Virus record (IMG/VR): IMGVR_UViG_3300032268_000658 | Reading direction: 5' to 3' (one strand) | DNA: 64,000 bases | Origin: a virus | Taxonomy: Duplodnaviria > Heunggongvirae > Uroviricota > Caudoviricetes | In this document: in pieces, positions 1 through 64,000 of the stretch | Position numbering within the stretch: the stretch's first letter is position 1 | Layout: the number at the start of each line of letters is the position of its first letter | Position numbers and translations under genes: made by a program | Notes under the pieces: model-generated | Database searches by the model: none | Told to the model about the DNA's origin: nothing | The model's input: the letters and a program-made list of their open reading frames with translations, nothing else

Positions 1-1716
1 AGTTCCTGTTTGAGTGTTAGTAGGAGTTTGAGTTGGTGTTGCGGTTAAAGTAGTCGTTGTGGTTGGCGTTTGCGTTCCTGTTTGAGTCGGAGTTGTTGTT
101 ACTGCAGCAGTTCCTGTTTGAGTATTAGTAGGAGTTTGAGTTGGTGTTGTTGTCGGCGTTTGAGTATTAGTAGGAGTTGAAGTAGGTGTTCTTGTTGGTG
201 TAGGAGTAGGTGTTGGACAAGTTCCCCAAACTGGTTTTGGTAATGACCACGCAGTTGCAAAAAGTGAGAAGTTAGTTGGAGTAGTAGGTATATTTGTAAC
301 ACACCACCCACTTAAATCTTGGTTGAAGGAGCTTGCATTAACAAACATATTAATCATGTTGGTAACACTTGAAACATTCCAAGTACTTATATTTTGGTTG
401 AATACAGACGCTCCACCAAACATGCCTTGCATGTTGGTAACACTTGAAACATTCCAAGTACCTATGTTTTGATTAAATACATACGCTCCACCAAACATGC
501 CTTGCATGTTGGTAACACTTGAAACATTCCAAGTACCTATGTTTTGATTAAATGCGTTCGCACTCGCAAACATGTTTTGCATGTCGGTAACACTTGAAAC
601 ATCCCAAGTGTTTATGTTTTGATTAAATGCGTCCGCACTCTCAAACATGGATTGCATGTCTGTAACACCACTAACATTCCAAGTACTTATGTTTTGATTA
701 AATTCGGATGCCTGTTTAAACATACTATTCATAATTGTTACATTTGACGTGTTCCAAGATGAAATATCACTATTAAAAGGCGTAATACTAAACATGGCAT
801 TCATATTAGTAACATTTGATACATTCCAACTATTTAAACTATAATTAAAATTAGTGTTAGTAAACATGCTACCCATATTAGTAACATTTGATACATTCCA
901 ACTGCTTACATCTGAATTAAAATTAGTGTTGTTGGCAAACATGCTACCCATATTAGTAACATTTTCAGTATTCCAATTAGATATATTTGTTGCGGTTGTT
1001 CCTAATAATTCACAACTTTCAAACATACCACTAATGTTACCGCTTAATATTGGGTAATCTGTTGCACTAATACCTGTTAAGTTATTACAATCGTAAAATG
1101 ACCCAGAATAACTATTAATACCTATATTTCCCCATTGTTTAATATCAACTAACTGAAGATTACTTCCTTCATATGCTCCAAAGCTAAATTCAGTTGCAAG
1201 ACCAGTTATAGTTACGTCATAATTACCAGATGTTGCGTAAGTGTGTGTTCTATTTGCATAAGAATTAACACTACTACCACCATCCCCCCAATTTATTGTT
1301 CCAGAGTATGTACCATTAATCCAATAAGGTAAGGATAAAGAATCTCCATTACTTGCAATATAGAATGTTAATATCATACTGCTTGGACAAGGTCCTGTTG
1401 ACCCACTATGGAGGAATATGTTGTTTGCATTAGTTGCCCATGTAACATTCTCATCTGTGGTAGTTCCAGTGCCTCCAAATAATTTTAAATAATAATTTAA
1501 TTGTTCTCTGCCAGTAGCAACCATTGCCGCCCATCCATGTTGACCACCAATCTTATAAATGGTATATCCATCACATGTCGGGTCAACTCCTGACCAAAAT
1601 CCAGTGTCAACCGTTGCACCAAGGCCTTTTGTAGTTGCCGAAAAATATGTGAAATCACCTTTAACAGTTCCTCCAGCAATTGAGGTTGTTCCCGATTTTA
1701 TGATTAATATTGACAT
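1..1716 (-). CDS. Surface-repeat protein, N-terminal 572 aa; its C-terminus runs off the window. Globular N-domain, then about 11 tandem 26-residue DUF285/BspA-type repeats, then a Pro/Thr-rich linker
   Basis: My own translation of the minus strand from ATG 1716..1714 (MSILIIKSGTTSIAGG...) stays open down to position 1. The ORF track misses it because there is no stop in the window. Repeat units look like F.ASAFNQNIGTWNVSSVTNMQGMF / FANNTNFNSDVSSWNVSNVTNMGSMF. The tail is PTPTPTRTPTSTPTNTQTPTTTPTQ... Confidence 0.75.
   Translation of the reverse strand, partial: MSILIIKSGTTSIAGGTVKGDFTYFSATTKGLGATVDTGFWSGVDPTCDGYTIYKIGGQHGWAAMVATGREQLNYYLKLFGGTGTTTDENVTWATNANNIFLHSGSTGPCPSSMILTFYIASNGDSLSLPYWINGTYSGTINWGDGGSSVNSYANRTHTYATSGNYDVTITGLATEFSFGAYEGSNLQLVDIKQWGNIGINSYSGSFYDCNNLTGISATDYPILSGNISGMFESCELLGTTATNISNWNTENVTNMGSMFANNTNFNSDVSSWNVSNVTNMGSMFTNTNFNYSLNSWNVSNVTNMNAMFSITPFNSDISSWNTSNVTIMNSMFKQASEFNQNISTWNVSGVTDMQSMFESADAFNQNINTWDVSSVTDMQNMFASANAFNQNIGTWNVSSVTNMQGMFGGAYVFNQNIGTWNVSSVTNMQGMFGGASVFNQNISTWNVSSVTNMINMFVNASSFNQDLSGWCVTNIPTTPTNFSLFATAWSLPKPVWGTCPTPTPTPTRTPTSTPTNTQTPTTTPTQTPTNTQTGTAAVTTTPTQTGTQTPTTTTTLTATPTQTPTNTQTGT
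345..740. repeat. Tandem ~78-bp near-identical DNA repeats (at least 4 copies) that encode the 26-aa protein repeats
   Basis: Unit catgccttgcatgttggtaacacttgaaacattccaagtacctatgttttgattaaatacatacgctccaccaaa repeats head-to-tail with few substitutions. Confidence 0.8.
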
Positions 1717-1770
1717 AGATAATTCATTTCATTTATTAATATAAATATACAGTCCGTATTGTTTAATAGA

Positions 1771-1798
1771 AATAAAAAACCCCACCTGAGGGATGGGG
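1771..1798 (-). terminator. Intrinsic terminator (minus strand)
   Basis: cccca..tgggg hairpin with an A-run on the plus strand (a U-tract on the minus strand), downstream of the 1809..2027 gene. Confidence 0.6.
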
Positions 1799-1808
1799 TT
1801 ACGTACTC

Positions 1809-2027
1809 TTAATCAATAACTAACGTGATTTCATCACCTTCGACAGTAATGGTTCCCCACGTTTCCTCACCACTCGGAATTTTACCCTCAACAATAAGAG
1901 AGTCAACAATACTTTCCATTCTATCATAGGACAAGTCACCTTCGGTACACTCTACCATTTCAATAACATCAACTGGTTGGTCCCAATTCTCCGTATCGAA
2001 CACAACATTAAATACAAATTTTTCCAT
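1809..2027 (-). CDS. Hypothetical small acidic protein
   Basis: ORF followed by a terminator; no recognisable motif. Confidence 0.45.
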   Translation of the reverse strand: MEKFVFNVVFDTENWDQPVDVIEMVECTEGDLSYDRMESIVDSLIVEGKIPSGEETWGTITVEGDEITLVID

Positions 2028-2053
2028 ACCACAAAAATATGAAAATATTTTAA

Positions 2054-2086
2054 AATAAAAAACCCCCTTCGTTTCTGAAGAGGGAT
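2054..2086 (-). terminator. Intrinsic terminator (minus strand)
   Basis: ccccttc-gtttctgaa-gaggg hairpin preceded by aaaaaa, below the stop of the 2109..2771 gene. Confidence 0.6.
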
Positions 2087-2108
2087 TTTATAAATTTTTT
2101 ATAAGTTA

Positions 2109-2771
2109 TTATAGTTTAACACAACTTAACAATGCTTTCACATCTCTTGATGGGTCCGCACCTAATCCACCGTCTTTTTCGGATAATCCTGTTATAAATA
2201 AAACAATTATAGAACCTAAAGCTAATACTCCACCAGCAGCAAAACCAACTTCAGAACCAACACCGCTCATAATTAACATCGCAATTATACCAAGAGCATA
2301 AGCTCCAGCACTTGTTGTTAAAAACATCAAACTTGTCAATTGTTTTTGTGTGATACATTGTTTAATTTGTTTCATTACTGTTGGGTCTGGTGTTTCTCCA
2401 TTAGCAATTCTTTCTTCTGCATCATCAATAGCCATTTGAGCAGCGGCTTCAGTAAGTAATGGTCTTCTTGATTTTTGTTCTTTCACAGAATCTGTTGCTT
2501 TTGGAGCCTGATTAGGTACAGGTTTCTTTGTGTCAACGTAACAATATCCTGGTGTTTTAACTCCCATACTAGCGCATGATTTAATTGGCTTCTTTCCTTG
2601 TGTATCACAATAACCAGGACTTTTAACTCCCATACTAGCACATGTATCAATCATGTTGTAATTTTTTGATGAGGACGCCACTTTATCCTTCATAACTTTT
2701 GATTGTTCTTTGATTACTTTACTAACCAATCTTGTTAAATCGGCTTCAGTAAGTCTTATAATTTTTCCCAT
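2109..2771 (-). CDS. Membrane protein with the conserved N-terminal leader MGKIIRLTEADLTRLVSKVIKEQSK
   Basis: Leader nearly identical to the 33329..33655 and 4214..5050 genes; internal duplicated CASMGVK[ST]PGYC motif; C-terminal hydrophobic helices (GIIAMLIMSGVG.., GGVLALGSIIVLFITGL). Confidence 0.6.
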   Translation of the reverse strand: MGKIIRLTEADLTRLVSKVIKEQSKVMKDKVASSSKNYNMIDTCASMGVKSPGYCDTQGKKPIKSCASMGVKTPGYCYVDTKKPVPNQAPKATDSVKEQKSRRPLLTEAAAQMAIDDAEERIANGETPDPTVMKQIKQCITQKQLTSLMFLTTSAGAYALGIIAMLIMSGVGSEVGFAAGGVLALGSIIVLFITGLSEKDGGLGADPSRDVKALLSCVKL

Positions 2772-2815
2772 ATTAACTTTGTTTTATTATAAATATATCT
2801 ATCTTGGATAATGAT

Positions 2816-3589
2816 TTATTTGAAGTCAGGCAATTTTGTATCTTTAATAAATTTCTTATGTGAATCCTTATATGATTTTTGAGTTTCATCATTCACATCT
2901 TTGGTGTATTGCCAGTTCCAATATAAATCATCATTTGGCTTGAATCCATAAAATTCGTGTACTTTCTTTTGTACTTCAGTAACATTCTTTCCATTCCAAT
3001 TCTGTCCAACACAAATAAATCCTGTTTCAATATCTTTAACAAGATTTGATTCTCCCAATGTTGCATGTCTATTTTCAATCCAAGTTAGTCTTTCAATTAA
3101 GTTTTGATAAAACATATTGGTTTGCCCCCATCTAACGGAACTAAAGAATATAACAGCATCAGATTCAAACAATTCTTTTGATATCTTCCATAACTCATCT
3201 TCAGGGTTGTTAAAACTTGCCCAACATCTATGGTCACCTGATGGATTCTTCTTCTTGTCCTTAAGCATTGCCTTCAATACTCCACAACTATTACCGTCCT
3301 TCCTTGATACATTACCTTCACACGGTACTATATTTAATTCTGAAACATCAAGTAATGTTGAGTTATTACCCAATTCATCATCAAGGTACATTGCAATGGC
3401 TTTTGATTTTGGAATGTCGACATTATCCTCATCCCAATTGTATCTATTGGAACAACTTAATATCAAAACCTTTTTTTTATCTTTAAGAATGTCCAACGTT
3501 TTCTTAATTGACTTCCAAGCATCGGATTGTACCATCTCCTCGGAAATCATCATCTCTCTTATTCTCTGTATGTTTTCTTGTAAGTTCAT
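2816..3589 (-). CDS. NAD(P)H-dependent FMN reductase-like flavoprotein (flavodoxin fold) with MNLQENIQRIREMM leader
   Basis: KKVLILSCSNR.. / ..LNIVPCEGNVS..C.. / DAVIFFSSVRWGQTNMFYQNLIERLTW parallels the FMN_red family (KILGISGSPR / PCDGCGAC / DGIIFGSPVYFGSMSAQLKALIDR). Confidence 0.55.
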   Translation of the reverse strand: MNLQENIQRIREMMISEEMVQSDAWKSIKKTLDILKDKKKVLILSCSNRYNWDEDNVDIPKSKAIAMYLDDELGNNSTLLDVSELNIVPCEGNVSRKDGNSCGVLKAMLKDKKKNPSGDHRCWASFNNPEDELWKISKELFESDAVIFFSSVRWGQTNMFYQNLIERLTWIENRHATLGESNLVKDIETGFICVGQNWNGKNVTEVQKKVHEFYGFKPNDDLYWNWQYTKDVNDETQKSYKDSHKKFIKDTKLPDFK

Positions 3590-3595
3590 ATTAAA

Positions 3596-4204
3596 TTATT
3601 TTTCAAAAATATCAGAATCTGAAGATGTGTTTACAAAATTTTTAAATTGTTCCATATCTTGTTCAGAGCCCAATATGTGAATTTGATTTGGGTTTCTAAC
3701 CGTCACACTTTTTCCACTACCAACTCTTGCACTTCTTATTGTTCCGTCGTATTCAAATTTTGGTAACTCACCTGTTGTATCAAAATTATTTGCCCAATCT
3801 GGATTTAAAGGGTTCTCATACCTACGAATTTCTTTATCATAGTTGGGGTTTTGTTCATTTAAAGGGTTTTTAATATTTAAAACCACAGAATAAACATTTG
3901 GGCCAAATTGGTAACTTAACGGTTCTTCAGAAAACCAAAGATGACTTAGACCCGAACTTGATGGGTCCTTAAATTGTGAAAATTTGTTTTGACTCGAATG
4001 AAACATTATATCTTTAATTTTGCTGTCGGCAAATATTGAATCCAAATATTGCAGATATTGTTCCTTTGTTCCGATGTTTAATAATTCAGGGTGGTTATTG
4101 AATACATATTCAACTTTACTACTACTGATTCCAGAAACTTCTTCACCTTCCGAAATTAATTCCATCAATTCTTTCAATCTTAATATGTTTTCTTGTAAGT
4201 TCAT
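3596..4204 (-). CDS. Hypothetical protein with MNLQENILRLKELMELI leader; its N-terminus is a paralog of the 2816..3589 gene
   Basis: Shares the first ~15 residues with the adjacent gene; no catalytic motif seen. Confidence 0.5.
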   Translation of the reverse strand: MNLQENILRLKELMELISEGEEVSGISSSKVEYVFNNHPELLNIGTKEQYLQYLDSIFADSKIKDIMFHSSQNKFSQFKDPSSSGLSHLWFSEEPLSYQFGPNVYSVVLNIKNPLNEQNPNYDKEIRRYENPLNPDWANNFDTTGELPKFEYDGTIRSARVGSGKSVTVRNPNQIHILGSEQDMEQFKNFVNTSSDSDIFEK

Positions 4205-4213
4205 ATTAATCTT

Positions 4214-5050
4214 TTACCAAGTTCTACATGCCCAATATCTTGGTTTCCATCTTGGTCCAGGGTTTTCACAATTATGTCTAGCTCTAAAGTTTTTTCTACG
4301 TTCAGGATTATTCTTCTTAATCCTCATTATTTTACCATGAGCAGATTTACCACCAAACCCAAAGTTAACCTTTACAACCTTACCCTTATCGTTTTTAACA
4401 TATACCTTGGACTTCTTCACATCACCTTGCATAATCTTTCCAAGTTGAACCTTGCGTCCTTGGTATTCGGCTTCATTAATAAATTCTTTGTTATAATCAA
4501 TTGATTGAACTGAACCATACTTATCCTTATACAAAGTTTCATTTAAATCCATACCAAGTCTAAATTCAGACACCAATTCATCCACCAAAAAATCGGCATA
4601 TGTTATAAGTTCATCTAACTCATCATCGGATAATTCTTCCCCTTTAATTGCAGATTCAACTTCATATTCTATTTCACTAATCAGTTCGTCCAATTCTTCT
4701 TCAGTTGTATGTCTATTAAAATGATTGGCAATATGGTCCAAAGTATGCATGTGTTCTTCAAACTCATTTGATTCTTCTTCCTCATACAAAGTTTCATTTT
4801 TGGGTTTAATACCCTTCTTCTTCATATTGATGGCAATTGCAGCTTGTTGAGCGGGGCTTGAAGCTTCATTTGTTTCCTCATCTTCAGATTCGTTCTTAAC
4901 GCAATTTGGATATTTTTTACCAAACATTGTCTTCATTCCCTTTTTAGTATAACCTTTCCAACAAGCTTCGGTCATTTCTGATTCTTCTTTAAGAACACGA
5001 TTAACCAATTTAATCAAATCGGATTCTGTTAATCTTACTATTTTGGTCAT
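4214..5050 (-). CDS. Hypothetical protein with leader MTKIVRLTESDLIKLVNRVLKEESE, an acidic middle and a basic C-terminus
   Basis: Leader family; the C-terminal KGKVVKVNFGFGGKSAHGKIMRIKKNNPERRKNFRARHNCENPGP looks like a basic nucleic-acid-binding tail. Confidence 0.5.
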   Translation of the reverse strand: MTKIVRLTESDLIKLVNRVLKEESEMTEACWKGYTKKGMKTMFGKKYPNCVKNESEDEETNEASSPAQQAAIAINMKKKGIKPKNETLYEEEESNEFEEHMHTLDHIANHFNRHTTEEELDELISEIEYEVESAIKGEELSDDELDELITYADFLVDELVSEFRLGMDLNETLYKDKYGSVQSIDYNKEFINEAEYQGRKVQLGKIMQGDVKKSKVYVKNDKGKVVKVNFGFGGKSAHGKIMRIKKNNPERRKNFRARHNCENPGPRWKPRYWACRTW

Positions 5051-5110
5051 AATAATTTATTTATTATAAATACTCCAATCCATTTGTTTAATGGGGATAA
5101 AATATCTTTT

Positions 5111-5386
5111 TTAGAGTTTATCCACGGCATTAACAAATTTATGGCATTTTTCAGATACACCTCCCTTATCATGGTCAGTAATAGATAATTTGACATTATC
5201 ATAATGAACGGTCATATCAGGATGATGATTTTGTTTATCAGCAATTTTCATTACAGAATTAACAAATGGCATAACTTCTTTATAATCTTTAAAATAAAAT
5301 GTTTTGGTAAGTTTATTACCACCTTCTTTCCAATCACTTTTATTCATAATTGTTCTTTTTTGTTGTTCTGTTATTATATATTTCAT
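5111..5386 (-). CDS. Pterin-4a-carbinolamine dehydratase (PCD/DCoH-like)
   Basis: Motif ..KQNHHPDMTVHYDNVKLSITDHDKGGVSEK.. fits the PCD signature [EDKH]-x3-H-[HN]-P-x5-Y-x9-H-D. The likely start is the internal Met (MKYIITEQQ..) at 5386 rather than the track's 5443, which would overlap the upstream gene. Confidence 0.6.
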   Translation of the reverse strand: MKYIITEQQKRTIMNKSDWKEGGNKLTKTFYFKDYKEVMPFVNSVMKIADKQNHHPDMTVHYDNVKLSITDHDKGGVSEKCHKFVNAVDKL

Positions 5387-5742
5387 TAGTAATATCCGTA
5401 TTGAACACGGTCTATGGGAAGACCCGAATGTTGATTGAACCATTTAAGAAATACTGGTTTCCACAAGTCCTCAAACATACCTTCATACTTGTAATACAAT
5501 TGGTCTTCAAGTTCAACAATATTATCTTTCTTTAAATAATTCATAAACTTGGGGGAATCATTATCCGCCAAGTCAGTATAAAAATCTTTATCATAATAAA
5601 TGGGGAAAGAATCCTCAAACCCTCTCAACTCTCTTTTGATTTTTGAATGAGACCACCATCCACCTACAGGAGTAAGGTCCTTATCAAATACGGAAGTTAT
5701 AAAACTCTCCAACCTATTTTCTGTAATAAGATATTTCATCAA
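5386..5742 (-). CDS. Hypothetical protein (MMKYLITENRLESF leader)
   Basis: ORF; N-terminal IITE-type motif. Confidence 0.5.
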   Translation of the reverse strand: MMKYLITENRLESFITSVFDKDLTPVGGWWSHSKIKRELRGFEDSFPIYYDKDFYTDLADNDSPKFMNYLKKDNIVELEDQLYYKYEGMFEDLWKPVFLKWFNQHSGLPIDRVQYGYY

Positions 5743-5900
5743 TAATAAATATACCGACCCATATGTTTAAGATGATGATAATGAGGTGACCATTATACAA
5801 GGAGAATCCGAACCGACGAAGTCGGTCGGGGACCGTCGGCCAAAAAGGGGCGGGGGATTCCTACGACCGAAGGGAGTTTCCGTCGGGCGATATACGAATA

Positions 5901-6266
5901 TCAATTATGTCCAAACACACCATCAGTTTCAAGGACATCTTCATTAAACGTATAATCAACCCATCTCTTCATATACCAATTAACTTCATCCAAAGTTAAA
6001 TTAAACATATCCATAATAGAACCCTGAATATGTTGCATATAATTAAATTGTTTGCGTTCATAAATTAACGCACCGACAACATACCCATCATAATGAAGGA
6101 TAAGGTGGTTATTCTCAACCATGATTTTATAATTACCAAACCTATCCGTTATGAATTGTAGTATTAGTCGTACCATGTATTTCTTTATTTGTATATCCAC
6201 GTAATTCACGAGCAGCATAATCCCACTCCATACGCATTTGTTTTTCGTTAATCCTATCCACCACAC
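5901..6266 (-). CDS. Hypothetical protein
   Basis: ORF only. Confidence 0.45.
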   Translation of the reverse strand: MWWIGLTKNKCVWSGIMLLVNYVDIQIKKYMVRLILQFITDRFGNYKIMVENNHLILHYDGYVVGALIYERKQFNYMQHIQGSIMDMFNLTLDEVNWYMKRWVDYTFNEDVLETDGVFGHN

Positions 6267-6277
6267 TTTTCTTCTTC

Positions 6278-6478
6278 TTATTTTTCTTTTTCATTTATTC
6301 CATGTACTGTTTTATTTGTCATACCGTTTACCGCACGGTCCAATTTAACATTAAACTTTCTTTCCGCTAACTCTATTTCTTTGTCAAGGTCAACCCCAAA
6401 ACTCTTCTGAAGTTCTCTCAAAAGGTCCATATCCAATTCGTGGGTAATTCTTTCCATGAGTATTTTTTCTGGGTCCAT
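6278..6478 (-). CDS. Hypothetical small protein
   Basis: ORF abutting the downstream gene. Confidence 0.4.
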   Translation of the reverse strand: MDPEKILMERITHELDMDLLRELQKSFGVDLDKEIELAERKFNVKLDRAVNGMTNKTVHGINEKEK

Positions 6479-6852
6479 TATTCTACAAGGTAATTTACAG
6501 GTAAAAAATCCCTATATCTAATTCTCTCATCCATCGTTTGATTACTAACACCACTTAAAATTACACAATTAGGATAAATCTTCTGATTTGTTTCATTTTT
6601 CCACAAATCAAAACAGAATTCCATGAACTCACTATGTAAGTCGGTATATGTGAGCAACTTAGCCAAATGTTCGTCACAAAAAAGTTCACCATTATCATAC
6701 ACACGAACATAACCATATTCTTCCATAAATGGATTTGTATCGGACGGATAAAACTCAATAGACCCAATAGCATTCCTACCGATATGAATAATAATCGGAC
6801 CTTCGTTTTTCACACGAAAAGAATCAAAAAAATTATGAAACAATTTATTCAT
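6478..6852 (-). CDS. Hypothetical protein
   Basis: ORF, tightly packed with neighbours. Confidence 0.45.
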   Translation of the reverse strand: MNKLFHNFFDSFRVKNEGPIIIHIGRNAIGSIEFYPSDTNPFMEEYGYVRVYDNGELFCDEHLAKLLTYTDLHSEFMEFCFDLWKNETNQKIYPNCVILSGVSNQTMDERIRYRDFLPVNYLVE

Positions 6853-6855
6853 ACA

Positions 6856-7458
6856 CTATAATTTAACTCCCCCTTCAATAACCTTATCAGCTTCAAACTC
6901 ATTAGACCAATTATATCCTTCGTCACCCGACATTTGGTCAGGATAGATATTCTTTATACCTTGTTCAACAATCTTACTAATCTCCGTATTATTCCCATTA
7001 CATGTTACAAATGACATGCTACTGTTATTAATGCCGTGAAATACAACATTAGGTTTAGCATCCTTAACAATTCTCCCCATCAAATTCTCGGCTCTTATCT
7101 GTCTATGTTTTGAACTTGAATCATTTGCCACCTTAATTCCATTCTCAAGAACCTTCTCTGTCTCACATCTATCTTTCTCAGGATTATTAGCAATTGAACG
7201 GAGAGCAGAAACCTTGAAGAAATGCTCATTAGCCCATTGAATAACATACCCCTCCATTTCTTTCCCAACCGTCATTGAAACATATTTGAATACATCGTTG
7301 AAGAATTTATAGTTATACCATAAGGTCCCCTCATCGGTCAACTCAACAACCCACCTTGTTTCATCTGTAAAGATTAACCATGTGGCATTCTTGTACCGAT
7401 AAACATCCACCCCACTTATAGATGAATTTATAAGTTCTTCAATTATCTTTTTCATCAT
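6856..7458 (-). CDS. Hypothetical protein
   Basis: ORF. Confidence 0.5.
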   Translation of the reverse strand: MMKKIIEELINSSISGVDVYRYKNATWLIFTDETRWVVELTDEGTLWYNYKFFNDVFKYVSMTVGKEMEGYVIQWANEHFFKVSALRSIANNPEKDRCETEKVLENGIKVANDSSSKHRQIRAENLMGRIVKDAKPNVVFHGINNSSMSFVTCNGNNTEISKIVEQGIKNIYPDQMSGDEGYNWSNEFEADKVIEGGVKL

Positions 7459-7537
7459 TGTCTTTTAAGTTCCATATGTAATAACTGAGCACCCCCATCA
7501 CAAGTGCAATCAAAAAGTTCTCTAATATTTCCATACA

Positions 7538-7852
7538 CTATTTTTTTAATATCAATTTTAATAAATCCGATAACACCTTTATCTGTTGTCTATCCCCAAA
7601 CCAATCCCTAATATATTTCCATGATTCGTTGGGGTCAATTCCAAAATACCCTTCAATCTTTCTACATAAAGATTCTGACCTATAAACCTTTACTTGGTCA
7701 GTCCTTACAATAAACCATAAAATTAATGTTCCATTATCTGAGGTCACATCATACTTCTCGGTCCAAGTTCTAATAAACTCACTAACAATTGGAGAACAAC
7801 TAACCCCCTCCCCAACATACTCGTCCAAGAATTTATATATTGTTTCTTTCAT
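7538..7852 (-). CDS. Hypothetical protein
   Basis: ORF. Confidence 0.5.
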   Translation of the reverse strand: MKETIYKFLDEYVGEGVSCSPIVSEFIRTWTEKYDVTSDNGTLILWFIVRTDQVKVYRSESLCRKIEGYFGIDPNESWKYIRDWFGDRQQIKVLSDLLKLILKK

Positions 7853-7872
7853 GTACAGTTTTATTTGTCATT

Positions 7873-7962
7873 TAGTCTTTTGAATTTTTACCGATTTTAT
7901 ATCCTACATAAAACCACATTCCGTGTCCTATAATTACTAATGTTAAAATTGTTGGTGTCATA
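7873..7962 (-). CDS. Candidate 29-aa hydrophobic peptide MTPTILTLVIIGHGMWFYVGYKIGKNSKD (not in the ORF track)
   Basis: ATG sits 14 nt downstream of a TATCTTTG -7 element (plus-strand acaaagata at ~7975-7983); the peptide is a single TM-like helix. Confidence 0.3.
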
Positions 7963-8145
7963 CTCTATTTTTTACAAAGATAAGGTATTACTGTGAAAAT
8001 TTCCAAAAATTTTTTTTTGAGTATGGAGGGGTAAAATAAAAGAGGGGGTCATGTTTTGGAAATATATTTCTAACTTTACATAATAGTGAGGTTTTACTTT
8101 ACACATTGTTAAACAATTGGAAATATACTTCCAATATACCCACAT

Positions 8146-8170
8146 AAAAAAACCCCTCTTTAGGGAGGGG
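8146..8170 (-). terminator. Intrinsic terminator (minus strand)
   Basis: cccctc-ttta-gggagggg hairpin with a flanking A-run. Confidence 0.6.
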
Positions 8171-8179
8171 ATTTAATTA

Positions 8180-8443
8180 TTAATAATCATAAAAACTTTC
8201 ACCGTACACGGTAAACCTATATCGTATTTTTATGTCAGGTAAATCATAATATCTTAAAACGTTCTGACATTCAGATACAATATCTTGCTCAATCTCCTCA
8301 TCGGTCCCATCCATCCAAAATAAAACATCCAAAACATTATCATCATGTTGTGATACTTCATAATTCATAATATCCTCAAACTTAGGTAATATAAAATTAC
8401 TCAATATTTTTTCTAAGACGTTATCGATATTTTTCATATACAT
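8180..8443 (-). CDS. Hypothetical acidic protein
   Basis: ORF with terminator. Confidence 0.5.
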   Translation of the reverse strand: MYMKNIDNVLEKILSNFILPKFEDIMNYEVSQHDDNVLDVLFWMDGTDEEIEQDIVSECQNVLRYYDLPDIKIRYRFTVYGESFYDY

Positions 8444-8455
8444 AAATACCCCATG

Positions 8456-8484
8456 AAATAAAAAACCCCACTAATAGGTGGGGT
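8456..8484 (-). terminator. Intrinsic terminator (minus strand)
   Basis: cccca-ctaatag-gtgggg hairpin with an A-run. Confidence 0.6.
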
Positions 8485-8533
8485 CCTTAATATTGTTTGT
8501 TAGTATGGGTTGGGGAATTAATAATATATAGTA

Positions 8534-9049
8534 TTATGATTTGATATAAACCCCATAATCATTTCTATACTCCAAAGGTTTGAACCCCTCATACTTCTGA
8601 AGAAAATCCTCATGAGTTAACTTGGATTGAAGATGAGTTTCATAGATATTACCGAAGTATTCACCTTGAGGAGCATTGAATGGGATTGCCACAACCAACT
8701 CATTACACTTTGAATATAGTTTTTTAATTATTTCAATTCCTTCACTCTCTTCAATGTGTTCCAATATGTCCCCCATCAAAATAATATCATAATGGTCAAA
8801 TTCAAATGTTAAGATATTTTCATTCCAAACATTATTATATTTTAATTTCAATTGATACATCCCAATGTATTGTTCAAATATTTCTATAGCGTCCATATTA
8901 GGAAAAGTCTCCTTGAGTAATTTTGAATAATAACCTGCCCCCGCTCCAACATCTAATATTGTAGATGACGGGTCAAATTTATTTACTAAGTAATCAAATG
9001 TTTCTTGTTTAAATACAGGTGTAGAGAATGGCATATTATGTGTTTCCAA
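8534..9049 (-). CDS. Class I SAM-dependent methyltransferase
   Basis: Motif I ILDVGAGAGYYS and post-I acidic residue (DAIEI); small-molecule/RNA methyltransferase-like size. Confidence 0.6.
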   Translation of the reverse strand: METHNMPFSTPVFKQETFDYLVNKFDPSSTILDVGAGAGYYSKLLKETFPNMDAIEIFEQYIGMYQLKLKYNNVWNENILTFEFDHYDIILMGDILEHIEESEGIEIIKKLYSKCNELVVAIPFNAPQGEYFGNIYETHLQSKLTHEDFLQKYEGFKPLEYRNDYGVYIKS

Positions 9050-9102
9050 TAAGTATAAATTTTTCCAAAAATTTTTAAATGAAAAAACCCCTTACTATGA
9101 GG

Positions 9103-9417
9103 TTAATAATATATTGAACAATAAGAGGCAACAATAAGTTCATTAGGATATTTTTTCTCAAACCATCTTACAAATATGTTTTCAGTTTCGGAAGCATTCA
9201 TATTGAATAAATGACTAATCGTTATAAATAGGTCTTGACTAACCCCCAAGTTGTGGTCAATAAATTCAAAGATAACTTTTCCTTTGTTAATAAGTTCGAA
9301 GTCTTCCTTGGATGCCATTACGTGGGATGAATTAGCCATGGTAAGGTCCCCCACCGTTTGAGTAATATAGTCGTCAAGAAATTTTAGAAGTCTACTTTCT
9401 TTAATGATATAATCCAT
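9103..9417 (-). CDS. Hypothetical protein (MDYIIKESRLLKFL leader)
   Basis: ORF; IIxE-type N-terminus. Confidence 0.5.
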   Translation of the reverse strand: MDYIIKESRLLKFLDDYITQTVGDLTMANSSHVMASKEDFELINKGKVIFEFIDHNLGVSQDLFITISHLFNMNASETENIFVRWFEKKYPNELIVASYCSIYY

Positions 9418-9467
9418 AATTTATAAATACCAAAAAGGGACCTTTTTTTCCCAAAAATTATTTTACT

Positions 9468-9600
9468 TGATTCAGACTATTATCCCCCCCAAACTGACAT
9501 TATGACACTATGTAAGGGGGGATACGGGGGGAGGGGGGCCCCATAGGGGGGTATGCCCCCATGCCAGAGGGGGGTTCCTGTCACAAAAGTTATCCCCACC
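9468..9600. repeat. Block of G6/C7 homopolymer runs (at least 5 G-runs of 6 or more within ~70 nt, plus C-runs)
   Basis: tatcccccccaaa...taaggggggatacggggggaggggggccccataggggggtatgcccccatgccagaggggggttcc; extreme against a ~30% GC background. Confidence 0.8.
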
Positions 9601-9698
9601 CCCTGTTACATTTGTTAACAATTAGGTGAACTTGTCCACACATAGTGTGGGGATAAGTTTATTTGGCGTTGTCACTTTGTCATGTTGCTAAGTGTGGT

Positions 9699-10139
9699 CT
9701 ACCACTGAGGACCATCAGGGTTAAAGATGTAAGCCCCCACTTGTAGTGAACGACTCTTAGGTAGTCTCATGTCCTCAGGTAAGGCGGGGGAGTTGTGTAT
9801 CTGTCTCAAGGTATTATCGATAGGTTTACTTACCTCACTGTTGGCACGTTCGAATGTGACATCATATATAAGGGATGGAAAGTTACCACTGTAGTATTCA
9901 CCTCTATTAAGTCTACCCATAATCCATGGGTTAAACTCATACCCATAATATTCCCCCATCTTTATGGGGTCCACGATAAGGTCCAAGAAGATAAGGTTAT
10001 ACTTCTCCAACTCAGAGGGTTTAAATGTCACGTCCTTAATCCATGGGTACTCTCTCATCAGGGCACGTTTGGCCACCTTATACTCATAGTTGTTCTCCAA
10101 CTGTTCGGGGGTCATGGGTGATTCGATTACTACGGCCAT
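9699..10139 (-). CDS. Hypothetical protein
   Basis: ORF; GC content visibly higher than the flanking genes. Confidence 0.5.
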   Translation of the reverse strand: MAVVIESPMTPEQLENNYEYKVAKRALMREYPWIKDVTFKPSELEKYNLIFLDLIVDPIKMGEYYGYEFNPWIMGRLNRGEYYSGNFPSLIYDVTFERANSEVSKPIDNTLRQIHNSPALPEDMRLPKSRSLQVGAYIFNPDGPQW

Positions 10140-10243
10140 ATGTGGATAAATAAATTAGGTTATATCATAAATACTTCATACCTTTGTATTGTTGTTTCAC
10201 TTGAGGGTGGCAAAGGGCGCGACTCGTTAATGGGTGGGGGAGA

Positions 10244-10714
10244 GTGGACTCCAACCTGCTTTATATTTTATATAAAGATTTATTTGGTGGAGTCAGAATA
10301 TTGTCGTACCTTTGTAAGATGAAGACATACTTAAAGACCCCGACCTCTGAACTAACTGTTCATCAGATTAGGACCATCGTATGCGAAACAATTAGATGGT
10401 GCGAAACAAACTTGGGGACCAAGTCTAATCGTGTTAACTATTGTGTCCGTACACTTGGGGATAAGTCTGTCCCCGCCTATGGAATGTATGATTATAATAA
10501 GAGGACCATCATGGTGTTCAGGAATTATTCCCCCACCGTGAAGTCCGTGGTCCGAGCTGTCCTCCATGAATATACTCACTACCTACAGAACCTTCGTTGG
10601 TATAATAATGTTCTGTCAAAGGTGGGGTATAATAATCATCCTCAGGAGAAGGAAGCACGTATGGTTGAAAATAGGTACAGTAATTGTTGGAACGATATAA
10701 AAAATAAGATATGA
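10244..10714 (+). CDS. SprT-like zinc-metallopeptidase domain protein (putative); likely start at Met 10319
   Basis: HEYTH (HExxH) embedded in ..VRAVLHEYTHYLQ.. with upstream ..LGDKSVPAYGMYDYNKRTIMVF.. resembling SprT-like domain organisation. Confidence 0.4.
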   Translation: MDSNLLYILYKDLFGGVRILSYLCKMKTYLKTPTSELTVHQIRTIVCETIRWCETNLGTKSNRVNYCVRTLGDKSVPAYGMYDYNKRTIMVFRNYSPTVKSVVRAVLHEYTHYLQNLRWYNNVLSKVGYNNHPQEKEARMVENRYSNCWNDIKNKI

Positions 10715-10762
10715 AAAATTTCCTTAAAGCTCTCTTTGTTGGTTACGTTGTAGTTGGGGTGT

Positions 10763-11110
10763 TTAACGCCTTGACCAAGAAGAAATAAGAGACTGACACT
10801 TAGCCACAATGTCCTTGGGGGTAATGTTATCCCCGCCCACTACATATAGACCCTCTATCTTGGCGTCTACACATGCCCATGCATCCATACCTATGGGTTT
10901 ACGTTGAAACATCTTCTTGGCCTTCTCGAAATACAGGGTCCCTAACTCCACCTCCTCGTTTAGCTTAACGACTATCCTTATTCTGCCCTCTTCTATCTCA
11001 TTTAAATCATATGACAATGTGTCTACTGTATACTCCATGTGTATAAGTATAGTTGGGGAACACAAAAAAATAAAGTTATTCACATTTGTAAATTGTGGAT
11101 AAGTGACCAT
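10763..11110 (-). CDS. Hypothetical protein
   Basis: ORF; its start region overlaps DnaA boxes. Confidence 0.35.
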   Translation of the reverse strand: MVTYPQFTNVNNFIFLCSPTILIHMEYTVDTLSYDLNEIEEGRIRIVVKLNEEVELGTLYFEKAKKMFQRKPIGMDAWACVDAKIEGLYVVGGDNITPKDIVAKCQSLISSWSRR

Positions 11111-11779
11111 GACACTATGACAGGGGGAAAAATAAATGTTAATTGTGGATAAGTTTAGGGGTAAAAATTTGGATTTGTCAAAATGTCAGGGGACTCGCGT
11201 TGATGGGGATAATCCCCTCGACACATATTCACCCCTATTTGTACTAACACTGAATCCCACTTTTTACCACCGTTATGGTTATGTGGATAGTGTAATGACC
11301 AATTTATTCCCCCTGACGACCCCTACAGGACCAGTTTTTTACTATGTGTGAATATTAGCAAAAAAAGGAGTAGTAAGTGAAGAACGCGGGGAAACGAACG
11401 TAGTGAGTGTTATAGGGGTATTTTATCCCCCTTCAACGAGGGAACCGATACACTATATAACCCCCAACGAGGTGGACATTATAGTCCCCTTCATAGTGGA
11501 GACCTGTAGTATGTGGGAAAATGTGGTACCAATATGATTACAAATGTATTACGAAGTACTGTCTGTTTAATCATGTAAACAACCACACTATATATCGTGT
11601 AAATAAATGATATCTAACATTATCGTGGATTACCACGATGTTTCTATATCATTACATAAACGATTACTATACACCACCTCATCTGTCTCCTCGTTAGGTG
11701 GGGACAACATATATAGCGGGGGAATATTTTGTGAATAATACTTATTCGTTATGAATTATAGTTATTATAGGTTAATTTT

Positions 11780-12088
11780 GTGAAATATAGTTATATGGGA
11801 ATTATGAAAAGAATGGTATGGGAATTTCTTAATACAAAGTATAGTGGTGTAATGATATATCATCAGTTGTTTAACCTATCGGATAAACTCATGGAGAAGT
11901 TCATCACTGATAGAGGTAATGGTATTATAGAGTTCTCACGTTTTCATCATGGTAAGGATGTTAGGACTCGTGTGAATAGTTTTCTTAGAGTAGACATTAA
12001 GAAGTACTTCGATATTCACGACATTGATATTGAGATGTATGTTCTTGAATGGTGCCGTAATAAGAGTACTAAGGTTGTTGAGATGTAG
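11780..12088 (+). CDS. Hypothetical protein
   Basis: ORF. Confidence 0.4.
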   Translation: MKYSYMGIMKRMVWEFLNTKYSGVMIYHQLFNLSDKLMEKFITDRGNGIIEFSRFHHGKDVRTRVNSFLRVDIKKYFDIHDIDIEMYVLEWCRNKSTKVVEM

Positions 12089-12190
12089 ATTTCCCCCGTC
12101 ATGATGAATTTAGAGGATGTTCCCGACATGAATGTCGGAGACATGGTGAATGAGTAGACATGTTAAGGATTATTCTATATTTATACTATT

Positions 12191-12457
12191 ATGGACAACA
12201 CATACATTGCACTTAAAAAGATTCTTAGTATGATGGTACCTGAGAAGTATCCTATGGTTTCGGATATTAAGGTAATTGATGATTCATACGAATATCATAA
12301 TAGTACGAAGTATAACATATATTTGGGAGTTACTCCTGATGAGTTAGAAACATTGAGAAATTCAGATGTTCGTGATTATGTTGAAGACGTGTCACGTTAT
12401 GTTTTAAATGGTAATGAAACTTTACGGATTATTTTCTATAACCCCGAACATTGGTAA
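12191..12457 (+). CDS. Hypothetical protein
   Basis: ORF. Confidence 0.4.
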   Translation: MDNTYIALKKILSMMVPEKYPMVSDIKVIDDSYEYHNSTKYNIYLGVTPDELETLRNSDVRDYVEDVSRYVLNGNETLRIIFYNPEHW

Positions 12458-12608
12458 TAATGTGTCTTATGCAACACATGTTACCGATGCGGTTATCCCG
12501 TATAAGACACGTTATGAATATCCGTATTTATCCGCATATATACGATTGTGTATTCGTAAAGGTATATCTTTACCAAACTCGAGTTTAGTAAAGGTATTAC
12601 TTTACACA

Positions 12609-13046
12609 TTACTTATCTTTGTTATGTAGTTTTGTAATAAAGTCTTGAAACTGTGGTTGTGATATAAAATCTTTAATATCTTTCTTTACTGTATCTCTCT
12701 TACAGAATCTATTAAAAAAGTAATCGGGTATGTTCTCACTTTCTTCTTGGTATGAATTAAAGGAATAGTCTTCAGGTGTTAGTGTTTCTTCTATATCTAA
12801 CCATTGTTGTTCTCTTTTATTAACATCATCTATGGTATGGAAACCTTCTGAATCTAAATAATAATCCCCTATCTTTATGTATGCGTGAATTAAAACATCA
12901 TCTATTATCTCCTCCTCGTCATCGAGTCTCTCTGCAAGGATTAAGTAATAGTTAATAAGGAAATCGTTTGGGACCAATTTTCTTATTTCATCTATAATGA
13001 TGTTCGCAAAATAGTGACAATACCCCTGTTGATAATCGTAGTTCAT
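12609..13046 (-). CDS. Hypothetical protein
   Basis: ORF. Confidence 0.45.
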   Translation of the reverse strand: MNYDYQQGYCHYFANIIIDEIRKLVPNDFLINYYLILAERLDDEEEIIDDVLIHAYIKIGDYYLDSEGFHTIDDVNKREQQWLDIEETLTPEDYSFNSYQEESENIPDYFFNRFCKRDTVKKDIKDFISQPQFQDFITKLHNKDK

Positions 13047-13154
13047 ATGTATAAATAGTTAGTAGGTAAGATTATACGATTAATGAATGAAGTGAGGGAC
13101 ATCCACGGAACGATAGTGTAGTGGATTGTATTTGTCCCGAACTGAGTGAATTAA

Positions 13155-13466
13155 TTGGATAATCTGATTATATACATTATCTTTGTTATTGTGAAAAAAC
13201 TTGTGTACATATTCCTTAATACAAAATACCCTAACGCTTTTGTTAAGAGGACTGTCTTTGGGGACGCATGTTACCATAATGATTACTTTGTAGGTTCTAA
13301 AGAATTATATCAGGAAATTAGTGATTGGTTTGATATAAGTAAGGATGATGCTAAAAGATATGTGAACGCGTGGTATTCTACATTACCTATGGTTGTTAGT
13401 CTACGTAGTTCTACTAACCCCGCCGTTCTTGTTTCCGAGACTACTGTTGTTAATTCTACTCTGTAG
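13155..13466 (+). CDS. Hypothetical protein
   Basis: ORF. Confidence 0.4.
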   Translation: MDNLIIYIIFVIVKKLVYIFLNTKYPNAFVKRTVFGDACYHNDYFVGSKELYQEISDWFDISKDDAKRYVNAWYSTLPMVVSLRSSTNPAVLVSETTVVNSTL

Positions 13467-13478
13467 TATTTATATCAT

Positions 13479-13928
13479 ATGGAAGTAATCATCACAGAAT
13501 CTAAGCTCACTAAAGTTATTTATACATACCTTACAATGTCTTTCGAAGGATTTGATAAATGTAGTTATGATTGGGCCAACTTTAATTGTGGTATGGGCGT
13601 TTGTTGTGACCCCTACGCTATAGGATTTGTTCTACCTGAAAGTGAATATGATGATTATCTATTTAAGTTAGTTAATGGTAAACTGTATGATGACGATAGT
13701 GATTATGGCGAAGACCTTAAAGGTGATTTACCTGAGCCTTGTAATTATTCACCTGATATAACTGATAGGGAGTTTGATACCATTATAATGGGTGAAGACA
13801 TATACGAAAGACTTCATGATTTATTTGGTGATATTGATATTTGGAGACAGCCTTTGGCATCCGTCATAAATAAAGTGTTTAATACGAACGCTCATACTCT
13901 GTTATACCGATACGAGACTTATAATTAA
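13479..13928 (+). CDS. Hypothetical Cys-rich protein (MEVIITESKLTKVI leader)
   Basis: ORF; IITE N-terminus. Confidence 0.5.
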   Translation: MEVIITESKLTKVIYTYLTMSFEGFDKCSYDWANFNCGMGVCCDPYAIGFVLPESEYDDYLFKLVNGKLYDDDSDYGEDLKGDLPEPCNYSPDITDREFDTIIMGEDIYERLHDLFGDIDIWRQPLASVINKVFNTNAHTLLYRYETYN

Positions 13929-13941
13929 CGTATTTATCATT

Positions 13942-14262
13942 ATGAAGTATATTATCACAGAAGACCAATATGAAAGAGTCATTAATCAGAAATCTCTTTC
14001 TTGGATTAAGAGAAGAATTAATTTGGTTAAAGAAGAATTGAAGGAGACCTTTGAACTTATGGAGTTTGATATTTGTCGAATAGATGATTATGAAAAGTTT
14101 GAACAGAAATTCTTCACTGTGTTAATGGATGGCCTTCATCCTTATTTCTATGATGACGAGAATATTGGTAATATCGAATACGATGGAATGTATGACTTAT
14201 TGAAGGATTACTTTTATGTTGATTGCACCGAGTTTTATTTTGCTGGTCGTGAGAAGTGCTAA
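13942..14262 (+). CDS. Hypothetical protein (MKYIITEDQYERVI leader)
   Basis: ORF; IITE N-terminus. Confidence 0.5.
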   Translation: MKYIITEDQYERVINQKSLSWIKRRINLVKEELKETFELMEFDICRIDDYEKFEQKFFTVLMDGLHPYFYDDENIGNIEYDGMYDLLKDYFYVDCTEFYFAGREKC

Positions 14263-14354
14263 TCTGTCGTTGTGTGGCTGGTGTTAATCCCCAACCCCTT
14301 TTTTCATAATAATATCTTAATATTGCCAAGTATAGGTGTTTTCTATTTATCTGT

Positions 14355-15053
14355 ATGGTTAAAGATTTTCTTACTGTGGTAATACCCACCAAAAATGAGA
14401 GTGAACTTATTGATGTTACTCTTGGTTATTTAAACAAACAACACTATATAAACGGAACCAAAGTTATTATCTGTGATTCTTCTGACGATGATACTATTGA
14501 GATTGCTTTATCAGGTAAATACAAGAACTTAGACATCACCGTTATTGATGGTGGTCTTCCAAGTATTGCAAGGAATAATGGTGCTGCCTTATGTAATACC
14601 CCATATGTTTTATTCTTGGATGCTGATATGTTTCTTGTTGACATGAATACTCTCGATGATGTGATTAACTATATGAACGAGAGCAGAAAACATTTATTAA
14701 CTTGTAGGTTCAGATGTAGAGGTAAGTATTCATTTATCTTTCCCATCTTTGAATTCTTTAGAGATATTACCATTTGGAGTGCTCCGTGTGCCATTGGTGG
14801 ATTCATGCTCTTTGACATATTGGAATTTAATAAACTTGGTGGATTTGTTAATGAAGACAAATTTGCTGAAGACTTTCATTTGAGTATGAAAATATCTCCT
14901 GATAAGTTTCATGTATCAAAACATAAGATATATACAACAGATAGACGATTTAAAAAGAAAGGATTACTCTACATGATGAAGATGTCTTTCCTATCTTATA
15001 TCAATAAAAACAACCCCGAATTTTTTAAGAATGACCACAACTACTGGGTATAG
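14355..15053 (+). CDS. Family 2 glycosyltransferase (GT-A fold)
   Basis: VVIPTKNE..., DSSDD, ARNNGA and FLDADM match the GT2 N-terminal signature. Confidence 0.7.
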   Translation: MVKDFLTVVIPTKNESELIDVTLGYLNKQHYINGTKVIICDSSDDDTIEIALSGKYKNLDITVIDGGLPSIARNNGAALCNTPYVLFLDADMFLVDMNTLDDVINYMNESRKHLLTCRFRCRGKYSFIFPIFEFFRDITIWSAPCAIGGFMLFDILEFNKLGGFVNEDKFAEDFHLSMKISPDKFHVSKHKIYTTDRRFKKKGLLYMMKMSFLSYINKNNPEFFKNDHNYWV

Positions 15054-15786
15054 AACGGTTATAATGTCGGACCTTCATTTGGGAATGAAGGACTGCAAAC
15101 CAATCAAGATATTGGAATTTCTTGATTCTATGAGGACAGACCTTCTAATATTAAATGGTGACATCATTGACTTTGATGCCCTTAGACGCGGAAGCAAGTG
15201 GAAAAATAAACATACAAAAGTTATTACCAAGATATTGGATATATCTCGTCATGTTCCCGTGATTTATATTCGTGGGAATCATGACGATGATATTCGTGAA
15301 TTCTTTGGAATGGAAATTGGAAACATACAATTCGTAGATGAATATGTTATTGAAACTGACGAATGGATTGAAAACGATGTCTTCAAACATAGACGATTTC
15401 TTATATTTCATGGCGACCAAATTGATGCTATTACATCCAAGTTTAAGTTACTTGCTCAGATTGGTTCAATGGGTTATGACCTGGCTTTAAGACTGAATAC
15501 AATCTATAACAAATACAGAGAGTGGAGAAAACTCCCATACTATAGTATATCAAAAAAAATTAAGGAAAACTTTAAGAAGGCGTGGACCTTTATCAATAAC
15601 TTTGAGGAGAACGCTATTAAGTACGGTAAACTAAAATCATGTGATGGTGTTATATGTGGACATATCCATATCCCTGTGATGAAAGATATTCATGGATTGA
15701 AATATTATAACTCAGGTGATTGGGTTGAGAACTTTACCGCAATTGTTATTACAAAAGATTATAAGTTTGAACTTATACAAATGTAA
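15031..15786 (+). CDS. Calcineurin-like metallophosphoesterase, LpxH-like
   Basis: SDLHLG, LNGDIIDF, GNHDDD, FHGDQID, CGHIHIP and GDW follow the order of LpxH-family motifs (DLHL / GD / GNRD / HGD / GHTH). Confidence 0.55.
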   Translation: MTTTTGYRTVIMSDLHLGMKDCKPIKILEFLDSMRTDLLILNGDIIDFDALRRGSKWKNKHTKVITKILDISRHVPVIYIRGNHDDDIREFFGMEIGNIQFVDEYVIETDEWIENDVFKHRRFLIFHGDQIDAITSKFKLLAQIGSMGYDLALRLNTIYNKYREWRKLPYYSISKKIKENFKKAWTFINNFEENAIKYGKLKSCDGVICGHIHIPVMKDIHGLKYYNSGDWVENFTAIVITKDYKFELIQM

Positions 15787-15787
15787 A

Positions 15788-15814
15788 ACCCCCACCGTTG
15801 GGTGAGGTTTTAAA
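15788..15814 (+). terminator. Intrinsic terminator (plus strand)
   Basis: aacccccacc-gttg-ggtgaggtttt after the stop of the 15031..15786 gene. Confidence 0.45.
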
Positions 15815-15831
15815 TAAATAAGACTTATATA

Positions 15832-16173
15832 TTACAATAAGTTTCTAAGAATGTGTCCTAAGATTGCAGCAACTGCAATAATTGCAGGGAATTCTTTTTT
15901 GTCACCACCCATTAAAGATATGTGAAGAACCACAGCCGCACTCATGAAACAAGAAATTAAAAATACGCCATAAAGAGATGTTGCAGGGATTACAAGTAAT
16001 GCCGCGCCAAATAATTCACCTATGCCAGTTAGAACTCTATATTTTTCTAATTTCATGTAAGCAAAGTTACCTACCATTTCTTGTGTACCACGAATCTTGT
16101 CAAATGCACCTTTCGCTAAAAATAATGCCGTTAGTACAGATAGTACCCATCCAATAATTGTTAAAATACTCAT
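15832..16173 (-). CDS. DoxX-like small integral membrane protein
   Basis: 113 aa with four hydrophobic helices and the size and topology typical of DoxX. Confidence 0.5.
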   Translation of the reverse strand: MSILTIIGWVLSVLTALFLAKGAFDKIRGTQEMVGNFAYMKLEKYRVLTGIGELFGAALLVIPATSLYGVFLISCFMSAAVVLHISLMGGDKKEFPAIIAVAAILGHILRNLL

Positions 16174-16230
16174 GTTGTTGTTTTTTTTTTAATTATAACC
16201 AAAGTTTATGTGAAAGTAAAATTGAATGTG

Positions 16231-16839
16231 TTATTTCTTACTCTTAACATCACTCATTAATCTCACAGGAATAATTGTTCCCACAGGATATGTTGCTCCT
16301 ACAGGTGCTTGTGTTACAGATGTTTGACCTGGATGTGCTCTTAATGCCTTTCTCATTGGGAATGCCAATTCATTAAGTGGACCATAACATTCTGCAATGG
16401 TTACACCGTTAACTTTATTTGGTAATACCTTACAAGGCATACACCACATATTACTCATTCCACCTTCAGGTCCTCTTGAGATAACAAATGTTCTATTTAC
16501 CGTTGGTAAATTATCCCATGTTGGAGCTTGAGGAACACTATCATAATACCAAAAATAAGACCATACAGTCTTGTCGGTACCATCAGGTGTAATTGAAGGA
16601 TTAGGAACCAAGATTGTATTTGCAACTGAAGGACCATCCATTACAGGACAAGCAGCAACTCCTTCTAAAAACTTTCTACCTTCTACGGTAATTATTTTTC
16701 CTGTTGGTTTAGCCGATGATGCTCCGCAGAAAGCAAACTTTCCTACAACAATTGTTAATGCTCTTTCTTTGTTGATTTTTTGAGTGAACGCTGTTGTTGT
16801 TAAACTCAACACCGCCAACACTAATAATAATTTTTTCAT
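16231..16839 (-). CDS. Secreted protein with a Bacteroidetes-type signal peptide
   Basis: MKKLLLVLAVLSLTTTAFTQ, then a Cys-containing soluble domain. Confidence 0.55.
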   Translation of the reverse strand: MKKLLLVLAVLSLTTTAFTQKINKERALTIVVGKFAFCGASSAKPTGKIITVEGRKFLEGVAACPVMDGPSVANTILVPNPSITPDGTDKTVWSYFWYYDSVPQAPTWDNLPTVNRTFVISRGPEGGMSNMWCMPCKVLPNKVNGVTIAECYGPLNELAFPMRKALRAHPGQTSVTQAPVGATYPVGTIIPVRLMSDVKSKK

Positions 16840-16863
16840 AGTTTTGTTTTGTTATAAATAGGG

Positions 16864-17661
16864 TTATAGATTAAATTTGTTTCCTATGGATATGTTATTC
16901 ATCAACCCAAACTTTGGATTGGTATTAATGTTTCCTCTGTATGCCAATTGTATAATAAATCTCTTTGATATTTTATATCCTAATGATGTCCCAACTAATG
17001 CATTAAACGTTGGGTCAAATTCAAAACCAATCCATCTCTCAGCACCTAAAAATGTAACTGAGTTTTTACCCATATCAAAGTATGGATTTGAATAACTAAG
17101 TAATAAGTCTGGTGTTATTGTAAATTTCCCCACGTTGTATGCTCTATTGATAAAGAACATTACTGAAGGTGCCACAACATGCATTTGTGGTAATGAATCT
17201 GACTTTACAACTTTATTAAAAGATGAAGATAAATTAATACCAAATCCTTTACTCCATTTTCCTTTGTATAATTTTACATAAGTTAATGTTGTTGTCTTAC
17301 TTTTAGCCAATTCAACATAAGAGAGAAATAAATTATTGTTACCTTTAGATACAAATCCTGATAATCCCACCTGAGAACCGTCTGTTGTAAAGAAACCATT
17401 TCCACCATAAGAATAAACACCATTAAGTGATGTTCTACCTCCACCTAAAGAAATAGCTTGTAACCATCCACCAACATATGTTGGCTTCTGTAAGAACACA
17501 AAATCAGATGATGTTAAGAATGCATTTGTTTTAACCACAGAACCTTTCTGGCTTGGTGGTGGTTGTAAATTGTTTACTTGCATTTGCATTTCCCTGTTCT
17601 TTGAATCCTGAGAGAATACAATCATTGGTGAGAGTAATAAGATTAGTAATAATTTTTTCAT
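16864..17661 (-). CDS. Putative outer-membrane beta-barrel protein
   Basis: Signal peptide MKKLLLILLLSPMIVFSQ; alternating hydrophobic beta-strand pattern; C-terminal ..GNKFNL. Confidence 0.45.
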   Translation of the reverse strand: MKKLLLILLLSPMIVFSQDSKNREMQMQVNNLQPPPSQKGSVVKTNAFLTSSDFVFLQKPTYVGGWLQAISLGGGRTSLNGVYSYGGNGFFTTDGSQVGLSGFVSKGNNNLFLSYVELAKSKTTTLTYVKLYKGKWSKGFGINLSSSFNKVVKSDSLPQMHVVAPSVMFFINRAYNVGKFTITPDLLLSYSNPYFDMGKNSVTFLGAERWIGFEFDPTFNALVGTSLGYKISKRFIIQLAYRGNINTNPKFGLMNNISIGNKFNL

Positions 17662-17665
17662 AACT

Positions 17666-18007
17666 TTGTTTTATAATAAGTATTTATTAATTATGAAGTA
17701 TGTTCTTAGTCCTACACAGATTGATAAAATATTGAAAACTTTTTGGGACCAACACTTTGATGGTGCTATAGTTGGCAAGATTAATTTGTCGGGCGAGAAG
17801 TGGTCAGGTGTAATTAAAGATGGTGATGAGGGACCTCTGTTATTAATCGGACGACCTGTGGGTAGAGAAGATATGATGTGGTACTCGAACGGCCAATATT
17901 TTAAAGGTAAATGGGACTTATTTAGTATGTCCACTTATGATTTTAATAAGTCATTGGCTAGGTATGTTAATACTAACTATGGTCTTAATGTAACGGATAT
18001 TATTTAA
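17666..18007 (+). CDS. Hypothetical protein
   Basis: ORF. Confidence 0.45.
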   Translation: MFYNKYLLIMKYVLSPTQIDKILKTFWDQHFDGAIVGKINLSGEKWSGVIKDGDEGPLLLIGRPVGREDMMWYSNGQYFKGKWDLFSMSTYDFNKSLARYVNTNYGLNVTDII

Positions 18008-19536
18008 TCAATCTCATTAACATCCAAACGTGAAGCCCATTCAAATGTAACCTTATAGTTTTTTACTTTATCGTGTTGTATTGGTGATATAATCTCAAAT
18101 CCCATTCCTCTTGCATTTGTATTAAAGTCTTCTCTAAATTTTAAAACTCTATCATTATAATCTTGTTCATTATTCGGATTATAATTTGTAAATAAAGGCT
18201 TAAGGACTACTTTGAAATCCCATCTTGAACCAACACTATTTGGGTCTGTGTAAGTTGTTCCCCACATACTTTTATCAATATGACCAACAAGAACTCCAAC
18301 CATTCCTTCTATTGGATTATCTTTGACAGTTATTTTGTATACCATATCAACCATCTTTTGAAACTCTTTCCTTCCCTTTTCTTTCTTATAATTGTCAAGA
18401 ACCTCTCCTGATAAAAATTGTTTTAAATAATCCAACATTTTGGATTCATTCATTGGCTCCCCTTTTTTGTTGAGATGTTTAAATACTTTTCCAATATTCT
18501 TTGGTAATGAATTAATAGGGATTAACTTTGCTTTGATTGTTTTTAATTTGTGTCTAACCGCTTTCTGTGCTCTGTGATGTCCATCAATTATTGAAATGAA
18601 ATTTCCGTCATCATCAACAAATATTAATATTGGATATTGTAAGTCTGATTTTTCTATTTTGGCAACTTCTTCGTCATCATCGTTCCATGTTAATAACTTG
18701 GACTTTATTTTATTTACAGAAATATTCCTAACAGGTATTTTTTCTGTTGCATCTAATAAATCAATTAAAGTAATTTTATCACCTTCATCATTTTGCCAAG
18801 ATGTATCATGAAGTCCTTCGCTTATTAAATCTATGTCAACTTCCTTATCCTCAAACCATTTTAAGATTATTTTTTTTATATTCCTTTTTTTTCCGAACAT
18901 TGCGTCAATTGAACTAAAAAATTCAGGATTTATATTATATTCTGGCTTTCCAAAAACATCAAATTTAAAAATTAAATTGTCTCTTTCATCTTCAGGGTCA
19001 GGTAAAGTAAATGTTGTAATTGACCCATTTACGCCAGGAGGTGCAAGTTTAATTTTTTGAGCTGTTGGATAACTCATTGATATGTAATCACCTATTAATT
19101 TTTCCAACCTTTCGTTGGATGACTCAGACATTACCTCATCACATGACTTAACATTTCTTAAAAATACATCTGTACTAATACCTAAGAAGTTATAAATTGT
19201 ATGCCATACATCATTTACAATTGCGTCTCTTTCTCTGACCTTATCTTGTGTGTTTGGCCAACGATTTGAACCTACACCACCAATAACACTAACCATAACT
19301 TGGTAGTCTCTATTAAATGGGTCCTTATACATTTTCCACGGAGCAACTGCGTCAAATTTACAAATTATTCCTTTGTATTTGGGACCAATACTACTGTTCA
19401 ACAATTCTTTGATTGCTGAACTCAAGTCTTGTTCTGTTTGTTCTTTAAGTATTCTTTTGATAAGTTGTCTCACGTTTATAAATATCTTATATTTGATTAG
19501 TATGACACAGATAGAAAAAGTAATAGTTAAGTTCAT
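18004..19536 (-). CDS. ParB/sulfiredoxin-like nuclease domain protein; the real start may be GTG at ~19473
   Basis: ..ISIIDGHHRAQKAV.. ParB-like core. The first 21 track residues are hydrophobic junk. A GTG start would put the leader-like RQLIKRILKEQTEQ at the N-terminus and remove the overlap with the divergent 19502 gene. Confidence 0.55.
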   Translation of the reverse strand: MNLTITFSICVILIKYKIFINVRQLIKRILKEQTEQDLSSAIKELLNSSIGPKYKGIICKFDAVAPWKMYKDPFNRDYQVMVSVIGGVGSNRWPNTQDKVRERDAIVNDVWHTIYNFLGISTDVFLRNVKSCDEVMSESSNERLEKLIGDYISMSYPTAQKIKLAPPGVNGSITTFTLPDPEDERDNLIFKFDVFGKPEYNINPEFFSSIDAMFGKKRNIKKIILKWFEDKEVDIDLISEGLHDTSWQNDEGDKITLIDLLDATEKIPVRNISVNKIKSKLLTWNDDDEEVAKIEKSDLQYPILIFVDDDGNFISIIDGHHRAQKAVRHKLKTIKAKLIPINSLPKNIGKVFKHLNKKGEPMNESKMLDYLKQFLSGEVLDNYKKEKGRKEFQKMVDMVYKITVKDNPIEGMVGVLVGHIDKSMWGTTYTDPNSVGSRWDFKVVLKPLFTNYNPNNEQDYNDRVLKFREDFNTNARGMGFEIISPIQHDKVKNYKVTFEWASRLDVNEID

Positions 19537-19765
19537 TGATGATAAGTTTAGTTTTCCATACCTTTACTACGATAAAGTGGAACAGACATGGGCGAATGAA
19601 TTTTTCCTGTTTGATATTAAAACAGGTGTGATGTACGTTAGTGATGAGGTGAAACAAACCTTGAATAAGAAGTATGGTAAGGGCTATATGGACCAAGTAT
19701 TCGTAACTGTTATTAACTACTGGTTCATGAAAGGATATAAGTTGAAAGTTATTTCCATTGAGTAG
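19502..19765 (+). CDS. Hypothetical protein (start moved to the internal Met MTQIEKVIVKF)
   Basis: The track ORF 19373..19765 overlaps the divergent gene by 160 nt; the internal ATG at 19502 avoids this. Confidence 0.4.
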   Translation: MTQIEKVIVKFIDDKFSFPYLYYDKVEQTWANEFFLFDIKTGVMYVSDEVKQTLNKKYGKGYMDQVFVTVINYWFMKGYKLKVISIE

Positions 19766-19777
19766 TATTTATTATAC

Positions 19778-20761
19778 ATGGAGAGCCGCGAAAAAACAGT
19801 TAAGTTACTTGAATCTTTTTTATCTGATAAAGAGGTTGATGGTGTTTGTGGTTATATAGTTGACCCTGATGGTGAAGGTCAAATTCAAGTTATTGTTGTC
19901 CTTGATATTGATTACATACAAGAGGCCAATACAAAACCAGGGTTTATCGCTAGAATGATTAGAGAAGGCGTAAAACAAGAAATTAAAAAATGGATTGGTA
20001 TTGATGTATATGTTGGTTCAACCGCTAAGAAGTGTGATGAAATTGAACCTTTATCAGAATCAATGTCAACACATGTTAAAAGAAGATTGATTAATGGTGA
20101 ATTATTCGACCAGTTAAACACAATTATGGATTATGAATTTAACGCCTCATCATTTAACAGTCCTTTAGAATATCTCGAAGAAATTTGTAACGCTTTAACA
20201 GAACATACTCTTGATTATATTTGGGAAAATACAAAATTAAAGGTTAGTCTTAAAGAGAAGGATGAATTGTATTTTTATTTTATTAGAAAATATGAGAAGT
20301 ATATCACTAAAAAATATCAAGACGAACGTAGTGTAGATGAATCAAAAAAGAAATATGTTGTTACAGAATCACAATATAATATTATATTAGAGTCACAAAA
20401 ACACATTAAAGTATTTCAAGAACTTATTGATAATGAGATGGTATATATTCGTAGAGTTTGCGAAAAAGGTGCTGATGATTATGAAGGAGATGTTGGTGAT
20501 GAATCATGTAATCAAATTGAAAATGTTGAAAAAGTCATAGTTACTGATGCTGATTGGGTTACAGTGATGCATAGTAATCAACCATTAGAACAAAAATACA
20601 TGAGTATAAAACTTATGGTATATTTTAGTTCAATAAGACGTGGTGATTTTGATGCGGATGACTTAACATATGATTTAGAAAGAATAATACGAAAGAAGAC
20701 ATCAATGCCAATAATAATTAATTACGAATCAACAAATACAAACACATCTTTTGAGTGGTAA
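19778..20761 (+). CDS. Hypothetical acidic protein
   Basis: ORF. Confidence 0.5.
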   Translation: MESREKTVKLLESFLSDKEVDGVCGYIVDPDGEGQIQVIVVLDIDYIQEANTKPGFIARMIREGVKQEIKKWIGIDVYVGSTAKKCDEIEPLSESMSTHVKRRLINGELFDQLNTIMDYEFNASSFNSPLEYLEEICNALTEHTLDYIWENTKLKVSLKEKDELYFYFIRKYEKYITKKYQDERSVDESKKKYVVTESQYNIILESQKHIKVFQELIDNEMVYIRRVCEKGADDYEGDVGDESCNQIENVEKVIVTDADWVTVMHSNQPLEQKYMSIKLMVYFSSIRRGDFDADDLTYDLERIIRKKTSMPIIINYESTNTNTSFEW

Positions 20762-20944
20762 TTATTTTTCTTTTGAAATAATTCTAAATGTCGCCACTCG
20801 TTTACCATTGATAGTTGGCATACCGTATTCATCTTTACCAATTGTCTTTACAGTTGTTTTTTTATTTTTAAATCTTCCTGTATAGATAGTATCTCCAATC
20901 TTTAACGGAATATATATTCCGTCTATTCTATTTTCTTTACTCAT
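20762..20944 (-). CDS. Hypothetical small basic protein
   Basis: 60-aa ORF. Confidence 0.35.
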   Translation of the reverse strand: MSKENRIDGIYIPLKIGDTIYTGRFKNKKTTVKTIGKDEYGMPTINGKRVATFRIISKEK

Positions 20945-20976
20945 ATATTATAAATATTTATAGAAAACAATATATT

Positions 20977-21255
20977 ATGTTAGTAGACGATTCTTTAATT
21001 GGTAAAACTTTTAGAATAAAAGATGTTCCTGAAAGTGAACCGTGTCAAAATTGTAACTCTTGTTTACGATTAAGAATTATGGAACTAGGAATGTATTCAG
21101 GTGAAATGATTGAAATATCCGCACACCGTCTTGGTCTTTGGATTGTTAACATATTAAGTGATAACCAAAGTATTTTATCTACAATCATTATGAGAGACGA
21201 AGAAATTAAAAGAATTGTCTTAGAAGATGAGGAGTGTAGGGTTAAGTTATTTTAA
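20977..21255 (+). CDS. Hypothetical protein
   Basis: ORF. Confidence 0.4.
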   Translation: MLVDDSLIGKTFRIKDVPESEPCQNCNSCLRLRIMELGMYSGEMIEISAHRLGLWIVNILSDNQSILSTIIMRDEEIKRIVLEDEECRVKLF

Positions 21256-22244
21256 ACTTCCGCAATTATAACTCTTGGTTTCATACCTAATGCCGCTGCA
21301 GTACATAATCTTGTATTACCCGCAACTAAATGATACCTATCCCCAAACTTTAATATTAGTGGAGGATTATATTCTCCTGAAATTAATGCCTTTTTAAGCT
21401 CTAATGGTGATGTCTTATTGTATTTTTTTGCAATCGCAACAACTTTTTTCATCTCCCCTTTCTTAACTTGATTTGATTCTGTATTTTCAAGTTTAATCCA
21501 AACATCTTTTGGTATTACAATCTCTTTGGCTTTGGTAAAAGCTCTTACAACATCTTGAACTGTTATTTCTAATGACCCATCTCTGCTTAAATCCTGTACA
21601 GTCCTTTCAATCTCATCCATCTCATCACTAATGTACTCATCTTTTTGTTTTAAAATAGTTTCTAATTCATCCAGTAATTCAACAAATTCATCATAACTTG
21701 CACTCGCAATATAATCTTTAAGCCATGTATAAGTTTTAAAACCAATTTGAATCATGTATTCAGGGTTACTTTTCATAAACTCTAAAAAGTCATTTACACC
21801 ATTAGATTTTGGAGATATTTCATACAAAATCTCTTCATTAACAGATTCTCCATAAGTAACTTTATTAAATTCAGGGTATTTATTTTCAAATTTTTTAATG
21901 AACACCCCTGATAATATATTACACATATTTTCTTCAGGACCTCCAATGTCTTGAATCTTAACATTATCTTTGACTCCCATCTTTTGATTTTGAAATTCGT
22001 GAACCCACTCATGTGATACAGTTCTTAAGATATCAATTAATAATCTTCCTTTGGCTAATACAAATATTTCATTACCAGGCATTCTAACTCCTGTGGTCAT
22101 AGGGACCTCTCTCGCATCAGTGAATGTGATTTGAATTTTTTTATTTAATGGTAGTTGGGATTGTAAAAATTGGAGAAATTTCTTAATAACTGAAACCTCT
22201 TCCTTCTTTGGGAACTCCCCCGATTTTTTTAAACATACTTTCAT
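21252..22244 (-). CDS. ParB-like nuclease domain protein with an N-terminal HExxH-containing region
   Basis: C-terminal ..RYHLVAGNTRLCTAAALG.. (ParB-type); N-terminal ..TVSHEWVHEFQN.. Confidence 0.45.
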   Translation of the reverse strand: MKVCLKKSGEFPKKEEVSVIKKFLQFLQSQLPLNKKIQITFTDAREVPMTTGVRMPGNEIFVLAKGRLLIDILRTVSHEWVHEFQNQKMGVKDNVKIQDIGGPEENMCNILSGVFIKKFENKYPEFNKVTYGESVNEEILYEISPKSNGVNDFLEFMKSNPEYMIQIGFKTYTWLKDYIASASYDEFVELLDELETILKQKDEYISDEMDEIERTVQDLSRDGSLEITVQDVVRAFTKAKEIVIPKDVWIKLENTESNQVKKGEMKKVVAIAKKYNKTSPLELKKALISGEYNPPLILKFGDRYHLVAGNTRLCTAAALGMKPRVIIAEV

Positions 22245-22288
22245 TATGAATAAATATCAGTTTAAAAATGTTTCTTAACTTATTTTAT

Positions 22289-22633
22289 TTAATAATCTCC
22301 ATCGGAGTCCCATTCAGTTAGGACAAACTCTAATCTTATCCCCGACACATGACCGTAACGGTTTTTCCATGCAGTACCTTTAAGTCCTCCACTTGAAGAA
22401 AAATAAGTCTCATCTGAGGAAAGTTTATTCTCTTTGTCTTTAACTCCTTTCATTGCCGACCTAAGTCTTTCAATTGACGATTCTTTTAACATATCAACAG
22501 TCGGCACTCCTTCTCTCATGGCCCATTGCCAATCAAGAGCCTTCATTGCATTGTGACATTTTTTGAAATCAAAATTCTTTAAGATATTATCAATCATTTT
22601 TTCTTCCATCATATGTTGTGACAATCTTTCCAT
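22289..22633 (-). CDS. Hypothetical protein
   Basis: ORF preceded by a TTTG-N19-TATCTTTG promoter. Confidence 0.5.
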   Translation of the reverse strand: MERLSQHMMEEKMIDNILKNFDFKKCHNAMKALDWQWAMREGVPTVDMLKESSIERLRSAMKGVKDKENKLSSDETYFSSSGGLKGTAWKNRYGHVSGIRLEFVLTEWDSDGDY

Positions 22634-22654
22634 AATAATATTTTTAAATCTTAA

Positions 22655-22700
22655 GTTTATTTTCTACAAAGATAAGAAATAAAAAACCCCCAATCAAATT
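22655..22700 (-). promoter_or_regulatory. Bacteroidetes-type sigma-A promoter (-33 TTTG, 19-nt spacer, -7 TATCTTTG) for the 22289..22633 gene
   Basis: Plus-strand caaagata at 22667-22674 and caaa at 22694-22697. Confidence 0.5.
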
Positions 22701-22707
22701 GAGGGTT
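22679..22707 (-). terminator. Intrinsic terminator (minus strand)
   Basis: aaccccc-aatcaaatt-gagggtt hairpin with an A-run, below the 22711..23706 gene. Confidence 0.55.
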
Positions 22708-22710
22708 CTA

Positions 22711-23706
22711 CTATTTTTTTAAGTGATTAAATTTAAAGAATATGTTTTGTATCGGTGGGTCTTCTCCGTTGTGTCTAAATCTTGTCGCCATGTAGTCTCT
22801 AAGAAGTTCCATGATTTTAACTTTGGCTCTCTCTTCTGCTTTTTCTTTGGTCATACCTTGCATTTCCCCTTTCAAATAATTTTGTGAAGTAGGTTCTTCT
22901 CCATTATCGCCTCTACGAATCACATCAAGAATATCAACTGTAACAATCGCCTTATCACCTTCTTCTTCAATTGATTTAATTTTGAATTTAATATTTGCGT
23001 TGGCTGTCTCCGCGTCTCCCATCCAACTAAAAGCTTTTGCAGTTTTCTTTCTTTTGGTTAATTCAGGCTCAAACTCTTTAAGTTTCTTTAACTTATGTTT
23101 CATTACTTCCTCATGAGTTGCTCCTTGTTTTAACATCTTCATTTCTTCTTGTGATAATAAATAAACTACCTCTTGTAACTCATCCTCCCATTTAACAGGA
23201 TTTGCATTACTCATTTGTTTTGATGTTGAAGATGAATATCTACCAGTAACTTCATACCATTTCTCGTCTTTGAATATGTAAACAGGGTACCAATTATAAG
23301 AAACTACTTCATAGAATGGTTTACCGTTGTAATCTTTACTCCATCGTCCAATTAAATTAGAACCTTTAAATGGTAGTTGCGCAATCGTATATAATTTTGC
23401 TTTTGGGTTTGAAGTTGTTTTACCTTGTTGTTTTCTTGGGTCAATAAAATTACCTTTTGTTAACCCTGAATAGTCCCCATCTTTTCTGTAATTCAATACG
23501 TATAATTCTAATAGATATAATGCATATTCAGATGGAATATTCATATATGGAGCATAATTCTCAATGACTTGAATAAGAGAAGCTCTGGTTTTATTCTTCT
23601 TTTTCTCTTCATTCAACATTTTAAACAACTTAACAATAACGGGCATCGATGGTTCCCTTTGTTCCAATAAAACCTTAAGTACAATTTGAGATATTAATTT
23701 CTCCAT
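22711..23706 (-). CDS. Hypothetical protein
   Basis: ORF. Confidence 0.5.
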   Translation of the reverse strand: MEKLISQIVLKVLLEQREPSMPVIVKLFKMLNEEKKKNKTRASLIQVIENYAPYMNIPSEYALYLLELYVLNYRKDGDYSGLTKGNFIDPRKQQGKTTSNPKAKLYTIAQLPFKGSNLIGRWSKDYNGKPFYEVVSYNWYPVYIFKDEKWYEVTGRYSSSTSKQMSNANPVKWEDELQEVVYLLSQEEMKMLKQGATHEEVMKHKLKKLKEFEPELTKRKKTAKAFSWMGDAETANANIKFKIKSIEEEGDKAIVTVDILDVIRRGDNGEEPTSQNYLKGEMQGMTKEKAEERAKVKIMELLRDYMATRFRHNGEDPPIQNIFFKFNHLKK

Positions 23707-23722
23707 ACCTAATAAATATACT

Positions 23723-24115
23723 TTAGTTCCAGATTCCTTCAGATGTTATTGTTGGTTTGTCATTCCTGTCAATCATAACCCATTCTCCTTTAATAAAACC
23801 CCATGGTTCAAAACATTTCATTACTTGTTCAAGAGTAAACTCTTTGCAACTGTAGATATCAAACTGAACCATAGCTGGTTCCATGTTATCCCAAATGTGT
23901 ATTGACGCGTGTGACGTTGCCAATGTTACTGTTCCTGTCAACCCTTCATTACCAGGGTCTGAAACATAAACACTTGTGGGTCCTGCTACCACTTTCATTC
24001 CTACCGTCTCGACTAAATACTTAAACCATTTATTCAATAATTCCTCTTTCTTAGGAGGATTTGTTACCCAACACTTAACTAGCAAGTGTTGATGGTAAGG
24101 TGTGAATTTTTCCAT
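23723..24115 (-). CDS. Pyruvoyl-dependent decarboxylase of the AdoMetDC (SpeH/SpeD) fold
   Basis: ..GLTGTVTLATSHASIHIWDN..FDIYSC.. parallels B. subtilis SpeH ..[27 protein letters not shown]..; the proenzyme cleavage dipeptide reads T-S instead of E-S. Confidence 0.55.
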   Translation of the reverse strand: MEKFTPYHQHLLVKCWVTNPPKKEELLNKWFKYLVETVGMKVVAGPTSVYVSDPGNEGLTGTVTLATSHASIHIWDNMEPAMVQFDIYSCKEFTLEQVMKCFEPWGFIKGEWVMIDRNDKPTITSEGIWN

Positions 24116-24158
24116 TAAAAATATGTACTTTTTTTAATAGATATATATCACTATATTA

Positions 24159-24190
24159 AGAAAAACCCACACTTTTTAGGGTGTAGGTTA
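24159..24190 (-). terminator. Intrinsic terminator (minus strand)
   Basis: cccacac-ttttta-gggtgtagg hairpin with an A-run. Confidence 0.5.
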
Positions 24191-24198
24191 GATTATTT

Positions 24199-24936
24199 TT
24201 ACATGGTTCTCAAGATGCTCTCAGTCATCCCTGTCCACTTCTTAATTTGTTTTCTTGGAATCCAAAATTCCATCTCACCAATCTCCTCAACTCTCTTCAA
24301 ATAGTCCTCACGGAAACGAGTCGCTTCAGAAGCATCTTTGATATAAGGAACCTTCATGTGAGCTGCACATATCTTACCCATCCCTGTTAACATTGAAAAC
24401 TCATCTGTCAAATCTCTCATACAAGAAGTACAGATTTTACCTCTTTTAATGGTCATCTTACCTGCGAACTTAACCGCTTTTGGACTAACAGCTAACAAAC
24501 GAGTGATATCAATCAACATTGGGTTGAACTCCAACTCGTATGTCTCTTTCAATAGTTGACCAACTTTACGACCTATGATGATAGTCTCACCTGTAGTAGG
24601 CCAATTCATACGGATGGTCTTCTCTTTATCTTCCTCTTTTTGAATCTGAGCTAAAGCAACAGATTTTTGTTTCTCAGTCAAAGTACCATACTTTTGGAAC
24701 TTAGATGCAATGTCCTTAACGAACGTGTTCTCACCTGTGTAGTCAACGATGCGTTTCAAGTCTTCAGTCATTTCTTCGGTTTTAACGATTGCAACCGCGT
24801 TAAGACATTTCTCAACTGCGGCTAATTGGTTTGGAGTCAAACTGCCGTATTTTGATACCGCGTCTTTCATCTTGATGACGAAAGAATTTTGACCTTGGTA
24901 GTTACGAACTTTTTCGATGGTAGAGGTAGATGTCAT
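24199..24936 (-). CDS. Hypothetical protein with an internal duplicated ~45-aa module
   Basis: VIKMKDAVSKYGSLTPNQLAAVEKCL versus FVKDIASKFQKYGTLTEKQKSVALAQI; strong promoter upstream. Confidence 0.55.
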   Translation of the reverse strand: MTSTSTIEKVRNYQGQNSFVIKMKDAVSKYGSLTPNQLAAVEKCLNAVAIVKTEEMTEDLKRIVDYTGENTFVKDIASKFQKYGTLTEKQKSVALAQIQKEEDKEKTIRMNWPTTGETIIIGRKVGQLLKETYELEFNPMLIDITRLLAVSPKAVKFAGKMTIKRGKICTSCMRDLTDEFSMLTGMGKICAAHMKVPYIKDASEATRFREDYLKRVEEIGEMEFWIPRKQIKKWTGMTESILRTM

Positions 24937-24954
24937 AGTTTTATCGTTTTTGTG

Positions 24955-24992
24955 AATACAAAGATAAAGAATCCATTCGATATTACAAAATA
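24955..24992 (-). promoter_or_regulatory. Bacteroidetes-type promoter (TTTG-N19-TATCTTTG) plus conserved 5' UTR
   Basis: caaagata at 24959-24966 and caaa at 24986-24989; UTR ttcacaaaaacgataaa shared with the next gene. Confidence 0.55.
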
Positions 24993-25020
24993 AAAATCCC
25001 CTTTCGGGGATTTATTTTTT
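24989..25020. terminator. Bidirectional intrinsic terminator
   Basis: aaatcccc-tttc-ggggattt perfect hairpin flanked by an A-run and a T-run. Confidence 0.65.
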
Positions 25021-25021
25021 A

Positions 25022-25480
25022 TTAGTTTTGAGAGAATGCTTTGTCCGCCCAAGTCTTAGCTCCGAATCGACCCCAAATGTTCATGTCACACATGTCAGGG
25101 AATGATTGTCTCATATCTCCCACAGTCATCACTTCCAAGAACCCTTTGTCGATTGAGTACCATTTACCACCTTTAGTCGTGTATACGTTCATCCATTGAC
25201 CGAACTCGTTCTTTACTTGGATATTAACAAGACAGTTTTTAGTCCAACCTCTCATCATATCAGATGCGGTACCTTTACTGTCGTGGATGTTAACGAACCC
25301 CGCTTGACATTTGTTTGCGATACGGAATTCGTACTCTTTATTCACGTCTTTGATGTGGTTTGAAACCATTACAGAGACTCTCTTGTTCTTTACTGTGGTG
25401 TCAAAAGAACCGTAGAATACGTCTCCTGCTAATGTTCCTGTTGTTACTTTGATTACTGAAGGGGTAGTGGTGTTGGTCAT
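25022..25480 (-). CDS. Hypothetical protein
   Basis: ORF with a near-identical promoter and 5' UTR to the 24199..24936 gene. Confidence 0.55.
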   Translation of the reverse strand: MTNTTTPSVIKVTTGTLAGDVFYGSFDTTVKNKRVSVMVSNHIKDVNKEYEFRIANKCQAGFVNIHDSKGTASDMMRGWTKNCLVNIQVKNEFGQWMNVYTTKGGKWYSIDKGFLEVMTVGDMRQSFPDMCDMNIWGRFGAKTWADKAFSQN

Positions 25481-25499
25481 ATCTTTATCGTTTTTGTGA

Positions 25500-25536
25500 A
25501 TACAAATATAGTGATTCTAAATTTACCAGCCAAAAT
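25500..25536 (-). promoter_or_regulatory. Bacteroidetes-type promoter (TTTG-N20-TATATTTG) plus the same conserved 5' UTR
   Basis: caaatata at 25503-25510 and caaa at 25531-25534. Confidence 0.5.
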
Positions 25537-25958
25537 TATTTTTCACAAATATTCGGTTGATAACATCCTTGTCCTCCACCCTCAACATATCCTTCTCTTA
25601 AATCGATATGAGTAGAACGTAAATAAGGAGTTTCTTTACCACATATTACACATTTATCAAATGCGTCAGGTCTCACTTCTTCTTCTTTAAGTAGACATCC
25701 CAAATGGTCATAACCGACCAAATAGTCGTAATCTATCTCTGAGGTATCTCCTCCACAGATAGAACAGGTAAACGGACGATTTATAGACTTAACAAGACCG
25801 TCTTCACCTATGGTGAGTCCGAAGTGTTCATCATCGTATTGAGGTCCTTCTTGGTCCCTCCTGGCTTGCCAGAATTTATTTCTAACCAATCTACCCAATA
25901 TGGCATCGTTTGGTGTATCGAGGACTTCTTTTTCAGTTAAAATTACATTAATTGACAT
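25536..25958 (-). CDS. Zinc-ribbon protein
   Basis: CSICGG...C...CVICGKE...C Cys pairs. Confidence 0.5.
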   Translation of the reverse strand: MSINVILTEKEVLDTPNDAILGRLVRNKFWQARRDQEGPQYDDEHFGLTIGEDGLVKSINRPFTCSICGGDTSEIDYDYLVGYDHLGCLLKEEEVRPDAFDKCVICGKETPYLRSTHIDLREGYVEGGGQGCYQPNICEK

Positions 25959-26017
25959 AGTATTTGTTTTTTATAAACATATCCACACACTAATACAAAA
26001 TAAAGGTATTTATTAAT

Positions 26018-26410
26018 ATGATTAACGAAGAACTTTTATCGGAAAAATTAAAGTATTTGATTACCATGAATGCAAAGTCCACACAATTTGACATCATGAG
26101 TATACACATTGAATTTGATTACATTGACCAAAATCATACTAAATTAGCAAATTACGATATAGACGTTAAATTTGATTACCAAGGCGGGATAGATATTGAT
26201 ATGTATAGTTTTGCACACGATATTCAAAGAATGTCCGAAAAACTAAGAGATGTCTTAAACGAATATGTTATAACTGAAGAAGGTAAAATAGTTGAAGGAC
26301 AAAACTCAAATTGTTTTGCCACAGAACCTATGATTTTTAACATAGAATACGAAGCCGATACAAAACATATTTTTGACTTAGGTTATAAGTTTAATTACAC
26401 AAGAGAATAA
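26018..26410 (+). CDS. Hypothetical protein
   Basis: ORF. Confidence 0.5.
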   Translation: MINEELLSEKLKYLITMNAKSTQFDIMSIHIEFDYIDQNHTKLANYDIDVKFDYQGGIDIDMYSFAHDIQRMSEKLRDVLNEYVITEEGKIVEGQNSNCFATEPMIFNIEYEADTKHIFDLGYKFNYTRE

Positions 26411-26411
26411 T

Positions 26412-27272
26412 ATGAGCGATAAAATAAAAAGATTAGCCAAGAATGTTACCGAGTTACTTGCAAATACAGAAACTCCACAGGAAACCTATTATAGCTTGAT
26501 TCAGGTTATGAGAAAACAAAAGGACTATTTTCAACATATGTCCCCTGAGAATATAGTTAAATTATCATTTTATTGTTATTCCTACGCACAAACAAATTCA
26601 TTTGAGGAGTCAGATAAAATGTTGAATAATATTGGATTTGCAGTTCTTTTTAACAACTCTGGTGATAATCACAGAGAGGAATGTGATAATTGTAGTGGTA
26701 ATGGTGAAACAGACTGTCACAATTGTGATGGTACTGAGAACGTTGAATGTGATGAGTGTTCTGGTGAAGGTAGAATAACCTGTGACTATTGTGATGGTGA
26801 TGGTACTGTCAAAGAAGATGGTGAAATCGTTACATGTCCAGAATGTGATGGTAACGAAGAAGTTACGTGTACACAATGTTATGGAAATGGTGAAGTAAGT
26901 TGTGACAGTTGTAGGAGTGGCAAAGAAATTTGTGAATATTGTGACGGTAATGGTGAAATAGAAACCAGCGATTATGTATACGAAAGATATTTTATCGTAA
27001 CTTGGAACAGACAAATCAAAGAAAGATGTGAATACACAGAAGGAGATACCGACATAGCATTTAGTGAATATGATTTTGACAGATTGAGAGATGAATACAT
27101 AAAACTAAAAATTGATGAAAAATGGGTTAAATTTGTCAATTGGGTCAATATTAATGAAATATATTGTAGTTACTATAATGACAACCCAAAAATGTATCTG
27201 ACTAACGATATGGAATTGGACACATTCAAGTCAGATGATATGACAGCCTACACAAACTACACAAAAAAATGA
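26412..27272 (+). CDS. Protein with 8 tandem CxxCxGxG zinc-finger repeats (DnaJ central-domain type)
   Basis: CDNCSGNGETDCHNCDGTENVECDECSGEGRITCDYCDGDGT...CPECDGNEEVTCTQCYGNGEVSCDSCRSGKEICEYCDGNGE. Confidence 0.6.
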   Translation: MSDKIKRLAKNVTELLANTETPQETYYSLIQVMRKQKDYFQHMSPENIVKLSFYCYSYAQTNSFEESDKMLNNIGFAVLFNNSGDNHREECDNCSGNGETDCHNCDGTENVECDECSGEGRITCDYCDGDGTVKEDGEIVTCPECDGNEEVTCTQCYGNGEVSCDSCRSGKEICEYCDGNGEIETSDYVYERYFIVTWNRQIKERCEYTEGDTDIAFSEYDFDRLRDEYIKLKIDEKWVKFVNWVNINEIYCSYYNDNPKMYLTNDMELDTFKSDDMTAYTNYTKK

Positions 27273-27766
27273 GTGAGTTAAATAGATTTTTAAAAGTGTT
27301 GAATAAAGTTGGATATCCAAACCCATCCATACATTCTATCGCCAAAATGATTGACTACAACTTGGAAGAATTTCTTCCTGATTTAGTTGCAGAAATCGGA
27401 GAAGAAAAAGCCGATGAGTTCACAGAGAAAGCTCTCAATAAAATGTCAACACCAAAAGGTATAAAAATTCAAGGTAAGGATAACTCACAAGAATACGCTT
27501 ACATTATAATACATAACCCACGTCTTGACTTAGACAACGATGAAACAACTGTATTATGTGATTGGGAGTGGGGCGATACCAATATTTTATCTCAAGATGA
27601 TGATGGAACTGAAACTTACAAAACAATTGAAGAAGTAGGAGAAGACCTTGGTATGGGAGATTGGTCAGATTATGACGACTTAGTTGATGGAATCAGAAAT
27701 GATTGTAATGATATAGTTTCTAGCAACTGTGGATTTGGTATCTGGTGGGATGACCAAAAAAAATAA
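27269..27766 (+). CDS. Hypothetical acidic protein
   Basis: ORF coupled to the upstream gene. Confidence 0.5.
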   Translation: MSELNRFLKVLNKVGYPNPSIHSIAKMIDYNLEEFLPDLVAEIGEEKADEFTEKALNKMSTPKGIKIQGKDNSQEYAYIIIHNPRLDLDNDETTVLCDWEWGDTNILSQDDDGTETYKTIEEVGEDLGMGDWSDYDDLVDGIRNDCNDIVSSNCGFGIWWDDQKK

Positions 27767-27789
27767 AAAGGAGAGACCGAAGTCTCCCC
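27755..27789. terminator. Bidirectional intrinsic terminator
   Basis: ggagagac-cgaa-gtctcccc hairpin flanked by A- and T-runs. Confidence 0.6.
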
Positions 27790-27831
27790 TTTAGGGCCGT
27801 ACGGTTTTAGTACAGATTCCACCACCAAGTT

Positions 27832-28128
27832 TTATCTAACTTGGAAATCATCTTTTCTAAAAACTTTGTTAACTAGTTCTTCTAAATCGTTTCCTTTCAT
27901 ATATCCAATAACTTCGTCATTCGCTTCAGGATAAAAAAACTTTGTAATAAACTCTCCATTTTTATTATCTAAAATTGCAACCTCAAAGTCATTAATAAAA
28001 TCGCCATACAACCCACTTCTTCCTCCAACAATAGAGAATTCAATTTCTTTATTACAAAGACGTGTTATCTTACCTCCCTCTAATGGATGTGGTTTGGACC
28101 ATTCAATAATATCTTTTACCGTTATCAT
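27832..28128 (-). CDS. Hypothetical protein
   Basis: ORF. Confidence 0.45.
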   Translation of the reverse strand: MITVKDIIEWSKPHPLEGGKITRLCNKEIEFSIVGGRSGLYGDFINDFEVAILDNKNGEFITKFFYPEANDEVIGYMKGNDLEELVNKVFRKDDFQVR

Positions 28129-28400
28129 TTTTTATTTCTTATTTGATTTAATTTAACCTCAAGCAATTCGATATTGAATTTATCAGTCTTTGTTTTATTT
28201 GGTTTATCTTTCAATTCTTGAATTAGTCCAAGGACTTTTTCTTCTTCACTCTCAACTTTAGTCTCATCATTTATCACAGGTATTACATTATCCTGTAATT
28301 GTTGATTTGCATGATACTCTCCAAGTTTATAAGCTCCGTATAAAAGAGCTCCAGCTCCTGCTATTTTTAAAAGATTCCCTAATAGTCCTTCGTTTCTCAT
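28125..28400 (-). CDS. Hypothetical protein with a hydrophobic N-terminus
   Basis: ORF; GLLGNLLKIAGAGALLYGAY helix. Confidence 0.45.
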   Translation of the reverse strand: MRNEGLLGNLLKIAGAGALLYGAYKLGEYHANQQLQDNVIPVINDETKVESEEEKVLGLIQELKDKPNKTKTDKFNIELLEVKLNQIRNKK

Positions 28401-28678
28401 TTTGTTTCTAACGCCTCCATTTTAGATTTATTAATTAAATGCTCAGCTAAGGTATAACTATCAACACTTGTTGTGATGATTGAATTAACCAAATGTTTGT
28501 GTGGTACGTGAACTAAAAAATCTGTACCATTAAAAAAAGTCAAGTCATTCTTAAGTTCAATACATCCCTGTACCATTTTCAAGAATAGTTTGAATTGAGT
28601 GCCATTAACGAATGTTTCGTTTAAAAGTACTCCGAAAGTCTCATGTTGAATCTTAATGTTGTGTTGAGGTAGGTTCAT
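28397..28678 (-). CDS. Hypothetical protein
   Basis: ORF with a TTTG-N19-TATCTTTG promoter. Confidence 0.5.
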   Translation of the reverse strand: MNLPQHNIKIQHETFGVLLNETFVNGTQFKLFLKMVQGCIELKNDLTFFNGTDFLVHVPHKHLVNSIITTSVDSYTLAEHLINKSKMEALETK

Positions 28679-28693
28679 ATTGTCTTGATTTAG

Positions 28694-28730
28694 AATACAA
28701 AGATAGTAAATTTATTTGAAACGACAAATA
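28694..28730 (-). promoter_or_regulatory. Bacteroidetes-type promoter
   Basis: caaagata at 28698-28705 and caaa at 28725-28728. Confidence 0.5.
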
Positions 28731-28753
28731 ATAAAGGGATATTACCCCCTTTA

Positions 28754-29293
28754 TTATTCTAATATTAATTGTCCTGGATTTTTATTTCCAGAGTCTGTAA
28801 TTAAACGATATGTTTTTATTTCACCTAAATCAGGGAACTTAACAGCTTCAACTAAAATCCCCCATTTAGCAACTTCATCATTCACCGCAGGAGTAACAAT
28901 GTTTGTTAGGTCAACTAAATCATCCCAATTAGTAGTCTCAACAATATCACGAATAATACCTTGAGTCATATCTACTAATACGTCATTAGCATGCATTACA
29001 TTCAATAAGAAACTATGAACATTAACAACATGGTACCTAACTATTGAAGTTAGAACCACTGAACGTTCGTCTAATGTAGTAAGAGTTTGAGGACTCAAAT
29101 TAACGGTTTGCGTTATGACAGGTGTAACCCAAATCTTATCAAAAAATGGAACCTTCCAATTTAATCCAGGAGAAACGACACGATGAAATCTACCCGTCTT
29201 AAGATGAACCCCCATTTCCCATTGGTCCACAATTTTAAATGGAAGAATGTCATGAATAAAGGTTACTACGAGGTCAATTAGTTTGTCAAACAT
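28754..29293 (-). CDS. Hypothetical protein
   Basis: ORF. Confidence 0.5.
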   Translation of the reverse strand: MFDKLIDLVVTFIHDILPFKIVDQWEMGVHLKTGRFHRVVSPGLNWKVPFFDKIWVTPVITQTVNLSPQTLTTLDERSVVLTSIVRYHVVNVHSFLLNVMHANDVLVDMTQGIIRDIVETTNWDDLVDLTNIVTPAVNDEVAKWGILVEAVKFPDLGEIKTYRLITDSGNKNPGQLILE

Positions 29294-29345
29294 ATATTTT
29301 GGTTTTGTTGAATATCAAAGATAGGACTATTTGGGGAATTTACCA

Positions 29346-29376
29346 AATAAAAAACCCCGACGTAGAAACGTCAGGG
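29346..29376 (-). terminator. Intrinsic terminator (minus strand) closing the ORF-free region
   Basis: ccccgacg-tagaaa-cgtcaggg hairpin preceded on the plus strand by aaataaaaaa. Confidence 0.6.
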
Positions 29377-30590
29377 TTAGTTTGGCATTCAGGTTGAGAA
29401 TACACCTTTCAATGAGAGACTTTACAGGAGATTATTTTGATTCCTCCGATTTCCACTTCCTTTTGAGAAGTACCTCTCAGTCACGGTCAATTAGATTAAC
29501 CAATCCTTAAGTCGTAATATACTCTATTCTTACTCATCACTCTTCTAGGTTGCCACCCAAACTCATCCTTGCGGGATTAGAGAACTTTCAAAACAATCGT
29601 ATCGGGTTTGGGACCCTTTACGGCCATGAACAACTCATGACTAAGTAGTGACCTGTCTACCACGACTGACGAACACTTTTCCTTTTAGTTTTTAGTTTTC
29701 ACCATTGAAAGTAAAAGTTTGATTTGTGGATGATAGATGTAGCGGTCCGTCAAACCAGCTGTCCCATCTTTTGAACGAGACAATACTGAACTACACCTTG
29801 AAGTCTCCCGACCTCCATATTTCAAGTCTACTTCATAACTCCTACCTTGGTAGGTGAAGAGTAAGGAGAACAACAGCACCACCTGTACGAACTCTTACCT
29901 TTCGGTTTTAAGTCTACTCTAATATTGAACCCCGCAATTATATAGTCGGATAACCATACTTCTCACAACAGTTCTACGAGTTATTCTTATCGGAGTTCCC
30001 TCCTCAACCAAACGACCCACATCGCTTGATTATTCGACCACTTTCCCTAAAGTGTTACCCTCAATACTCAAGGTCAAATAATATCTCGTTTGTCTACTCG
30101 AGCTCCGTTACCAAAGCCGCAACCGTTCCAATCAAGAACAAGTCACTTTATACCACTTTCATGGTTTATTTTATGGACTATAGACCGCCCAATTTCTTTA
30201 TTTCTATCTCAGAATCAACCCGAAGGTCTCATCATCAACATGTTTCAAGAAAATATTTTATATTCAAAGAACGTATTCAAAATTAATGAAGGAGAAAGGA
30301 ATCTTTACGACCCACCGAAGTAGGAACATTTACAACCCCTCTCCTTCATTTGTTTTACAAAGATAAGAATGTTTTGGGAAACAATCAAATTTTTATAAAA
30401 CTTTTTTTTGACTGATGATTTTAACGAATTCATTCTTCCTTGATAGTATCATCTAACTATCTTGTTGACCCCCTACTCTCAATAGGACGGGCTAATTCGT
30501 CTGTTTGTCAAAGAAACAATCAGTTTTACCTGAAAGTTTGTTTTGGGTAGGGAACCTCGATTTTACGAACCTACGGTCAACCTCTCCCAA
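29377..30590 (-). ncRNA. Candidate large structured non-coding RNA(s), ~1.0-1.2 kb (GOLLD/ROOL-like class hypothesised)
   Basis: No ORF of 90 aa or more on either strand; local GC ~45-50% against ~30% in the flanks; many UUCG/GAAA-capped hairpins on the minus-strand reading; two canonical promoters (TSS ~30590 and ~30350) and a terminator at 29346-29376 on the same strand; adjacent to a tRNA. Confidence 0.4.
30358..30389 (-). promoter_or_regulatory. Bacteroidetes-type promoter (TTTG-N20-TATCTTTG) inside the ORF-free region
   Basis: caaagata at 30358-30365 and caaa at 30386-30389; part of a 3-copy ~45-bp direct repeat. Confidence 0.5.
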
Positions 30591-30598
30591 TTGTTTTA

Positions 30599-30630
30599 CA
30601 AAGATATGAATAACTTTTCAATTAATCAAA
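30599..30630 (-). promoter_or_regulatory. Bacteroidetes-type promoter (TTTG-N20-TATCTTTG), repeat copy 2
   Basis: caaagata at 30599-30606 and caaa at 30627-30630. Confidence 0.5.
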
Positions 30631-30662
30631 TTCTTTATGAAAAATAGTTAAACTATTTTTTG

Positions 30663-30734
30663 TTGCGAAGGATGGATTCGAACCACCGACCTAAAGGTTA
30701 TGAGCCTTCCGAGCTACCACTGCTCTACCTCGCG
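30663..30734 (-). tRNA. tRNA-Met (anticodon CAT) with a C1xA72 mismatch (initiator-like); tRNA-Ile(LAU) cannot be excluded
   Basis: Folded by hand: acceptor CGCGAGG/CTTCGCA, D-arm GAGC-AGTGGTA-GCTC, anticodon arm GAAGG-CTCATAA-CCTTT, T-arm GGTGG-TTCGAAT-CCATC, discriminator A. Confidence 0.8.
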
Positions 30735-30902
30735 ATATAATTTCAAAAGATTACTTCCCACTTCCCCACGGTCACCTATCCACGTCATGCGCTGGTTGTA
30801 CCAGCGGGTGTAATCAATATTTTAATGTTAAAGAACTTAGTTAAAAAATCCCACGATTCAAAAGTTTTCTCAAACAATATTCTCGTGGGATGTGTTGTCT
30901 CA

Positions 30903-30934
30903 CAAAGATAAGAATAAATTCTCATTCAATCAAA
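30903..30934 (-). promoter_or_regulatory. Bacteroidetes-type promoter (repeat copy 3), likely driving the tRNA
   Basis: caaagata at 30903-30910 and caaa at 30931-30934, ~160 nt upstream of the tRNA 5' end. Confidence 0.5.
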
Positions 30935-31126
30935 TCTTTTTAACGTGAAACGTTTTGGGGTGTTCGTCCTTTCGGACATGGATATATAAATATCTCCAAT
31001 GTTTACAAAGTATAATAAACTTTACGATTTAGTCAAGTTTATCAACAATTTTTTTGATTTGACGGTTCATACTGATAGTACCAACTATCCCGACAAACAC
31101 TAATAAAGCAAATCCAATTAATACTA

Positions 31127-31549
31127 TCATGTTAATATAATTTCTGCGAGTCTGTGGAAGTAATCTCCCGAAGTCTCAGGTTTAATTTCATCTAAAGTAA
31201 AGTATCCAGAGTCAGTGTGTTCTTCACCGTCAATAGCATTAACCAAATCAGGAATGATTGGTTCCTCTACTTCTAATAAATACACGTACATCAACCCTTT
31301 AACTTTTTTACCGTCACGAGTGTGTCTTGGAATAAGTCCGATGAACTGAAGTTCTTTATCATCAATGTTCACGTCAGTCTCTTCTAAAAACTCTCTCTTT
31401 GCCCCTTCTTGAGGTGTTTCCCCATTATCTTCCATCTTTCCTCCAGGGATTGACCACATACCAGGACTTGAGCCTTGGCTATTTCTCTTACATAAAAGAA
31501 TTTTGTCCCCACATTTAACCATTACACCGACGTGTCTTTTGTTTTCCAT
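31127..31549 (-). CDS. Nudix hydrolase
   Basis: Nudix box GGKMEDNGETPQEGAKREFLEETDV (GX5-6EX7REUXEEXGU). Confidence 0.75.
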   Translation of the reverse strand: MENKRHVGVMVKCGDKILLCKRNSQGSSPGMWSIPGGKMEDNGETPQEGAKREFLEETDVNIDDKELQFIGLIPRHTRDGKKVKGLMYVYLLEVEEPIIPDLVNAIDGEEHTDSGYFTLDEIKPETSGDYFHRLAEIILT

Positions 31550-31563
31550 AGTATTTATTAAGT

Positions 31564-31917
31564 ATGAAGGTCAAAATTAATGAAAATATTTTTAATGTCA
31601 AAACTTTAGTAGATAAAAAATCACAATCTATTGGAATGATGGGAAAAACTTTCGACGAATCATTTAACGGATTGTTGTTTCTTATGGATGGAAAGAAACA
31701 ATGTTTTTGGATGAAAAACTGTATCATTCCCTTGGATATTATAATCATTAAGAATAACGTAATCGTTAATATACATAGTAATTGTCCTCCATGTCACGAT
31801 GAATTCGATTGTCCATCCTATTGTGGAAACGGTAATATAGTTTTGGAAATTGATGGTGGTTCTTGTAAAGAACTTAATATTTTACCTGGCGATTCTGTAG
31901 AGTACGACCTGTACTAA
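31564..31917 (+). CDS. Hypothetical Cys-rich protein
   Basis: ORF; CPPCHDEFDCPSYCGNG. Confidence 0.45.
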   Translation: MKVKINENIFNVKTLVDKKSQSIGMMGKTFDESFNGLLFLMDGKKQCFWMKNCIIPLDIIIIKNNVIVNIHSNCPPCHDEFDCPSYCGNGNIVLEIDGGSCKELNILPGDSVEYDLY

Positions 31918-33341
31918 TCCTCTGAAGATACTTTAGACTCCGTAATTTTTTGTTTAAGTACGTTTTGAAATTCAGTTGCAATCATCTTAGTGAACTTAAC
32001 TGAAGGTGAATCATCTTTTTCAGAATCATATTTATATTTGCCTTGTGGTGGTCTTTTACCCCTACCTAAGTAATTTAAACCAGAGATGTTTGTAATACAT
32101 TTGTGCCCACCCGAGTTGGATTGAATAAGGTCCCAAGCATTGATTCCGATTTTGTCCATTAATGAGATTTCTTCTTCAGATAATTCACTGAATGGCTTCT
32201 CCATCATTTCCTCAATTCTACCTAACATTTTTTCTCCTCCATCCATAAACATAAATTTACCACCGTAAAGAGCATCAAAGTCTTTGAATGTAAATCCAAC
32301 GCTTTCAGGCCCTGCACTTGTTTCACTAACCCATTTCATTGTAGATAATGGAATACTTTTTTGTTTTAACTGACCCTCCCATTTGCTTATTACTTCTTGA
32401 GCAATTTCACCAAGGTTAACTCCTTTAAGTTCTCTTTCTTTTTTAAATGGATTACAAGAAGCTTGAACAAGCCCCATCGGCCACGCCATGATGAGAAAGT
32501 CTGCCTCAGGATTATTTCTGAATGGTGTATATCTGTCGTAAGACCCAGGTTTAAACATACTACCCCCACCATATTGGAAGATAATGTTATCAGATACCTT
32601 GGGATATCCCTTCATTTTTTCAGCATAATCTTGTGCATTTTGTTGTAATTCTTCAGGGTTTGCAGAATTGGTTCTTTTCATCCAATCCTTAATTTTATTT
32701 AAAATTGAAAGTAATGATGGCTCACAGTCCATAACTAATCTTTCTAAAAATCCTGGCTTATTTTTAAATGCTAAAAGTAGTTTATTAATAACTAAACCTA
32801 ATAACATTTTGTTCTTTTGAAGTGAACTATCTTTATCTACTTTATAGATATAGTTGACAACTTCTGTTGGTGTAATATTATATTTTGCATAATCTGCTGA
32901 ATCCACAGTATTAATTAATAATATATCGGCTGAGGGAAATAAGTCTTTTGGTGATACCACTTGAGATATCGTCTCAACATTAGAACGAGCACCTCTAAAT
33001 TGTTTGGAGGTACCTTTTTCAACGCCTACTTGTCTATCATGGTGGTCCGTATGAATAACAAACATAGGCTTACCATGAGCAAAATCCACCAACACTGGCA
33101 TTATATCACCTTGAGCGTCGTTCTTTTTAACAGCAAACTCTTTGTCACCATATTGAATGATATGAGCTCCTACAACGTCAATACCATTATCTTCAAGGTA
33201 TTTTTTCATTGCAATTGCTGTTGTTACTCCATCAAGGTCTTGATGGAAATATATCTCAGCTTTTTGATATCTATCTTTTAAAGCATTGATATTTCTTAAT
33301 CCTGTTTCTTTAATTAATTTTTTCATTACTAAGAAAACCAA
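31914..33341 (-). CDS. DHH/DHHA1-family phosphoesterase (NrnA/RecJ-like)
   Basis: FHQDLDGVTTAIA (motifs I-II), VIHTDHHD (DHH motif), C-terminal NSGGHKCI (DHHA1 GGH). Confidence 0.6.
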   Translation of the reverse strand: MVFLVMKKLIKETGLRNINALKDRYQKAEIYFHQDLDGVTTAIAMKKYLEDNGIDVVGAHIIQYGDKEFAVKKNDAQGDIMPVLVDFAHGKPMFVIHTDHHDRQVGVEKGTSKQFRGARSNVETISQVVSPKDLFPSADILLINTVDSADYAKYNITPTEVVNYIYKVDKDSSLQKNKMLLGLVINKLLLAFKNKPGFLERLVMDCEPSLLSILNKIKDWMKRTNSANPEELQQNAQDYAEKMKGYPKVSDNIIFQYGGGSMFKPGSYDRYTPFRNNPEADFLIMAWPMGLVQASCNPFKKERELKGVNLGEIAQEVISKWEGQLKQKSIPLSTMKWVSETSAGPESVGFTFKDFDALYGGKFMFMDGGEKMLGRIEEMMEKPFSELSEEEISLMDKIGINAWDLIQSNSGGHKCITNISGLNYLGRGKRPPQGKYKYDSEKDDSPSVKFTKMIATEFQNVLKQKITESKVSSED

Positions 33342-33655
33342 CCTGGTTTATACGAATCCCATATTTTATACCATTCAGGTTTTTTTGTTTCCAAAGCTTT
33401 TTCTGTATCAGGTCCCCACACACCATCTGTTGGATATACTCCTAACATTCCTTGAAGTTTCTGTATCGCTTTCTCAGTTTCAGAGTTTGGTCCTGTTTTT
33501 CCGTCAGGTACCAATTTAGTATTCATAACTCTTTTATCGTTCAAGAATTTCTGAACTGCAATTGTGTACTTTCTTTCCTCACTTTGTTCTGAAATAACTT
33601 TTTTAACCAATCTTGTTAAATCAGCTTCAGTTAGTCTTATAATTTTCTTTGCCAT
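33329..33655 (-). CDS. Peptidoglycan-binding-domain protein with leader MAKKIIRLTEADLTRLVKKVISEQSEE
   Basis: ..VPDGKTGPNSETEKAIQKLQGMLGVYPTDGVWGPDTEKAL.. resembles PG_binding_1 (DGxxGPxTxxAl) repeats. Confidence 0.5.
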   Translation of the reverse strand: MAKKIIRLTEADLTRLVKKVISEQSEERKYTIAVQKFLNDKRVMNTKLVPDGKTGPNSETEKAIQKLQGMLGVYPTDGVWGPDTEKALETKKPEWYKIWDSYKPGWFS

Positions 33656-33670
33656 TTTATATTATTTAAT

Positions 33671-34738
33671 TTAAATTCCAGGGATTGGATTCGCTTGTCC
33701 CATAAACATATTTCTTAAGAATTTAGCTAATGGGTCAAGATTTGGTTCCGAATTTGTGGATGAAGACGTACTTTGTTGATTATCTGTTTGACCTTCCGTT
33801 CTTTCTGAACCAAATTGGTCTTCAAAGTTTTGTTTGGCCTCAGGTGTTTGATTATATTCATCAACTTTTTTCGTGAAATTTTCATCTCCCATTTTTTTAG
33901 CCAATTCTTCAGCACCTACCCAATTACCTAAACCAACATAATCAAGAAATCCTAACCACCATTTTGTAGATTGCATTAAAATTCTTAATCTTCTTTGAGC
34001 TGGACTTCTAAATAGTCTTGGAATTCCACCAAAAAATACATTTGTAAAGAACCCTGGTTTGGTGAGGGTGGCGGGATTAAATACTTTTTGAGTTTTAAGA
34101 TAATTTTTTAAAAGCTCAACATCTTTGACAGCTGCAGTTCCTTTTTGGAAGTTCTTTGCAAGAACTCCAGCTCTTTTTTGGAACATAGCACTTTTCTTAC
34201 CAGCGTTACTTAATAATTCGAAATAACTTTTGATAGTATTTTTCATTCCTTTGAATGGTCCTGCAGGAATTTCGTCTATTGTTTTAATAACTTTATCTCC
34301 AAAAGAACCGCCCATTTTCTTTAGAAAACCTCCTATAACACCTGGTTCTTTTGCTAATTTTTCTATGGTTGCTGCTGCGGCTTTATATTCTTTACTACCT
34401 ACAGCGGCTCCTTTAGAAAGTTTTATTGCAGACTCCAAAGCTTTGACAGATGGTCCTCCAATTTTTAGTGCCCCCAAAACAGGTTTTGCGACAATATCTC
34501 CAGCATATGGTATTGCTGAAACAATTGTTAAAACTCCAAAAAGAGTGTCCCCTTGAATAAAGTATGATGTTGCATTAATGATGTCGATTATTGGTGTTGG
34601 GTCAATAATACCTAACACGTCCATTACGGTATTATACCACGCCTCATTAATCAAATCTTTTTTCTCATATTTTTTTTCAGCAATGATACTTTTTTTGATT
34701 ACTATTAGTTGGTCTTCTGTAAATACGAATTGAGCCAT
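33671..34738 (-). CDS. Hypothetical protein (Gly/Lys/Ala-rich, hydrophobic segment)
   Basis: ORF. Confidence 0.5.
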   Translation of the reverse strand: MAQFVFTEDQLIVIKKSIIAEKKYEKKDLINEAWYNTVMDVLGIIDPTPIIDIINATSYFIQGDTLFGVLTIVSAIPYAGDIVAKPVLGALKIGGPSVKALESAIKLSKGAAVGSKEYKAAAATIEKLAKEPGVIGGFLKKMGGSFGDKVIKTIDEIPAGPFKGMKNTIKSYFELLSNAGKKSAMFQKRAGVLAKNFQKGTAAVKDVELLKNYLKTQKVFNPATLTKPGFFTNVFFGGIPRLFRSPAQRRLRILMQSTKWWLGFLDYVGLGNWVGAEELAKKMGDENFTKKVDEYNQTPEAKQNFEDQFGSERTEGQTDNQQSTSSSTNSEPNLDPLAKFLRNMFMGQANPIPGI

Positions 34739-34770
34739 GTATACTTTTATTTATAAATATCCATATAACT

Positions 34771-34790
34771 AAAAAAAGGGTCGTATGACC
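34771..34790 (-). terminator. Intrinsic terminator
   Basis: gggtc-gtat-gaccc hairpin with a flanking A-run and T-run. Confidence 0.55.
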
Positions 34791-34796
34791 CTTTTA

Positions 34797-35645
34797 TTAT
34801 AAACCTAATTCCATTTGTCGATTCTTATCTATAAAGTGTTGAACTCTTTCTTTAGCCACTTTAGTATAATTCTCACTTAGTTCTATTCCTATCCATCGTC
34901 TTCCGCTAACTTCAGCTGCGACTAAACTAGTCCCACTACCTGTAAATGGGTCAAGAACAATATCATTTTTATATGTAAGAATTTTAATAGCATTCATTGG
35001 AATATCCATTGAAAAAGTGGCTTTAGTTTGTTGTTTAGTGTCCGCAAAGTATTCCCATTGACCATATACCAAACTCATAAACTCTTTCTTATCTTCTTCT
35101 TGGTATACCATCTTCTGTTTGATTGTACCATCTTCTTGTTCTAAATCAACCAACTCTCCTTTCCATTGTGGTTCACCCTTAACTTTTTTAATACGGTCTT
35201 TCTTATAAGCCAAGATTACACATTCTTTTGGATTATAGATATAAGGACTTGATGGGCTCATCCATGAACCCCAAGCAGTAGTCTTACTTCTATGTGGTGA
35301 GTTCTCGTCAAGGTCTACAAGTCCATAGAATTTAAACCCAAGATTTTTCATGATTTGATAAAACTCAGACATGAATAATATTCTTCCACCTCTATCCTGT
35401 ACGTTTACTTCATATGGAATGTTTACCGCAATTCTTCCGTCATCTTTAAGAATTCTATAAGATTCAGACAACCAATCTTTAGTAAACTGCCAATAATCCT
35501 CCATTGATTGTCTATCATTATAAGAATCATAATCAATCCCCACGTTGTATGGAGGTGATGTTACTATCAAGTCAACACATGACTCAGGAAGATTCGCCAT
35601 CACTTTAACACAATTTCCTTGGATTATTTTATTTGTTTCTAACAT
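34797..35645 (-). CDS. DNA methyltransferase, beta class, SPPY motif (N4-cytosine type likely)
   Basis: Motif IV DLIVTSPPY precedes motif I LDPFTGSGTS; SPPY is typical of N4C methyltransferases. Confidence 0.75.
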   Translation of the reverse strand: MLETNKIIQGNCVKVMANLPESCVDLIVTSPPYNVGIDYDSYNDRQSMEDYWQFTKDWLSESYRILKDDGRIAVNIPYEVNVQDRGGRILFMSEFYQIMKNLGFKFYGLVDLDENSPHRSKTTAWGSWMSPSSPYIYNPKECVILAYKKDRIKKVKGEPQWKGELVDLEQEDGTIKQKMVYQEEDKKEFMSLVYGQWEYFADTKQQTKATFSMDIPMNAIKILTYKNDIVLDPFTGSGTSLVAAEVSGRRWIGIELSENYTKVAKERVQHFIDKNRQMELGL

Positions 35646-36046
35646 TATAATTTACCTTCTTGTTTTAATTGTTCCCTAATTTTAGTTGCAGATATTTCAC
35701 TAACTTCTTGTGGTGGTAAATGTTCTATGATGTCATACCCAACTCCTCTTCCGAAGTTTACTGACTCAACATCAGGTATTATCATAACCTTAACTCTTCC
35801 TTCAAGAATTAAAACATACAACTTGATAAGGATATTTTCATAAACTTCTTGAGCTGTGAATGGGTTCTGTTCGTTAGGTTCTATGTCTCTAATACAAATT
35901 AACACATTCTTACCTTGTTCAAGTCTTTGGTCTATCAACCATCTGTGACCATCGTGCCATGGTTGCCATCTTCCAATAAACATTGAGAATTGTTTACCAG
36001 GGTTATTCTTTAATTTAGGGTCTCCCTCTATGTGTATCTTTTCCAT
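35645..36046 (-). CDS. Nicotinamide/nicotinate mononucleotide adenylyltransferase (NadM-like)
   Basis: FIGRWQPWHDGH (HxGH nucleotidyltransferase motif) and C-terminal ISATKIR (ISSTxxR); start and stop overlap the neighbours. Confidence 0.7.
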   Translation of the reverse strand: MEKIHIEGDPKLKNNPGKQFSMFIGRWQPWHDGHRWLIDQRLEQGKNVLICIRDIEPNEQNPFTAQEVYENILIKLYVLILEGRVKVMIIPDVESVNFGRGVGYDIIEHLPPQEVSEISATKIREQLKQEGKL

Positions 36047-36483
36047 TATATTTTTAATTTGACTCTGATTTCTTGAAGAGAATCATAAACTTTTTTATTG
36101 GTTGTATCAACATCAATAAAGTTTTCTAACGGTTTTTCGTATCCCTCAACGTGAAATGATTCTCTCCCTCTAATTTCACTGGTGTGAATATAAAGCTCAA
36201 CAATATCTTTTCCCATTTTTTGTTTAAAGTTTTCTCTTTGGTCTCTGTATGGTGACACTAAACAAACAACAGAGTTCATTTTTTTATTATTTAGAAAGTG
36301 TGCAATATTTTGAGCTAACTCAATATTCTTTCTACGTCCTTGTTCGCTGTAATCTTTATTCTCAAAGATTTCTCTAATGTCATCACCGTCAACCAATACT
36401 GCTTCTCCTTGTAATGCTGCGATGAGCCAATTTCCCAAAGTTGTTTTACCCGCACCAGGTTGTCCTGTTAACCAATAAATCAT
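36046..36483 (-). CDS. P-loop kinase (APS-kinase / NadR-RNK-like fold); substrate unknown
   Basis: Walker A GQPGAGKTT, ..LVDGDDIRE.., ..VCLVSPYRDQRE.. parallels APS-kinase blocks GLSGSGKST / LDGDNVR / ISPHRAER. Confidence 0.6.
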   Translation of the reverse strand: MIYWLTGQPGAGKTTLGNWLIAALQGEAVLVDGDDIREIFENKDYSEQGRRKNIELAQNIAHFLNNKKMNSVVCLVSPYRDQRENFKQKMGKDIVELYIHTSEIRGRESFHVEGYEKPLENFIDVDTTNKKVYDSLQEIRVKLKI

Positions 36484-36710
36484 TTCTCTAAGTTTTTAAT
36501 TTTACGATTTAAATAGAAAGATGCCTTCTTAAGGTCTTCTAATTCTTTTGCTTGGTCTTTCTTACCTGCTCTTGCAACATACTTAACTACGTTGAATAAG
36601 TAAGCGTCTTTATCTAATTCCCAAGCCTCACATACTTTTATTACTTCGTATGTGTTATCCTCACCTCCATAGTGATTTGGATGGTTTACCATCTCATTTG
36701 ATTGTGTCAT
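36480..36710 (-). CDS. DUF3310-family phage protein
   Basis: NHPNHYGG...IEVIKVCEAW...KYVARAGKK...KASFYL matches the remembered DUF3310 signature (NHPxHY...AW...RAG.K...YL). Confidence 0.5.
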   Translation of the reverse strand: MTQSNEMVNHPNHYGGEDNTYEVIKVCEAWELDKDAYLFNVVKYVARAGKKDQAKELEDLKKASFYLNRKIKNLEK

Positions 36711-36909
36711 CTGTCGGTATTTTACTGTGGTCGTATGGGTACGACTTTAATTGTTTTTTATAGTACTCTGTCTCAAGACTATCTTTAATAAATTCTAATT
36801 TATCATGAGTCATTTGTTTATTATATGAATCAATTCTTGATGTGATTATAATTGAAATTAATATCATAAATAACACACCTGCCAACATAAAAAATGAATT
36901 AATTCGCAT
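36694..36909 (-). CDS. Small membrane protein
   Basis: N-terminal TM helix FFMLAGVLFMILISIIIT. Confidence 0.4.
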   Translation of the reverse strand: MRINSFFMLAGVLFMILISIIITSRIDSYNKQMTHDKLEFIKDSLETEYYKKQLKSYPYDHSKIPTDDTIK

Positions 36910-37138
36910 TAGCTCTCTTCCCCCTTCTTGCCCTTACTTGGCCACCTTCTTGGTCAGTTACTTGTTCGGTTACTTGTTCGGTCTTTTTAACTTTACCGTT
37001 ATAGTCTTTCCACTCTGATTTTGGTACGTAACCCCAGTTACCGCCTTTTACTCTTAATTCTGCGTCTGAATCGCTAGTACGCATGATTTCTCCTAACTCT
37101 CTACCTTTAGATTGTCTAATTAATTTAATGCACTTCAT
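36899..37138 (-). CDS. Hypothetical basic protein
   Basis: ORF. Confidence 0.4.
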   Translation of the reverse strand: MKCIKLIRQSKGRELGEIMRTSDSDAELRVKGGNWGYVPKSEWKDYNGKVKKTEQVTEQVTDQEGGQVRARRGKRANAN

Positions 37139-37343
37139 TGGTTGTTTCCTCCGTGTTTAATTGGTTAATGATTATAAGGATTTCTTCATCCGATTTACCT
37201 TGACAATACAAATCATGAATGAGCACACTTGTGTCATCTTCAAAATGAAGCATGTCACTCTTGCCGTAGTATTGTTTTAGTTTTCCCTCTTTAAGGGCGT
37301 CGATACAGCTATTGAGTACGACCCATCGTTTGTTAAAACCCAT
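37125..37343 (-). CDS. Hypothetical protein
   Basis: ORF. Confidence 0.4.
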   Translation of the reverse strand: MGFNKRWVVLNSCIDALKEGKLKQYYGKSDMLHFEDDTSVLIHDLYCQGKSDEEILIIINQLNTEETTNEVH

Positions 37344-37361
37344 GAGTCAAATATAATAAAC

Positions 37362-38144
37362 TTAGTCTTCAGAGTCAAAGTTATTATTAATTTTTTCAAA
37401 ATTAACTATTTGAAATACATAAGCCATAATCTTTCTTTTCATTATGGGTACTATAGTTTCATTCATTGGTAATTTCTGAGAACATTTCATTTCAAAGACT
37501 GGAAGTTCTTTATAGAAATCAGTTTGATTCCATGTTGAAAAAGTATCAAGAATATTTGTTAATGTAAGTTCGTCAACGGGACCGTTATATATTAAATTGA
37601 TGTAAGTTTTATTATTACTTCTATCTGTTTTACCTTTTTTAATTTGATATTCCCATACATATAATGTTTCGGTTTCTCTTTCATAATAAAAAACATAACC
37701 TGAACCAGAAACTAAACCTCTTTTATTTTTCTTAAGAGTAATCTCTGTGTTATCATAAGCTATATTCCAAATAGCTTTCGCCATATTAAAAGCGTCAAAT
37801 AATTTATTACCAGAAAACTTAATTGTTTTATCTAATTCATCTTCTTCTTCTTTAGATAACAACCTTGGTTTTTTAGGTATAAGTTCTTTAACCAATATTT
37901 CATCGTCACACGATTCAAATTTTTTATTGGTAAGTAATAATGTATTCTCTTTAACTATTGATTGTAGATTTGCCAAATGAAGTGATATCTCAACAAAATC
38001 AGGATATACCTCCATCTTGTCAAAACCTTTCTCACATTTTTGTAAGTAATCCAACAATGTATATTTGTTATATTCAAAATCCAATGGTTCTTTAAACATC
38101 CATTCAGGATTAAGCTTAAACTCTATTTTTTTCTTTCTAGCCAT
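37362..38144 (-). CDS. Hypothetical protein
   Basis: ORF. Confidence 0.5.
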   Translation of the reverse strand: MARKKKIEFKLNPEWMFKEPLDFEYNKYTLLDYLQKCEKGFDKMEVYPDFVEISLHLANLQSIVKENTLLLTNKKFESCDDEILVKELIPKKPRLLSKEEEDELDKTIKFSGNKLFDAFNMAKAIWNIAYDNTEITLKKNKRGLVSGSGYVFYYERETETLYVWEYQIKKGKTDRSNNKTYINLIYNGPVDELTLTNILDTFSTWNQTDFYKELPVFEMKCSQKLPMNETIVPIMKRKIMAYVFQIVNFEKINNNFDSED

Positions 38145-38170
38145 AAATCAATTATAAAGTTAATGAATTA

Positions 38171-39931
38171 TTAATCAATTCTCATTACATAAAATAAAGT
38201 ATCATTAATATATATTTCGTCAGCGTTCCCATCGTAACTATTGATGGTATGTCCATATCCATCAGCGTCTATAACTCCTTTAATAAACTCATCTTTATCT
38301 ACGTAGTCAGACCAGTTTAATCCAAATTCTGACATGAATGACTCTGGGTCATTTTTAACATCTCTTACTAAATCTTGAACTTTATCATCTATCATATCTT
38401 CAGGAAAATCTCCTTCGGGGTCTCCCTCAATATCTTCAATATCACTACTATACTCTTCAGAAAGTTCGTTTAATTCATCAACCTTTTCTTGAATTAAATC
38501 ATCGTTCTCTCCATCCATTTGTTCTTCTAAATTTTTAATAGTTTCTGTATTATATTCAATTCTTCTATTTAAAATTTCTATTTTTTCTTCTTGTTCATTG
38601 GATAACATTCTATCACTTTCATCAAAATAAGATTCAGGATTATCTCTTACGTCAGTATCATAAACATCTTCAGCGTAATCTGCAATCGCCTCCTCATCTA
38701 AATAATCTCTTGCAAAACCAGCATTAAAACCTTCATACCCAATATCATCAATTAAACTTTCAATTGCCTCTTCACAACTTTCTTTCATTTCATCATCATC
38801 ACCAACAGCATATCTATTACCTTCAACATCGGGATTATCAATAACCTCAAATTCAGTTGTACGATAAAAACTACCACTTGGTACAATATTATAAACATCA
38901 ATATAACTTGTTGAATAATCATCCAATTCATCCTCAAGTTCTTCAATTCTGTCAAGAATATCTACTCTTGGGTCTTCACTCTCATCATATTCTGTATTTA
39001 ATCTTTCAATCTCATCCTTAATTCTTTGAATGTTAATCTTATCTTCATTGGTTATTACAGATACTTCTCGATTGCTTACTAAATAATTTAATAACGCATG
39101 AGCCTTTAATCCTTCGTCAGGGCAATCACCATTTAATGTCCATTCACCCTCTTCCCTTCTTTCTTGAGCTTCATTTCTCATCGCTTGAACTCGTTGTTGT
39201 TCTCTTAGTCTTTCAAGTCTATCTTTTTCTTTTTTGGCTGTCTCTTTGTCTGTGTAAATTTTAAGTTGTTCAGTAAATTCAGTGCTAAGATACGAATCTA
39301 TTTTAGATAATATTTCATTTAGTTTTTCTGTATTATGAATCCATCCCACTTTAACATATTCATCTTTAGCATCATAATATATTTTATCCCCATCAAATTT
39401 TCTAAGTAAAGCAATTTTATATTGAGGGTCAGTGGTTGGTTTACTCCTATCTATTATATAAAATAACTTACCATCCTCATTATATTTTTTAAAATGTGTA
39501 TCGGTCTCTGCCGCAGTACACCACTTGGTACCTTTACCATAATAACAGGATGCCTTATGGTCTAATGGATTAACAACAAAAAATCTTCCGTCATCAAAAA
39601 CAACATTCCCGCCTTCAACTTGTTTAACATCTCTTCTATTTCTATTTTCGTATATGTTAATAACATCTAAAAGTTCACTTAAATTTTGATATTGATTTAT
39701 ATCTGTTTTTGGTAAATTATTAGAAATTTTATCAAATTTATTAATGGCATCAACTAACTTTGGAAAATTCTCTTCAAAATTAATAGTATCAAAAACTTTA
39801 CCTACCCACAAAAGATATTTTGGTTTTATCTTTGAGGTGATGTCATTTAATATATTAGGTACATACTTCTGCCCGTACTTTGATTTGAAGTCATCAATCC
39901 TTCCTTCTCGTATTAATTTTAAAAAATCCAT
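38171..39931 (-). CDS. Large protein: conserved N-terminal ~250-aa domain (paralog of the 47558..48880 gene) plus a long acidic coiled-coil tail
   Basis: Shared block ..ASCYYGKGTKWCTAAETDTHFKKYNEDGKLFYIIDRS.. versus ..EAACFYGGNNQETRWCTSAPGASWFDRYIKDGPLYVIFNP..; the C-terminal half is D/E-rich. Confidence 0.55.
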   Translation of the reverse strand: MDFLKLIREGRIDDFKSKYGQKYVPNILNDITSKIKPKYLLWVGKVFDTINFEENFPKLVDAINKFDKISNNLPKTDINQYQNLSELLDVINIYENRNRRDVKQVEGGNVVFDDGRFFVVNPLDHKASCYYGKGTKWCTAAETDTHFKKYNEDGKLFYIIDRSKPTTDPQYKIALLRKFDGDKIYYDAKDEYVKVGWIHNTEKLNEILSKIDSYLSTEFTEQLKIYTDKETAKKEKDRLERLREQQRVQAMRNEAQERREEGEWTLNGDCPDEGLKAHALLNYLVSNREVSVITNEDKINIQRIKDEIERLNTEYDESEDPRVDILDRIEELEDELDDYSTSYIDVYNIVPSGSFYRTTEFEVIDNPDVEGNRYAVGDDDEMKESCEEAIESLIDDIGYEGFNAGFARDYLDEEAIADYAEDVYDTDVRDNPESYFDESDRMLSNEQEEKIEILNRRIEYNTETIKNLEEQMDGENDDLIQEKVDELNELSEEYSSDIEDIEGDPEGDFPEDMIDDKVQDLVRDVKNDPESFMSEFGLNWSDYVDKDEFIKGVIDADGYGHTINSYDGNADEIYINDTLFYVMRID

Positions 39932-40020
39932 TAATCTTTTATTTAATAAATATCTTTCGTATACTATTATTGTTCCAAGGAACTATTTATAATAATAAAC
40001 AATTAAAAAAACATAATCAT

Positions 40021-40179
40021 ATGGGATGCGGATGTAAAAATCAATCACAAGCACAGCCACAGACTGCACAACAAGTTCAATCTGCTCAAGTAGTTAAACA
40101 ACAACAGGCTGAAAGCATTAAGCAAGCTATCAAAAAGACAGTTGAGAAGTATTACAACGTTAATAAAACGACTAAGTAA
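40021..40179 (+). CDS. Small Gln-rich protein starting MGCGCKNQSQ (track start at 39970 is probably too early)
   Basis: ORF followed by a plus-strand terminator. Confidence 0.35.
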   Translation: MGCGCKNQSQAQPQTAQQVQSAQVVKQQQAESIKQAIKKTVEKYYNVNKTTK

Positions 40180-40180
40180 T

Positions 40181-40212
40181 CCATTATTAATGAATTTACT
40201 AAAGGGACAATG
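40181..40212 (+). terminator. Intrinsic terminator (plus strand)
   Basis: gggacaat-gaaa-attgcccc followed by ttttttt. Confidence 0.55.
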
Positions 40213-40216
40213 AAAA

Positions 40217-41251
40217 TTGCCCCTTTTTTTGTATTTATATGTTATGGAATATTCTTGGGATGACATTGTAGAAAAATTCAATAATAATGACTTAGACGTT
40301 CAAAAGTATTTTAACGACTATGAAACATTTTTTAATGTATTGAAGAAAAGAGGTCTTATGGGTGAAGTTGACCCTAAGAACGCCAGTGATGGTTCAATTT
40401 GGCAAAACGAATATCTTCTTTGGTTATATGAAAACGACAGAGAAAACTACTACAAATGGGTTCCAAGTTTATTAACTGATGTTATTATTGAAAATGGTAA
40501 AGCCTATTTAGAAATTTCTGATAGAGGTGATTTATCAAACTTATTCTGTGATGGAAACAGATATGACTTATCAAGAGATACTATTGAAAATATTTTATCA
40601 GGTGATGGTGATTTTTACGAACCTTACCATAACACGACTGATGATGTTTATAGAGATGTTATTGAAGAATTAACACCTGAGAACGACAAAAAACTTGGTG
40701 AATATATTGTTGATATGTTAAAAGGTCAACAAATATCTGCGGATACTGATGAACTTCAACTTATTGCATCGGAGCAAGGTCATCCAGAATATGTTGAAGT
40801 GGATATTGAAAATGTTAAAAGAATTATTGAAGATGAGGAAACTATGAAAGAATTACTTAGTGACCAACTGAGTGATTTGAAAGGTGAATTATATTCAATC
40901 CATAGTTCTGCATATAATTCTGCATATGAAAGTTCTGTTTACAATACAATATGGAGTGAATTGGGGACTTATTTTGAAGGTAATGGTGAATGGGTTAGTA
41001 AACCCCACCCATACAAGAAGAACACTGAAATTCAGTACTTTAAAATACCAATAAAAGACTTTGACGCACAAGTTAACGACTATCTATTTAATAATAAAGG
41101 GTATGGTAATTCAGGAACTTTGGAGTACCATGGAAGTTTTATTGGAATTATGAAAGAAGATAGAGATTGTTTAAACGCTCAAGCTCCTGATTATCCAGAC
41201 CATCGTGAAGTAGATAAAAACATAAATACATATTTCCAAGAGTATCTTTAA
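40217..41251 (+). CDS. Hypothetical acidic protein
   Basis: ORF. Confidence 0.5.
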   Translation: MPLFLYLYVMEYSWDDIVEKFNNNDLDVQKYFNDYETFFNVLKKRGLMGEVDPKNASDGSIWQNEYLLWLYENDRENYYKWVPSLLTDVIIENGKAYLEISDRGDLSNLFCDGNRYDLSRDTIENILSGDGDFYEPYHNTTDDVYRDVIEELTPENDKKLGEYIVDMLKGQQISADTDELQLIASEQGHPEYVEVDIENVKRIIEDEETMKELLSDQLSDLKGELYSIHSSAYNSAYESSVYNTIWSELGTYFEGNGEWVSKPHPYKKNTEIQYFKIPIKDFDAQVNDYLFNNKGYGNSGTLEYHGSFIGIMKEDRDCLNAQAPDYPDHREVDKNINTYFQEYL

Positions 41252-42042
41252 TGAACATAGTTAACAACATATTAAAAGTTCTTCAAGAGCAAAGAGGGTT
41301 TACTCCACGTAAGACTCCGCCAAAGAACATTAAAAGTATCTTAGGCCAGATTGAATTATTTGAGATGTATCCAAAGATATTTGCCCTTGTTATTAAAGAT
41401 GATAAGTTAAGAGCCAGAGTATTCATGAGATACCAAGAATTCTACGAATCAGATTCTGATTCATTTAGAGGTAAAGGTTTCAAGTGGCAAGACTACACCA
41501 AATTCTATAAAGAAAAGACCAAGAAGGATTACTTCTCATATCATGAAGATTGGGCAGGTTATAACATGCCTTGTACATCAATTGAATCTTGTATCGCCAA
41601 AATTCCTGACCTTAACTTTTATGACTTAATAATGTTTAGTGTTGTGGATACAATCAAAAACATTATAGGTGGTGATGACTATTACCTAATTGGTATTGAC
41701 CAAAGTGACGGTGAAGACCCATCACTTATTTTCCATGAGGTTGCCCACGGATTATGGTTTTCATCTTCAATATACAAAAGAAAACAATTCAACAACATTG
41801 AAAGAATGAATCCATCTTTAAGAAATACAGTTGCAAAGAAAATAACTGGAATGGGTTATGGTGAAAATGTTGTCGATGATGAGATTCAGGCCTATTTATC
41901 TACAGGTGTTGGCGACAACATGACAAGAATAAAAGATATTAAACAAGCCCAACTTCCTTTCAAAGCAGTTTTTGACTCTTATGCTGGGAAGATTAAACCA
42001 AAAAAGATTAACATCGATTGGAGTACCGATTTAGATAACTAA
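41251..42042 (+). CDS. Putative zinc metallopeptidase (HEVAH) with leader MNIVNNILKVLQEQRGF
   Basis: HExxH in ..LIFHEVAHGLWF..; leader family. Confidence 0.45.
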   Translation: MNIVNNILKVLQEQRGFTPRKTPPKNIKSILGQIELFEMYPKIFALVIKDDKLRARVFMRYQEFYESDSDSFRGKGFKWQDYTKFYKEKTKKDYFSYHEDWAGYNMPCTSIESCIAKIPDLNFYDLIMFSVVDTIKNIIGGDDYYLIGIDQSDGEDPSLIFHEVAHGLWFSSSIYKRKQFNNIERMNPSLRNTVAKKITGMGYGENVVDDEIQAYLSTGVGDNMTRIKDIKQAQLPFKAVFDSYAGKIKPKKINIDWSTDLDN

Positions 42043-42893
42043 TGAAATTTATTAATATATTATCTTCAGTTATTTCTGAACAGAAACGATTCAAGTTTGA
42101 CCCAGAAACTTATACTAAGTTATTGGTGTTAACTGATAAGTTATGGGCGAATAGAAATAAAGAATATGATAAGAAAACTCAAGTAGACTATTTTCAATTT
42201 AAAACTTCTGATGGAACCGATGCTTTAGTTAAAATATTTATCAACCCAAGATATCGTCATTTTGGTGAATTGGATTCAAGACCAAAAGGTTCAAGAGACC
42301 CAATGGATTTAGTAATGCAATTGAATCCAAAAATGTATGGCTCAAAGAAAAATTTATTTTTAACCATATACCACGAAATGTTACACGCCACTGACCCTGC
42401 TCAGTCCACAAAATTTAACAACAAATACCAATCAACATATAATGAAAAATCTGATAAAGATTATTGGGGTCACAAAATTGAGTTCAGAGCAATTACAAAT
42501 GAATTCTTAGAAGGATTGGTTAATGAATTCACAAAAAGGTCGAATAGATTAAGAAATCTTGATAATAAAAAACACTTATTAAAATCTTTAAGTAACATAT
42601 TAAATTATTTTGGCAAAGGTGAAAAACTATCTAATTTATCTTTAGATATTCTAAGTAGATTAAATGATGAAAATGTTAATGATAATAGGATTTCCAACTT
42701 ACTTGGAAATATTACTTTAGATTATCCTGGTGCAACTGATTTAATGAAAACTAATAAAGAAGAACCATATTACATCCATTACATTGAGCAAATCAAAAAA
42801 TATAACCCTGAAATTTGGCCAAGATTCCTAACAATGTTATACAATACAAAAGAAGAAATTGAAAATGTTATAAATAAAAAAGGGGTTAACTAA
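42042..42893 (+). CDS. Putative zinc metallopeptidase (HEMLH) with leader MKFINILSSVISEQKRF
   Basis: HExxH in ..TIYHEMLHATDP..; leader family; adjacent to a similar gene. Confidence 0.45.
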   Translation: MKFINILSSVISEQKRFKFDPETYTKLLVLTDKLWANRNKEYDKKTQVDYFQFKTSDGTDALVKIFINPRYRHFGELDSRPKGSRDPMDLVMQLNPKMYGSKKNLFLTIYHEMLHATDPAQSTKFNNKYQSTYNEKSDKDYWGHKIEFRAITNEFLEGLVNEFTKRSNRLRNLDNKKHLLKSLSNILNYFGKGEKLSNLSLDILSRLNDENVNDNRISNLLGNITLDYPGATDLMKTNKEEPYYIHYIEQIKKYNPEIWPRFLTMLYNTKEEIENVINKKGVN

Positions 42894-42985
42894 AATTAAC
42901 TCTTTTTTTATTTTGATAAAATATTCTTTTTATTTCTAAAAATAACTATTATTTATCCAACAATAAATAATTATCACGCTTATTA

Positions 42986-43741
42986 ATGAACTTAAAGAAA
43001 CCAGGCAGTAGAATCTTCACAACAAATTTATTTGCAGATTTTATATTATCTAAAATACCTCAAACCGAACAATCAATAATAAAAGTTATAGACTGTAATA
43101 ATTTTTACGTAATTAAAGGAAAAACAACTTCTAACGAAATATTAGATTTAGTCACTTTAACCTCAGAATTTGAAAAAAAATATTCAAATATTATTAGTGA
43201 CGTTAAAATAAGTCACACAATTGATATCATTGAATATGGTTCTAAAATGGGAGTTCAACTTGAATTGGAACACACATATCATTTTAGCGACAACTGTTCT
43301 TACACTCAATCACAAATTGATTTATTTAATTCGAATGAATCTTCTTATGGTTTTAATCACACCCCTAATGAAATTACTGATGAAGAATTAGTATTTGTTT
43401 CTGAATTCCCTCATGGATATTCATTGGCTCAAGGTAGACTTTTATATTATTACGGTAAGCACTTGTTCTATAGTGTCCCATCATCATATCTATACCATTC
43501 ATTAACATTTAAATTAAGTGCATTGAAAGATGAGGATGGTGATAATATTTTTACAGTTTTTAATTATTCATCAAACAGTTATGACGACAGACTTAGGTCA
43601 GCGATTTTAGATGTATTTGATTTTGATATGACTTGGCTAAGTACTGAAATAAAAAAAGTGGATTGGAGTATTGAACTCACAAATCCACTTGAAGAGTATT
43701 CTTTTATTAAAAAGAAAAATAAAGATTTAATACTATTTTAA
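42986..43741 (+). CDS. Hypothetical protein
   Basis: ORF. Confidence 0.5.
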   Translation: MNLKKPGSRIFTTNLFADFILSKIPQTEQSIIKVIDCNNFYVIKGKTTSNEILDLVTLTSEFEKKYSNIISDVKISHTIDIIEYGSKMGVQLELEHTYHFSDNCSYTQSQIDLFNSNESSYGFNHTPNEITDEELVFVSEFPHGYSLAQGRLLYYYGKHLFYSVPSSYLYHSLTFKLSALKDEDGDNIFTVFNYSSNSYDDRLRSAILDVFDFDMTWLSTEIKKVDWSIELTNPLEEYSFIKKKNKDLILF

Positions 43742-44037
43742 AGTAGTCCTACGTTTTTTCTGTGTTTTTTTATAATATCAACCGCCTCAGTAAGTTCATT
43801 ATAGTTTCTGTCAGGTGCGTATAAAAATGACTTATGTTTTTTGCCATCACCTTCAATAACTAATAACGCAGGTATCATATCATTATTAGTTATTTCACTG
43901 AACATATCATATTCTTTTTTATATTCGTCGATATCTCTGTCAAAAAATTCAATACCTTCTTTGGTCAACATATCTTTAAAATCCGTACAAAACGGACATC
44001 CTTTCATTGTATAAACTATAACATTTAACTCGTTCAT
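43738..44037 (-). CDS. Glutaredoxin-like protein
   Basis: CPFC active site near the N-terminus, ~99 aa. Confidence 0.7.
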   Translation of the reverse strand: MNELNVIVYTMKGCPFCTDFKDMLTKEGIEFFDRDIDEYKKEYDMFSEITNNDMIPALLVIEGDGKKHKSFLYAPDRNYNELTEAVDIIKKHRKNVGLL

Positions 44038-44042
44038 TTTAT

Positions 44043-44363
44043 TTAATTTAATAAAGAAAGAACCTGAGCTGGTTGCATTACTCCCGTTTGAGAGAAAACT
44101 TCATTTCCTTCCTTGAATATTTTTATTGTTGGTACACTTCTGATACCCAACTCTCTTGAGAATTCCATGTCAGACTCAACATCATATTTGTATACACCAT
44201 ATTTTGGTGAACCTGTAGATTCCTTAATTAAAGATTCATTTACTCTTTCAAGATTAGTTAACATAACCTTACACGGGCCACACCATACCGCAAATAAATC
44301 CAGTATGAAGTTTTCCCCTTCATTAATTTTTTGTTTGATTTCCTCTGATGTCAGTTGTTGCAT
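44043..44363 (-). CDS. Thioredoxin
   Basis: WCGPC active site, 106 aa. Confidence 0.75.
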   Translation of the reverse strand: MQQLTSEEIKQKINEGENFILDLFAVWCGPCKVMLTNLERVNESLIKESTGSPKYGVYKYDVESDMEFSRELGIRSVPTIKIFKEGNEVFSQTGVMQPAQVLSLLN

Positions 44364-44703
44364 TTTTATATTGTTTTAATAATTGTGATATGAACAAATA
44401 CAATTCGTTGTATTGTTCCGTTTTATAATAAATAGTTAAATTTGAAATTGTGTCTGTTTGTGGAATTACTCGTATCTCAACAAACAAATAAAAGTTTTGT
44501 TGGCTTTTGAAAATCACTTCCTCAAAAACTATACCCCCATTGTTTTTCATGGATGACTTTTCATAAACTCTCGATAGTTTTTTTTCACTCAAATATTTTA
44601 AGAATTCTCCTTTCAATTCATGGCAAACCATAACTGAAAAGATACCATCTTTTAATTCTAAATTTTGTATGTAATTTGGTTTGTCCATTAATAAAGAACC
44701 CAA
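44323..44703 (-). CDS. Hypothetical protein
   Basis: ORF. Confidence 0.45.
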   Translation of the reverse strand: MGSLLMDKPNYIQNLELKDGIFSVMVCHELKGEFLKYLSEKKLSRVYEKSSMKNNGGIVFEEVIFKSQQNFYLFVEIRVIPQTDTISNLTIYYKTEQYNELYLFISQLLKQYKNATTDIRGNQTKN

Positions 44704-46328
44704 TTATGTTGTGTTTCAATGTTTTTATAAGTCCATTTTAAATTATCATTCTCCCAATAAGTGTCTGATTTAAGTGTTACCCCATTCTTACACTCTTTGA
44801 TAATCTTAACGGTCTCAAATCTTTTATCTTTAATAGAAGATAATATAACCTTGTCTAATTTAAATAGAACGTCATTCCATTCTTCTCCTAACTTACCATT
44901 AAATTTACCAAGAGACTGCACTCTTATCGGGATAATATATTCTCCATTGTTAACCAACTTATATTCAACGGTCGCCCTATCCCCAAATAACCCTTTCCTC
45001 AATGACACAATGAATGAACCAGGCTTACCAATATAAGTCTTAACACAATTTGATTGTGTCATACTTTCCTCATTGTATGAGTTGCTATCCATCAACAACA
45101 CTGGTGTATACCCATCAATTTCTTTTTCAATAACTTCTTTGAAATATTCAGGGTATGTTCTGGTATAGTTTCCTTGTTTATAGAATTGAATCTTTTCCGT
45201 CCAGTCCAAATGTTCTTCTCTAAACTCTTCTTTACTATTTTCTGAATACCATCTTAAATCAGCTTCGCCATATAACCTTAATTCCGTATACATTCTGATG
45301 TGGTCATAAAACGTATATGAGTCCAAGTCATCATAAATAAAAACTCTATTGAATATTGAATATACTCTTTTAAGTTCTTCAGGGCTAATAACAGTTTTGA
45401 ACTCAGGTGGAACTATCATACATTGTAACTTACTATTAAGGAGTTTAGATATAACATCCCCATCTTGGTTCAACCAATCATCACCAAATAGGATTCTCGC
45501 ATGTTTATATAGTTCAATATTTAATGTATCACAATTATGTAGTGCCTTCTTTAATTTCTTACCTGATAGTCCTTCCTTAATCATATAAGACTCCACCAAC
45601 TTATTATTGTTCTTCTTTAATATTTTTCTTATCTCAGGTCCTACTAAAATTTGAGCATACACATAAAAATTATTTGGATATTTTACCTGTCTTTTATTCA
45701 AATAAAATCTAAATAATCTTTTGTTGAAATCTAAATTTTCAAATCCGTCTCTTTCATCAACTTCGAGCATGAATGTAGAAACCGCACGGATTGCAATTTC
45801 ATACGTGTTTACCCCATAATCAGATAAAGCGTTCTGAATAATATTTTTGATAGTGTTTATCGGTTCAGCAAAAAAGAAATTACGTCTAATCTTTTTAGCA
45901 CATTTTCTTTTCTTCTGATAATCGTGTAGATAACCATGATAAACATCTCCAGTCTTTTTATTTACGGTGATGTAATCAACATTTCGAGAGACTTTAAACC
46001 ATACATTACCCGCTCGTCTATTCCTACTACCTCTGAATACTTTGATGGATACTTTATCTTCTGTCTTCTCAATAATAACCATTACGTAAGACTTAGTTAC
46101 GTCACACATAAGATTATTATAATTTTCCCTATAAGACTCCTCATCCGTAGTGACTTTTTCTACAACGAATAATGGGTGTTTCTTTGTTGGTTGATTGAGG
46201 TTAACTAAATCACCAAATACATCCTCAGTATTAACATAAATAAAGTCCTTGTTTTGAATTGGCGTAGATGTCTTATTAAAGACACACTTATACTTCTCGA
46301 AACTTTGTTTGAATAACTCCACCTTCAT
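44688..46328 (-). CDS. PcfJ-like protein (putative)
   Basis: C-terminal ..EESMTQSNCVKTYIGKPGSFIVSLRKG.. resembles the PcfJ-family conserved block (E.sM.HCV..Y...G...I.SLR). Confidence 0.4.
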   Translation of the reverse strand: MKVELFKQSFEKYKCVFNKTSTPIQNKDFIYVNTEDVFGDLVNLNQPTKKHPLFVVEKVTTDEESYRENYNNLMCDVTKSYVMVIIEKTEDKVSIKVFRGSRNRRAGNVWFKVSRNVDYITVNKKTGDVYHGYLHDYQKKRKCAKKIRRNFFFAEPINTIKNIIQNALSDYGVNTYEIAIRAVSTFMLEVDERDGFENLDFNKRLFRFYLNKRQVKYPNNFYVYAQILVGPEIRKILKKNNNKLVESYMIKEGLSGKKLKKALHNCDTLNIELYKHARILFGDDWLNQDGDVISKLLNSKLQCMIVPPEFKTVISPEELKRVYSIFNRVFIYDDLDSYTFYDHIRMYTELRLYGEADLRWYSENSKEEFREEHLDWTEKIQFYKQGNYTRTYPEYFKEVIEKEIDGYTPVLLMDSNSYNEESMTQSNCVKTYIGKPGSFIVSLRKGLFGDRATVEYKLVNNGEYIIPIRVQSLGKFNGKLGEEWNDVLFKLDKVILSSIKDKRFETVKIIKECKNGVTLKSDTYWENDNLKWTYKNIETQHNWVLY

Positions 46329-46342
46329 GATACAAATATAGG

Positions 46343-46371
46343 AAAAATAAAATGGGGAACAAAGTCCCCCA
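46343..46371 (-). terminator. Intrinsic terminator
   Basis: tgggga-acaaag-tcccca hairpin with an A-run. Confidence 0.55.
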
Positions 46372-46377
46372 TCTTGA

Positions 46378-47127
46378 TTAACAATACGTTTCTGCCAACT
46401 CCCAAAGTGTAGTATTAACTTTGTTGATGTTGTAGAAATTTTTCAACTCTTTCATTGAAGTCGTTCTACCTTTTTTAGATTGATACTTCAATCCACCTCG
46501 AACAAACTTTTCTTGAATTACATTGAATACCTTCCAAACACTGTTGCCAATATCCCCGTCTCTTTCAGGACGTAAGAAGTCCTCCATTTTAATAACAGGG
46601 ATTGAACCTTTGTCCCAACGAATCATTGCTGACTTGTTGACGAAATCAACCAACTGAGCATCGCTCATAAAACTTGATTCCATTTTACCCACGGCTCTCT
46701 GTACAATCGGTAATCTCTCTGCGAATTGGTCTGTGATTTGTCTTACAGCTCCCATATCAATTTTCATGTGTTTCACGGCAATTGAATCGGAAACTGAGGT
46801 AGGTACAGTAAGTCCGTTAGAACATACCAAACGGTGAAGACCTGAGCTCACAGAGAATGAACTTAATCCATTGTGCGAGTTTCTAATTACCGCCTCGATT
46901 AATGAATCACCAACTTGTGGTAAGTCACCATTACGAAGACGCAACTCGTGCTGAGCAAATTGACCTTTACCAACTTGCGAGGCTGAATAAACTTTCCAAC
47001 CTTCTCTATCAAAGTTTTCAACAACTTCGATGGTAGGAACGAATGTGTACTTGTCCGACATTTTCGGAGATGGACTAGTTGCGAATACTGATGGAGCAAC
47101 TTCATGTAGGGTTTCGATTGACAACAT
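46378..47127 (-). CDS. DUF932 'phage/plasmid-like' protein
   Basis: ..EVAPSVFATSPSPKMSDKYTFVPTIEVVE..GW..SASQ....HELRLRNGD..VGD...E.VIRNSHNGLSSFSVSSGLHRLVCSNGL.. matches the DUF932 core. Confidence 0.55.
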   Translation of the reverse strand: MLSIETLHEVAPSVFATSPSPKMSDKYTFVPTIEVVENFDREGWKVYSASQVGKGQFAQHELRLRNGDLPQVGDSLIEAVIRNSHNGLSSFSVSSGLHRLVCSNGLTVPTSVSDSIAVKHMKIDMGAVRQITDQFAERLPIVQRAVGKMESSFMSDAQLVDFVNKSAMIRWDKGSIPVIKMEDFLRPERDGDIGNSVWKVFNVIQEKFVRGGLKYQSKKGRTTSMKELKNFYNINKVNTTLWELAETYC

Positions 47128-47180
47128 ATATCTGATTTGTTTAGATTACAAATATACGCCCAATAAAATTACCAGCCTAA

Positions 47181-47531
47181 TTAATTTAAAGAATATTTTC
47201 CAAATTGGGTTGAAATTATCAAGTGGTCTAATGAAAGTTCTTGATATTTGGGATGTTTTAAAATTTCATCAATCGTTAAAGATTTTGTAGGTTCTTTCTT
47301 TTCTTCTCTGACCTTCTTGGTCTTACCATGAATATTAGCACAAATCTCAATAATTTGTTCTCGAGTTAAATTAACTTCTTCTCCATTTTCGTAGTTTTGA
47401 AAAGCAACTTCACGTAGCTTAGAATAAAACTCTTCCTCCTTGGTCTTTGGAACCAAGTTAAGAAGGTCGTTCGGATTTTCTCTAAAGAATTTAACGATGT
47501 TATTCATGTATATCTCAACATCAACACTCAT
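47181..47531 (-). CDS. Hypothetical protein
   Basis: ORF. Confidence 0.45.
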   Translation of the reverse strand: MSVDVEIYMNNIVKFFRENPNDLLNLVPKTKEEEFYSKLREVAFQNYENGEEVNLTREQIIEICANIHGKTKKVREEKKEPTKSLTIDEILKHPKYQELSLDHLIISTQFGKYSLN

Positions 47532-47557
47532 AGTATAGTCAGTTAGTTGTTAAACAA

Positions 47558-48880
47558 TTAGTCTTGAAGGTCCCACATACCTCCGCCCATATCAGTTCCT
47601 TTAGCCTTAATCGCTTCAGGTACCTCAACATTGGTAGAACCTTTCAAGTTCAAGAAATATAAATTAGGTAAATCTGCAATACAATCAGGAATTGTTCTTA
47701 ATTCAGGGTTATTAATTAACGCTAAGAATCTCAATTTAGGTAATGTACAGATTGATTCAGGGATAGATGTAATACAGTTATCCAATAGAATCATATTCAA
47801 ATCTTTAAATCTTCCAATCTCTTCAGGGATAGTAATAATAACGTTTTTGTTATCATTACCTCTGTTTTGAATTTGGAATTCTTTTAGTGATTCAGGTAAA
47901 CTTCCAATTAAATCATCTAAACCATAAAGAGCGATGAACTTACCGATTGCTCCATGACTGAAACTATCAATAACCAATTTCTCTCCACCCACAGTAAGAC
48001 CTTTAGCAAACTCAGGTTTAAAGAATGATTTCAATTCTGCCATTGGTCCGTTAAGTAATTGAACCAAATCTTGTTGACGGTCATCCTTATCCATAAATTG
48101 GTTTGATGGGAAATGGAATTGATAACGAGTTTTAGGTAATCCTGTTGATGGAGCAAGGTCTGTATCGTTTGGATTGAATATCACATATAAAGGACCATCC
48201 TTAATATATCTATCAAACCATGAAGCACCAGGTGCAGATGTACACCATCTTGTTTCTTGGTTATTACCACCGTAGAAACAAGCCGCCTCTTTACCAACAA
48301 CTCCCTTATCTTTAATTTCAATTACTCTCCAATTATCACCGTCATACATTAATTTAGCACCAGGGTGAACCTCAGCAGATTTTCTTTCAGCTTTAGTTGT
48401 TGATGCCAATGTTAAATCAAAATCTTTAACCGCGTCATATAGTTGGTCAGGAGTAATCTTATTAATATCTCTTAATTCTTTAGGTAATCTACCTTTGAAT
48501 CTTTCAAACTTTTTAAGGTCATCAGTAACTTTATAAAGGTCTTCCATAAAAGTCGCTTTAACCTGCTTAACCTCTTTTTCATAACCATTATCACCATACT
48601 GTCTTTCAGTCTTCGGGTTTAAATAATTCTTAATTAACCATTGAACATACGCTCCCGCCTTTACCTTAGCTAATTGGTCAGAATTCGCCGTATCAATTTC
48701 AATATTATTCAATTTTGTTGTTGGGTCTGCCTTAACTAATTCAATAAATTCTTTCTTATCTAGCTTGGGTTTTACCTTAACACCATTCTTATCCTCACTT
48801 GGTTTTGTCAAAGCATTAAACAAAACTTCAAACCTTGATTGTTCTGCTATGATGTTTTTTAATAACGACGTAAATTTCAT
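47558..48880 (-). CDS. Leader-bearing protein with the conserved WCT-motif domain (paralog of the 38171..39931 gene) plus C-terminal leucine-rich repeats
   Basis: Leader MKFTSLLKNIIAEQSRF; LRRs IPESICTLPKLRFLALINNPELRTIPDCIADLPNLYFLNLKG. Confidence 0.6.
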   Translation of the reverse strand: MKFTSLLKNIIAEQSRFEVLFNALTKPSEDKNGVKVKPKLDKKEFIELVKADPTTKLNNIEIDTANSDQLAKVKAGAYVQWLIKNYLNPKTERQYGDNGYEKEVKQVKATFMEDLYKVTDDLKKFERFKGRLPKELRDINKITPDQLYDAVKDFDLTLASTTKAERKSAEVHPGAKLMYDGDNWRVIEIKDKGVVGKEAACFYGGNNQETRWCTSAPGASWFDRYIKDGPLYVIFNPNDTDLAPSTGLPKTRYQFHFPSNQFMDKDDRQQDLVQLLNGPMAELKSFFKPEFAKGLTVGGEKLVIDSFSHGAIGKFIALYGLDDLIGSLPESLKEFQIQNRGNDNKNVIITIPEEIGRFKDLNMILLDNCITSIPESICTLPKLRFLALINNPELRTIPDCIADLPNLYFLNLKGSTNVEVPEAIKAKGTDMGGGMWDLQD

Positions 48881-48924
48881 CTGATTTTTATTTATTAATA
48901 AATATGTTGGGAATGCAAAAATAA

Positions 48925-49767
48925 CTAATAATTCAATATAAGTAGCTCTTCACCCATATTTTGTTTTACACCTTTTTTTGCGGCAGCAGCTTTTGCGAAT
49001 TCCTTTTTCTCCCATCTGAACGTAGTTTCAGGGTACCATGTGTGTAATAAGTCAAAATCGTAATACGATAAACTAAATTTACCCTGTACGTTATTTAATA
49101 CGTTTGCAAGTCTTTCGTGGTCTTCTCTATCAAAATCATGATTATTATAATAGTTCTCCGTCTTCCAATATGGAGGGTCCAAATAGATATAAGTCGATGG
49201 TGAATCATACTTATCAATAACCGCTTGGAAGTCTAAATTCTCAACATGACTGATTCTTAAGAAATGTTCAACCCAATCAGGTTTACTTAACTTATCTCTA
49301 AAGGTTAGATATTTTGACTTGTATTTACCTTTTAAATCAATGAATGAACTTGTTTCAGGTTTAGACCCTGAAAATACTTGTGACAATACGTAAGCATATT
49401 TAGCGGCAATAACATAATCATAAGGTTGTACCCTGAAGTCTTGAGCAAAAATTTCAGCTTGGAACCTGATAAATTGTTCTTTATATATTGCAGGTGTTAC
49501 ACTAACCCCTTGTTGTTGACAAGGTATTGCATTGACCTCATCTAACAATTGAGACGGGTTCTGTAAACATTGGAACAAGTTATAGTTTAATGGATTAAAG
49601 TCGTTATAAACGACTCTCTTTAAGTTTGGGAACTGATTTAAGTTCGTATTGAAGAAGCACCAAAACATTCCTGAGAATGGTTCAACGTATGTCTCCATGT
49701 CGTTAGGGTAGAACGGTACAATCCATTTACCAATTTTAGATTTACCTCCGATGTATGATAATGCCAT
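48925..49767 (-). CDS. Dam-family (D12 class) N6-adenine DNA methyltransferase
   Basis: N-terminal SYIGGKSK...VEPFSG and C-terminal YLDPPYW. Confidence 0.75.
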   Translation of the reverse strand: MALSYIGGKSKIGKWIVPFYPNDMETYVEPFSGMFWCFFNTNLNQFPNLKRVVYNDFNPLNYNLFQCLQNPSQLLDEVNAIPCQQQGVSVTPAIYKEQFIRFQAEIFAQDFRVQPYDYVIAAKYAYVLSQVFSGSKPETSSFIDLKGKYKSKYLTFRDKLSKPDWVEHFLRISHVENLDFQAVIDKYDSPSTYIYLDPPYWKTENYYNNHDFDREDHERLANVLNNVQGKFSLSYYDFDLLHTWYPETTFRWEKKEFAKAAAAKKGVKQNMGEELLILNY

Positions 49768-49887
49768 AGATTTCTTTTTTACAATTATAATAAATAAAAT
49801 TCAAAAAAGCAAATGATTCTATTAAGTTTTATAAGATTGACTATACAATACTAATTTTGTATTATTTATTAACTTAACACAACTATT

Positions 49888-50031
49888 ATGTCAGAATGTA
49901 AAAAATGTAATCAAAAGCCAACATCTAAAGGCCAATACGCAACAATATTTTTTGGTGCTTATTTACTATTTGCAGCAATCTACGGCACAATCGCTTTAAT
50001 TCATGATTTGGTTGACACCTTTACTAAATAG
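49888..50031 (+). CDS. Candidate 47-aa membrane peptide MSECKKCNQK...(not in the ORF track)
   Basis: Preceded by TAATTTTG (-7 type) ~30 nt upstream; CxxC followed by one TM helix. Confidence 0.3.
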   Translation: MSECKKCNQKPTSKGQYATIFFGAYLLFAAIYGTIALIHDLVDTFTK

Positions 50032-50947
50032 GTCGTTCAAACTTAACGTTTAACTTAACATACATATCCCCGCCATTATATCCCTTACCTTTAAGTCTTA
50101 AAGGTCTTGAGGTGTCAAATAAACGTGGTGAACCCATACTTAAATCCCCATTTGGGTGTGGTATTAGGAACTTATCTTTTTGGACCTCTTCTAAATTAAG
50201 GTAAAGATTATATATTAAATCGTTATTCAATTTTTCAAACCCGTCTTTACTCACAACTTCAATTTGAATAACTAAATCCCCATAGTCTCCGTGTTTAAAA
50301 TCACCAGCATTTTCAAGTTTTAAATACTGTCCTGAATCAATACCAACAGGTAATTTTATTTTAACACTATTCGCCAAAGATTTGGTACCATTCCCTCCAC
50401 AGTTATAACACTTGTGTACCAAAGTGTATCCTTTACCACCACAGGTACTACAATTAGTTCTAATTTGTTGTACCATGAATCCAGTACCATATGTTTTTAC
50501 TTCAAACCCTTGTCCCTTACATGTCGTACATTGTTGTTGTTCCCCACCTGTTCCACTACAAATGTTACAATGGTTTTCCTTAATATAATGAATATCTTTT
50601 TCCACACCTAAGTATGATTCAATAGGAGTAATAACTACCTTCACTATTTTATCAGGGGCGTTTTTTCTTTTTTGTTGTCTGAACGGAGAACCTCCATTCC
50701 TAAACATCTGTGAGAACATATCTTCATAAGCTGTTCCTTCGAATGGATTTGATTTTGAACTATCGTATTTGGCTTTCTTTTCTGGATTACTTAGTACGTC
50801 ATATGCCTCAGCAATTCCCTTAAATTGTTCTGCTCCATCAGGATTTACATCGGGGTGATATTTCTTTGAAAGTGCTCTGTATGATTTTTTAATCTCATCT
50901 GCGGACGCTTTCTCTTCAACTTCTAAAATTTTATAGTAATCTTTCAT
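50024..50947 (-). CDS. dnaJ: DnaJ-like co-chaperone (J domain plus CxxCxGxG zinc finger)
   Basis: YYKILEV...YHPDVNP (HPD) and four CxxCxGxG repeats. Confidence 0.75.
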   Translation of the reverse strand: MKDYYKILEVEEKASADEIKKSYRALSKKYHPDVNPDGAEQFKGIAEAYDVLSNPEKKAKYDSSKSNPFEGTAYEDMFSQMFRNGGSPFRQQKRKNAPDKIVKVVITPIESYLGVEKDIHYIKENHCNICSGTGGEQQQCTTCKGQGFEVKTYGTGFMVQQIRTNCSTCGGKGYTLVHKCYNCGGNGTKSLANSVKIKLPVGIDSGQYLKLENAGDFKHGDYGDLVIQIEVVSKDGFEKLNNDLIYNLYLNLEEVQKDKFLIPHPNGDLSMGSPRLFDTSRPLRLKGKGYNGGDMYVKLNVKFERPI

Positions 50948-50949
50948 AT

Positions 50950-51594
50950 ATGGAGAACTACATCGTAGTCTTGTTCAAAAATAAGACAAAGAAAAAAATA
51001 ATAAAGAAGTTCATCACGTTCAATAAAGCCAAATTGTTTTATGATAAATTATTAACAGAATCTCAAGATGTAATTTTTGATGTTGAAGTTGAGGCGGCTA
51101 AAGAATGTAAATATGAGATTGGTCTTGTTGAGATGAGTGGTAAACAACTTGTTCCAGTTTATATGACTGATGAGTTCGGTAGGAATGTTAGAGTTAAGTT
51201 AAATGAAGATGGAATGACTTTATTCCAGATTGCTCCGTACAAAAAGGAAGAACTTATTTACGATATTAAAGAAAGTAAGAAAATAACCACTCAAGAACTT
51301 ATGAAAAAATATATGAAGGGTGATGGTATGAAAATGATATCCGTATTAAATAATAAGATTGTTATTCAACAAGAAGAAAAATTCTATCTATTCACACTCA
51401 AATCAGAAAAAGAATCTTCAAGGTTTGTTGATTGTCTTTCTTCACACTTCTTTAAAACAAAAAGAGGAGATTGTCTTTTTGTAAAAGATTACTCCTCAGC
51501 TCAACGAAAATATCTATATGGAATTTTGGAGGCAAATGGCTTTGATAAAAAAGTTTTGTATAGAAAATTTACTTCTCTGCCTCAGTCAAAATAA
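50950..51594 (+). CDS. Hypothetical protein
   Basis: ORF. Confidence 0.5.
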   Translation: MENYIVVLFKNKTKKKIIKKFITFNKAKLFYDKLLTESQDVIFDVEVEAAKECKYEIGLVEMSGKQLVPVYMTDEFGRNVRVKLNEDGMTLFQIAPYKKEELIYDIKESKKITTQELMKKYMKGDGMKMISVLNNKIVIQQEEKFYLFTLKSEKESSRFVDCLSSHFFKTKRGDCLFVKDYSSAQRKYLYGILEANGFDKKVLYRKFTSLPQSK

Positions 51595-51799
51595 AATGGA
51601 AATCGGTTCCTGAAATATCAATTGAAAATTGTTTGTGGTGTCTATCCACTTCTCTGAAGTGATTAATAACACTGGTATATTCACCTTTAGGTAATTCGAA
51701 TACAATGGTTGCCTTACCACTAAAAATTGTTTGAACTGATTCGGCAATCAATGCTAATTTTTCTAACTCCCCAAAAGTAGTATTTTTATTCTCTTCCAT
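51569..51799 (-). CDS. Hypothetical small protein
   Basis: ORF. Confidence 0.35.
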   Translation of the reverse strand: MEENKNTTFGELEKLALIAESVQTIFSGKATIVFELPKGEYTSVINHFREVDRHHKQFSIDISGTDFHFILTEAEK

Positions 51800-51957
51800 A
51801 AACTTATTTTTTTTGGTACAGGAAACATTTCTTCTTTTTTAATCTTTTTAATTTCCTTAATATAAGATTGTTTAATTTTCTCAACTTGCTGAGAGTCTTT
51901 TCTCTCCTCACTCTCCACCATCCTCATGGCTCTCTGTAACGGGTTCGTGTTGCTCAT
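51763..51957 (-). CDS. Hypothetical small protein
   Basis: ORF. Confidence 0.35.
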   Translation of the reverse strand: MSNTNPLQRAMRMVESEERKDSQQVEKIKQSYIKEIKKIKKEEMFPVPKKISLWKRIKILLLGS

Positions 51958-52369
51958 GTAGTTCTAAATTTGGTTCTTCTTCAATATCTAAAGTTGTGTC
52001 TCCCTCATCGAAGTCAAAATATAAATTTTGAAGTTTATCTAAATCAGTTTTTTCAAATGTTTGTTTTAGTTGCTCAACTGTTTGCTTAAATAATTTTTCT
52101 TTAAATTCTTTTTCTTTATTTAATTTAATAATCTTGGCAATTTTAATTAAAGTATTTGAAATCTCTTTATCAGCAATTGGAGCAACAAATGAAATCCCTT
52201 TAAAATTTTGGTCTTCGGCCTCAAATCCGACTATTTGACCCTCCTCAATTAAACTCTTAGGTATTGCCCATTTTGTTGGAAAAACCATATCAAAACTCAA
52301 ATAAGTTTTTAGTTTTCTTATTGAGTGGATGTATTCTACGAACGGTGCTAATTCTTTATAAAAACTCAT
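51908..52369 (-). CDS. Hypothetical acidic protein
   Basis: ORF. Confidence 0.45.
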   Translation of the reverse strand: MSFYKELAPFVEYIHSIRKLKTYLSFDMVFPTKWAIPKSLIEEGQIVGFEAEDQNFKGISFVAPIADKEISNTLIKIAKIIKLNKEKEFKEKLFKQTVEQLKQTFEKTDLDKLQNLYFDFDEGDTTLDIEEEPNLELHEQHEPVTESHEDGGE

Positions 52370-52554
52370 TTTGTATATAGATATGTGATTATGTAACTTA
52401 TTGATAGTCCGAGGAAAATAAGCTCCCTGTTACTATAGACCAAAGGTTTTGGTTCTTTTTGTAACAGGGCACCTATAAACTTTGTGACATTTTTCAATGA
52501 CACTAATATTGTGAAAACAAATATAAAAAAATATATTGTATCAATATTATGCAT
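52366..52554 (-). CDS. Small membrane protein
   Basis: Two hydrophobic helices. Confidence 0.35.
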   Translation of the reverse strand: MHNIDTIYFFIFVFTILVSLKNVTKFIGALLQKEPKPLVYSNRELIFLGLSISYIITYLYTK

Positions 52555-52729
52555 TCTTTTCTGTCTTGTTGTGCTCTAAAACTTCGCCTCTTAATTGTTG
52601 AAGTAATGCTTTCAACTCTTGTGCAGATTTTCTAGCTCTGGTACCAGCACTTTTGTTTCCGTTAAAGAATTTTGTTGTGTCCACTGAAAGTAATTCAGTT
52701 AATACTTTAATTTGTTCTAATGTTTCCAT
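52547..52729 (-). CDS. Histone H1-like (Hc1-family) DNA-binding protein
   Basis: ..KFFNGNKSAGTRARKSAQELKALL.. resembles the Bacteroidetes Hc1/histone H1-like core GNKAAGTRARK. Confidence 0.5.
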   Translation of the reverse strand: METLEQIKVLTELLSVDTTKFFNGNKSAGTRARKSAQELKALLQQLRGEVLEHNKTEKNA

Positions 52730-52810
52730 TGTTAAATTATAATTTAGTTTATTGTTTATTTTAGAATATTAACTTTTATCCCTCTGGTGTAAATAGAATA
52801 AGGGTTTTTT

Positions 52811-53284
52811 TTAAACTATACTCTTTTCTAATAACTTATAAAGTTCGGTTAATATATCTAAATCTGATTTGCTGAATGGTTTATTTAAATCAAAAACTTC
52901 ACCTAAGAATTTTGGAATAGAATCTTTAATATTTTTATCGGGATGGTTATAAAACGTATCCATAAAAAATGATTTAAAATATTCTTTATGGTCTCCATAT
53001 TCCTTAATCTTAATGTTTTCTTTTCGGAAGTCTTCTACAACTTTATTCCAACACCACACAAAATGTAATTCTTTATCTTCTTGAGTTAAAGATATTTTAG
53101 TCTCGGTATTTTCATCAGTATTACCCATATACGTATCAATAATAATATGGTTCAAAGATTTGAATATGTCACCATACAATTCAATTTTTTCATAATTCAT
53201 ATTATGAATATTAAGCCAAATTATTAATTCGTCTTCAGGTATTGGTTTGGATATCCAATTAAAAAAATTCTCCATAGAGTTCAT
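52811..53284 (-). CDS. Hypothetical protein
   Basis: ORF. Confidence 0.5.
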   Translation of the reverse strand: MNSMENFFNWISKPIPEDELIIWLNIHNMNYEKIELYGDIFKSLNHIIIDTYMGNTDENTETKISLTQEDKELHFVWCWNKVVEDFRKENIKIKEYGDHKEYFKSFFMDTFYNHPDKNIKDSIPKFLGEVFDLNKPFSKSDLDILTELYKLLEKSIV

Positions 53285-53323
53285 CTATGGAGAATATAAT
53301 AAAATGATATTAAATGTGAATTT

Positions 53324-54859
53324 TTATTGAGTTTTTCTGTCGTAAGAAATTAAATTTTTCATCTTATTCATCTCTTCAGATACGATTTTTACTTTCTTAT
53401 CTTCCGTAGATTCTAATGTGTTAAGTATTTTAGTTGCCTTATTAATTGAACTTGATTTGTCAGCTCCTTGTTTAGACTTTAAAGAACCTTTCGATTTACC
53501 TTGACCTTCAACCTCAACAGGTTGTGGTTGTCTCTTATAAGACGCTTTCATTTGTTCAGCACCATATAAATTTTCATCGTAATTCTTTTTAAATCTTTCT
53601 CCAACTTCACCACTTCTTTTTGATACATTACCTAAAGCTTTACCATCTTTACCCGTAACTGCATTTCCCGTAGTCGCGTCACCTTTTAATTGTTTCTCAA
53701 TTCTCTTATCGTCAGGTTTGATTTCATCATAAACTAAGTTTGTCATACCAGGGTAAGCAAACGCCTCGATGTATTCTTCAACTGCGTCAGATGGATGATA
53801 TTTCATTTCTTTGTGTTCTTTTTCCATGTCGTAATTACTTTGAGGGAAATCGTCAGGGTTTTCATCGTATCCTTTACCACCCATGAACATATCTTTCATG
53901 TAATCTTTCATTTTTGTAACTACTTCTTTTGCATAATCATCATTCTCTTTCTTGTCTAATTCTAAAACCTTATTAGTCTTTTTAAGACCTTCAGCCTCTT
54001 TCTTTGCAATGTTTGAAGTTTCTGCTTTGTCTTTAACTTTTTGTTCAAGTACAATTTGTTCAATCATATCGATTAATTCGTCTTCTGTTAATCTTAATGA
54101 ATTCTTATTTTCTTTAACTTGATATTTTTTACCATCAACTTCGAAAGAATCTTTACCATCCTTTTTAGCGTCAGCTAAAGCCCCTGAGAAAGCATTTCCT
54201 TCTTCAGTTTCTTGCTCACCCATATCCCTTGGAGTTCTAACTCTGAATGGTTTACCACCAAATTTATCTTGATATTGTTTAAAGAATCTTTCTCCACCTT
54301 TTGGTGCAAACCATGATTGGTTTTTACCATGTTTTGACATCAATGATTCAAAATCAGGAAATTCTTCTTCATCATAATCTGAAATAGCATCAGGATGACT
54401 TTGTCTGTCAATGTCATCATACCATCCGTGTTCATCATCAAATGAACCCATCATTTTTGGTTTACGACTAACGTCCCAACTATTCTTACCTAAACCTTTA
54501 CCAACGTAAGTTGGTTCTTGAGCAGATAATTCTTCGGCCTCTTCTTCCTCTTCCTCGTCACCCTCATAATCACCAGGAGTTGATTCACCTTCTTCGTCAT
54601 CAAAGAAAAACCATTCTTCAACTTCTTCTTTATGTTTTTTAGCATCTCTTAATTTCTTAAAATCTGCTGAAGTGATTTTACCTTTTGGCTCGGCAACGTC
54701 AATCTTCTTTTGACCCCCTTTAAGTTCTTCATCCATTTCAACTTCAGTCCATTCACCTTCATTGATTTTTTTTGATAGTTCTTTAACTTTCCCCTCAATC
54801 TCTTCGTTCAAGATTCTTGAGACAAGTTTATCAATATTTTTGTTAAAATTATTCATCAT
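53324..54859 (-). CDS. Highly acidic protein (scaffold-like?) with an internal copy of the leader motif
   Basis: EEEEEEAEEL run; internal ..LRLTEDELIDMIEQIVLEQK.. nearly matches the N-terminal leader of the 33329..33655, 2109..2771 and 4214..5050 genes. Confidence 0.55.
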   Translation of the reverse strand: MMNNFNKNIDKLVSRILNEEIEGKVKELSKKINEGEWTEVEMDEELKGGQKKIDVAEPKGKITSADFKKLRDAKKHKEEVEEWFFFDDEEGESTPGDYEGDEEEEEEAEELSAQEPTYVGKGLGKNSWDVSRKPKMMGSFDDEHGWYDDIDRQSHPDAISDYDEEEFPDFESLMSKHGKNQSWFAPKGGERFFKQYQDKFGGKPFRVRTPRDMGEQETEEGNAFSGALADAKKDGKDSFEVDGKKYQVKENKNSLRLTEDELIDMIEQIVLEQKVKDKAETSNIAKKEAEGLKKTNKVLELDKKENDDYAKEVVTKMKDYMKDMFMGGKGYDENPDDFPQSNYDMEKEHKEMKYHPSDAVEEYIEAFAYPGMTNLVYDEIKPDDKRIEKQLKGDATTGNAVTGKDGKALGNVSKRSGEVGERFKKNYDENLYGAEQMKASYKRQPQPVEVEGQGKSKGSLKSKQGADKSSSINKATKILNTLESTEDKKVKIVSEEMNKMKNLISYDRKTQ

Positions 54860-54882
54860 TAATTGTTTTCTTATAAATATCT

Positions 54883-55632
54883 TTATTTCTGTCTTTTGTT
54901 TATTTTTTCGTATTCGTGTTCCAAAATAGTCTTAATGACATTTTCGCTAACTCCTGTTTTCCTTGAGACATTCTTAATCGCCTCTTTAACTGATTCGTTT
55001 TTACTAATCTTTATGTTATTAATATCCCCCTGATTACAGTATGGGAACTTAGTACATTTCTTTTTAATTTTAACAAACCCTCCGCCAGGTATTTGAGTCT
55101 TTCTACTTGGTCCCCAATCTTTCTTTTTGGTTGACTTGGCCCACATTGAAGGTGATTCATAACCACCAACTGAACCAGATGTTGTTGCTTCTTTAGTCTC
55201 AACTTTCTCAACTTGTTCTTTTATCTTAGGGTTCTCACTTCTACTTCTTTCCCAAAACGCATCGTCTCCACCAAATACTGGTCCTGAATATGCTCCTGAT
55301 GAACCTGAACCTGTCGCTTCTTTTGTTTCTTTCTTCTTACGTCCTTGGCAATGAGCTTTCTGACTGAACCCTTTTGGGTTAGAACAGTTTATAGATTTTT
55401 TATATTTTTCACTCCATTTTTCAGTAACCTCGTCTTGTTCTTTAGTTTCTTTTTTCTTAGCGTGAAGAAATTTATTAATACTTCTTTTAATCATTGGTGT
55501 GTCCTCAGTTTTATCTTCTTTCATACCTTGTGAATATCCTGCATGGTCTGTCATGGTACTTGGATTAAGTTTAATTCCACTAAATGCTTTATCTAAACTG
55601 TCTTTGAATACTTTTTGTGATGTTTTTGGCAT
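54883..55632 (-). CDS. Hypothetical basic protein
   Basis: K-rich, 249 aa. Confidence 0.5.
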   Translation of the reverse strand: MPKTSQKVFKDSLDKAFSGIKLNPSTMTDHAGYSQGMKEDKTEDTPMIKRSINKFLHAKKKETKEQDEVTEKWSEKYKKSINCSNPKGFSQKAHCQGRKKKETKEATGSGSSGAYSGPVFGGDDAFWERSRSENPKIKEQVEKVETKEATTSGSVGGYESPSMWAKSTKKKDWGPSRKTQIPGGGFVKIKKKCTKFPYCNQGDINNIKISKNESVKEAIKNVSRKTGVSENVIKTILEHEYEKINKRQK

Positions 55633-55634
55633 AA

Positions 55635-55880
55635 TTAAGCGTTTTTAAGTCTTGGTTCCCAATAACTTCTATTCATCCACATGAATTGATAGAATTCTCT
55701 GAACATTCTTAATGTGATATCTTTAATATCGCCTTCTAATTTACCTCTTTTGATTTCTTTACCGATTCTTTCAATAAGTTTGTCTTCAAATTGTTTGATA
55801 GTACTATTCTCCATAAAGTTTTTAATCTCTTTACGCATCATTACTTCTATCTCTTTAATTTCTGAGCTTGTTAGTGCCAT
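55635..55880 (-). CDS. Hypothetical protein
   Basis: ORF. Confidence 0.45.
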   Translation of the reverse strand: MALTSSEIKEIEVMMRKEIKNFMENSTIKQFEDKLIERIGKEIKRGKLEGDIKDITLRMFREFYQFMWMNRSYWEPRLKNA

Positions 55881-56296
55881 TATTTAGTTATTAAGAAAAA
55901 TGTTAATACAGCTATTACCCCTGTTCCTAATATTGATTTGAACTTACTTTTTACTTTCTCTTTCTTTAGGTCCCACTCTATTTTTTTACTATAACCTTCT
56001 AACACGTTATATTTTTCATTTTGAGTTCCTATGATGTTAACATAGTTAACTTCTTTTACCTTCATTGTATTAATAACGCTGTCTTTTAATACAACCTTAC
56101 CTTCAGTTACAACTAATAAAGAATCACTCAATTTAAGTTGAGCTTTGGCCTCATCACCACTTTTTAAGTCTTTAATTATTTTTCTTACAGTGGATATTGG
56201 AAAAGATTTAACTGGTTCCTTACTACTTGTATCTGTCTGCGAAAAAGCTGTCAATGTCGTTGTCAGTATAGCTATCAACGCGATTAATTTCTTCAT
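55880..56296 (-). CDS. Secreted protein with a signal peptide and C-terminal TM anchor
   Basis: MKKLIALIAILTTTLTAFSQ; C-terminal GVIAVLTFFLI. Confidence 0.5.
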   Translation of the reverse strand: MKKLIALIAILTTTLTAFSQTDTSSKEPVKSFPISTVRKIIKDLKSGDEAKAQLKLSDSLLVVTEGKVVLKDSVINTMKVKEVNYVNIIGTQNEKYNVLEGYSKKIEWDLKKEKVKSKFKSILGTGVIAVLTFFLITK

Positions 56297-56624
56297 GATA
56301 AATTTCTTTTATTATTGTCTTTTGACCTTTTATTTTGTCGATATGATTATCAACTTCGTCAATTTTTTTATTGTATCCTGCGATACTACTATCTAGTTTT
56401 TGTTGGTCCTTATAGATTTCTTTAATTATAATGTTAAGAGAATCGATTTTTTGTTTCTCTTGTACCGACATTTGCATTGTTGGTGTTAATACATATATTA
56501 CCCAATATAGGATAAATAAAGCCACAAGTCCTTTAACAATTGTTTTGTAATTTCCTTTAATGAAATTTAAAATAATCTGTGTCATATTATTCAGGTGATT
56601 CTTTAGTTTTTTTTCTATTAGCAA
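56223..56624 (-). CDS. Membrane-anchored coiled-coil protein (spanin-like?)
   Basis: N-terminal TM GLVALFILYWVIYVL, then a coiled-coil. Confidence 0.4.
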   Translation of the reverse strand: MLIEKKLKNHLNNMTQIILNFIKGNYKTIVKGLVALFILYWVIYVLTPTMQMSVQEKQKIDSLNIIIKEIYKDQQKLDSSIAGYNKKIDEVDNHIDKIKGQKTIIKEIYHEEINRVDSYTDNDIDSFFADRYK

Positions 56625-57159
56625 GTACCTTACCCCATTTAGATTTAAACTTCTGGTAGTACTTTTTTAGTTTGTTTATTAAGTCAAGGAACTCATCATC
56701 AACTTTAATCATTTGACCGTTGATATATATTCCACTGTCTTCTCCGATTGTGAATATGAAGTCCAAATCTCCGTCAATAAGTTTTCCTGACCACTCAACA
56801 TTGTTTGCATAGACATTCAGAGTATTGAAGTCAGCTAAGTCTGATACTTCAGTTACAAATTCGTCCATAGTTTCTTGGAAGGCAATTTTATCATCAGTTG
56901 TGATATCTAAATTACTTCTGTCTTTTCCGTGTAAAGCTAAGATACCACCAGATATTCTATATTTCTGTACCTTATCTTGTTGAACTGGTTTTTCACCGTC
57001 TTCAACTTCTGTCTTGGCAGTTTCGTACTCAGCATCTTGAGTAATTCTACTCTCAACATCACTGGCTACGTTTATTTGTGTGCTTTGTTCAAATAAGAAC
57101 TTAGACTTCTTCAATAGAGATTTAATTTCGTCGTATCTCTCGTTATGCAAATTGCTCAT
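56587..57159 (-). CDS. Hypothetical protein
   Basis: ORF. Confidence 0.45.
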   Translation of the reverse strand: MSNLHNERYDEIKSLLKKSKFLFEQSTQINVASDVESRITQDAEYETAKTEVEDGEKPVQQDKVQKYRISGGILALHGKDRSNLDITTDDKIAFQETMDEFVTEVSDLADFNTLNVYANNVEWSGKLIDGDLDFIFTIGEDSGIYINGQMIKVDDEFLDLINKLKKYYQKFKSKWGKVLANRKKTKESPE

Positions 57160-57748
57160 TTTTTAATAGTTTTCTAAAGGTTTCGAAGTTAAACGATGGG
57201 CTTAGGTCAGTGAAGTCTGAATCAAAGTTACTCTTGGTAACTATTCCTTCAAAGTTCTCAACACCAGCTACTTTGGTATTATGTCCTATACATCTATTTT
57301 CTATTCGAAGAGTTTTGTTTAATTGGTTACACAAATCCGCAGTTGATTCAATCTGAGAAGTCGTATAAGGTTCCCAAAAAAAGTAGTCTCTCCATTTTTT
57401 TTCGTACACCTGTTTATTATAAATACTTCCTTTCCAGTTAATATAAGAGTTGGTTAATGGTTTCTTTTCCAACCATCCCAAATTTTCTAAACATATAATA
57501 ATTGAATTACGATTTATGTTTTCGTTGTTGAAATAATTGGTGTGTGATATGTCAGATAGTAGTTGTAGAATCCTACCGTCTTTGGTAATAACATAATTGG
57601 GTATCCTATCAAACTTCCCGTTATACCTAAATTTAAGGGAGGCCAAGTATTCCTCGACCTCCCTTGATGTATGACATAGGATTATTTGTTTCTTTTTTTT
57701 CTGCTTACCCGTTGGTTTAAAATTTCCATATTTTTGGATATTAAGCAT
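57143..57748 (-). CDS. N-acetylmuramoyl-L-alanine amidase (Amidase_2/PGRP-like) endolysin candidate
   Basis: ..KQIILCHTS.. / ..NYVITKDGRILQLL.. / ..SIIICLEN.. / ..YTTSQIESTADLCNQL..IGHNT.. follow the amidase_2 block order (IVIHHTA / YHYLIDRDGTIYQLV / IGIEL / YT.AQ...L..L...I.GH). Confidence 0.5.
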   Translation of the reverse strand: MLNIQKYGNFKPTGKQKKKKQIILCHTSREVEEYLASLKFRYNGKFDRIPNYVITKDGRILQLLSDISHTNYFNNENINRNSIIICLENLGWLEKKPLTNSYINWKGSIYNKQVYEKKWRDYFFWEPYTTSQIESTADLCNQLNKTLRIENRCIGHNTKVAGVENFEGIVTKSNFDSDFTDLSPSFNFETFRKLLKNEQFA

Positions 57749-58451
57749 CTCTTCTTAAATAATTCAAGACCTTTTTTTCAGGTTCATTTATTTGTTCTTC
57801 TGAAGTTGTTGGTTCTTCAAGTGTACCAAATTTCTGTTCATTTAATTTAACCAACTCTTCTTCAAGTCTTTGTAAATCTTCTTCGGTTGGATTGTACTTT
57901 TCATTCTCAATCAAAGCTTCTTGTTTACCAGCTTCAATACTTAATGCGTCAATATCAATTTCTTCTGTCTTAGGTAATTCATATTGTTTCTTTTTGTCTT
58001 CTTCTTCAAACTTAACTAACATGTGTAAGAATGAAAGAGAGATTAATGGTAACATACCACCAGCGAATAACGCTAAGAATCTTTTATGTCCTGATATGTC
58101 TCCAACACCAATGAAACTAACCAAGGGGTCAACTAATTCAACCCAGTCTTTGAATGATTCACTATTAATATCAATATATTGATATGCAAAAAATATGTTA
58201 CCAATAAATTGAATAAGGGTAACAATACCAAATGGGAAATATACTTTTTTACCCATCTGAGCAGATATCGCAGCCAATGCAGATAACGCAGCTATCTCAA
58301 TACCTACAGACAAATAGATTGCCCAACTGAATGGATTGGATAAACCATACCATTTAGTTACGTGCGATATAGATACAAACGCCACGGTCAAGATTGGGAC
58401 CAAGAACGAAATGTAGATTATCGTTTTAAAGTTTTTTTGAAACCAATTCAT
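57741..58451 (-). CDS. Polytopic membrane protein (holin-like candidate) with an acidic tail
   Basis: At least 4 TM helices in the first 150 aa, directly upstream of the amidase. Confidence 0.45.
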   Translation of the reverse strand: MNWFQKNFKTIIYISFLVPILTVAFVSISHVTKWYGLSNPFSWAIYLSVGIEIAALSALAAISAQMGKKVYFPFGIVTLIQFIGNIFFAYQYIDINSESFKDWVELVDPLVSFIGVGDISGHKRFLALFAGGMLPLISLSFLHMLVKFEEEDKKKQYELPKTEEIDIDALSIEAGKQEALIENEKYNPTEEDLQRLEEELVKLNEQKFGTLEEPTTSEEQINEPEKKVLNYLRRDA

Positions 58452-58735
58452 TATTTTTTTGTGTTTAATCTTTTTATCTCATCTTCGATTTCAGTTTGTC
58501 TTCTAACGTCAAGAAGTTTTCTATCAGTTGCTTGAATCATTCTTTTTTCAGCTTCAAGCCCTGAAATCTTTAATTGAGCATCCAACTCTTGTTTTGTGTA
58601 AGTTGAATCTTTAATAGATTTAATCTCTTTTTTAATTGTACTCAAATCTCGTGAGTCTCCGCAACTTTTAAAGAAAGTTAATAAGGCAATCACCAATACG
58701 ATTACCACAAAGTTATTTTCTATAAATTTTTTCAT
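58451..58735 (-). CDS. Single-pass membrane coiled-coil protein
   Basis: N-terminal TM FVVIVLVIALLTFF, then a coiled-coil. Confidence 0.45.
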   Translation of the reverse strand: MKKFIENNFVVIVLVIALLTFFKSCGDSRDLSTIKKEIKSIKDSTYTKQELDAQLKISGLEAEKRMIQATDRKLLDVRRQTEIEDEIKRLNTKK

Positions 58736-58804
58736 AATTTTTGTTTTTAATATACACCTTAAAATATAAAAGGTGTACTAAATAAATACACCCTTTACAT
58801 CAAT

Positions 58805-59602
58805 TTATAGATATTCGAAAAGAATAGCTGTTTCATTTCTTAATTTTCGAAGAGCTTTTTCCTTAATCTGTCGAACCCTTTCTTTGGTTAAATCAAAATC
58901 ATTACCTATGTCTTCCAAGGTTCTTGTTGAACCAGACAACCCGAAATAATCTTGAATAATTATTTTTTCTCTCTCATCCAAAACGTCCAACATTGATAAT
59001 AACTTCTCTTTTAATGTCTGTTCCGTAGATAGATTGGCATCTGCCAAATCAGCATTAGGGTTATTCAACACATCCAATAACGTATCTCCCTCCTCGTTCA
59101 ATGGACTATCCAAGTTCACCGTATAAGGTAAGTTTACGAATTTTTCAGGTAGGTCAACACCTGCCTTCTCCAATTCTTTCTTTGCTTTATGCAATTCTTG
59201 AACCACATTTACTGGTAGACGGATGGTTCTTGCATTTTCATTCAATGATTGCAAGATAGATTGGCGAACCCACCAAACGGCATAAGAGATAAATCTTAAT
59301 TGTTTAGACCAATCGAAGTGCTCGATTGCTTTCATCAATCCAAGGTTACCTTCCGCAATTAAATCAGGTAGGTCCAACCCTTGGTTTTGATATTGTTTAC
59401 TTACGGTAATCACAAAACGTAGATTACCTTCCAAAAGTTCTTTTTGAATTTCTTTTGTTTCTTCTTCTGTTATAAAACCAGATAGCATTCTTTCAGCTAA
59501 CTCTCGTTCTCTTTCAGGAGTCATTACTTTCAGTTTACGAATGTCCTTCAAGTAATTACTAATCTCTTCTTGATTGATAGGAATTGATGATTTTTCTTTC
59601 AT
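58805..59602 (-). CDS. RNA polymerase sigma factor, sigma-70 family (group 3-like)
   Basis: Region 2 DLIAEGNLGLMKAIEHFD...FISYAVWWVRQSI; region 4 TLEDIGNDFDLTKERVRQIKEKALRKLR. Confidence 0.75.
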   Translation of the reverse strand: MKEKSSIPINQEEISNYLKDIRKLKVMTPERERELAERMLSGFITEEETKEIQKELLEGNLRFVITVSKQYQNQGLDLPDLIAEGNLGLMKAIEHFDWSKQLRFISYAVWWVRQSILQSLNENARTIRLPVNVVQELHKAKKELEKAGVDLPEKFVNLPYTVNLDSPLNEEGDTLLDVLNNPNADLADANLSTEQTLKEKLLSMLDVLDEREKIIIQDYFGLSGSTRTLEDIGNDFDLTKERVRQIKEKALRKLRNETAILFEYL

Positions 59603-59605
59603 ATA

Positions 59606-60124
59606 TTATTTACTGTATTTTTCTAATGTGTCTTTTTCGTATTCGCTCAATGAATCCATACCCTTAGATAAAAGTTTATCCAATAGTTGGTCAAGAGATG
59701 GTTTTTTAAATAAGTTTCTTTCTTTAGCTTCGTCCAAAAGTAATGCCACAAAGTCATCATCATCTTCTGACTCCATAAAATCCAAGTTGTTCTTAATCCG
59801 ATTCATGTCAAATTTCATGTCCACGTCATCACCAGGACTATCCAAGTCAAATAAATGACCATAGATATCATTGTTAAGACATACAGACACATTGTCAGTT
59901 ATAGCATTTAAAAAGAAAGAATCTGATATCCCATAAAGAATTCCTTTAACATATTCAAAGATATCTTCTTTGTTTACCTCAGAGGTGAAGTGAAAAATTA
60001 ATACACCAGTGGCATATTGAAATTTAAGGTTAGGCGAATCAACGATTGGCGTTACAGACAAAGCAATTTCTTTACGTAAAGTTTCATCAAACGTTCCGAG
60101 TACTGTTAATAAGTAGTTTTCCAT
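59606..60124 (-). CDS. Hypothetical acidic protein
   Basis: ORF coupled to the sigma factor. Confidence 0.5.
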   Translation of the reverse strand: MENYLLTVLGTFDETLRKEIALSVTPIVDSPNLKFQYATGVLIFHFTSEVNKEDIFEYVKGILYGISDSFFLNAITDNVSVCLNNDIYGHLFDLDSPGDDVDMKFDMNRIKNNLDFMESEDDDDFVALLLDEAKERNLFKKPSLDQLLDKLLSKGMDSLSEYEKDTLEKYSK

Positions 60125-60160
60125 TAATATTTTAATTTTGACAAATGTAATGATTTTATT

Positions 60161-60697
60161 TTAATTAGGCGCTTTTAATCCGACAATTTCTGAAAAACTG
60201 GGATATAATCTATCATATACCTCTATGATAGTATCTCTATGTTGGATATTCATAAATTCACCCTTCCCTGGTAATGTTAACTCAGTTGTAATCGCATAAG
60301 GAACACAGGATGTTTTTAACGCTTTCTCAAAATCAACAGATGCTTTAGCCTGCAAGGTATTCTCCCTTATAATCTCAACAATCTCAATCTCATCACGACC
60401 CGCATACCTTGACTCAGAAAACCTTGCTTGAACTGAATTTTTGGTATACCCTATCTTTATCATATCCACTCCTCCAACCCTCATGTGAACCAAATACACA
60501 ATGTGAGGACCAAAACAAGTGTCCACCCTATTGTATATATAATCTATAATTTTGGGGTATTGTCGAATAATATCAGTCAACACCTCAATTTTTACATCTA
60601 TGTTACCCGTCTTTGATTCTTTGTATCTATTATATAATTCCATATTAAAAATATATTTTTCCTTTTGCACCTGAATGTTGTTCGTACCATTTACCAT
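60161..60697 (-). CDS. Hypothetical protein
   Basis: ORF. Confidence 0.45.
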   Translation of the reverse strand: MVNGTNNIQVQKEKYIFNMELYNRYKESKTGNIDVKIEVLTDIIRQYPKIIDYIYNRVDTCFGPHIVYLVHMRVGGVDMIKIGYTKNSVQARFSESRYAGRDEIEIVEIIRENTLQAKASVDFEKALKTSCVPYAITTELTLPGKGEFMNIQHRDTIIEVYDRLYPSFSEIVGLKAPN

Positions 60698-61118
60698 CTT
60701 TATCTAACCAAACATATGGGTTGGTTGGTTCCGCAGTCCACCTATATTGAGAATAAAAATCAAAGTCTTTCTTCAATAGGTTAGACTTGTGTGAGTCATG
60801 AAACTTTTGATTACCCCACCAATCAGGATAGGTTACAGATTCATCAATCACTTCCTTAGTCATGGTGTTCTTAAACCCACGACGTACCCACTCGTCAATA
60901 CTTGCATTCAAGTACATCTTGAGTAAGGGTACGTGTTGTCTCCACATAACAGAACATGGATGGTTTAACCACCCTTTGTAGGGGGTACCATCCAACTTTG
61001 GTCTGCCAGTAATTGCATTTATAATTTGAAAGGTCTCGACACGTTGTTTACCTAAACGTTTGTTGTCGAGAACCCTTAATGATTCTGTAATATCAGAGTA
61101 TGGTAAGAATGTTTGCAT
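60645..61118 (-). CDS. Possible pyrimidine-dimer DNA glycosylase (DenV/endonuclease V-like)
   Basis: N-terminal ..LPYSDITESLRVLDNKRLGKQRVETFQI..NHP..MW.. loosely parallels the T4 endoV N-terminus and related families. Confidence 0.3.
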   Translation of the reverse strand: MQTFLPYSDITESLRVLDNKRLGKQRVETFQIINAITGRPKLDGTPYKGWLNHPCSVMWRQHVPLLKMYLNASIDEWVRRGFKNTMTKEVIDESVTYPDWWGNQKFHDSHKSNLLKKDFDFYSQYRWTAEPTNPYVWLDKDGKWYEQHSGAKGKIYF

Positions 61119-61153
61119 ACCACAAAGATATGGATAATAATTAAATCTACCAA

Positions 61154-63592
61154 TTATTTTAATAAGAATTCTAACTCGTAAACCATTGGTGTCATCACTT
61201 CATCCAACTCAATTAAAAGATTATTCAACACATTGAAATCATTTGGATAGTTTTTCTTTATTTGAATGTACCCCAAGTCCCATGTATCGTTTGGTAGTTC
61301 ACAAATTCTATTCATATAAATTCTCTTATACTCTTGAAGGATTCTCTTTCCTATCTCGGGTAAATTTTGATAAAAATTATCATCCCACAATAATTTTGCA
61401 ACATACCTTTCAGAACTATTTTGATAATCATTAAACGTCGCCATATTAGGATGTTGTTCTAATTTTTCTTTAATGTGATTTTTTTTAAACGGAAAAAATT
61501 CATTTTTAACTCTATAAGAAACTCCATTATATTCTTTATTCATCCAAGACGTTTGATTAGAACCGTCACTAAATAACGACCTAACTAAACTTAAACTTTT
61601 AAACGTATCATAATTTTTATGAAAATCGTTAGGTTTAAGATATTCGTCTTTATCATTCAACCAATTTAATTTAACTAATTTTCTCGCATTAAACATCATA
61701 ATTGCCTCCCAAAATCCATACGAATTAAACGATACTCCATGTGACGAAGCAAATGGCATTGTATAAAGTCCAACAAATTGTCCATTAAATTGAACTGAGT
61801 TGGCATTGTTATGTAAAAATCCAATAAAATTAGGTTTTACAGTACTTTTAACTCCATTAGTTGTTTCAGGAATATCAAACCCATTAGTTGTCGGGACCAT
61901 AGTCACATTATCTGTCTTTTCAACCCATTTTGATTTTAACCATTCTTTAGAGGATGGTAAAATATCCGTATTATAAAATGTTTTTACTCCTAATTTTACA
62001 ACATCTAACCCTTGTCTTTCTAAAATATCAAATTCAAATTTACTACTATCTTCAGGTATTCCACATTCAAAAATTGCAAATATTAATGGCCAAGATTTAA
62101 CTCCCGCAAATTCTTTAGCATTAAACACAAATCCTTTTTTAAATTTGTATTTTTTACCCATAAACTCTCTAAGTTCTTTTGTTTTTTCCCCCGTGAAATA
62201 AATTGGTTTCATAAAATAACCAATGTGTACTTTTTTACCTGTTGATTCACTTAGTTTATAATTCTGATAAAGAAACTGATTAAATAACTGGTCACAAGCG
62301 TTACCTAATCCTTCACTCAACATCATTTTTTTAACTAAAGTATCTGAAACACCTGCCTTACTAGATTTACCCATGTTTGCAGAAGTAGCGTAAGGCGGAT
62401 TTTCAATTTTATGAACTTCAGTTGAACCCATAATTTTAGACTTAATGTTTATAGGTAAACTATCGTACGTAACTGCTAACGCATCTATTGATTCAATAAT
62501 TGCCCCAACATTATAACCTGATTGTAAAATTGTATCCACATCAGTAGATTCTTTAGTTGTTAATATTAAATTACTGTAATCACGATTTCTTGTAATATTA
62601 CCAGTACCAGCACTTGCATCCCAAACACAACTACCGTTATTTTTATAATTTGGGAATACTTCGTTGAAGTACTCGTCCGCAATTTCTGCCCATGTATCTT
62701 GAGTATAAAACGCCCCTAATCGTCTTCTTTCAGATTCTTTAATTAAAGTGTCTTGAGTTGATGTTATTTTTCTCTTTTCAGTATTTGAAAAATTTGAAAC
62801 ATCAAAACCCTTCATTAAATAATTAAAATATTGAGAATTAACTTTAATTTTATTATTACCGAATGATTCTGTTATTAAAGTACCATCATTTTTTGCATCA
62901 TTAATCCTGTTTGAATATGGGTTAACAAATAGTTGAACAAAAAGGTTAACCGAGTCATTTGGTGATAATTTTGTTTTTAATACGGTTTCTTCCCAATAAT
63001 CAAATGCTTTTTTAATTTTATTTGAAGTTACGGGTCTTTTTTGAATTGAGTTTTTACAAAAATTAATAATTCCGTTATAAATTATTGGTAAAGTAACTTC
63101 AGTAATTTTATGATGTACGGGTACTAATTTTTTATTAAGTAAATCGTCACATATATTATTATAAATTTCAGGTAATGTCTTATAAGCGTCAGTAGCTTTT
63201 TTAGGCCATTGGGCATCATAAGACAAGTATTCCACAAGTTGATTAGTGTGAAAATACACAAATTCATCCTTATCTACAATGGCAACAACTCTAGGTGTTT
63301 TTAAATCTGAAGAGTTATCCATTCTATATAGATAAACTAAAGACTGCATCAATTTTTTTGCAAGATTTTGATTATCCAATAAATTAGTATCGTATTTGAA
63401 TTCAAATAAAATACTAACATAATGAGGATTAGATGAATTTTTATTTGAGTCAAAAAGAACTCCATCATCTCCATCAAATCTATTAAATAATAAACTTCTT
63501 TTTGATTGAAAAAATCCAACGATAGATTGCTGAACAACGGATTCGTTATTAGCAATACTTAAATTTGTTACGGTTAGTCCTGTTAGTGTCAT
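61154..63592 (-). CDS. 812-aa protein with a gamma-class N6-adenine DNA methyltransferase domain (Eco57I/Type IIG-like)
   Basis: Motif X RLGAFYTQDTW, motif I VWDASAGTGNI, motif IV IENPPYA, in that order; ~290-aa N-terminal and ~400-aa C-terminal regions of unknown function. Confidence 0.6.
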   Translation of the reverse strand: MTLTGLTVTNLSIANNESVVQQSIVGFFQSKRSLLFNRFDGDDGVLFDSNKNSSNPHYVSILFEFKYDTNLLDNQNLAKKLMQSLVYLYRMDNSSDLKTPRVVAIVDKDEFVYFHTNQLVEYLSYDAQWPKKATDAYKTLPEIYNNICDDLLNKKLVPVHHKITEVTLPIIYNGIINFCKNSIQKRPVTSNKIKKAFDYWEETVLKTKLSPNDSVNLFVQLFVNPYSNRINDAKNDGTLITESFGNNKIKVNSQYFNYLMKGFDVSNFSNTEKRKITSTQDTLIKESERRRLGAFYTQDTWAEIADEYFNEVFPNYKNNGSCVWDASAGTGNITRNRDYSNLILTTKESTDVDTILQSGYNVGAIIESIDALAVTYDSLPINIKSKIMGSTEVHKIENPPYATSANMGKSSKAGVSDTLVKKMMLSEGLGNACDQLFNQFLYQNYKLSESTGKKVHIGYFMKPIYFTGEKTKELREFMGKKYKFKKGFVFNAKEFAGVKSWPLIFAIFECGIPEDSSKFEFDILERQGLDVVKLGVKTFYNTDILPSSKEWLKSKWVEKTDNVTMVPTTNGFDIPETTNGVKSTVKPNFIGFLHNNANSVQFNGQFVGLYTMPFASSHGVSFNSYGFWEAIMMFNARKLVKLNWLNDKDEYLKPNDFHKNYDTFKSLSLVRSLFSDGSNQTSWMNKEYNGVSYRVKNEFFPFKKNHIKEKLEQHPNMATFNDYQNSSERYVAKLLWDDNFYQNLPEIGKRILQEYKRIYMNRICELPNDTWDLGYIQIKKNYPNDFNVLNNLLIELDEVMTPMVYELEFLLK

Positions 63593-63638
63593 GAGGCAAA
63601 TATAGTAATAAGTAATCGAATAACAAAAAAAAGTCCCA

Positions 63639-64000
63639 CTATTGTGAGACTTTTGAAATATTATCGGTTTTTGTAATCTTAACCACGTTGTTTGACCAAT
63701 TATTGACCAACGGGTTATGAGTAATAACGAATATCTTCTCGAAGTATTCCTTCATCTTGGTAAAGAATTCCCCAACCATTTCAAGGTTATCATTAGATAT
63801 CTTCCCAAATACTTCGTCAAAAACCATTAAATTTGGCTTTGGTAACGAACATACTTTAGATAGAACGGCTCTCAAGGCCATCGCTGCGATGGTTCTTTCG
63901 TAACCTGAACCTGAAACCATTAGTTTCTCAATACCTGTTGAGTTATCAACCATGATGAATTCAACCTCGTTCTTATCATTGATACGAATCTCCAAGTTAA
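63639..64000 (-). CDS. C-terminal part of an SbcC/Rad50-like ATPase (N-terminus beyond position 64000)
   Basis: Signature-like VSGSGYERTIAAMALRAV, Walker B LMVFDEVF, H-loop VITHN; the ORF is open to the window edge. Confidence 0.45.
   Translation of the reverse strand, partial: NLEIRINDKNEVEFIMVDNSTGIEKLMVSGSGYERTIAAMALRAVLSKVCSLPKPNLMVFDEVFGKISNDNLEMVGEFFTKMKEYFEKIFVITHNPLVNNWSNNVVKITKTDNISKVSQ

Follow-up and report, generated by a model that had tools for sequence, protein, structure and literature searches.

A DUF285 repeat protein of a large uncultured lake bacteriophage has modules that are permuted among sister loci

DUF285/PARCEL repeats have no assigned function, yet they abound in bacteria, protists, giant viruses and large phages. 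The canonical PARCEL unit is 25 aa, or 75 nt, long (PMC2996958). DUF285 arrays in phages are already known. Synechococcus phage ACG-2014f, which has a large genome, encodes a “surface protein 26-residue repeat-containing protein” with a DUF285 array, and arrays also occur in the jumbo phages D3, LAh10, PAU, OBP, pEt-SU and vB_VhaM_pir03 (ORF200/ORF287). The DUF285 ORFs of the jumbo Vibrio phage have been discussed without a function (PMC7765460). Purified virions of AaV likewise contain DUF285 and LamG proteins (PMC7507832). A different repeat family, FNIP/IP22, characterizes LRR proteins of Cafeteria roenbergensis virus (PDB 7zal, 6nyr).

Here we describe a DUF285 gene at the edge of a 64,000-nt stretch of DNA (IMG/VR record IMGVR_UViG_3300032268_000658; hereafter the window), whose source is a large uncultured freshwater (lake) bacteriophage. 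The encoded protein shares with cellular DUF285 proteins a PKD-like “IDWGDG” cap, 25-aa FNQxIxxW(N/D)VSxVTxMxxMF units, an FNQDLSxW cap and an LRR-type fold, at 39–47% identity over this cassette. Unlike these cellular proteins, it lacks a signal peptide, a lipobox and a T9SS C-terminal domain and opens with a phage-specific N-terminal domain, and its PT-linked modules are found only in metagenomic phage-like contigs. DUF285/PARCEL arrays were present in 112 phage records, all at <60% identity (~32–44% among the records listed). The N-terminal domain was not detected by tblastn in the DUF285 ORFs of cultured phages, whose architecture and linkers also differ from those described here. AaV packages both module types (DUF285 and LamG) carried by the family of this N-terminal domain, but it is a eukaryotic giant virus that shares no anchor domain, and the likeness is an analogy, not whole-protein homology. 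New here are the full architecture, the N-terminal domain family and the movement of the cassette within a locus between near-identical genomes.

Mosaic tail fibers and decoration proteins (T-even gp37/38-type; Hoc or pb10-type) combine a conserved virion-binding end with exchangeable distal binding domains. The phage protein resembles them in its constrained, putatively virion-located anchoring end, its variable distal modules and a mosaicism that is probably driven by recombination. Unlike all of them in sequence and fold, it also has modules whose order is permuted and not merely replaced, and PT/TQ linkers stand where those proteins have coiled-coil or beta-helical shafts.

In the minus-strand translation of window 1800–1, a stop codon precedes ATG 1716, which opens a frame of 572 codons to position 1 with zero stops. 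The original prediction, made from the letters alone, had proposed this unbroken frame over the first 1.7 kb and its absence from the ORF list; the ORF is absent only because ORFs leaving the window end go unlisted. The C-terminal remainder had been placed beyond position 1, and extension upstream recovered it. Using a neighboring 220-aa protein (window 2109–2771), we located the ENA scaffold KRAE22-1_SAMEA4981777_METAG-scaffold_73 (L001; 116,456 bp), which carries the gene and is 100% identical to the window across every segment fetched (>67 kb). The remaining 575 aa were read from this scaffold (L001 12911–14638), and joining this segment to window 1716–1 gave a composite translation of 1,147 aa plus stop, with aa 1–572 encoded by the 5′ part of the CDS in the window (1–1716, minus strand). 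The scaffold contains a 100-N gap within the DUF285 array (L001 12274–12373) whose flanks share a 39-nt overlap (window 499–537) inside repeat unit 7, so the nine units counted below are a minimum. The gap coincides with the one pair of units that are 98% identical. The scaffold's own gene caller had annotated no more of the gene than the 744 aa that follow the gap. By consensus scan only, a terminator-like hairpin with a T-run lies just upstream of the gene (1778–1800, minus strand), closing the transcription unit of the preceding 72-aa ORF, and is followed by a weak promoter-like site (1765–1738).

The full protein is organized as beads on a string: N-terminal domain, PKD-like cap, DUF285 solenoid, linker and modules A–D. 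The N-terminal domain (aa 1–112; window 1381–1716, on the minus strand like all parts of the gene) has an alpha/beta fold without a solved relative and is a putative virion anchor. A PKD-like beta-sandwich (aa 113–190; 1147–1380; pLDDT 94–98) caps the N-terminal end of the solenoid. Its matches to PKD_4/PKD were weak (E = 0.0016, below cut-off), and its consensus (IDWGDG...H.Y...G.Y.V.I.G) is common to the phage protein and cellular DUF285 proteins, making the cap part of a conserved DUF285 cassette. The solenoid with its own cap spans aa 191–500. It begins with two degenerate LRR-type turns (aa 191–240; 997–1146). These turns run on into the solenoid in the AlphaFold2 model and do not show the canonical W[ND][VT]S motif. 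Nine canonical DUF285/PARCEL units follow, delimited by their W motifs (aa 241–463; 328–996), and then the C-terminal cap (aa 464–500; 217–327), which reads FNQDLSGWCVTNIP...PKPVWGTCP and is conserved both among the phage relatives and in the consensus of the aligned cellular relatives. AlphaFold2, run with a 67-sequence alignment, gave pLDDT 94–99 for aa 111–500 and <50 for the linker, which is predicted to be disordered.

A PT-rich linker had been expected after the repeats. Translation and repeat finding identified it as a PT/TQ-rich segment of 176 aa (aa 501–676), the start of which (aa 501–572) occupies window 216–1. It is built from a 108-bp (36-aa) repeat present in 4.2 copies with 95% matches (L001 12758–13209), the first 1.4 copies of which lie in window 153–1. 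The rest of the protein consists of four small Cys-bounded modules with shorter PT linkers between them: A (aa 677–764), B (aa 836–918), the Cys-rich C (aa 943–1020) and D (aa 1033–1147). Modules A and B are 35% identical, and each has a Cys near its start and end. No match to a known family was found for modules A–D, and phmmer searches of the PDB with the window protein, two conserved neighbors and modules A–D returned only low-complexity or marginal Ig-like matches. By inspection, the N-terminus (MSILIIKSGTTS) is not a signal peptide, having no n-region or h-region; residues 4–8 form a strand of the folded N-terminal domain, and the N-terminus is conserved at residue 1 across the family. 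Inspection of the N-terminus also revealed no lipobox, and the protein does not show the membrane-lipoprotein association that is a TIGR02167/PARCEL trait. PF18962 (Por_Secre_tail) had no match at E ≤ 0.1 in the C-terminal 744 aa, which places the protein outside the T9SS-secreted class.

We observed that both profiles proposed for the repeats matched well above cut-off: Pfam DUF285 (PF03382) with 303.2 bits against 25 (E = 1e-91, 3 stretches) and TIGR02167, “PARCEL repeat-containing surface protein”, with 131.9 bits against 30 (E = 3.7e-39, 8 stretches). The original assignment to DUF285/TIGR02167 is therefore correct, and the predicted curved solenoid of ~24–25-residue turns is that of the LRR superfamily. 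BspA-type LRR_5 (PF13306) had no match, DUF285 being the sole Pfam family at E ≤ 0.01, and the Mbov_0838 PARCEL surface lipoprotein profile (NF045896) reached 238.7 bits, under its cut-off of 500. The database name “BspA family” on relatives is a label and does not denote the Pfam LRR_5 family.

The finer description of the repeats had to be revised. Tandem Repeats Finder detected a 75-bp period in window 355–703 (4.7 copies, 88% matches) and a 72-bp period in window 802–964, and anchoring on W[ND][VT][SE] gave unit spacings of 25, 24, 24, 25, 25, 25, 25 and 25 aa. The period is thus 25/24 aa (75/72 bp) instead of the 26 residues and 78 bp first given, a “26” that comes from the old TIGR02167 name. 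At least 11 copies had been counted; there are nine canonical units, and the higher figure holds only if the degenerate turns are included. In all, the solenoid has ~12 turns, made up of the nine units, the two degenerate N-terminal turns and the C-terminal cap. The units had also been called near-identical in DNA. We found pairwise identities of 46–84%, with the exception of units 7 and 8 (window 552–478 and 477–403) at 98%; the truly near-identical repeats of this gene are the 108-bp linker units, not the DUF285 units.

The 572-aa query matched 6,788 DUF285 proteins, only three of them close. In sister loci, the flanks are 94–99.8% identical to the window, and the genes between them differ in architecture. 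Module order differs in five sister loci with breakpoints at domain/linker borders, and the DUF285 cassette sits at three different locus positions. The window gene reads Nt - PKD - DUF285 - linker - A - B - C - D, and locus L003 reads Nt - A - B - X - PKD - DUF285. Three further loci (L004, L005 and L008) have two genes, the first reading Nt - linker - A - B - terminal module and the second Nt - (linker) - PKD - DUF285 (- small module); these are tandem paralogues, each opened by the same N-terminal domain. Identity blocks stop exactly at the Nt/PKD and cap/linker borders, with a recombination breakpoint exactly at the end of the solenoid C-terminal cap.

Copy numbers vary as well. The first genes of L004 and L005 differ by exactly 108 aa, equal to three 36-aa linker units. 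Protein P0001 carries 7 DUF285 units where the window carries 9, and its junction unit combines units 6 and 8, the product that in-register unequal exchange would give. All sister contigs are short-read assemblies, and collapse or mis-joining at repeats stays a caveat for these architectures and unit numbers alike. These sister contigs support the earlier expectation that the gene is recombination-prone and varies in length. Modules A–D have 14 database relatives, all metagenomic mosaics. One of them, placed behind a LamG domain, belongs to a second phage scaffold of the same lake (L009; 196 kb), where the gene context is different, and the modules common to this scaffold and our gene are 83–98% identical in amino acids. 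We make no claim of a shared N-terminal domain for the L009 protein, of which hhalign aligned the LamG part alone.

An exhaustive HMMER search of 1.84 billion representatives found 107 proteins or clusters matching the N-terminal domain (E ≤ 1e-3). The match was always at residues 1–110, in proteins of ~70 to 1,490 aa (mostly 200–680), and the members are all metagenomic. Laminin_G_3 (LamG) was present in 33 of 65 members, and the other partners of the domain among these 65 were Lcl_C, CBM_4_9, RCC1 or DUF5122 propellers and DUF285. Cluster look-up of ten members gave uninformative names, three being labeled only “hypothetical protein”. A tblastn search with the domain against 50,697 phage records gave no match, and comparison of its fold with known structures matched nothing of known function. 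In BFVD, it matched the N-terminal part of an uncultured Caudovirales protein annotated as ConA-like lectin (TM 0.78, E = 2.8e-6) and that of an uncultured Caudovirales protein with a GLEYA-adhesin domain. PHROG labels such as “virion structural protein” and “baseplate wedge” map mainly to the LamG part of members and were set aside as anchor evidence.

The family profile detected one N-terminal-domain gene per locus, and two in L004 and L008. As for location in a tail or baseplate cluster, no neighbor in the genome studied here carries a structural annotation, and tail-fiber neighbors occur at one distant relative, which is flanked by collagen-like tail-fiber proteins (phrog_5073, 1.7e-47). 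Two other distant members share a conserved slot adjoining DNA polymerase B and a T4 gp13-like neck gene, and one of these two myovirus contigs also carries a tail sheath gene.

We estimated dN/dS by the Nei-Gojobori method. The N-terminal domain is under strong purifying selection (dN/dS 0.04–0.08, dS up to 0.43); the value for the DUF285 array was ~0.5. This contrast, the diverse partners of the N-terminal domain and the permutation of modules give the protein the pattern of fibers and receptor-binding proteins, in which a conserved virion-proximal end carries variable, exchangeable distal domains. Between the window and L003, the PKD-like cap showed dN 0.124 and dS 0.005: ~21 nucleotide changes, all non-synonymous, amid otherwise identical DNA, clustered at aa 119, 124–125, 132–134, 147 and 171–187. 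Such changes suggested a diversity-generating retroelement. This candidate is not supported: no second copy of the PKD-like region (template repeat) was found in the window or L001, and no reverse transcriptase appeared among the Pfam families listed, 25 of 40.

At 33% GC, the window is dense in small ORFs and carries one tRNA-Met. Across 76 ORFs scanned, Pfam and PHROG profiles identified a sigma-70 factor (58805–59602; phrog_351, 6e-54), an Amidase_2 protein (57143–57748), two DNA methyltransferases, a denV-type glycosylase, NUDIX, DnaJ, thioredoxin/glutaredoxin and AdoMet decarboxylase, and no annotated capsid or tail gene in the 64 kb. Around the gene are small accessory-type ORFs, and close to it are genes for a pterin dehydratase, a methyltransferase and a sub-threshold ART-PolyVal-like protein; no structural function was recognized among neighbors up to ~10 kb away in both directions. 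Megablast of window 1–8000 and tblastn of an 812-aa ORF each gave no match in 50,697 phage records, and a 44-mer taken from the cap region had no exact DNA match in the scans of IMG/VR and JGI metagenomes. In a search of one genome each from 185,579 species, the best cellular relatives over the full cassette reached only the 39–47% identity given above. They are mostly Bacteroidota (Arenibacter, Robertkochia, Croceivirga, Flavobacteriaceae), which weakly suggests a Bacteroidota host.

Taken together, we lean toward a virion-anchored adhesin or fiber. The idea of a phage adhesin or tail fiber, already part of the original prediction, gains from the conserved N-terminal domain, the exchangeable modules and the tail-fiber neighbors of a distant relative, and loses from the unannotated neighbors of the gene itself. 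Also counting against it, neither the N-terminal fold nor the C-terminal modules matched anything of known function, and the Cys-bounded modules, if disulfide-bounded, would need oxidation after lysis. Its main rival is a phage-encoded protein outside the virion, acting in the infected cell or released at lysis onto cells or matrix. Effectors and anti-defence factors commonly use LRR solenoids as scaffolds for protein-protein interaction, and the gene, which appears to be its own transcription unit, lies among accessory-type ORFs with no recognized structural gene nearby. We nevertheless regard this as unlikely: a 176-aa PT/TQ linker and Cys-bounded beads are typical of extracellular proteins, there is no signal peptide for secretion from a live cell, the N-terminal domain is elsewhere partnered with lectin or adhesin modules, and one family relative sits among tail-fiber genes.

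PARCEL tracts are reported to be mobilome-associated and horizontally distributed (PMC2996958), and the position of the cassette differs among sister genomes; the array might then be a selfish or neutral element spread horizontally into a phage ORF, with a product lacking selected function. This is improbable given that the frame is intact in 5/5 sister loci, dN/dS of ~0.5 at dS 0.35 still indicates constraint, the whole cassette is predicted to fold (pLDDT 94–99) and its GC is that of the phage (PKD+DUF285 part 33.6%, window 32.8%). Palindromic PARCEL DNA was also rejected: coding-DNA hairpins were short (7–8 nt) and confined to a few units, and dyad symmetry, in a crude test other than the MEME method of the original PARCEL paper, was not above a synonymous-codon shuffle (5 observed, 3.9 ± 2.3 expected; 182/500 shuffles reached 5). 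Host-derived DNA, in the form of a bacterial surface-protein gene at a prophage boundary, as was once suggested, or of a chimeric assembly, would fit the nearest named cassette relatives: surface proteins of bacteria, named “BspA family”, of which many come from Bacteroidota and carry T9SS sorting domains. We reject this reading as very improbable from the syntenic phage flanks, the phage-like GC and the distance of all cellular relatives. Phage-type synteny holds on both sides of the gene in at least 5 independent contigs from different samples, with 7.7 kb of phage-like, syntenic small ORFs past the gene, which lies ~22 kb from the end of the 116-kb scaffold; the protein also lacks a signal peptide and PF18962 domain.

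If the protein is a virion-anchored adhesin, the 112-aa N-terminal domain would dock it on the tail, baseplate or head. The long and probably extended PT/TQ linkers would hold out the PKD-like cap, the ~12-turn solenoid and modules A–D, and the cassette and Cys-bounded modules may bind structures on the surface of the host or of its surroundings. Recombination could reshape the protein because the linker DNA is repetitive and the anchor-coding segment is duplicated in sister genomes: homologous and unequal exchange between co-circulating phages would permute, fuse, split and resize it, and adhesion specificity may change as a result. More tentatively, and with greater doubt than for the adhesin itself, the locus could be a natural domain-shuffling hotspot. 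The 108-bp linker repeats and duplicated anchor segments would then serve as portable recombination sites, letting lake phages permute, fuse, split and resize binding cassettes (DUF285, A–D, LamG) on one conserved virion-anchor domain that marks a broad adhesin family of uncultured aquatic phages. The 83–98% module identity with L009 would, under this proposal, reflect exchange between different phages.

The locus gives the DUF285 solenoid a clear architectural role, as one of several interchangeable distal modules attached to a conserved N-terminal domain whose partners in other proteins include lectins. This supports the idea that the repeats are adhesion surfaces. For structural work, the N-terminal domain family offers a concrete target: its 107 clusters include no solved fold and no member from a cultured phage. 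Across the sister genomes, one cassette changes place inside a single gene or is separated from the other modules onto a second gene; this natural series could model how linker repeats bring about shifts in the host range or adhesion of uncultured phages in fresh water.

We observed that the stretch directly upstream of the adhesin gene (window 1809-2771) was variable compared to the sister loci L003, L004 and L008 and to contig N3f56kx1. It contains ORFs of 220 aa and 72 aa in the window and of 80 aa and 79 aa in L003 and L004; in another contig, a 176-aa ORF follows the 220-aa gene. G+C-rich, terminator-like hairpins were located at window positions 2063-2084 and 1778-1800. Outside the window, ~0.5 kb beyond the adhesin stop codon, the 116-kb ENA scaffold that holds the rest of the gene (L001) encodes a 241-aa ORF (15122-15847) with an Annexin repeat match (27.5 bits, cut-off 25; E = 3.3e-6), which is unusual in a phage. 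The sister loci carry ORFs of other lengths at this position: L003 has one of 192 aa, and L004, L005 and L008 each have one of 58 aa. A 202-aa ORF on the minus strand (window 3596-4204) gave a sub-threshold match to ART-PolyVal, an ADP-ribosyltransferase of polyvalent proteins (E = 3.9e-5; 24.9 bits vs 31.2). This ORF has a full-length copy in L008 and was not called in L003 or L004.

Elsewhere in the window, all on the minus strand, a 440-aa ORF (47558-48880) matched phrog_6688 and, below threshold, classical LRR models (LRR_8, 4.9e-5; 23 bits vs 27). It is possibly a second LRR protein of the same phage, and it does not carry the N-terminal anchor domain of the adhesin. The same strand encodes a 60-aa Hc1 (chlamydial histone-H1-like) match (52547-52729), an adjacent thioredoxin and glutaredoxin pair (43738-44363), a phage sigma-70 factor (58805-59602) and a single tRNA-Met (30662-30734).

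Adhesin modules were also found in L009, a large, phage-like 196-kb scaffold from the same lake (ENA KRAE22-1_SAMEA8798233 scaffold_14). Its module region (7900-11899) contains modules A, B, B and D, preceded by a LamG domain and 83-98% identical to the adhesin modules at the protein level (linker repeats, ~86-88% DNA identity). The gene adjoins thymidylate synthase, RNA ligase and a 1,124-aa LamG protein. L009 could derive from a separate phage or be a further segment of the genome that holds the window. A further module D copy (77% identity over 109 aa) was present in L004 (9636-9962), L005 (3904-4230), L006 and L007. In L004 it lies between the two tandem adhesin paralogues and is spanned by two called ORFs in the same frame (60 aa, 9477-9659; 86 aa, 9708-9968). 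This copy looks like a rearrangement remnant.

The PT repeats of L009 are also interrupted by an N gap. In L001, a 100-N gap (12274-12373) corresponds to window 499-537; the scaffold otherwise matches the window with full identity in all segments compared. The gap falls within a 98%-identical pair of DUF285 units, and its flanks overlap by 39 nt when placed on the window (499-537). The window sequence here may result from gap closure or collapse of the DUF285 array, and the real unit count could be higher than in the window.

Comparison of the PKD-like cap between the window (1147-1380) and L003 (11582-11815) showed ~21 nucleotide differences, all non-synonymous (dN 0.124, dS 0.005). These were grouped in a few patches; the surrounding DNA was identical. 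A search of the window and L001 for a second copy of the cap yielded no template repeat of a diversity-generating retroelement. These clustered, exclusively non-synonymous changes suggest diversifying selection or patchy conversion in the cap.

Follow-up and report, generated by a model that had tools for sequence, protein, structure and literature searches.

Short N-terminal leader peptides were shared by otherwise unrelated, probably late proteins of an uncultured T4-like phage in the window (the whole 64,000-nucleotide stretch that was analyzed), and the best explanation, to which we give about an even chance, is that they serve as propeptides that target proteins to the capsid during T4-type head assembly. 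The shared leaders had been noticed in an earlier sequence-only reading and were confirmed: nine window N-termini fit three leader classes, to which a variant of class 2, six shorter N-termini, and two copies at internal positions are added. The window total was 16 leader-bearing members (∼15% of window genes), and the earlier figure of more than 15 bearers holds for the genome, because the scaffold carries six further leader genes immediately to the left of the window.

2706..2771, minus strand: class-1 leader MGKIIRLTEADLTRLVSKVIKE of gene 2109-2771, body with C-terminal Gly-rich hydrophobic segments
4985..5050, minus strand: class-1 leader MTKIVRLTESDLIKLVNRVLKE of gene 4214-5050
33587..33655, minus strand: class-1 leader MAKKIIRLTEADLTRLVKKVISE of gene 33329-33655, PG_binding_1-like body
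54041..54100, minus strand: internal class-1 copy SLRLTEDELIDMIEQIVLEQ, aa 254-273 of gene 53324-54859
5360..5386, minus strand: class-2 leader MKYIITEQQ of gene 5111-5386, pterin-4a-carbinolamine dehydratase
5713..5739, minus strand: class-2 leader MKYLITENR of gene 5386-5739
9391..9417, minus strand: class-2 variant MDYIIKESR of gene 9103-9417, with a weak HMM score and a TATTTAT box 5 nt upstream
13479..13505, plus strand: class-2 leader MEVIITESK of gene 13479-13928
13942..13968, plus strand: class-2 leader MKYIITEDQ of gene 13942-14262
20348..20398, plus strand: internal class-2 copy KKYVVTESQYNIILESQ in gene 19778-20761
3548..3589, minus strand: class-3 leader MNLQENIQRIREMM of gene 2816-3589, flavodoxin/FMN-reductase-like
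4163..4204, minus strand: class-3 leader MNLQENILRLKELM of gene 3596-4204, ART-PolyVal-like
19438..19473, minus strand: short basic-helix leader VRQLIKRILKEQ of the ParB-like multi-module gene 18004-19473, GTG start
23659..23706, minus strand: short leader MEKLISQIVLKVLLEQ of gene 22711-23706
41251..41292, plus strand: short leader MNIVNNILKVLQEQ of HExxH gene 41251-42042
42042..42083, plus strand: short leader MKFINILSSVISEQ of HExxH gene 42042-42893
48839..48880, minus strand: short leader MKFTSLLKNIIAEQ of LRR gene 47558-48880
54800..54859, minus strand: short leader MMNNFNKNIDKLVSRILNEE of acidic gene 53324-54859

The class 1 consensus was M-x-K-I-I-R-L-T-E-S/A-D-L-x-x-L-V-x-x-V-I-x-E, and the three minus-strand window members (2109-2771, 4214-5050, and 33329-33655) aligned as M.KI[IV]RLTE[AS]DL..LV..V[IL].E, with HMM i-E values of 1e-11 to 7e-14. 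Class 2 (M-K-Y-I-I-T-E-S-Q) was recovered in 5111-5386, 5386-5739, 13479-13928, and 13942-14262 with i-E values of 3e-4 to 7e-8, and the class 3 consensus was M-N-L-Q-E-N-I-x-R-I-x-E. By inspection of the sequence, the residue pattern in classes 1 and 3 is basic and amphipathic. A fourth group comprises six genes with short "hh..hh.E[QE]" N-termini, which are plausible members but individually too short for significance. The motifs were 4- to 11-fold enriched at N-termini versus internal positions, as counted in the same ∼100 proteins and with motifs defined post hoc. The earlier reading was also right about the internal copy in 53324-54859, and the GTG start that it proposed for 18004-19473 is supported by a TATTTAT box 4 nt upstream. 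Two genes that it had listed, 6856-7458 (MMKKIIEEL) and 7538-7852 (MKETIYKF), were not supported as members.

The bodies behind the leaders belong to unrelated Pfam folds, including Pterin_4a, a flavodoxin/FMN_red-like fold, ART-PolyVal, PG_binding_1, LRR, and HExxH proteins; ParB-like, LysM, lysozyme, and Gly-rich membrane-segment cargo was also found, and tagged enzymes span 90 to 550 aa. No Pfam family was found for gene 2816-3589. The Flavodoxin_2/FMN_red match is a 190-aa product at 158-730 of the related locus L005, in which the true orthologue of 2816-3589 (4093-4866) has no Pfam match; thus, the flavodoxin/FMN-reductase-like label is that of the sequence-only reading alone. Once the leader was stripped, 137 or more unrelated body clusters (BLAST clusters) remained in related viral contigs. 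More than one leader class occurred on 10 of the 137, so that the same body has different classes in different genomes, as with the pterin dehydratase: orthologues of 5111-5386 bear class 3, not class 2. The C-terminal domain of 4214-5050 was found without a leader in pelagiphages and roseophages.

Leaders were widespread in uncultured phages, the class-1 profile matching 4,575 protein clusters, and no cultured relatives with leaders were found in INPHARED. Among the best 150 of the 4,575 clusters the match begins at residue 1 or 2 in ∼90%, and 290 of 291 HMM matches were N-terminal or were preceded by a Met no more than 5 residues away. Strictly N-terminal, the leaders occurred in viruses only, and one class could stand in for another. 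Conservation in class 1 was 4.2 to 4.3 bits and fell below 1.6 bits directly past the Glu of V-I-x-E (residue 22); in class 2 it was 4.2 to 4.3 bits, 2.2 to 2.8 bits past the Glu of I-T-E (residue 7), and then below 1.7 bits. An L/I-x-E site, which the earlier reading had described in all variants, was present in every leader class, and classes 1 and 3 have two candidate cleavage sites.

The leader genes also share a promoter element, a late-type TATTTAT box.

2789..2795, minus strand: TATTTAT late-type promoter box, one example
5066-5072, 5745-5751, 9423-9429, 13467-13473, 13931-13937: other TATTTAT boxes
19478-19484, 23712-23718, 48898-48904, 54873-54879: more TATTTAT boxes

The 45 nt ahead of the gene contained the box in 46% of leader genes (72% for class 1) and in 21% of the remaining genes (odds ratio, 3.3; P = 8e-28), and the host-type TAnnTTTG box was rarer at leader genes (5% versus 12%). 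All 16 window members have a TATTTAT box upstream or lie directly behind a gene that has one. In relatives, terminase, portal, protease, scaffold, and baseplate genes have this box upstream as well, and on the basis of the shared box the leader genes are probably late. The median distance from box to ATG was 5 nt, and therefore many of the mRNAs are probably leaderless.

A T4-type head module is known from the loci of close relatives rather than from the readable part of the window's scaffold. The gene order there was terminase, Portal_T4 (9e-74), a 248-aa L-x-E-S-rich protein, Peptidase_S77 (9e-21), an acidic 391-aa scaffold, and Gp23 (1e-71). A prohead protease, for which the sequence-only reading had proposed a search, is present in these relatives as Peptidase_S77 (gp21) within 10 kb of orthologues of window leader genes: those of 2816-3589 (87% identity) in 26 loci, of 5111-5386 (87%) in 19 loci, and of 4214-5050 (48%) in 4 loci. 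The predicted capsid protein contains L-I-N-E|A immediately before the segment matching mature T4 gp23* in alignment, and the relatives' protease has I-L-I-E near its N-terminus, comparable to L-I-E in T4 gp21.

In T4, gp21 cleaves behind L/I-x-E, and internal proteins reach the core by means of N-terminal propeptides (PMC9026906, PMC3012670, PMC12373910). Like the leaders, the T4 capsid-targeting sequence (MKTYQEFIAE; T-even internal proteins Ip1-3 and relatives) is the sole similarity among unrelated proteins and ends in I-x-E, the gp21 motif; in both systems the genes lie in variable regions, together with a gp21-type protease and scaffold core (for the leaders, as genes in relatives). However, sequence likeness is limited to M-K and (I/L)-x-E, and the leaders form three or four classes of up to 22 residues, compared to a single class in T4. 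Dozens of genes are tagged per genome, versus 3 in T4 with ∼10 types known, and the cargo includes enzymes of 90 to 550 aa rather than small basic proteins. Circumstantial evidence suggests that the leaders extend the T4 capsid-targeting principle to a far larger scale. A closer likeness is seen in T4 Alt, a head-packaged ADP-ribosyltransferase cut by gp21 (PMC9026906), which begins with MELITE, 6 residues annotated as cleaved off (GenBank X15811). This M-x-hydrophobic-I-T-E at the extreme N-terminus compares with class 2 M-K-Y-I-I-T-E, but MELITE is on a single protein and the class 2 motif is on at least 90 body clusters, and the window's ART-like protein bears class 3 rather than class 2.

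In phiKZ, 201phi2-1, and SPN3US, many head-internal proteins lose propeptides to a gp21-related protease that cuts past Glu (PMC9026906); the motif there is S/A-x-E without a common leader peptide, and those proteins were found by proteomics, whereas a shared sequence tag led to the leader proteins. In phages and conjugative elements, polyvalent proteins carry effector domains predicted to be delivered with DNA (Iyer et al. 2017, PMC5512222). Their repertoire overlaps the leader cargo (ART-PolyVal, zincin-like HExxH, ParB-like), but their domains are fused in one giant polypeptide and leader cargo consists of solo proteins, each with its own leader. Short terminal helical tags also load unrelated enzymes into protein shells as encapsulation peptides of bacterial microcompartments and cargo-loading peptides of encapsulins; PduP MNTSELETLIRTILSEQL presumably resembles the leader ...SDLTRLVKRVIKEQ. 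Those tags are uncleaved and less conserved in sequence than the leaders.

The S77 head module near leader genes in relatives, the shared box, the stop in conservation at the Glu, and the likeness to Alt therefore make capsid targeting the best explanation. Every check that was run agreed with this proposal of the sequence-only reading. Leader genes would be transcribed late from TATTTAT promoters, jointly with head genes. The peptide may begin with a few extended residues (K-I-I-R-L or K-Y-I-I), continue with T-E-S-D/Q-L, and in classes 1 and 3 include a basic amphipathic helix; it would bind the prohead scaffolding core so that the attached protein is incorporated in the head. Peptidase_S77 would then cut behind the Glu of I-T-E, L-T-E, L-Q-E, or V-I-x-E and free the cargo inside the capsid, and the cargo would enter the next host along with the ejected DNA. 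Recombination inside the cassette of leader and promoter could add leaders to new cargo genes. The cargo types fit injected effectors (ART-PolyVal, HExxH, ParB-like, LRR, PG-binding, LysM, lysozyme, and Gly-rich membrane segments).

Other observations count against capsid targeting. L/I-x-E is a common tripeptide, and a very large share of genes is tagged (∼15% in the window, reaching 60% in some loci). What some of the cargo would do once injected is not obvious (pterin dehydratase, flavin-reductase-like protein, thioredoxin, and DHH phosphoesterase), and among orthologues the leader was not consistently better conserved than the body.

Metabolic cargo would be more easily accounted for if the leaders docked to some conserved partner in place of the prohead core and the tagged proteins acted, unpackaged, in the infected cell. 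Such a partner could be the phage-encoded chaperones (DnaJ/DnaK), a platform for late-stage assembly, or the S77 protease if it acts as a regulator outside the capsid. That a short peptide on many bodies is so highly conserved in its specific sequence points to one conserved partner without giving its identity, the window encodes a DnaJ (50024-50947), and the relative L078 encodes an Hsp70-like protein. The hydrophobic cores with basic flanks (KIIRL, RRILR) would match the general Hsp70-binding pattern, also in favor of docking. However, docking leaves unexplained why conservation stops exactly at the (I/L)-x-E Glu, the likeness to the Alt propeptide, the coexpression and adjacency with head genes, and the effector-like cargo, and we regard it as unlikely.

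It is improbable that leader, promoter, and start codon are chiefly a recombination handle for swapping gene modules within or between genomes, with a peptide of little function. Leader DNA is almost identical at 2771 and 33655, and the L005 orthologue of 2109-2771 bears 33655-type leader DNA. Swaps of class on identical bodies, fused leader-body-leader-body proteins (common elsewhere), and a bias in some leader codons relative to the genome average (TAC, AAC, ATA) also favor such a handle. However, leaders are nearly saturated in synonymous divergence (pS), at a level equal to the bodies (0.54 versus 0.47 and 0.62 versus 0.55 for leaders versus bodies), and residues are fixed while all synonymous codons occur. 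Therefore, the peptide is the conserved entity, and the leaders are under selection at the peptide level, not the mRNA level. A handle would account for the spread of leaders but not for their maintenance.

An in-plane amphipathic helix, or a non-classical export signal to the membrane or envelope for lysis or envelope remodeling, has a still smaller chance of being correct. Several cargos act on peptidoglycan (PG_binding_1, LysM, lysozyme), some have hydrophobic segments, and classes 1 and 3 are basic and amphipathic. However, membrane-binding helices keep composition rather than individual residues, and T, E, S, D, and L in the leaders carry ∼4 bits each. Class 2 spans just 7 to 9 residues, most cargo is cytoplasmic in type, and canonical Sec-type signal peptides are present on other genes of the same genome (16231-17661 and 55880-56296).

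Descent of all leader proteins from one family, as diverged paralogues with the N-terminus best conserved, is very improbable and is refuted for the whole set by the unrelated Pfam folds, the 137 body clusters, and the occurrence of the same body with different leaders or, in other phages, without one. It may apply in part to class 2, whose abundance in relatives partly reflects one expanded ∼100-aa paralogue family (75 of 300) with similarity that runs beyond the leader (KYLD..G.L).

The alternative offered by the sequence-only reading, an mRNA-level constraint on translation initiation (A/U-rich first codons in mRNAs without a Shine-Dalgarno sequence or 5' leader), is largely refuted and has almost no probability left: the short box-to-ATG distance and the codon choice at some leader positions would suit it, but leader pS is not lowered, synonymous variation is free within each of three separate peptide classes, and, among genes with the box 3 to 7 nt upstream, the leader occurred in just 39% and other N-termini in 61%, with unrelated N-termini on baseplate and other genes at equal box spacing.

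Short N-terminal peptides (leaders) recur in the window on unrelated proteins, the rest of each protein being termed its body. Class-1 leaders follow the pattern M.KI[IV]RLTE[AS]DL..LV..V[IL].E, class-2 leaders start with MKY[IL]ITE or MEVIITE, class-3 leaders start with MNLQENI.R..E, and a further group has a short N-terminus of the form hh..hh.E[QE].

Leader-bearing genes in the window
2109-2771 (-), class-1 leader
4214-5050 (-), class-1 leader
33329-33655 (-), class-1 leader
inside 53324-54859, internal class-1 copy
5111-5386, class-2 start
5386-5739, class-2 start
13479-13928, class-2 start
13942-14262, class-2 start
9103-9417, class-2 variant
inside 19778-20761, internal class-2 copy
2816-3589, class-3 start
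3596-4204, class-3 start
18004-19473, short hh..hh.E[QE] N-terminus, GTG start
22711-23706, short hh..hh.E[QE] N-terminus
41251-42042, short hh..hh.E[QE] N-terminus
42042-42893, short hh..hh.E[QE] N-terminus
47558-48880, short hh..hh.E[QE] N-terminus
53324-54859, short hh..hh.E[QE] N-terminus

The sequence-only reading had proposed more than 15 leader proteins, and 16 members were counted in the window, with six additional leader genes directly to its left on the same scaffold. The three genes that it described as beginning nearly alike (2109-2771, 4214-5050, and 33329-33655) all have the class-1 pattern, the likeness extends to the DNA level in that the leaders of 2109-2771 and 33329-33655 are almost identical in DNA sequence, and the acidic protein of 53324-54859 does contain an internal class-1 copy. 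Its list of MKYIITE-type genes was correct for 5111-5386, 5386-5739, 13479-13928, 13942-14262, and the variant 9103-9417, but 6856-7458 and 7538-7852 do not fit. A hydrophobic-x-Glu, which it had proposed for every variant, was present in all classes in the form of I-T-E, L-T-E, L-Q-E, or V-I-x-E. The leader motifs, which were defined post hoc, were 4- to 11-fold more common in the first 25 residues of window proteins than at internal positions.

The window, which is AT-rich (∼33% GC) and has ∼100 closely packed genes, corresponds to positions ∼22,420-86,419 of a 116-kb metagenomic scaffold (ENA KRAE22-1_SAMEA4981777 scaffold_73). Among the cultured phages in INPHARED, there were neither DNA-level relatives of the window nor leader matches. 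The nearest cultured phages in a comparison of capsid proteins were Flavobacterium phage immuto (42%), Microcystis phage Mel-JY01, and Rhodothermus phage RM378, which indicates that the window phage belongs to a distant T4-like lineage. Leaders were absent from the first 50 kb of immuto, the closest cultured phage.

The leaders were widespread in metagenomic sequences. The class-1 profile was found on >160 short metagenomic proteins (consensus MKKIIRLTESDLTRLVKRVIKEQ) with unrelated continuations, and in a library of 1.84 billion proteins clustered at 50% identity, it matched 4,575 cluster representatives. The match started at residue 1-2 in ∼90% of the top 150 of these clusters, and the remaining ∼10% were internal copies or leader-body-leader-body fusions; matches to the leader HMM were N-terminal in 290 of 291 cases. 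A back-translated MKYIITE pattern matched IMG/VR viral contigs (5-320 kb) in at least 120 stretches, the most copies in any one being six, and the longer MKYIITESQ was found in only 3 of 185,579 species-representative prokaryote genomes, each time on a contig of a metagenome-assembled genome. At one related locus (L001), ∼20 of 34 genes had a leader of one of the three classes.

When the leader was stripped from 401 leader proteins of related loci, the bodies formed 137 BLASTP clusters, 10 of which had more than one leader class. For example, the pterin dehydratase has a class-2 leader in the window and a class-3 leader in L001 and L025, and one other body is joined to class 1 in L010 but to class 3 in L106. 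Domains on leader proteins included Pterin_4a, ART-PolyVal (24.9 bits, below the 31.2-bit cut-off), PG_binding_1, LysM, phage lysozyme, LRR, alpha/beta-hydrolase, and DHH; the majority had no known domain. Polyvalent proteins combine 2-15 effector domains in one polypeptide (Iyer et al. 2017; PMC5512222), whereas leader proteins are mostly single-module proteins of 90-330 aa. Among orthologues, with the motif not conditioned on, leader versus body identity was 0.68 versus 0.77 for class 1, 0.79 versus 0.68 for class 2, and 0.75 versus 0.75 for class 3, so that leaders were not consistently better conserved than bodies across the three classes.

Some modules were associated with leaders in more than one arrangement. 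In L001 (14902-15309), a ParB-like module (GLHDTSW...IIDGHHR) forms a class-3 leader protein by itself, whereas in the window it is internal to a 489-aa protein (18004-19536, minus strand), an instance of fusion and fission of modules around leaders. A Cys-framed motif, CWKGY.KKGMKTMFGK.YPNCVK, follows the class-1 leader of 4214-5050 (aa 26-64) and is also present in 54883-55632. It is abundant in metagenomes as stand-alone leader proteins of 54-65 aa (P0002-P0021) and matches parts of several PHROGs of unknown function.

That unrelated proteins can share an N-terminal capsid-targeting leader is already known in principle from T4-type phages. T4 head proteins have N-terminal propeptides of 7 to 65 residues that direct them to the scaffolding core, the head protease gp21 cleaves after L/I-x-E, the leader is the sole thing that the internal proteins have in common, and the first 10 residues of IPIII are enough to load foreign proteins (PMC9026906; PMC3012670; PMC12373910). 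As in T4, the leaders studied here are at the extreme N-terminus of unrelated proteins, and all classes have the (L/I)-x-E gp21 motif, a likeness in the presence of the motif rather than in cleavage. The T4 capsid targeting sequence was confirmed as MKTYQEFIAE, which by eye has only M-K and I-x-E in common with the leaders. The packaged T4 ADP-ribosyltransferase Alt starts with MELITE, six residues that are annotated as cleaved off (GenBank X15811), and class 2 (MKYIITE) is very close to this start. Relative to the T4 targeting sequence, the leaders are, as judged from sequence, new classes. Conservation reached 4.2-4.3 bits at the Glu of V-I-x-E (class 1, residue 22) or I-T-E (class 2, residue 7); after this Glu, it was below 1.6 bits in class 1 and 2.2-2.8 bits, then below 1.7, in class 2. 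A conserved block that ends at the Glu is the pattern expected of a removed propeptide. No Pfam or PHROGs model for the leaders was found, and a full-text literature search for the leader motifs found no paper. Several aspects appear to be undescribed: the leader sequences, their grouping into three or four interchangeable classes, how many genes are tagged in each genome, cargo the size of enzymes, and a distribution over thousands of protein clusters from uncultured aquatic phages.

A search for a prohead protease, proposed in the sequence-only reading, was successful in close relatives. In L101, L215, and many other loci, head genes are in the T4 order. A large terminase and Portal_T4 (9e-74) come first, then two proteins of 248 aa (rich in L-x-E-S) and 141 aa, the Peptidase_S77 prohead protease (9e-21), a scaffold-like protein of 391 aa that is very acidic, and finally the Gp23 capsid protein (1e-71). 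The relatives' contigs with the S77 protease, scaffold, gp23, and portal (gp20) also carry orthologues of window leader genes (87% identity). Orthologues of 2816-3589 (87%), 5111-5386 (87%), and 4214-5050 (48%) were <10 kb from the protease in 26, 19, and 4 loci, respectively. The protease was at least 88% identical across the best 80 of 537 relatives and is thus conserved, which fits a machine for recognizing a conserved tag. It has I-L-I-E near its N-terminus, compared to L-I-E in T4 gp21 (PMC9026906), and in the capsid protein, L-I-N-E|A lies nine residues ahead of the segment aligned to residues 26-62 of mature T4 gp23*. A walk outward from the right edge of the scaffold, in the direction of the head module, reached only a glycosyltransferase island and genes resembling those of tail fibres. 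In the closest long relative (L130 1120-9677 and L210 1-8070; IMG/VR 3300042564_004498), the region right of the window's conserved 737-aa protein encodes several large proteins that carry ITSITANTP..Y.C modules in repeated form at the N-terminus; beyond these is an ∼8-kb island of glycosyltransferase and sugar-modification genes.

A TATTTAT box preceded leader genes, its median distance to the ATG being 5 nt, and many of their mRNAs are therefore probably leaderless. Across all loci, 46% of leader genes (72% in class 1) had the box no more than 45 nt upstream, versus 21% of others (odds ratio, 3.3; p 8e-28). In the window, it was in front of, or one gene ahead of, 16 of 16 members (examples at 5745-5751, 9423-9429, 13467-13473, 13931-13937, 19478-19484, and 23712-23718), with further examples in L101, L215, and L055. 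Because it is also upstream of terminase, portal, protease, scaffold, baseplate, and tail-fibre-like genes, we infer that TATTTAT is a phage-specific late promoter that would coexpress leader and head genes. Perhaps by coincidence, TATTTAT read on the opposite strand gives the T4 late box TATAAATA. A second box, TAnnTTTG, which we take to be the Bacteroidota sigma-A -7 box, was depleted before leader genes (5% versus 12% of other genes, all loci). In the window, it is upstream of replication-type and early-type genes (24936, 25480, 28678, 29293, 46328, 47127, 60124, 61118, and 63592) and ahead of an operon with a phage sigma-70-family gene (58805-59602). This distribution suggests an early-to-late cascade driven by the phage sigma factor, and the boxes suggest a Bacteroidota host.

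We give an even chance to the explanation that the leaders are capsid-loading propeptides, with binding, cleavage, packaging, and ejection all inferred. Leader genes would be transcribed late, the leader would bind the prohead core, the S77 protease would remove it, and the cargo would remain in the head and then be ejected into the next host. Recombination within a promoter-leader cassette may carry leaders to new genes; the DNA identity between the leaders of 2109-2771 and 33329-33655 and leader exchange in L005 point to spread by recombination. It is possible, but on balance somewhat doubtful, that uncultured aquatic T4-like phages of a large clade, probably with Bacteroidota hosts, load dozens of different proteins per genome into the capsid via three or four interchangeable, sharply conserved leaders that the S77 protease removes. 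Equally tentative is a loaded share of at least 15% of genes, which would comprise enzymes, peptidases, ART-like and ParB-like effectors, and cell-wall-binding proteins. Several points count against capsid loading: L/I-x-E tripeptides are common, a very large fraction of genes is tagged, some cargo (for example, the pterin dehydratase and the flavin-reductase-like protein) has no obvious role on injection, and the head module is known from relatives' contigs rather than from the window's own scaffold.

A docking tag for some other conserved partner seems unlikely, and it is the strongest of the alternatives. If the leaders are not loading tags, their conservation (∼4 bits per residue on >4,500 protein clusters that are otherwise unrelated) would still point to some highly conserved receptor in these phages. 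The leaders may resemble microcompartment encapsulation peptides. Cargo tags of microcompartments and encapsulins consist of an amphipathic helix and a flexible linker, with shell genes in the genome. An AlphaFold2 model of 33329-33655 had a helix from residue 10, with a confidence too poor for use (pLDDT 57). Support for a disordered linker behind the leader was lacking (linker composition, 0.64 versus 0.59 in the rest of the protein).

It is improbable that the leaders are a recombination handle without a peptide function, which is contradicted by saturated synonymous divergence. In independent orthologue pairs, leader versus body synonymous divergence was 0.22 versus 0.23 in class 1, 0.54 versus 0.47 in class 2, and 0.62 versus 0.55 in class 3; because it was no lower in the leader, there was no detectable sequence-level RNA or DNA constraint. 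Codon use in the leaders nevertheless differed from the genome average in the window and L009-L211 (Tyr TAC, 58% versus 24%; Asn AAC, 89% versus 28%; Ile ATA in class 3, 97% versus 32%; Leu, only TTA or CTA), and this skew sits beside the unreduced overall divergence.

Still less probable is a membrane or export helix. Sec, Tat, and lipoprotein signal peptides have a hydrophobic h-region after a short basic n-region; the leaders do not match this plan, being charged throughout, and canonical signal peptides sit on other genes. RiPP precursors are short, with a variable core and adjoining modifying enzymes, a plan that the leader proteins do not match, since folded enzymes as long as 550 aa are among the cargo; 54-65-aa Cys-containing leader proteins are also present. 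Simple paralogy of one family is very unlikely. One class-2 family of ∼100-aa paralogues is strongly expanded (75 of 300) and swells the class-2 count, but it leaves the other leader proteins unexplained, and the 137 body clusters and the switching of leader class on the same bodies led to rejection of this explanation. The mRNA-level constraint on translation initiation that the sequence-only reading had offered as its alternative is hardly credible and was rejected, since invariant leader residues use every synonymous codon rather than being conserved only at the codon level, synonymous divergence is unreduced, and only 39% of genes with the same promoter-to-ATG spacing have a leader, the other 61% having unrelated N-termini.

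If capsid loading is correct, the T4 internal-protein principle, which covers three small proteins, would extend to a large injected proteome that is modular. Leaders would mark, by sequence alone, thousands of candidate first-strike effectors (anti-defence and host-takeover) in environmental phages, and class 1 alone would account for at least 4,575 clusters from never-cultured phages. As tags that are short and portable, they could also serve to direct foreign proteins into the T4-type capsids of Bacteroidota phages.

Other features of the window were also observed. A full-length match to the GOLLD RNA (Rfam RF02032; 328.9 bits versus a gathering score of 150; E 5.6e-95) at 29391-29798 on the minus strand, inside an ORF-poor stretch (∼29300-31100), indicates a T4-like phage with one of the giant ornate non-coding RNAs. 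A tRNA-Met(CAT) gene is ∼860 nt away (30662-30734, minus strand). Bacteroidota-style Sec or lipoprotein signal peptides (MKKLLL...FSQ/FTQ) are encoded by 16231-16839, 16864-17661, and 55880-56296 (minus strand), and TATTTAT-like boxes precede two of the three, which suggests secreted late phage proteins. A tail-fibre-like protein with DUF285 repeats is encoded at 1-1716 (minus strand), where a run of N interrupts the gene on the metagenomic scaffold, and in L004 (11501-13894), with PHROG matches of 9e-74. The protein of 26412-27272 (plus strand), near other small acidic proteins, has many CxxC/CDxC repeats resembling a DnaJ-type zinc finger. A full DnaJ (50024-50947), thioredoxin and glutaredoxin-like genes (43738-44363), and an AdoMet-decarboxylase-like gene (23723-24115) are also present.

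Follow-up and report, generated by a model that had tools for sequence, protein, structure and literature searches.

This locus raises the question of what a tailed phage would do with five consecutive genes of host-envelope type, and whether they act together. The window (the whole stretch of 64,000 nucleotides analysed here) carries them between positions 14355 and 17661, where an initial annotation had read them as a single envelope-directed module, unusual cargo for a phage, with a glycosyltransferase and an LpxH-like phosphoesterase remodelling LPS or surface glycan. All five open reading frames lie exactly where that annotation had placed them, and its domain calls are mostly upheld: a GT2 glycosyltransferase, a metallophosphoesterase (MPE), a DoxX_2 protein, a secreted protein and a probable 12-stranded outer-membrane (OM) beta-barrel (Table 1), with the matches to PF00535, PF00149 and PF13564 all exceeding the curated Pfam cutoffs. 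The envelope theme holds in a broad sense only, in that the gene products are enzymes of membrane lipids, a DoxX protein with 4 TM segments, a protein exported by Sec and a probable OM barrel. The single module does not hold: the GT2-MPE pair, the DoxX gene and the pair of 202-aa and 265-aa genes differ in phylogenetic distribution, and the two blocks are convergent. Between them the terminator scan found, on the minus strand, a hairpin with a 7-bp stem and 5 GC pairs (CCTCACCCAACGGTGGGG then GTTTTACATT), a putative terminator-like boundary between two transcription units. We consider it rather probable that this locus of a large phage genome consists of two units that converge and have evolved independently, one at 14355-15786 (+) and the other at 15832-17661 (-).

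Table 1. Features of the locus, with positions in the window.
Feature	Position	Strand	Remarks
GT2 glycosyltransferase	14355-15053	+	232 aa; PF00535 2e-14; operon gene 1
Predicted PlcP-family MPE, LpxH-like helical cap insertion	15031-15786	+	251 aa; PF00149 1.1e-12
Terminator-like hairpin + T-run, G+C-rich	15790-15807	.	between convergent MPE and DoxX genes
DoxX_2-family inner-membrane protein	15832-16173	-	113 aa, ~4 TM; PF13564 4.7e-8
Sec-exported protein, 5 Cys, no known family	16231-16839	-	202 aa; partner of barrel gene
Probable 12-stranded OM beta-barrel	16864-17661	-	265 aa

The first unit is held together by the pairing of its genes, whose frames overlap by 23 nt in the window. GT2 and MPE homologues adjoin each other on the same strand in 61 viral or metagenomic loci, with GT2 immediately upstream in 58, and the gaps between their HSPs are mostly -20 to +18 nt. 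The pair stays adjacent even as GT2 identity falls from 97% to 32%, with frames that overlap or nearly abut, and the identities of the two homologues to the window proteins co-vary (Spearman rho 0.92). GT2 accounts for 49 of the 295 ORFs neighbouring the MPE, GT4 for 12 and every other family for at most 7, so that no neighbour but GT2 recurs strongly; the GT2-MPE pair is a tightly co-inherited, translationally coupled operon. The neighbours in phages often include nucleases and RNR, and in Pelagibacter phage Mosig the MPE homologue adjoins a gene annotated as a putative phosphate ABC transporter. Nor is the cargo unusual: relatives are encoded in more than 580 IMG/VR stretches, pelagiphage and cyanophage isolates carry one, and viromic surveys list an 'lpxH' AMG.

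A comparable two-gene arrangement is found in bacteria. Bacterial homologues of the MPE, from Bacteroidota, Verrucomicrobia, Alpha-, Beta- and Gammaproteobacteria and Pelagibacteraceae, are 37-45% identical to it over the full length (locus-scan tblastn 4e-67 to 3e-51, values relative to the candidate stretches only). A GT-B glycosyltransferase is encoded within the 6-kb flanks of the MPE for 56 of the 80 bacterial sequences in our tree, and in the bacterial loci inspected its gene directly follows the MPE on the same strand. The order in a Pelagibacteraceae locus (L046) is lipid kinase, MPE, GT4, PhoR-like kinase and, farther on, a PstS-like protein; the GT4 has weak, sub-cutoff NCBIfam matches to glycolipid synthases, including the monoglucosyl-DAG synthase Mgs. 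PlcP is a Mn-dependent phospholipase C of the metallophosphoesterase type that is induced by phosphorus deficiency; its gene usually shares an operon with that of a glycosyltransferase (agt or others), and it occurs in SAR11, Flavobacteria and Verrucomicrobia (PMC4796936, PMC8528852), although in the one flavobacterium studied lipid renovation leans on aminolipids (PMC4796936). The literature's operational criterion for PlcP is a BLASTP E-value below 1e-40 to the Phaeobacter MED193 protein (EAQ46983); against the Pelagibacteraceae homologue in a plcP-agt-phoR-pstS-like locus the window protein gives a tblastn E-value of 3e-54, relative to the candidate stretches only.

With the PlcP-Agt operon (S. 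meliloti SMc00171; Phaeobacter MED193; SAR11 HTCC7211 PB7211_983/960; P. aeruginosa PA3219-PA3218) the phage cassette shares the MPE family, as judged by profile score, signature residues and gene context, and the logic of a phospholipase C gene beside a same-strand glycosyltransferase gene. It differs in being phage-borne, with an MPE about 37-45% identical to the bacterial members, and in carrying a small GT-A enzyme (GT2) upstream where bacteria carry a GT-B enzyme (GT4 or PF13528) downstream. No Pho box of the E. coli type (CTGTCATNNNNCTGTCAT-like) lies near the operon, and in the window 3 sites match at 3 mismatches, where 6.4 are expected; because the consensus is proteobacterial, this test is weak for a Bacteroidota phage.

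The glycosyltransferase is a GT2 enzyme by PF00535 (54.3 bits against a cutoff of 23.3), and its best NCBIfam match, TIGR04283, is an unrelated small GT2 family that aligns over the full length at 68 bits against a cutoff of 182. The catalytic motifs P11..N14-E15, D41, F87-x-D89-A-D91 (the DxD) and E172-D173 are kept in 30 diverse homologues. Its relatives in the PDB are polysaccharide and teichoic-acid enzymes, and it has no detectable similarity to the glycolipid synthases that could be tested. It is not homologous to the GT-B partners of PlcP in bacteria (Agt/GT4, and PF13528 in Bacteroidota); the surroundings of the 80 bacterial MPE genes contain no GT2 homologue, and the one bacterial GT2 homologue examined does not adjoin a PlcP. 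What we see in phages looks like a non-orthologous replacement that has become fixed. One MPE family thus pairs with three unrelated glycosyltransferase families, which argues for a shared lipid intermediate, and we infer that the GT2 enzyme is a diacylglycerol glycosyltransferase.

On balance we favour, with moderate confidence, the reading that the GT2-MPE operon is a phage counterpart of the plcP-glycosyltransferase lipid-renovation operon used in phosphate starvation, a reading drawn from sequence and gene context. During infection the PlcP-like enzyme would cut the phospho-head group from host glycerophospholipids, yielding diacylglycerol; the freed phosphorus would be recycled, for example into phage nucleotides; and the GT2 enzyme would use a nucleotide sugar to glycosylate the diacylglycerol, so that the membrane would be refilled with phosphorus-free glycolipid and might stay intact until lysis. 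More tentatively, we propose that large phages of freshwater and marine Bacteroidota and of other Gram-negatives may carry a self-contained phospholipid-to-glycolipid pathway, made of PlcP and an unrecognised small GT2-type diacylglycerol glycosyltransferase, by which the host membrane would serve as a phosphorus reserve for phage replication.

The alternative that survives best, though we think it unlikely, accepts a PlcP-type phospholipase but has it act for phosphorus mining or membrane weakening only; the GT2 acceptor would be unrelated (for instance a sugar linked to polyprenol, a polymer of the cell wall, or a protein of phage or host), and adjacency would reflect co-regulation. It would account for the MPE genes that occur without any glycosyltransferase, in isolate phages and in about 17 of the 80 IMG/VR loci, and it fits both the polysaccharide and teichoic-acid substrates of the solved GT2 relatives and the bacterial GT2 homologue that stands alone. 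It fits poorly, however, with the persistence of adjacency over the whole range of GT2 identity, with the overlapping or abutting frames and co-varying divergence, and with the independent partnership of the MPE family with two other glycosyltransferase families in bacteria, for which experiments have established the pathway link.

A lipid-renovation role depends on the family to which the MPE belongs, and here the initial annotation had proposed LpxH, the UDP-2,3-diacylglucosamine diphosphatase of lipid A synthesis, acting with the GT2 enzyme on lipid A, LPS or O-antigen and so masking receptors or excluding superinfecting phages. In its favour, LpxH is the sole solved family matched by the MPE family profile (E 1.6e-9 to 6e-4, full-length alignment), LpxH structures are the best Foldseek matches of the MPE model (TM ~0.55), and annotators use the name. 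With LpxH (PDB 5K8K, 5B49, 5WLY) the window protein shares the calcineurin-like core, a helical cap after the HGD motif (present also in PlcP) and seven metal ligands (D14, H16, D44, N83, H127, H211 and H213, invariant in 176 homologues), and its dinuclear metal site is intact. Yet on TIGR01854, the model for LpxH, its score is 18.9 bits against a curated cutoff of 190.35, and Arg80 in the GNRD motif of E. coli LpxH is replaced by His84 (GNHD); His occupies this site in all 177 family members, Arg being found only in E. coli LpxH. Sixteen family-specific invariant residues are common to the window MPE and 176 bacterial and viral homologues and absent from E. coli LpxH, the residues conserved in the cap differ from those of LpxH, and the PlcP-type signature residues are conserved. 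On a profile made from 69 bacterial homologues, themselves relatives of the query, the window MPE reaches 298.5 bits and E. coli LpxH 40.7. The cap, an insertion of about 70 residues typical of the lipid-handling LpxH/PlcP branch, has invariant residues of its own (helices 129-165 and 174-201); it is the proposed lipid-binding part and also the least confident part of the AF2 model (pLDDT 77).

Context points the same way. In none of the inspected loci is the MPE gene accompanied by lipid A genes, and the relatives stand in PlcP-like contexts. Pseudomonas, Alteromonas and Caulobacter have their own LpxH or LpxI, and in each the PlcP-like MPE family is present as a separate gene. The GT2 enzyme lends little to an O-antigen role: its weak PHROG match to GtrB-like O-antigen conversion covers the N-terminal nucleotide-binding half (residues 6-125), and although it has the GT2 fold, the DxD motif and a phage-borne gene in common with GtrB-type phage glycosyltransferases, it is without their C-terminal transmembrane hairpin (no hydrophobic segment follows residue 156) and without GtrA or GtrC partners. 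Moreover, because the secreted and OM genes beside the cassette are unrelated to it, the cassette is not an LPS-remodelling module. We therefore regard the LpxH reading as improbable. Nor does the MPE group with the generic Icc/YfcE phosphoesterases, the placement that the initial annotation had named as fatal to its proposal: TIGR00040 gives 34.7 bits against a cutoff of 56.25, with residues 8-151 alone aligned. The MPE belongs to a third group, a sister family of LpxH for which LpxH is only the nearest solved fold. PlcP trees use LpxH as their outgroup (PMC9239053). The assignment to PlcP is made through uncharacterised bacterial homologues in PlcP-like gene contexts, and the enzyme would then be a Mn-dependent phospholipase C acting on host phospholipids.

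The second unit has a different history. Its DoxX protein (PF13564 at 33.5 bits against a cutoff of 26.3; four hydrophobic segments) is strain-specific cargo: a 100% identical copy occurs in L012-L014, the nearest relatives, where the MPE matches that of the window at 98% identity, and no other related locus and none of the INPHARED phages has it. Its position in other relatives is taken by HNH and Pterin_4a genes, a Y-family polymerase, or BKACE and a hexapeptide transferase. The 202-aa and 265-aa proteins matched no Pfam, NCBIfam or PHROG family, but their ORFs are real genes, since the databases hold 901 and 242 homologues, respectively; the best 120 of the 901 are 72-98% identical to the 202-aa protein, none with a Pfam domain. 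The 202-aa gene adjoins the barrel gene in the window, in L012-L014 and in L018 and L019, and the two form a conserved pair of their own, encoded on the strand opposite to that of the cassette and behind the terminator-like hairpin.

In the 265-aa protein a signal peptide is followed by a conserved 15-mer, a poly-Pro linker and the putative barrel, probably of 12 strands. The structural model is of low confidence; the beta-barrel of the initial annotation is plausible, although the sequence resembles none of the Pfam OMP families. Compared with known 12-stranded OM barrels (the autotransporter translocators of Hbp, NalP, EspP and BrkA, and the porins KdgM and NanC), its 'passenger' is just the 15-mer and the linker. 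Lom of phage lambda is a phage-encoded OMP with an 8-stranded barrel. Cell-surface alteration or channel formation are the most likely roles for the proteins of the second unit, and the secreted protein and barrel could possibly act in receptor masking or superinfection exclusion.

Both proteins begin with MKKLLL, a hydrophobic stretch and F[ST]Q, and a heuristic scan of the whole window found a third such N-terminus in the protein at 55880-56296. The signal peptides are of Bacteroidota type, as had been suggested: predicted cleavage leaves Gln first, following the Bacteroidetes Q-rule, in which Gln stands right after the signal-peptidase I site (PMC5837995, PMC10653852). The sites, placed by eye in these three predicted exported proteins, read ...AFT|Q, ...VFS|Q and ...AFS|Q, and the signal peptide of the 202-aa protein, MKKLLLVLAVLSLTTTAFT, would be cleaved before Q. 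Shine-Dalgarno tetramers precede 2 of 79 genes, against a background of 8.5%, and in a crude neighbour-joining tree with no support values the all-viral clade of the window joins Bacteroidota PlcP-like sequences first. The missing Shine-Dalgarno sequences, the Q-rule form of three signal peptides and the placement in the tree all indicate that the phage probably infects a member of the Bacteroidota.

That the five genes nonetheless form one co-functioning envelope island, for example with lipid remodelling needed for barrel insertion, we find highly doubtful. They are contiguous in the window and its closest relatives, and the two pairs lie within 4 kb of each other in L019, but they are apart in L001, L011 and L016 (by about 10 kb in the last), the genes between them vary by genome, and 71 of 80 IMG/VR MPE loci have no barrel homologue within 5 kb; convergent transcription and the intervening hairpin also speak against it. 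Least probable of all is action on nucleotides or nucleic acid by an Icc/YfcE/SbcD-like phosphodiesterase and a DNA- or nucleotide-sugar-modifying glycosyltransferase, for although there are weak matches to YfcE, SbcD-type models and the PHROG 'DNA repair exonuclease', and nucleases and RNR are frequent phage neighbours, all these matches are below cutoff and confined to the shared MPE core, the MPE has the lipid-branch cap with its invariant residues, and neighbours other than GT2 are not conserved.

The genes pstS, phoA and phoH are phosphate-acquisition AMGs of cyanophages and pelagiphages. The benefit proposed for the GT2-MPE cassette would be the same, relief of phosphorus limitation on phage DNA synthesis, but those genes import or signal external phosphate whereas the cassette would mine and replace host membrane lipid. 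To our knowledge, the phage routes around phosphorus limitation recognised so far are transporters and phosphatases; if our reading is true, membrane-lipid renovation would join them, and the GT2 enzyme would represent a new compact class of GT-A enzymes for glycolipid synthesis. JGI and GenBank annotators label the MPE homologues LpxH; such homologues are common in viral contigs, usually under the label 'lpxH', and AMG surveys count viral 'lpxH' (K03269) towards LPS biosynthesis. If the reading is true, this widespread 'lpxH / LPS biosynthesis' AMG would be mis-assigned and would really mark phosphorus scavenging. Little is known about lipid remodelling in infected cells, according to a 2025 virocell study (PMC12282109). 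In lipid-remodelled cells, grazing and digestion by ciliates (PMC9457565) and antibiotic sensitivity (PMC8528852) are altered, and therefore remodelling forced by a phage, if it occurs, could change the ecological fate of infected cells.

All five open reading frames that the initial annotation had grouped as one envelope-directed module are present where it placed them, at 14355-17661, and two of the encoded proteins (the predicted secreted 202-aa protein and the 265-aa probable beta-barrel) do begin with the signal-peptide form it had described, MKKLLL followed by a hydrophobic stretch and F[ST]Q. Their unity as a module is not borne out, as relatives keep the glycosyltransferase (GT2) and the metallophosphoesterase (MPE) together but differ beyond them. 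Relatives with an MPE 98% identical to that of the window have all five genes; at 79-90% MPE identity the pair is kept and the downstream content varies, with HNH and Pterin_4a genes following it in one related locus (L001), two unknown ORFs in another (L008), and a Y-family polymerase in a third (L011). The DoxX protein was seen only in near-identical relatives, in which it is 100% identical. The genes for the 265-aa and 202-aa proteins co-occur in five other loci (L012-L014, L018 and L019); in L019 a 316-aa ORF, a BKACE enzyme and a hexapeptide transferase lie between them and the MPE (L019:3538-5918), and on the contig of L016 the barrel gene is ~10 kb from the MPE. Given these differing distributions and the convergent orientation of the two blocks, the region is therefore best described as an operon and a further gene pair, each conserved, with a variable cargo slot between them. 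Lying between the MPE and the secreted-protein gene, the slot contains DoxX in the window; in L008 six other ORFs occupy it.

Features of the window, with coordinates and strand
Feature	Coordinates	Strand	Remarks
ORFan with shared motif	13479-13928	+	
ORFan with shared motif	13942-14262	+	
GT2, 232 aa	14355-15053	+	Pfam above curated cutoff
MPE, 251 aa	15031-15786	+	23-nt overlap with GT2; Pfam above curated cutoff
G+C-rich hairpin and T-run	15790-15807		meeting point of the two convergent blocks
DoxX_2 protein, 113 aa	15832-16173	-	Pfam above curated cutoff
202-aa protein	16231-16839	-	no family match in Pfam, NCBIfam, PHROG or PADLOC
265-aa protein	16864-17661	-	no family match in Pfam, NCBIfam, PHROG or PADLOC
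510-aa ORFan	18004-19536	-	residues 252-347 match ParB-like nuclease PHROG
ORFan with shared motif	19778-20761	+	motif near residue 190
tRNA-Met	30662-30734	-	one in the window
N6/N4 DNA methylase	34797-35645	-	
Dam-type methylase	48925-49767	-	
Full-length DnaJ	50024-50947	-	J domain, Zn-finger, C-terminal domain
Predicted exported protein, 138 aa	55880-56296	-	Q-rule signal peptide; no PADLOC match

The initial annotation took the MPE for an LpxH-like enzyme of lipid A synthesis; GenBank phage records also name its homologues LpxH, and viromic surveys file viral 'lpxH' (K03269) under LPS biosynthesis. LpxH is the nearest solved relative, since the phage-family profile matches LpxH alone among proteins of solved structure (full-length; E 1.6e-9 to 6e-4) and LpxH is closest to the AF2 model (pLDDT 77; TM ~0.55), in which residues 129-201 form a helical cap. 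The identification itself fails: the window MPE scores 18.9 bits on the curated LpxH model TIGR01854, whose cutoff is 190, and all 177 family members carry GNHD where LpxH has GNRD. Sixteen further invariant residues, many of them in the cap, are common to the window MPE and its family and absent from LpxH. Nor does the protein group with the generic YfcE/Icc nucleases, the alternative against which the initial annotation had set its own reading (YfcE model 34.7 bits, cutoff 56). Against a profile built from 69 bacterial homologues the window MPE scores 298.5 bits, the proteins of Pelagibacter phage Mosig and of S-SRM01 score 344.9 and 211, and E. coli LpxH reaches 40.7. The MPE also has a conserved catalytic site. 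By these sequence comparisons the MPE is PlcP-like and not LpxH; the LPS reading of the initial annotation is likewise unsupported. Membership of a known anti-phage defence system was rejected, because the sole PADLOC match among the five proteins and their neighbours, that of the MPE to a type II methyltransferase model, is marginal (E 9.5e-4, 16.3 bits).

In a genome scan, full-length bacterial homologues of the MPE with 37-45% identity were found in Bacteroidota, Verrucomicrobia, Pelagibacteraceae, Rhizobiales and Caulobacter, as well as in Burkholderiales, Alteromonas, Pseudomonas and Planctomycetota; several of the groups that bear them possess an LpxH or LpxI of their own. At the inspected bacterial loci a glycosyltransferase gene comes next on the same strand, of family GT4 in Proteobacteria and Verrucomicrobia and of PF13528 in Bacteroidota; among the 80 bacterial sequences in our tree, 56 have one within their 6-kb flanks. 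Some loci also include a DAG-kinase-like lipid kinase, a polyphosphate kinase or an OlsF-like acyltransferase, and the order at one Pelagibacteraceae locus runs from lipid kinase through MPE, GT4 and a PhoR-like kinase to, further on, a PstS-like protein. The plcP-agt arrangement in the literature is the same: PlcP, an Mn-dependent metallophosphoesterase phospholipase C, yields diacylglycerol in phosphorus deficiency, is usually encoded alongside a glycosyltransferase in one operon, and is known in SAR11, Flavobacteria and Verrucomicrobia (PMC4796936, PMC8528852), with LpxH as its outgroup (PMC9239053). The MPE belongs to the same family as these bacterial proteins in PlcP-type gene contexts, and in a neighbour-joining tree rooted on LpxH it falls within an all-viral clade of 58 leaves (51 with GT2) that is first joined by Bacteroidota sequences.

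In phages, GT2 and MPE form an ancient cassette. Relatives are encoded on more than 580 IMG/VR stretches, and the best 80 were classified by neighbour: a homologue of the window GT2 adjoins the MPE in 50, a bacterial-type GT-B takes its place in 13 (12 downstream, 1 upstream), and 17 have neither. Wherever GT2 and MPE both occur they share a strand (61/61 loci), with GT2 immediately upstream in 58 and the genes mostly overlapping or at most 18 nt apart; the identities of both to their window counterparts rise and fall together (Spearman 0.92). Glycosyltransferases apart, each kind of neighbour accounts for at most 7 of the 295 neighbouring ORFs. The GT2 homologue is absent beside all 80 bacterial PlcP-like genes searched. 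The GT2 family consists of stand-alone proteins of ~225-250 aa (3813 matches), and the window member has its nucleotide-binding, DxD and ED motifs intact and no membrane anchor; GtrB-like conversion was rejected because that anchor is absent.

Some viral pairs of MPE and GT-B sit beside phage genes, for example DNA ligase or RNR. In three IMG/VR loci (L165, L173 and L178) a bacterial-type MPE is followed by a GT4 Agt-like gene amid phage genes (DNA ligase, RNR small subunit, non-specific endonuclease); from this gene order on viral contigs, PlcP cassettes seem to have been acquired by phages more than once. The only bacterial homologue of the phage GT2 examined, a stand-alone gene on a 4.38-Mb contig (L181, features at 1665-3280 and 8001-8738), lies ~5 kb from an OlsB-like (Acetyltransf_5) and OlsA-like (Acyltransferase) pair, genes for phosphorus-free ornithine lipids, a proximity that may be coincidence.

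The protein collection contains 901 homologues of the 202-aa protein and 242 of the 265-aa protein; neither these two nor DoxX has a phage match by tblastn, and the nucleotide sequence of the region has none among INPHARED phages. The 265-aa family profile produced only noise against PDB sequences. A 278-kb metagenomic contig carries a 474-aa paralogue of the probable barrel protein (L016:15390-16814, plus strand) of autotransporter-like layout: a Q-rule signal peptide, an N-terminal domain, a low-complexity linker of ~150 residues (Ala/Ser/Pro, then Lys/Glu/Ser), and a putative C-terminal barrel domain with 28% identity to the window protein. The sigma-70 promoter scan was uninformative, its matches being no more frequent than the shuffled expectation.

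About 88% of the window lies in ORFs, mostly without known families. Those recognized are typical of a large phage: a portal PHROG, a sigma factor, several DNA methyltransferases, an SbcC-like protein, T4 endoV-type Pyr_excise, Amidase_2, NUDIX, AdoMet decarboxylase, thioredoxin/glutaredoxin and the full-length DnaJ. Relatives are found on contigs, metagenomic or from IMG/VR, that reach 278-306 kb. Besides DnaJ, the two tabulated methylases and the tRNA-Met, the host-like genes include those for APS kinase, Pterin-4a dehydratase, SPFH and a Zeta-toxin-like kinase, together with the AdoMet decarboxylase and Pyr_excise already named. The 510-aa ORFan matches phrog_17560 (3e-14) and the ParB-like phrog_723 (1.4e-3), and parts of it recur in related loci L018 and L019. 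Three ORFans share the motif I-[IV]-T-E-[SD]-[QK] near the N-terminus or a domain start (instances MEVIITESK, MKYIITEDQY and KKYVVTESQY), and may form a family of paralogous small domains.

A Shine-Dalgarno tetramer precedes only 2 of 79 genes (background 8.5%), and the regions upstream of gene starts are A-rich. Such depletion and A-richness are typical of Bacteroidota and their phages, and the translation signals are consistent with a Bacteroidota-type host. In three putative exported proteins found by a heuristic scan, the predicted cleavage exposes Gln, following the Bacteroidetes 'Q-rule' (PMC5837995, PMC10653852). The third of these, of 138 aa, begins with MKKLIALIAILTTTLTAFS and continues after the cleavage point as QTDTSS...

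Little is known of lipid remodelling in infected cells, according to a 2025 virocell study (PMC12282109). Our literature search (full text, few subscription journals) found no phage-encoded PlcP or phage-driven conversion of phospholipid to glycolipid, although an earlier description is possible, and the novelty of the phage PlcP cassette is provisional because coverage was incomplete. At the level of sequence, the MPE is demonstrably linked to a glycosyltransferase, has kept its catalytic site, and shares a family with PlcP-context proteins. We propose that it would cleave host phospholipids to diacylglycerol, freeing phosphorus, and that GT2 would then glycosylate the diacylglycerol. The weakest points of this mechanism are the missing Pho box, a search near the operon having found nothing above chance, and the lack of similarity between GT2 and any known glycolipid synthase. 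A shared lipid intermediate is suggested chiefly by the recurrence of three unrelated glycosyltransferase families beside one phosphoesterase family. The Mosig homologue (L005:2894-4729), by annotation a putative UDP-2,3-diacylglucosamine hydrolase, directly adjoins a divergent gene labelled a putative phosphate ABC transporter, a neighbour that fits the phosphorus theme. We lean slightly towards the view that the region contains a phage-borne version of the PlcP operon for lipid renovation, set beside unrelated envelope-targeted cargo.
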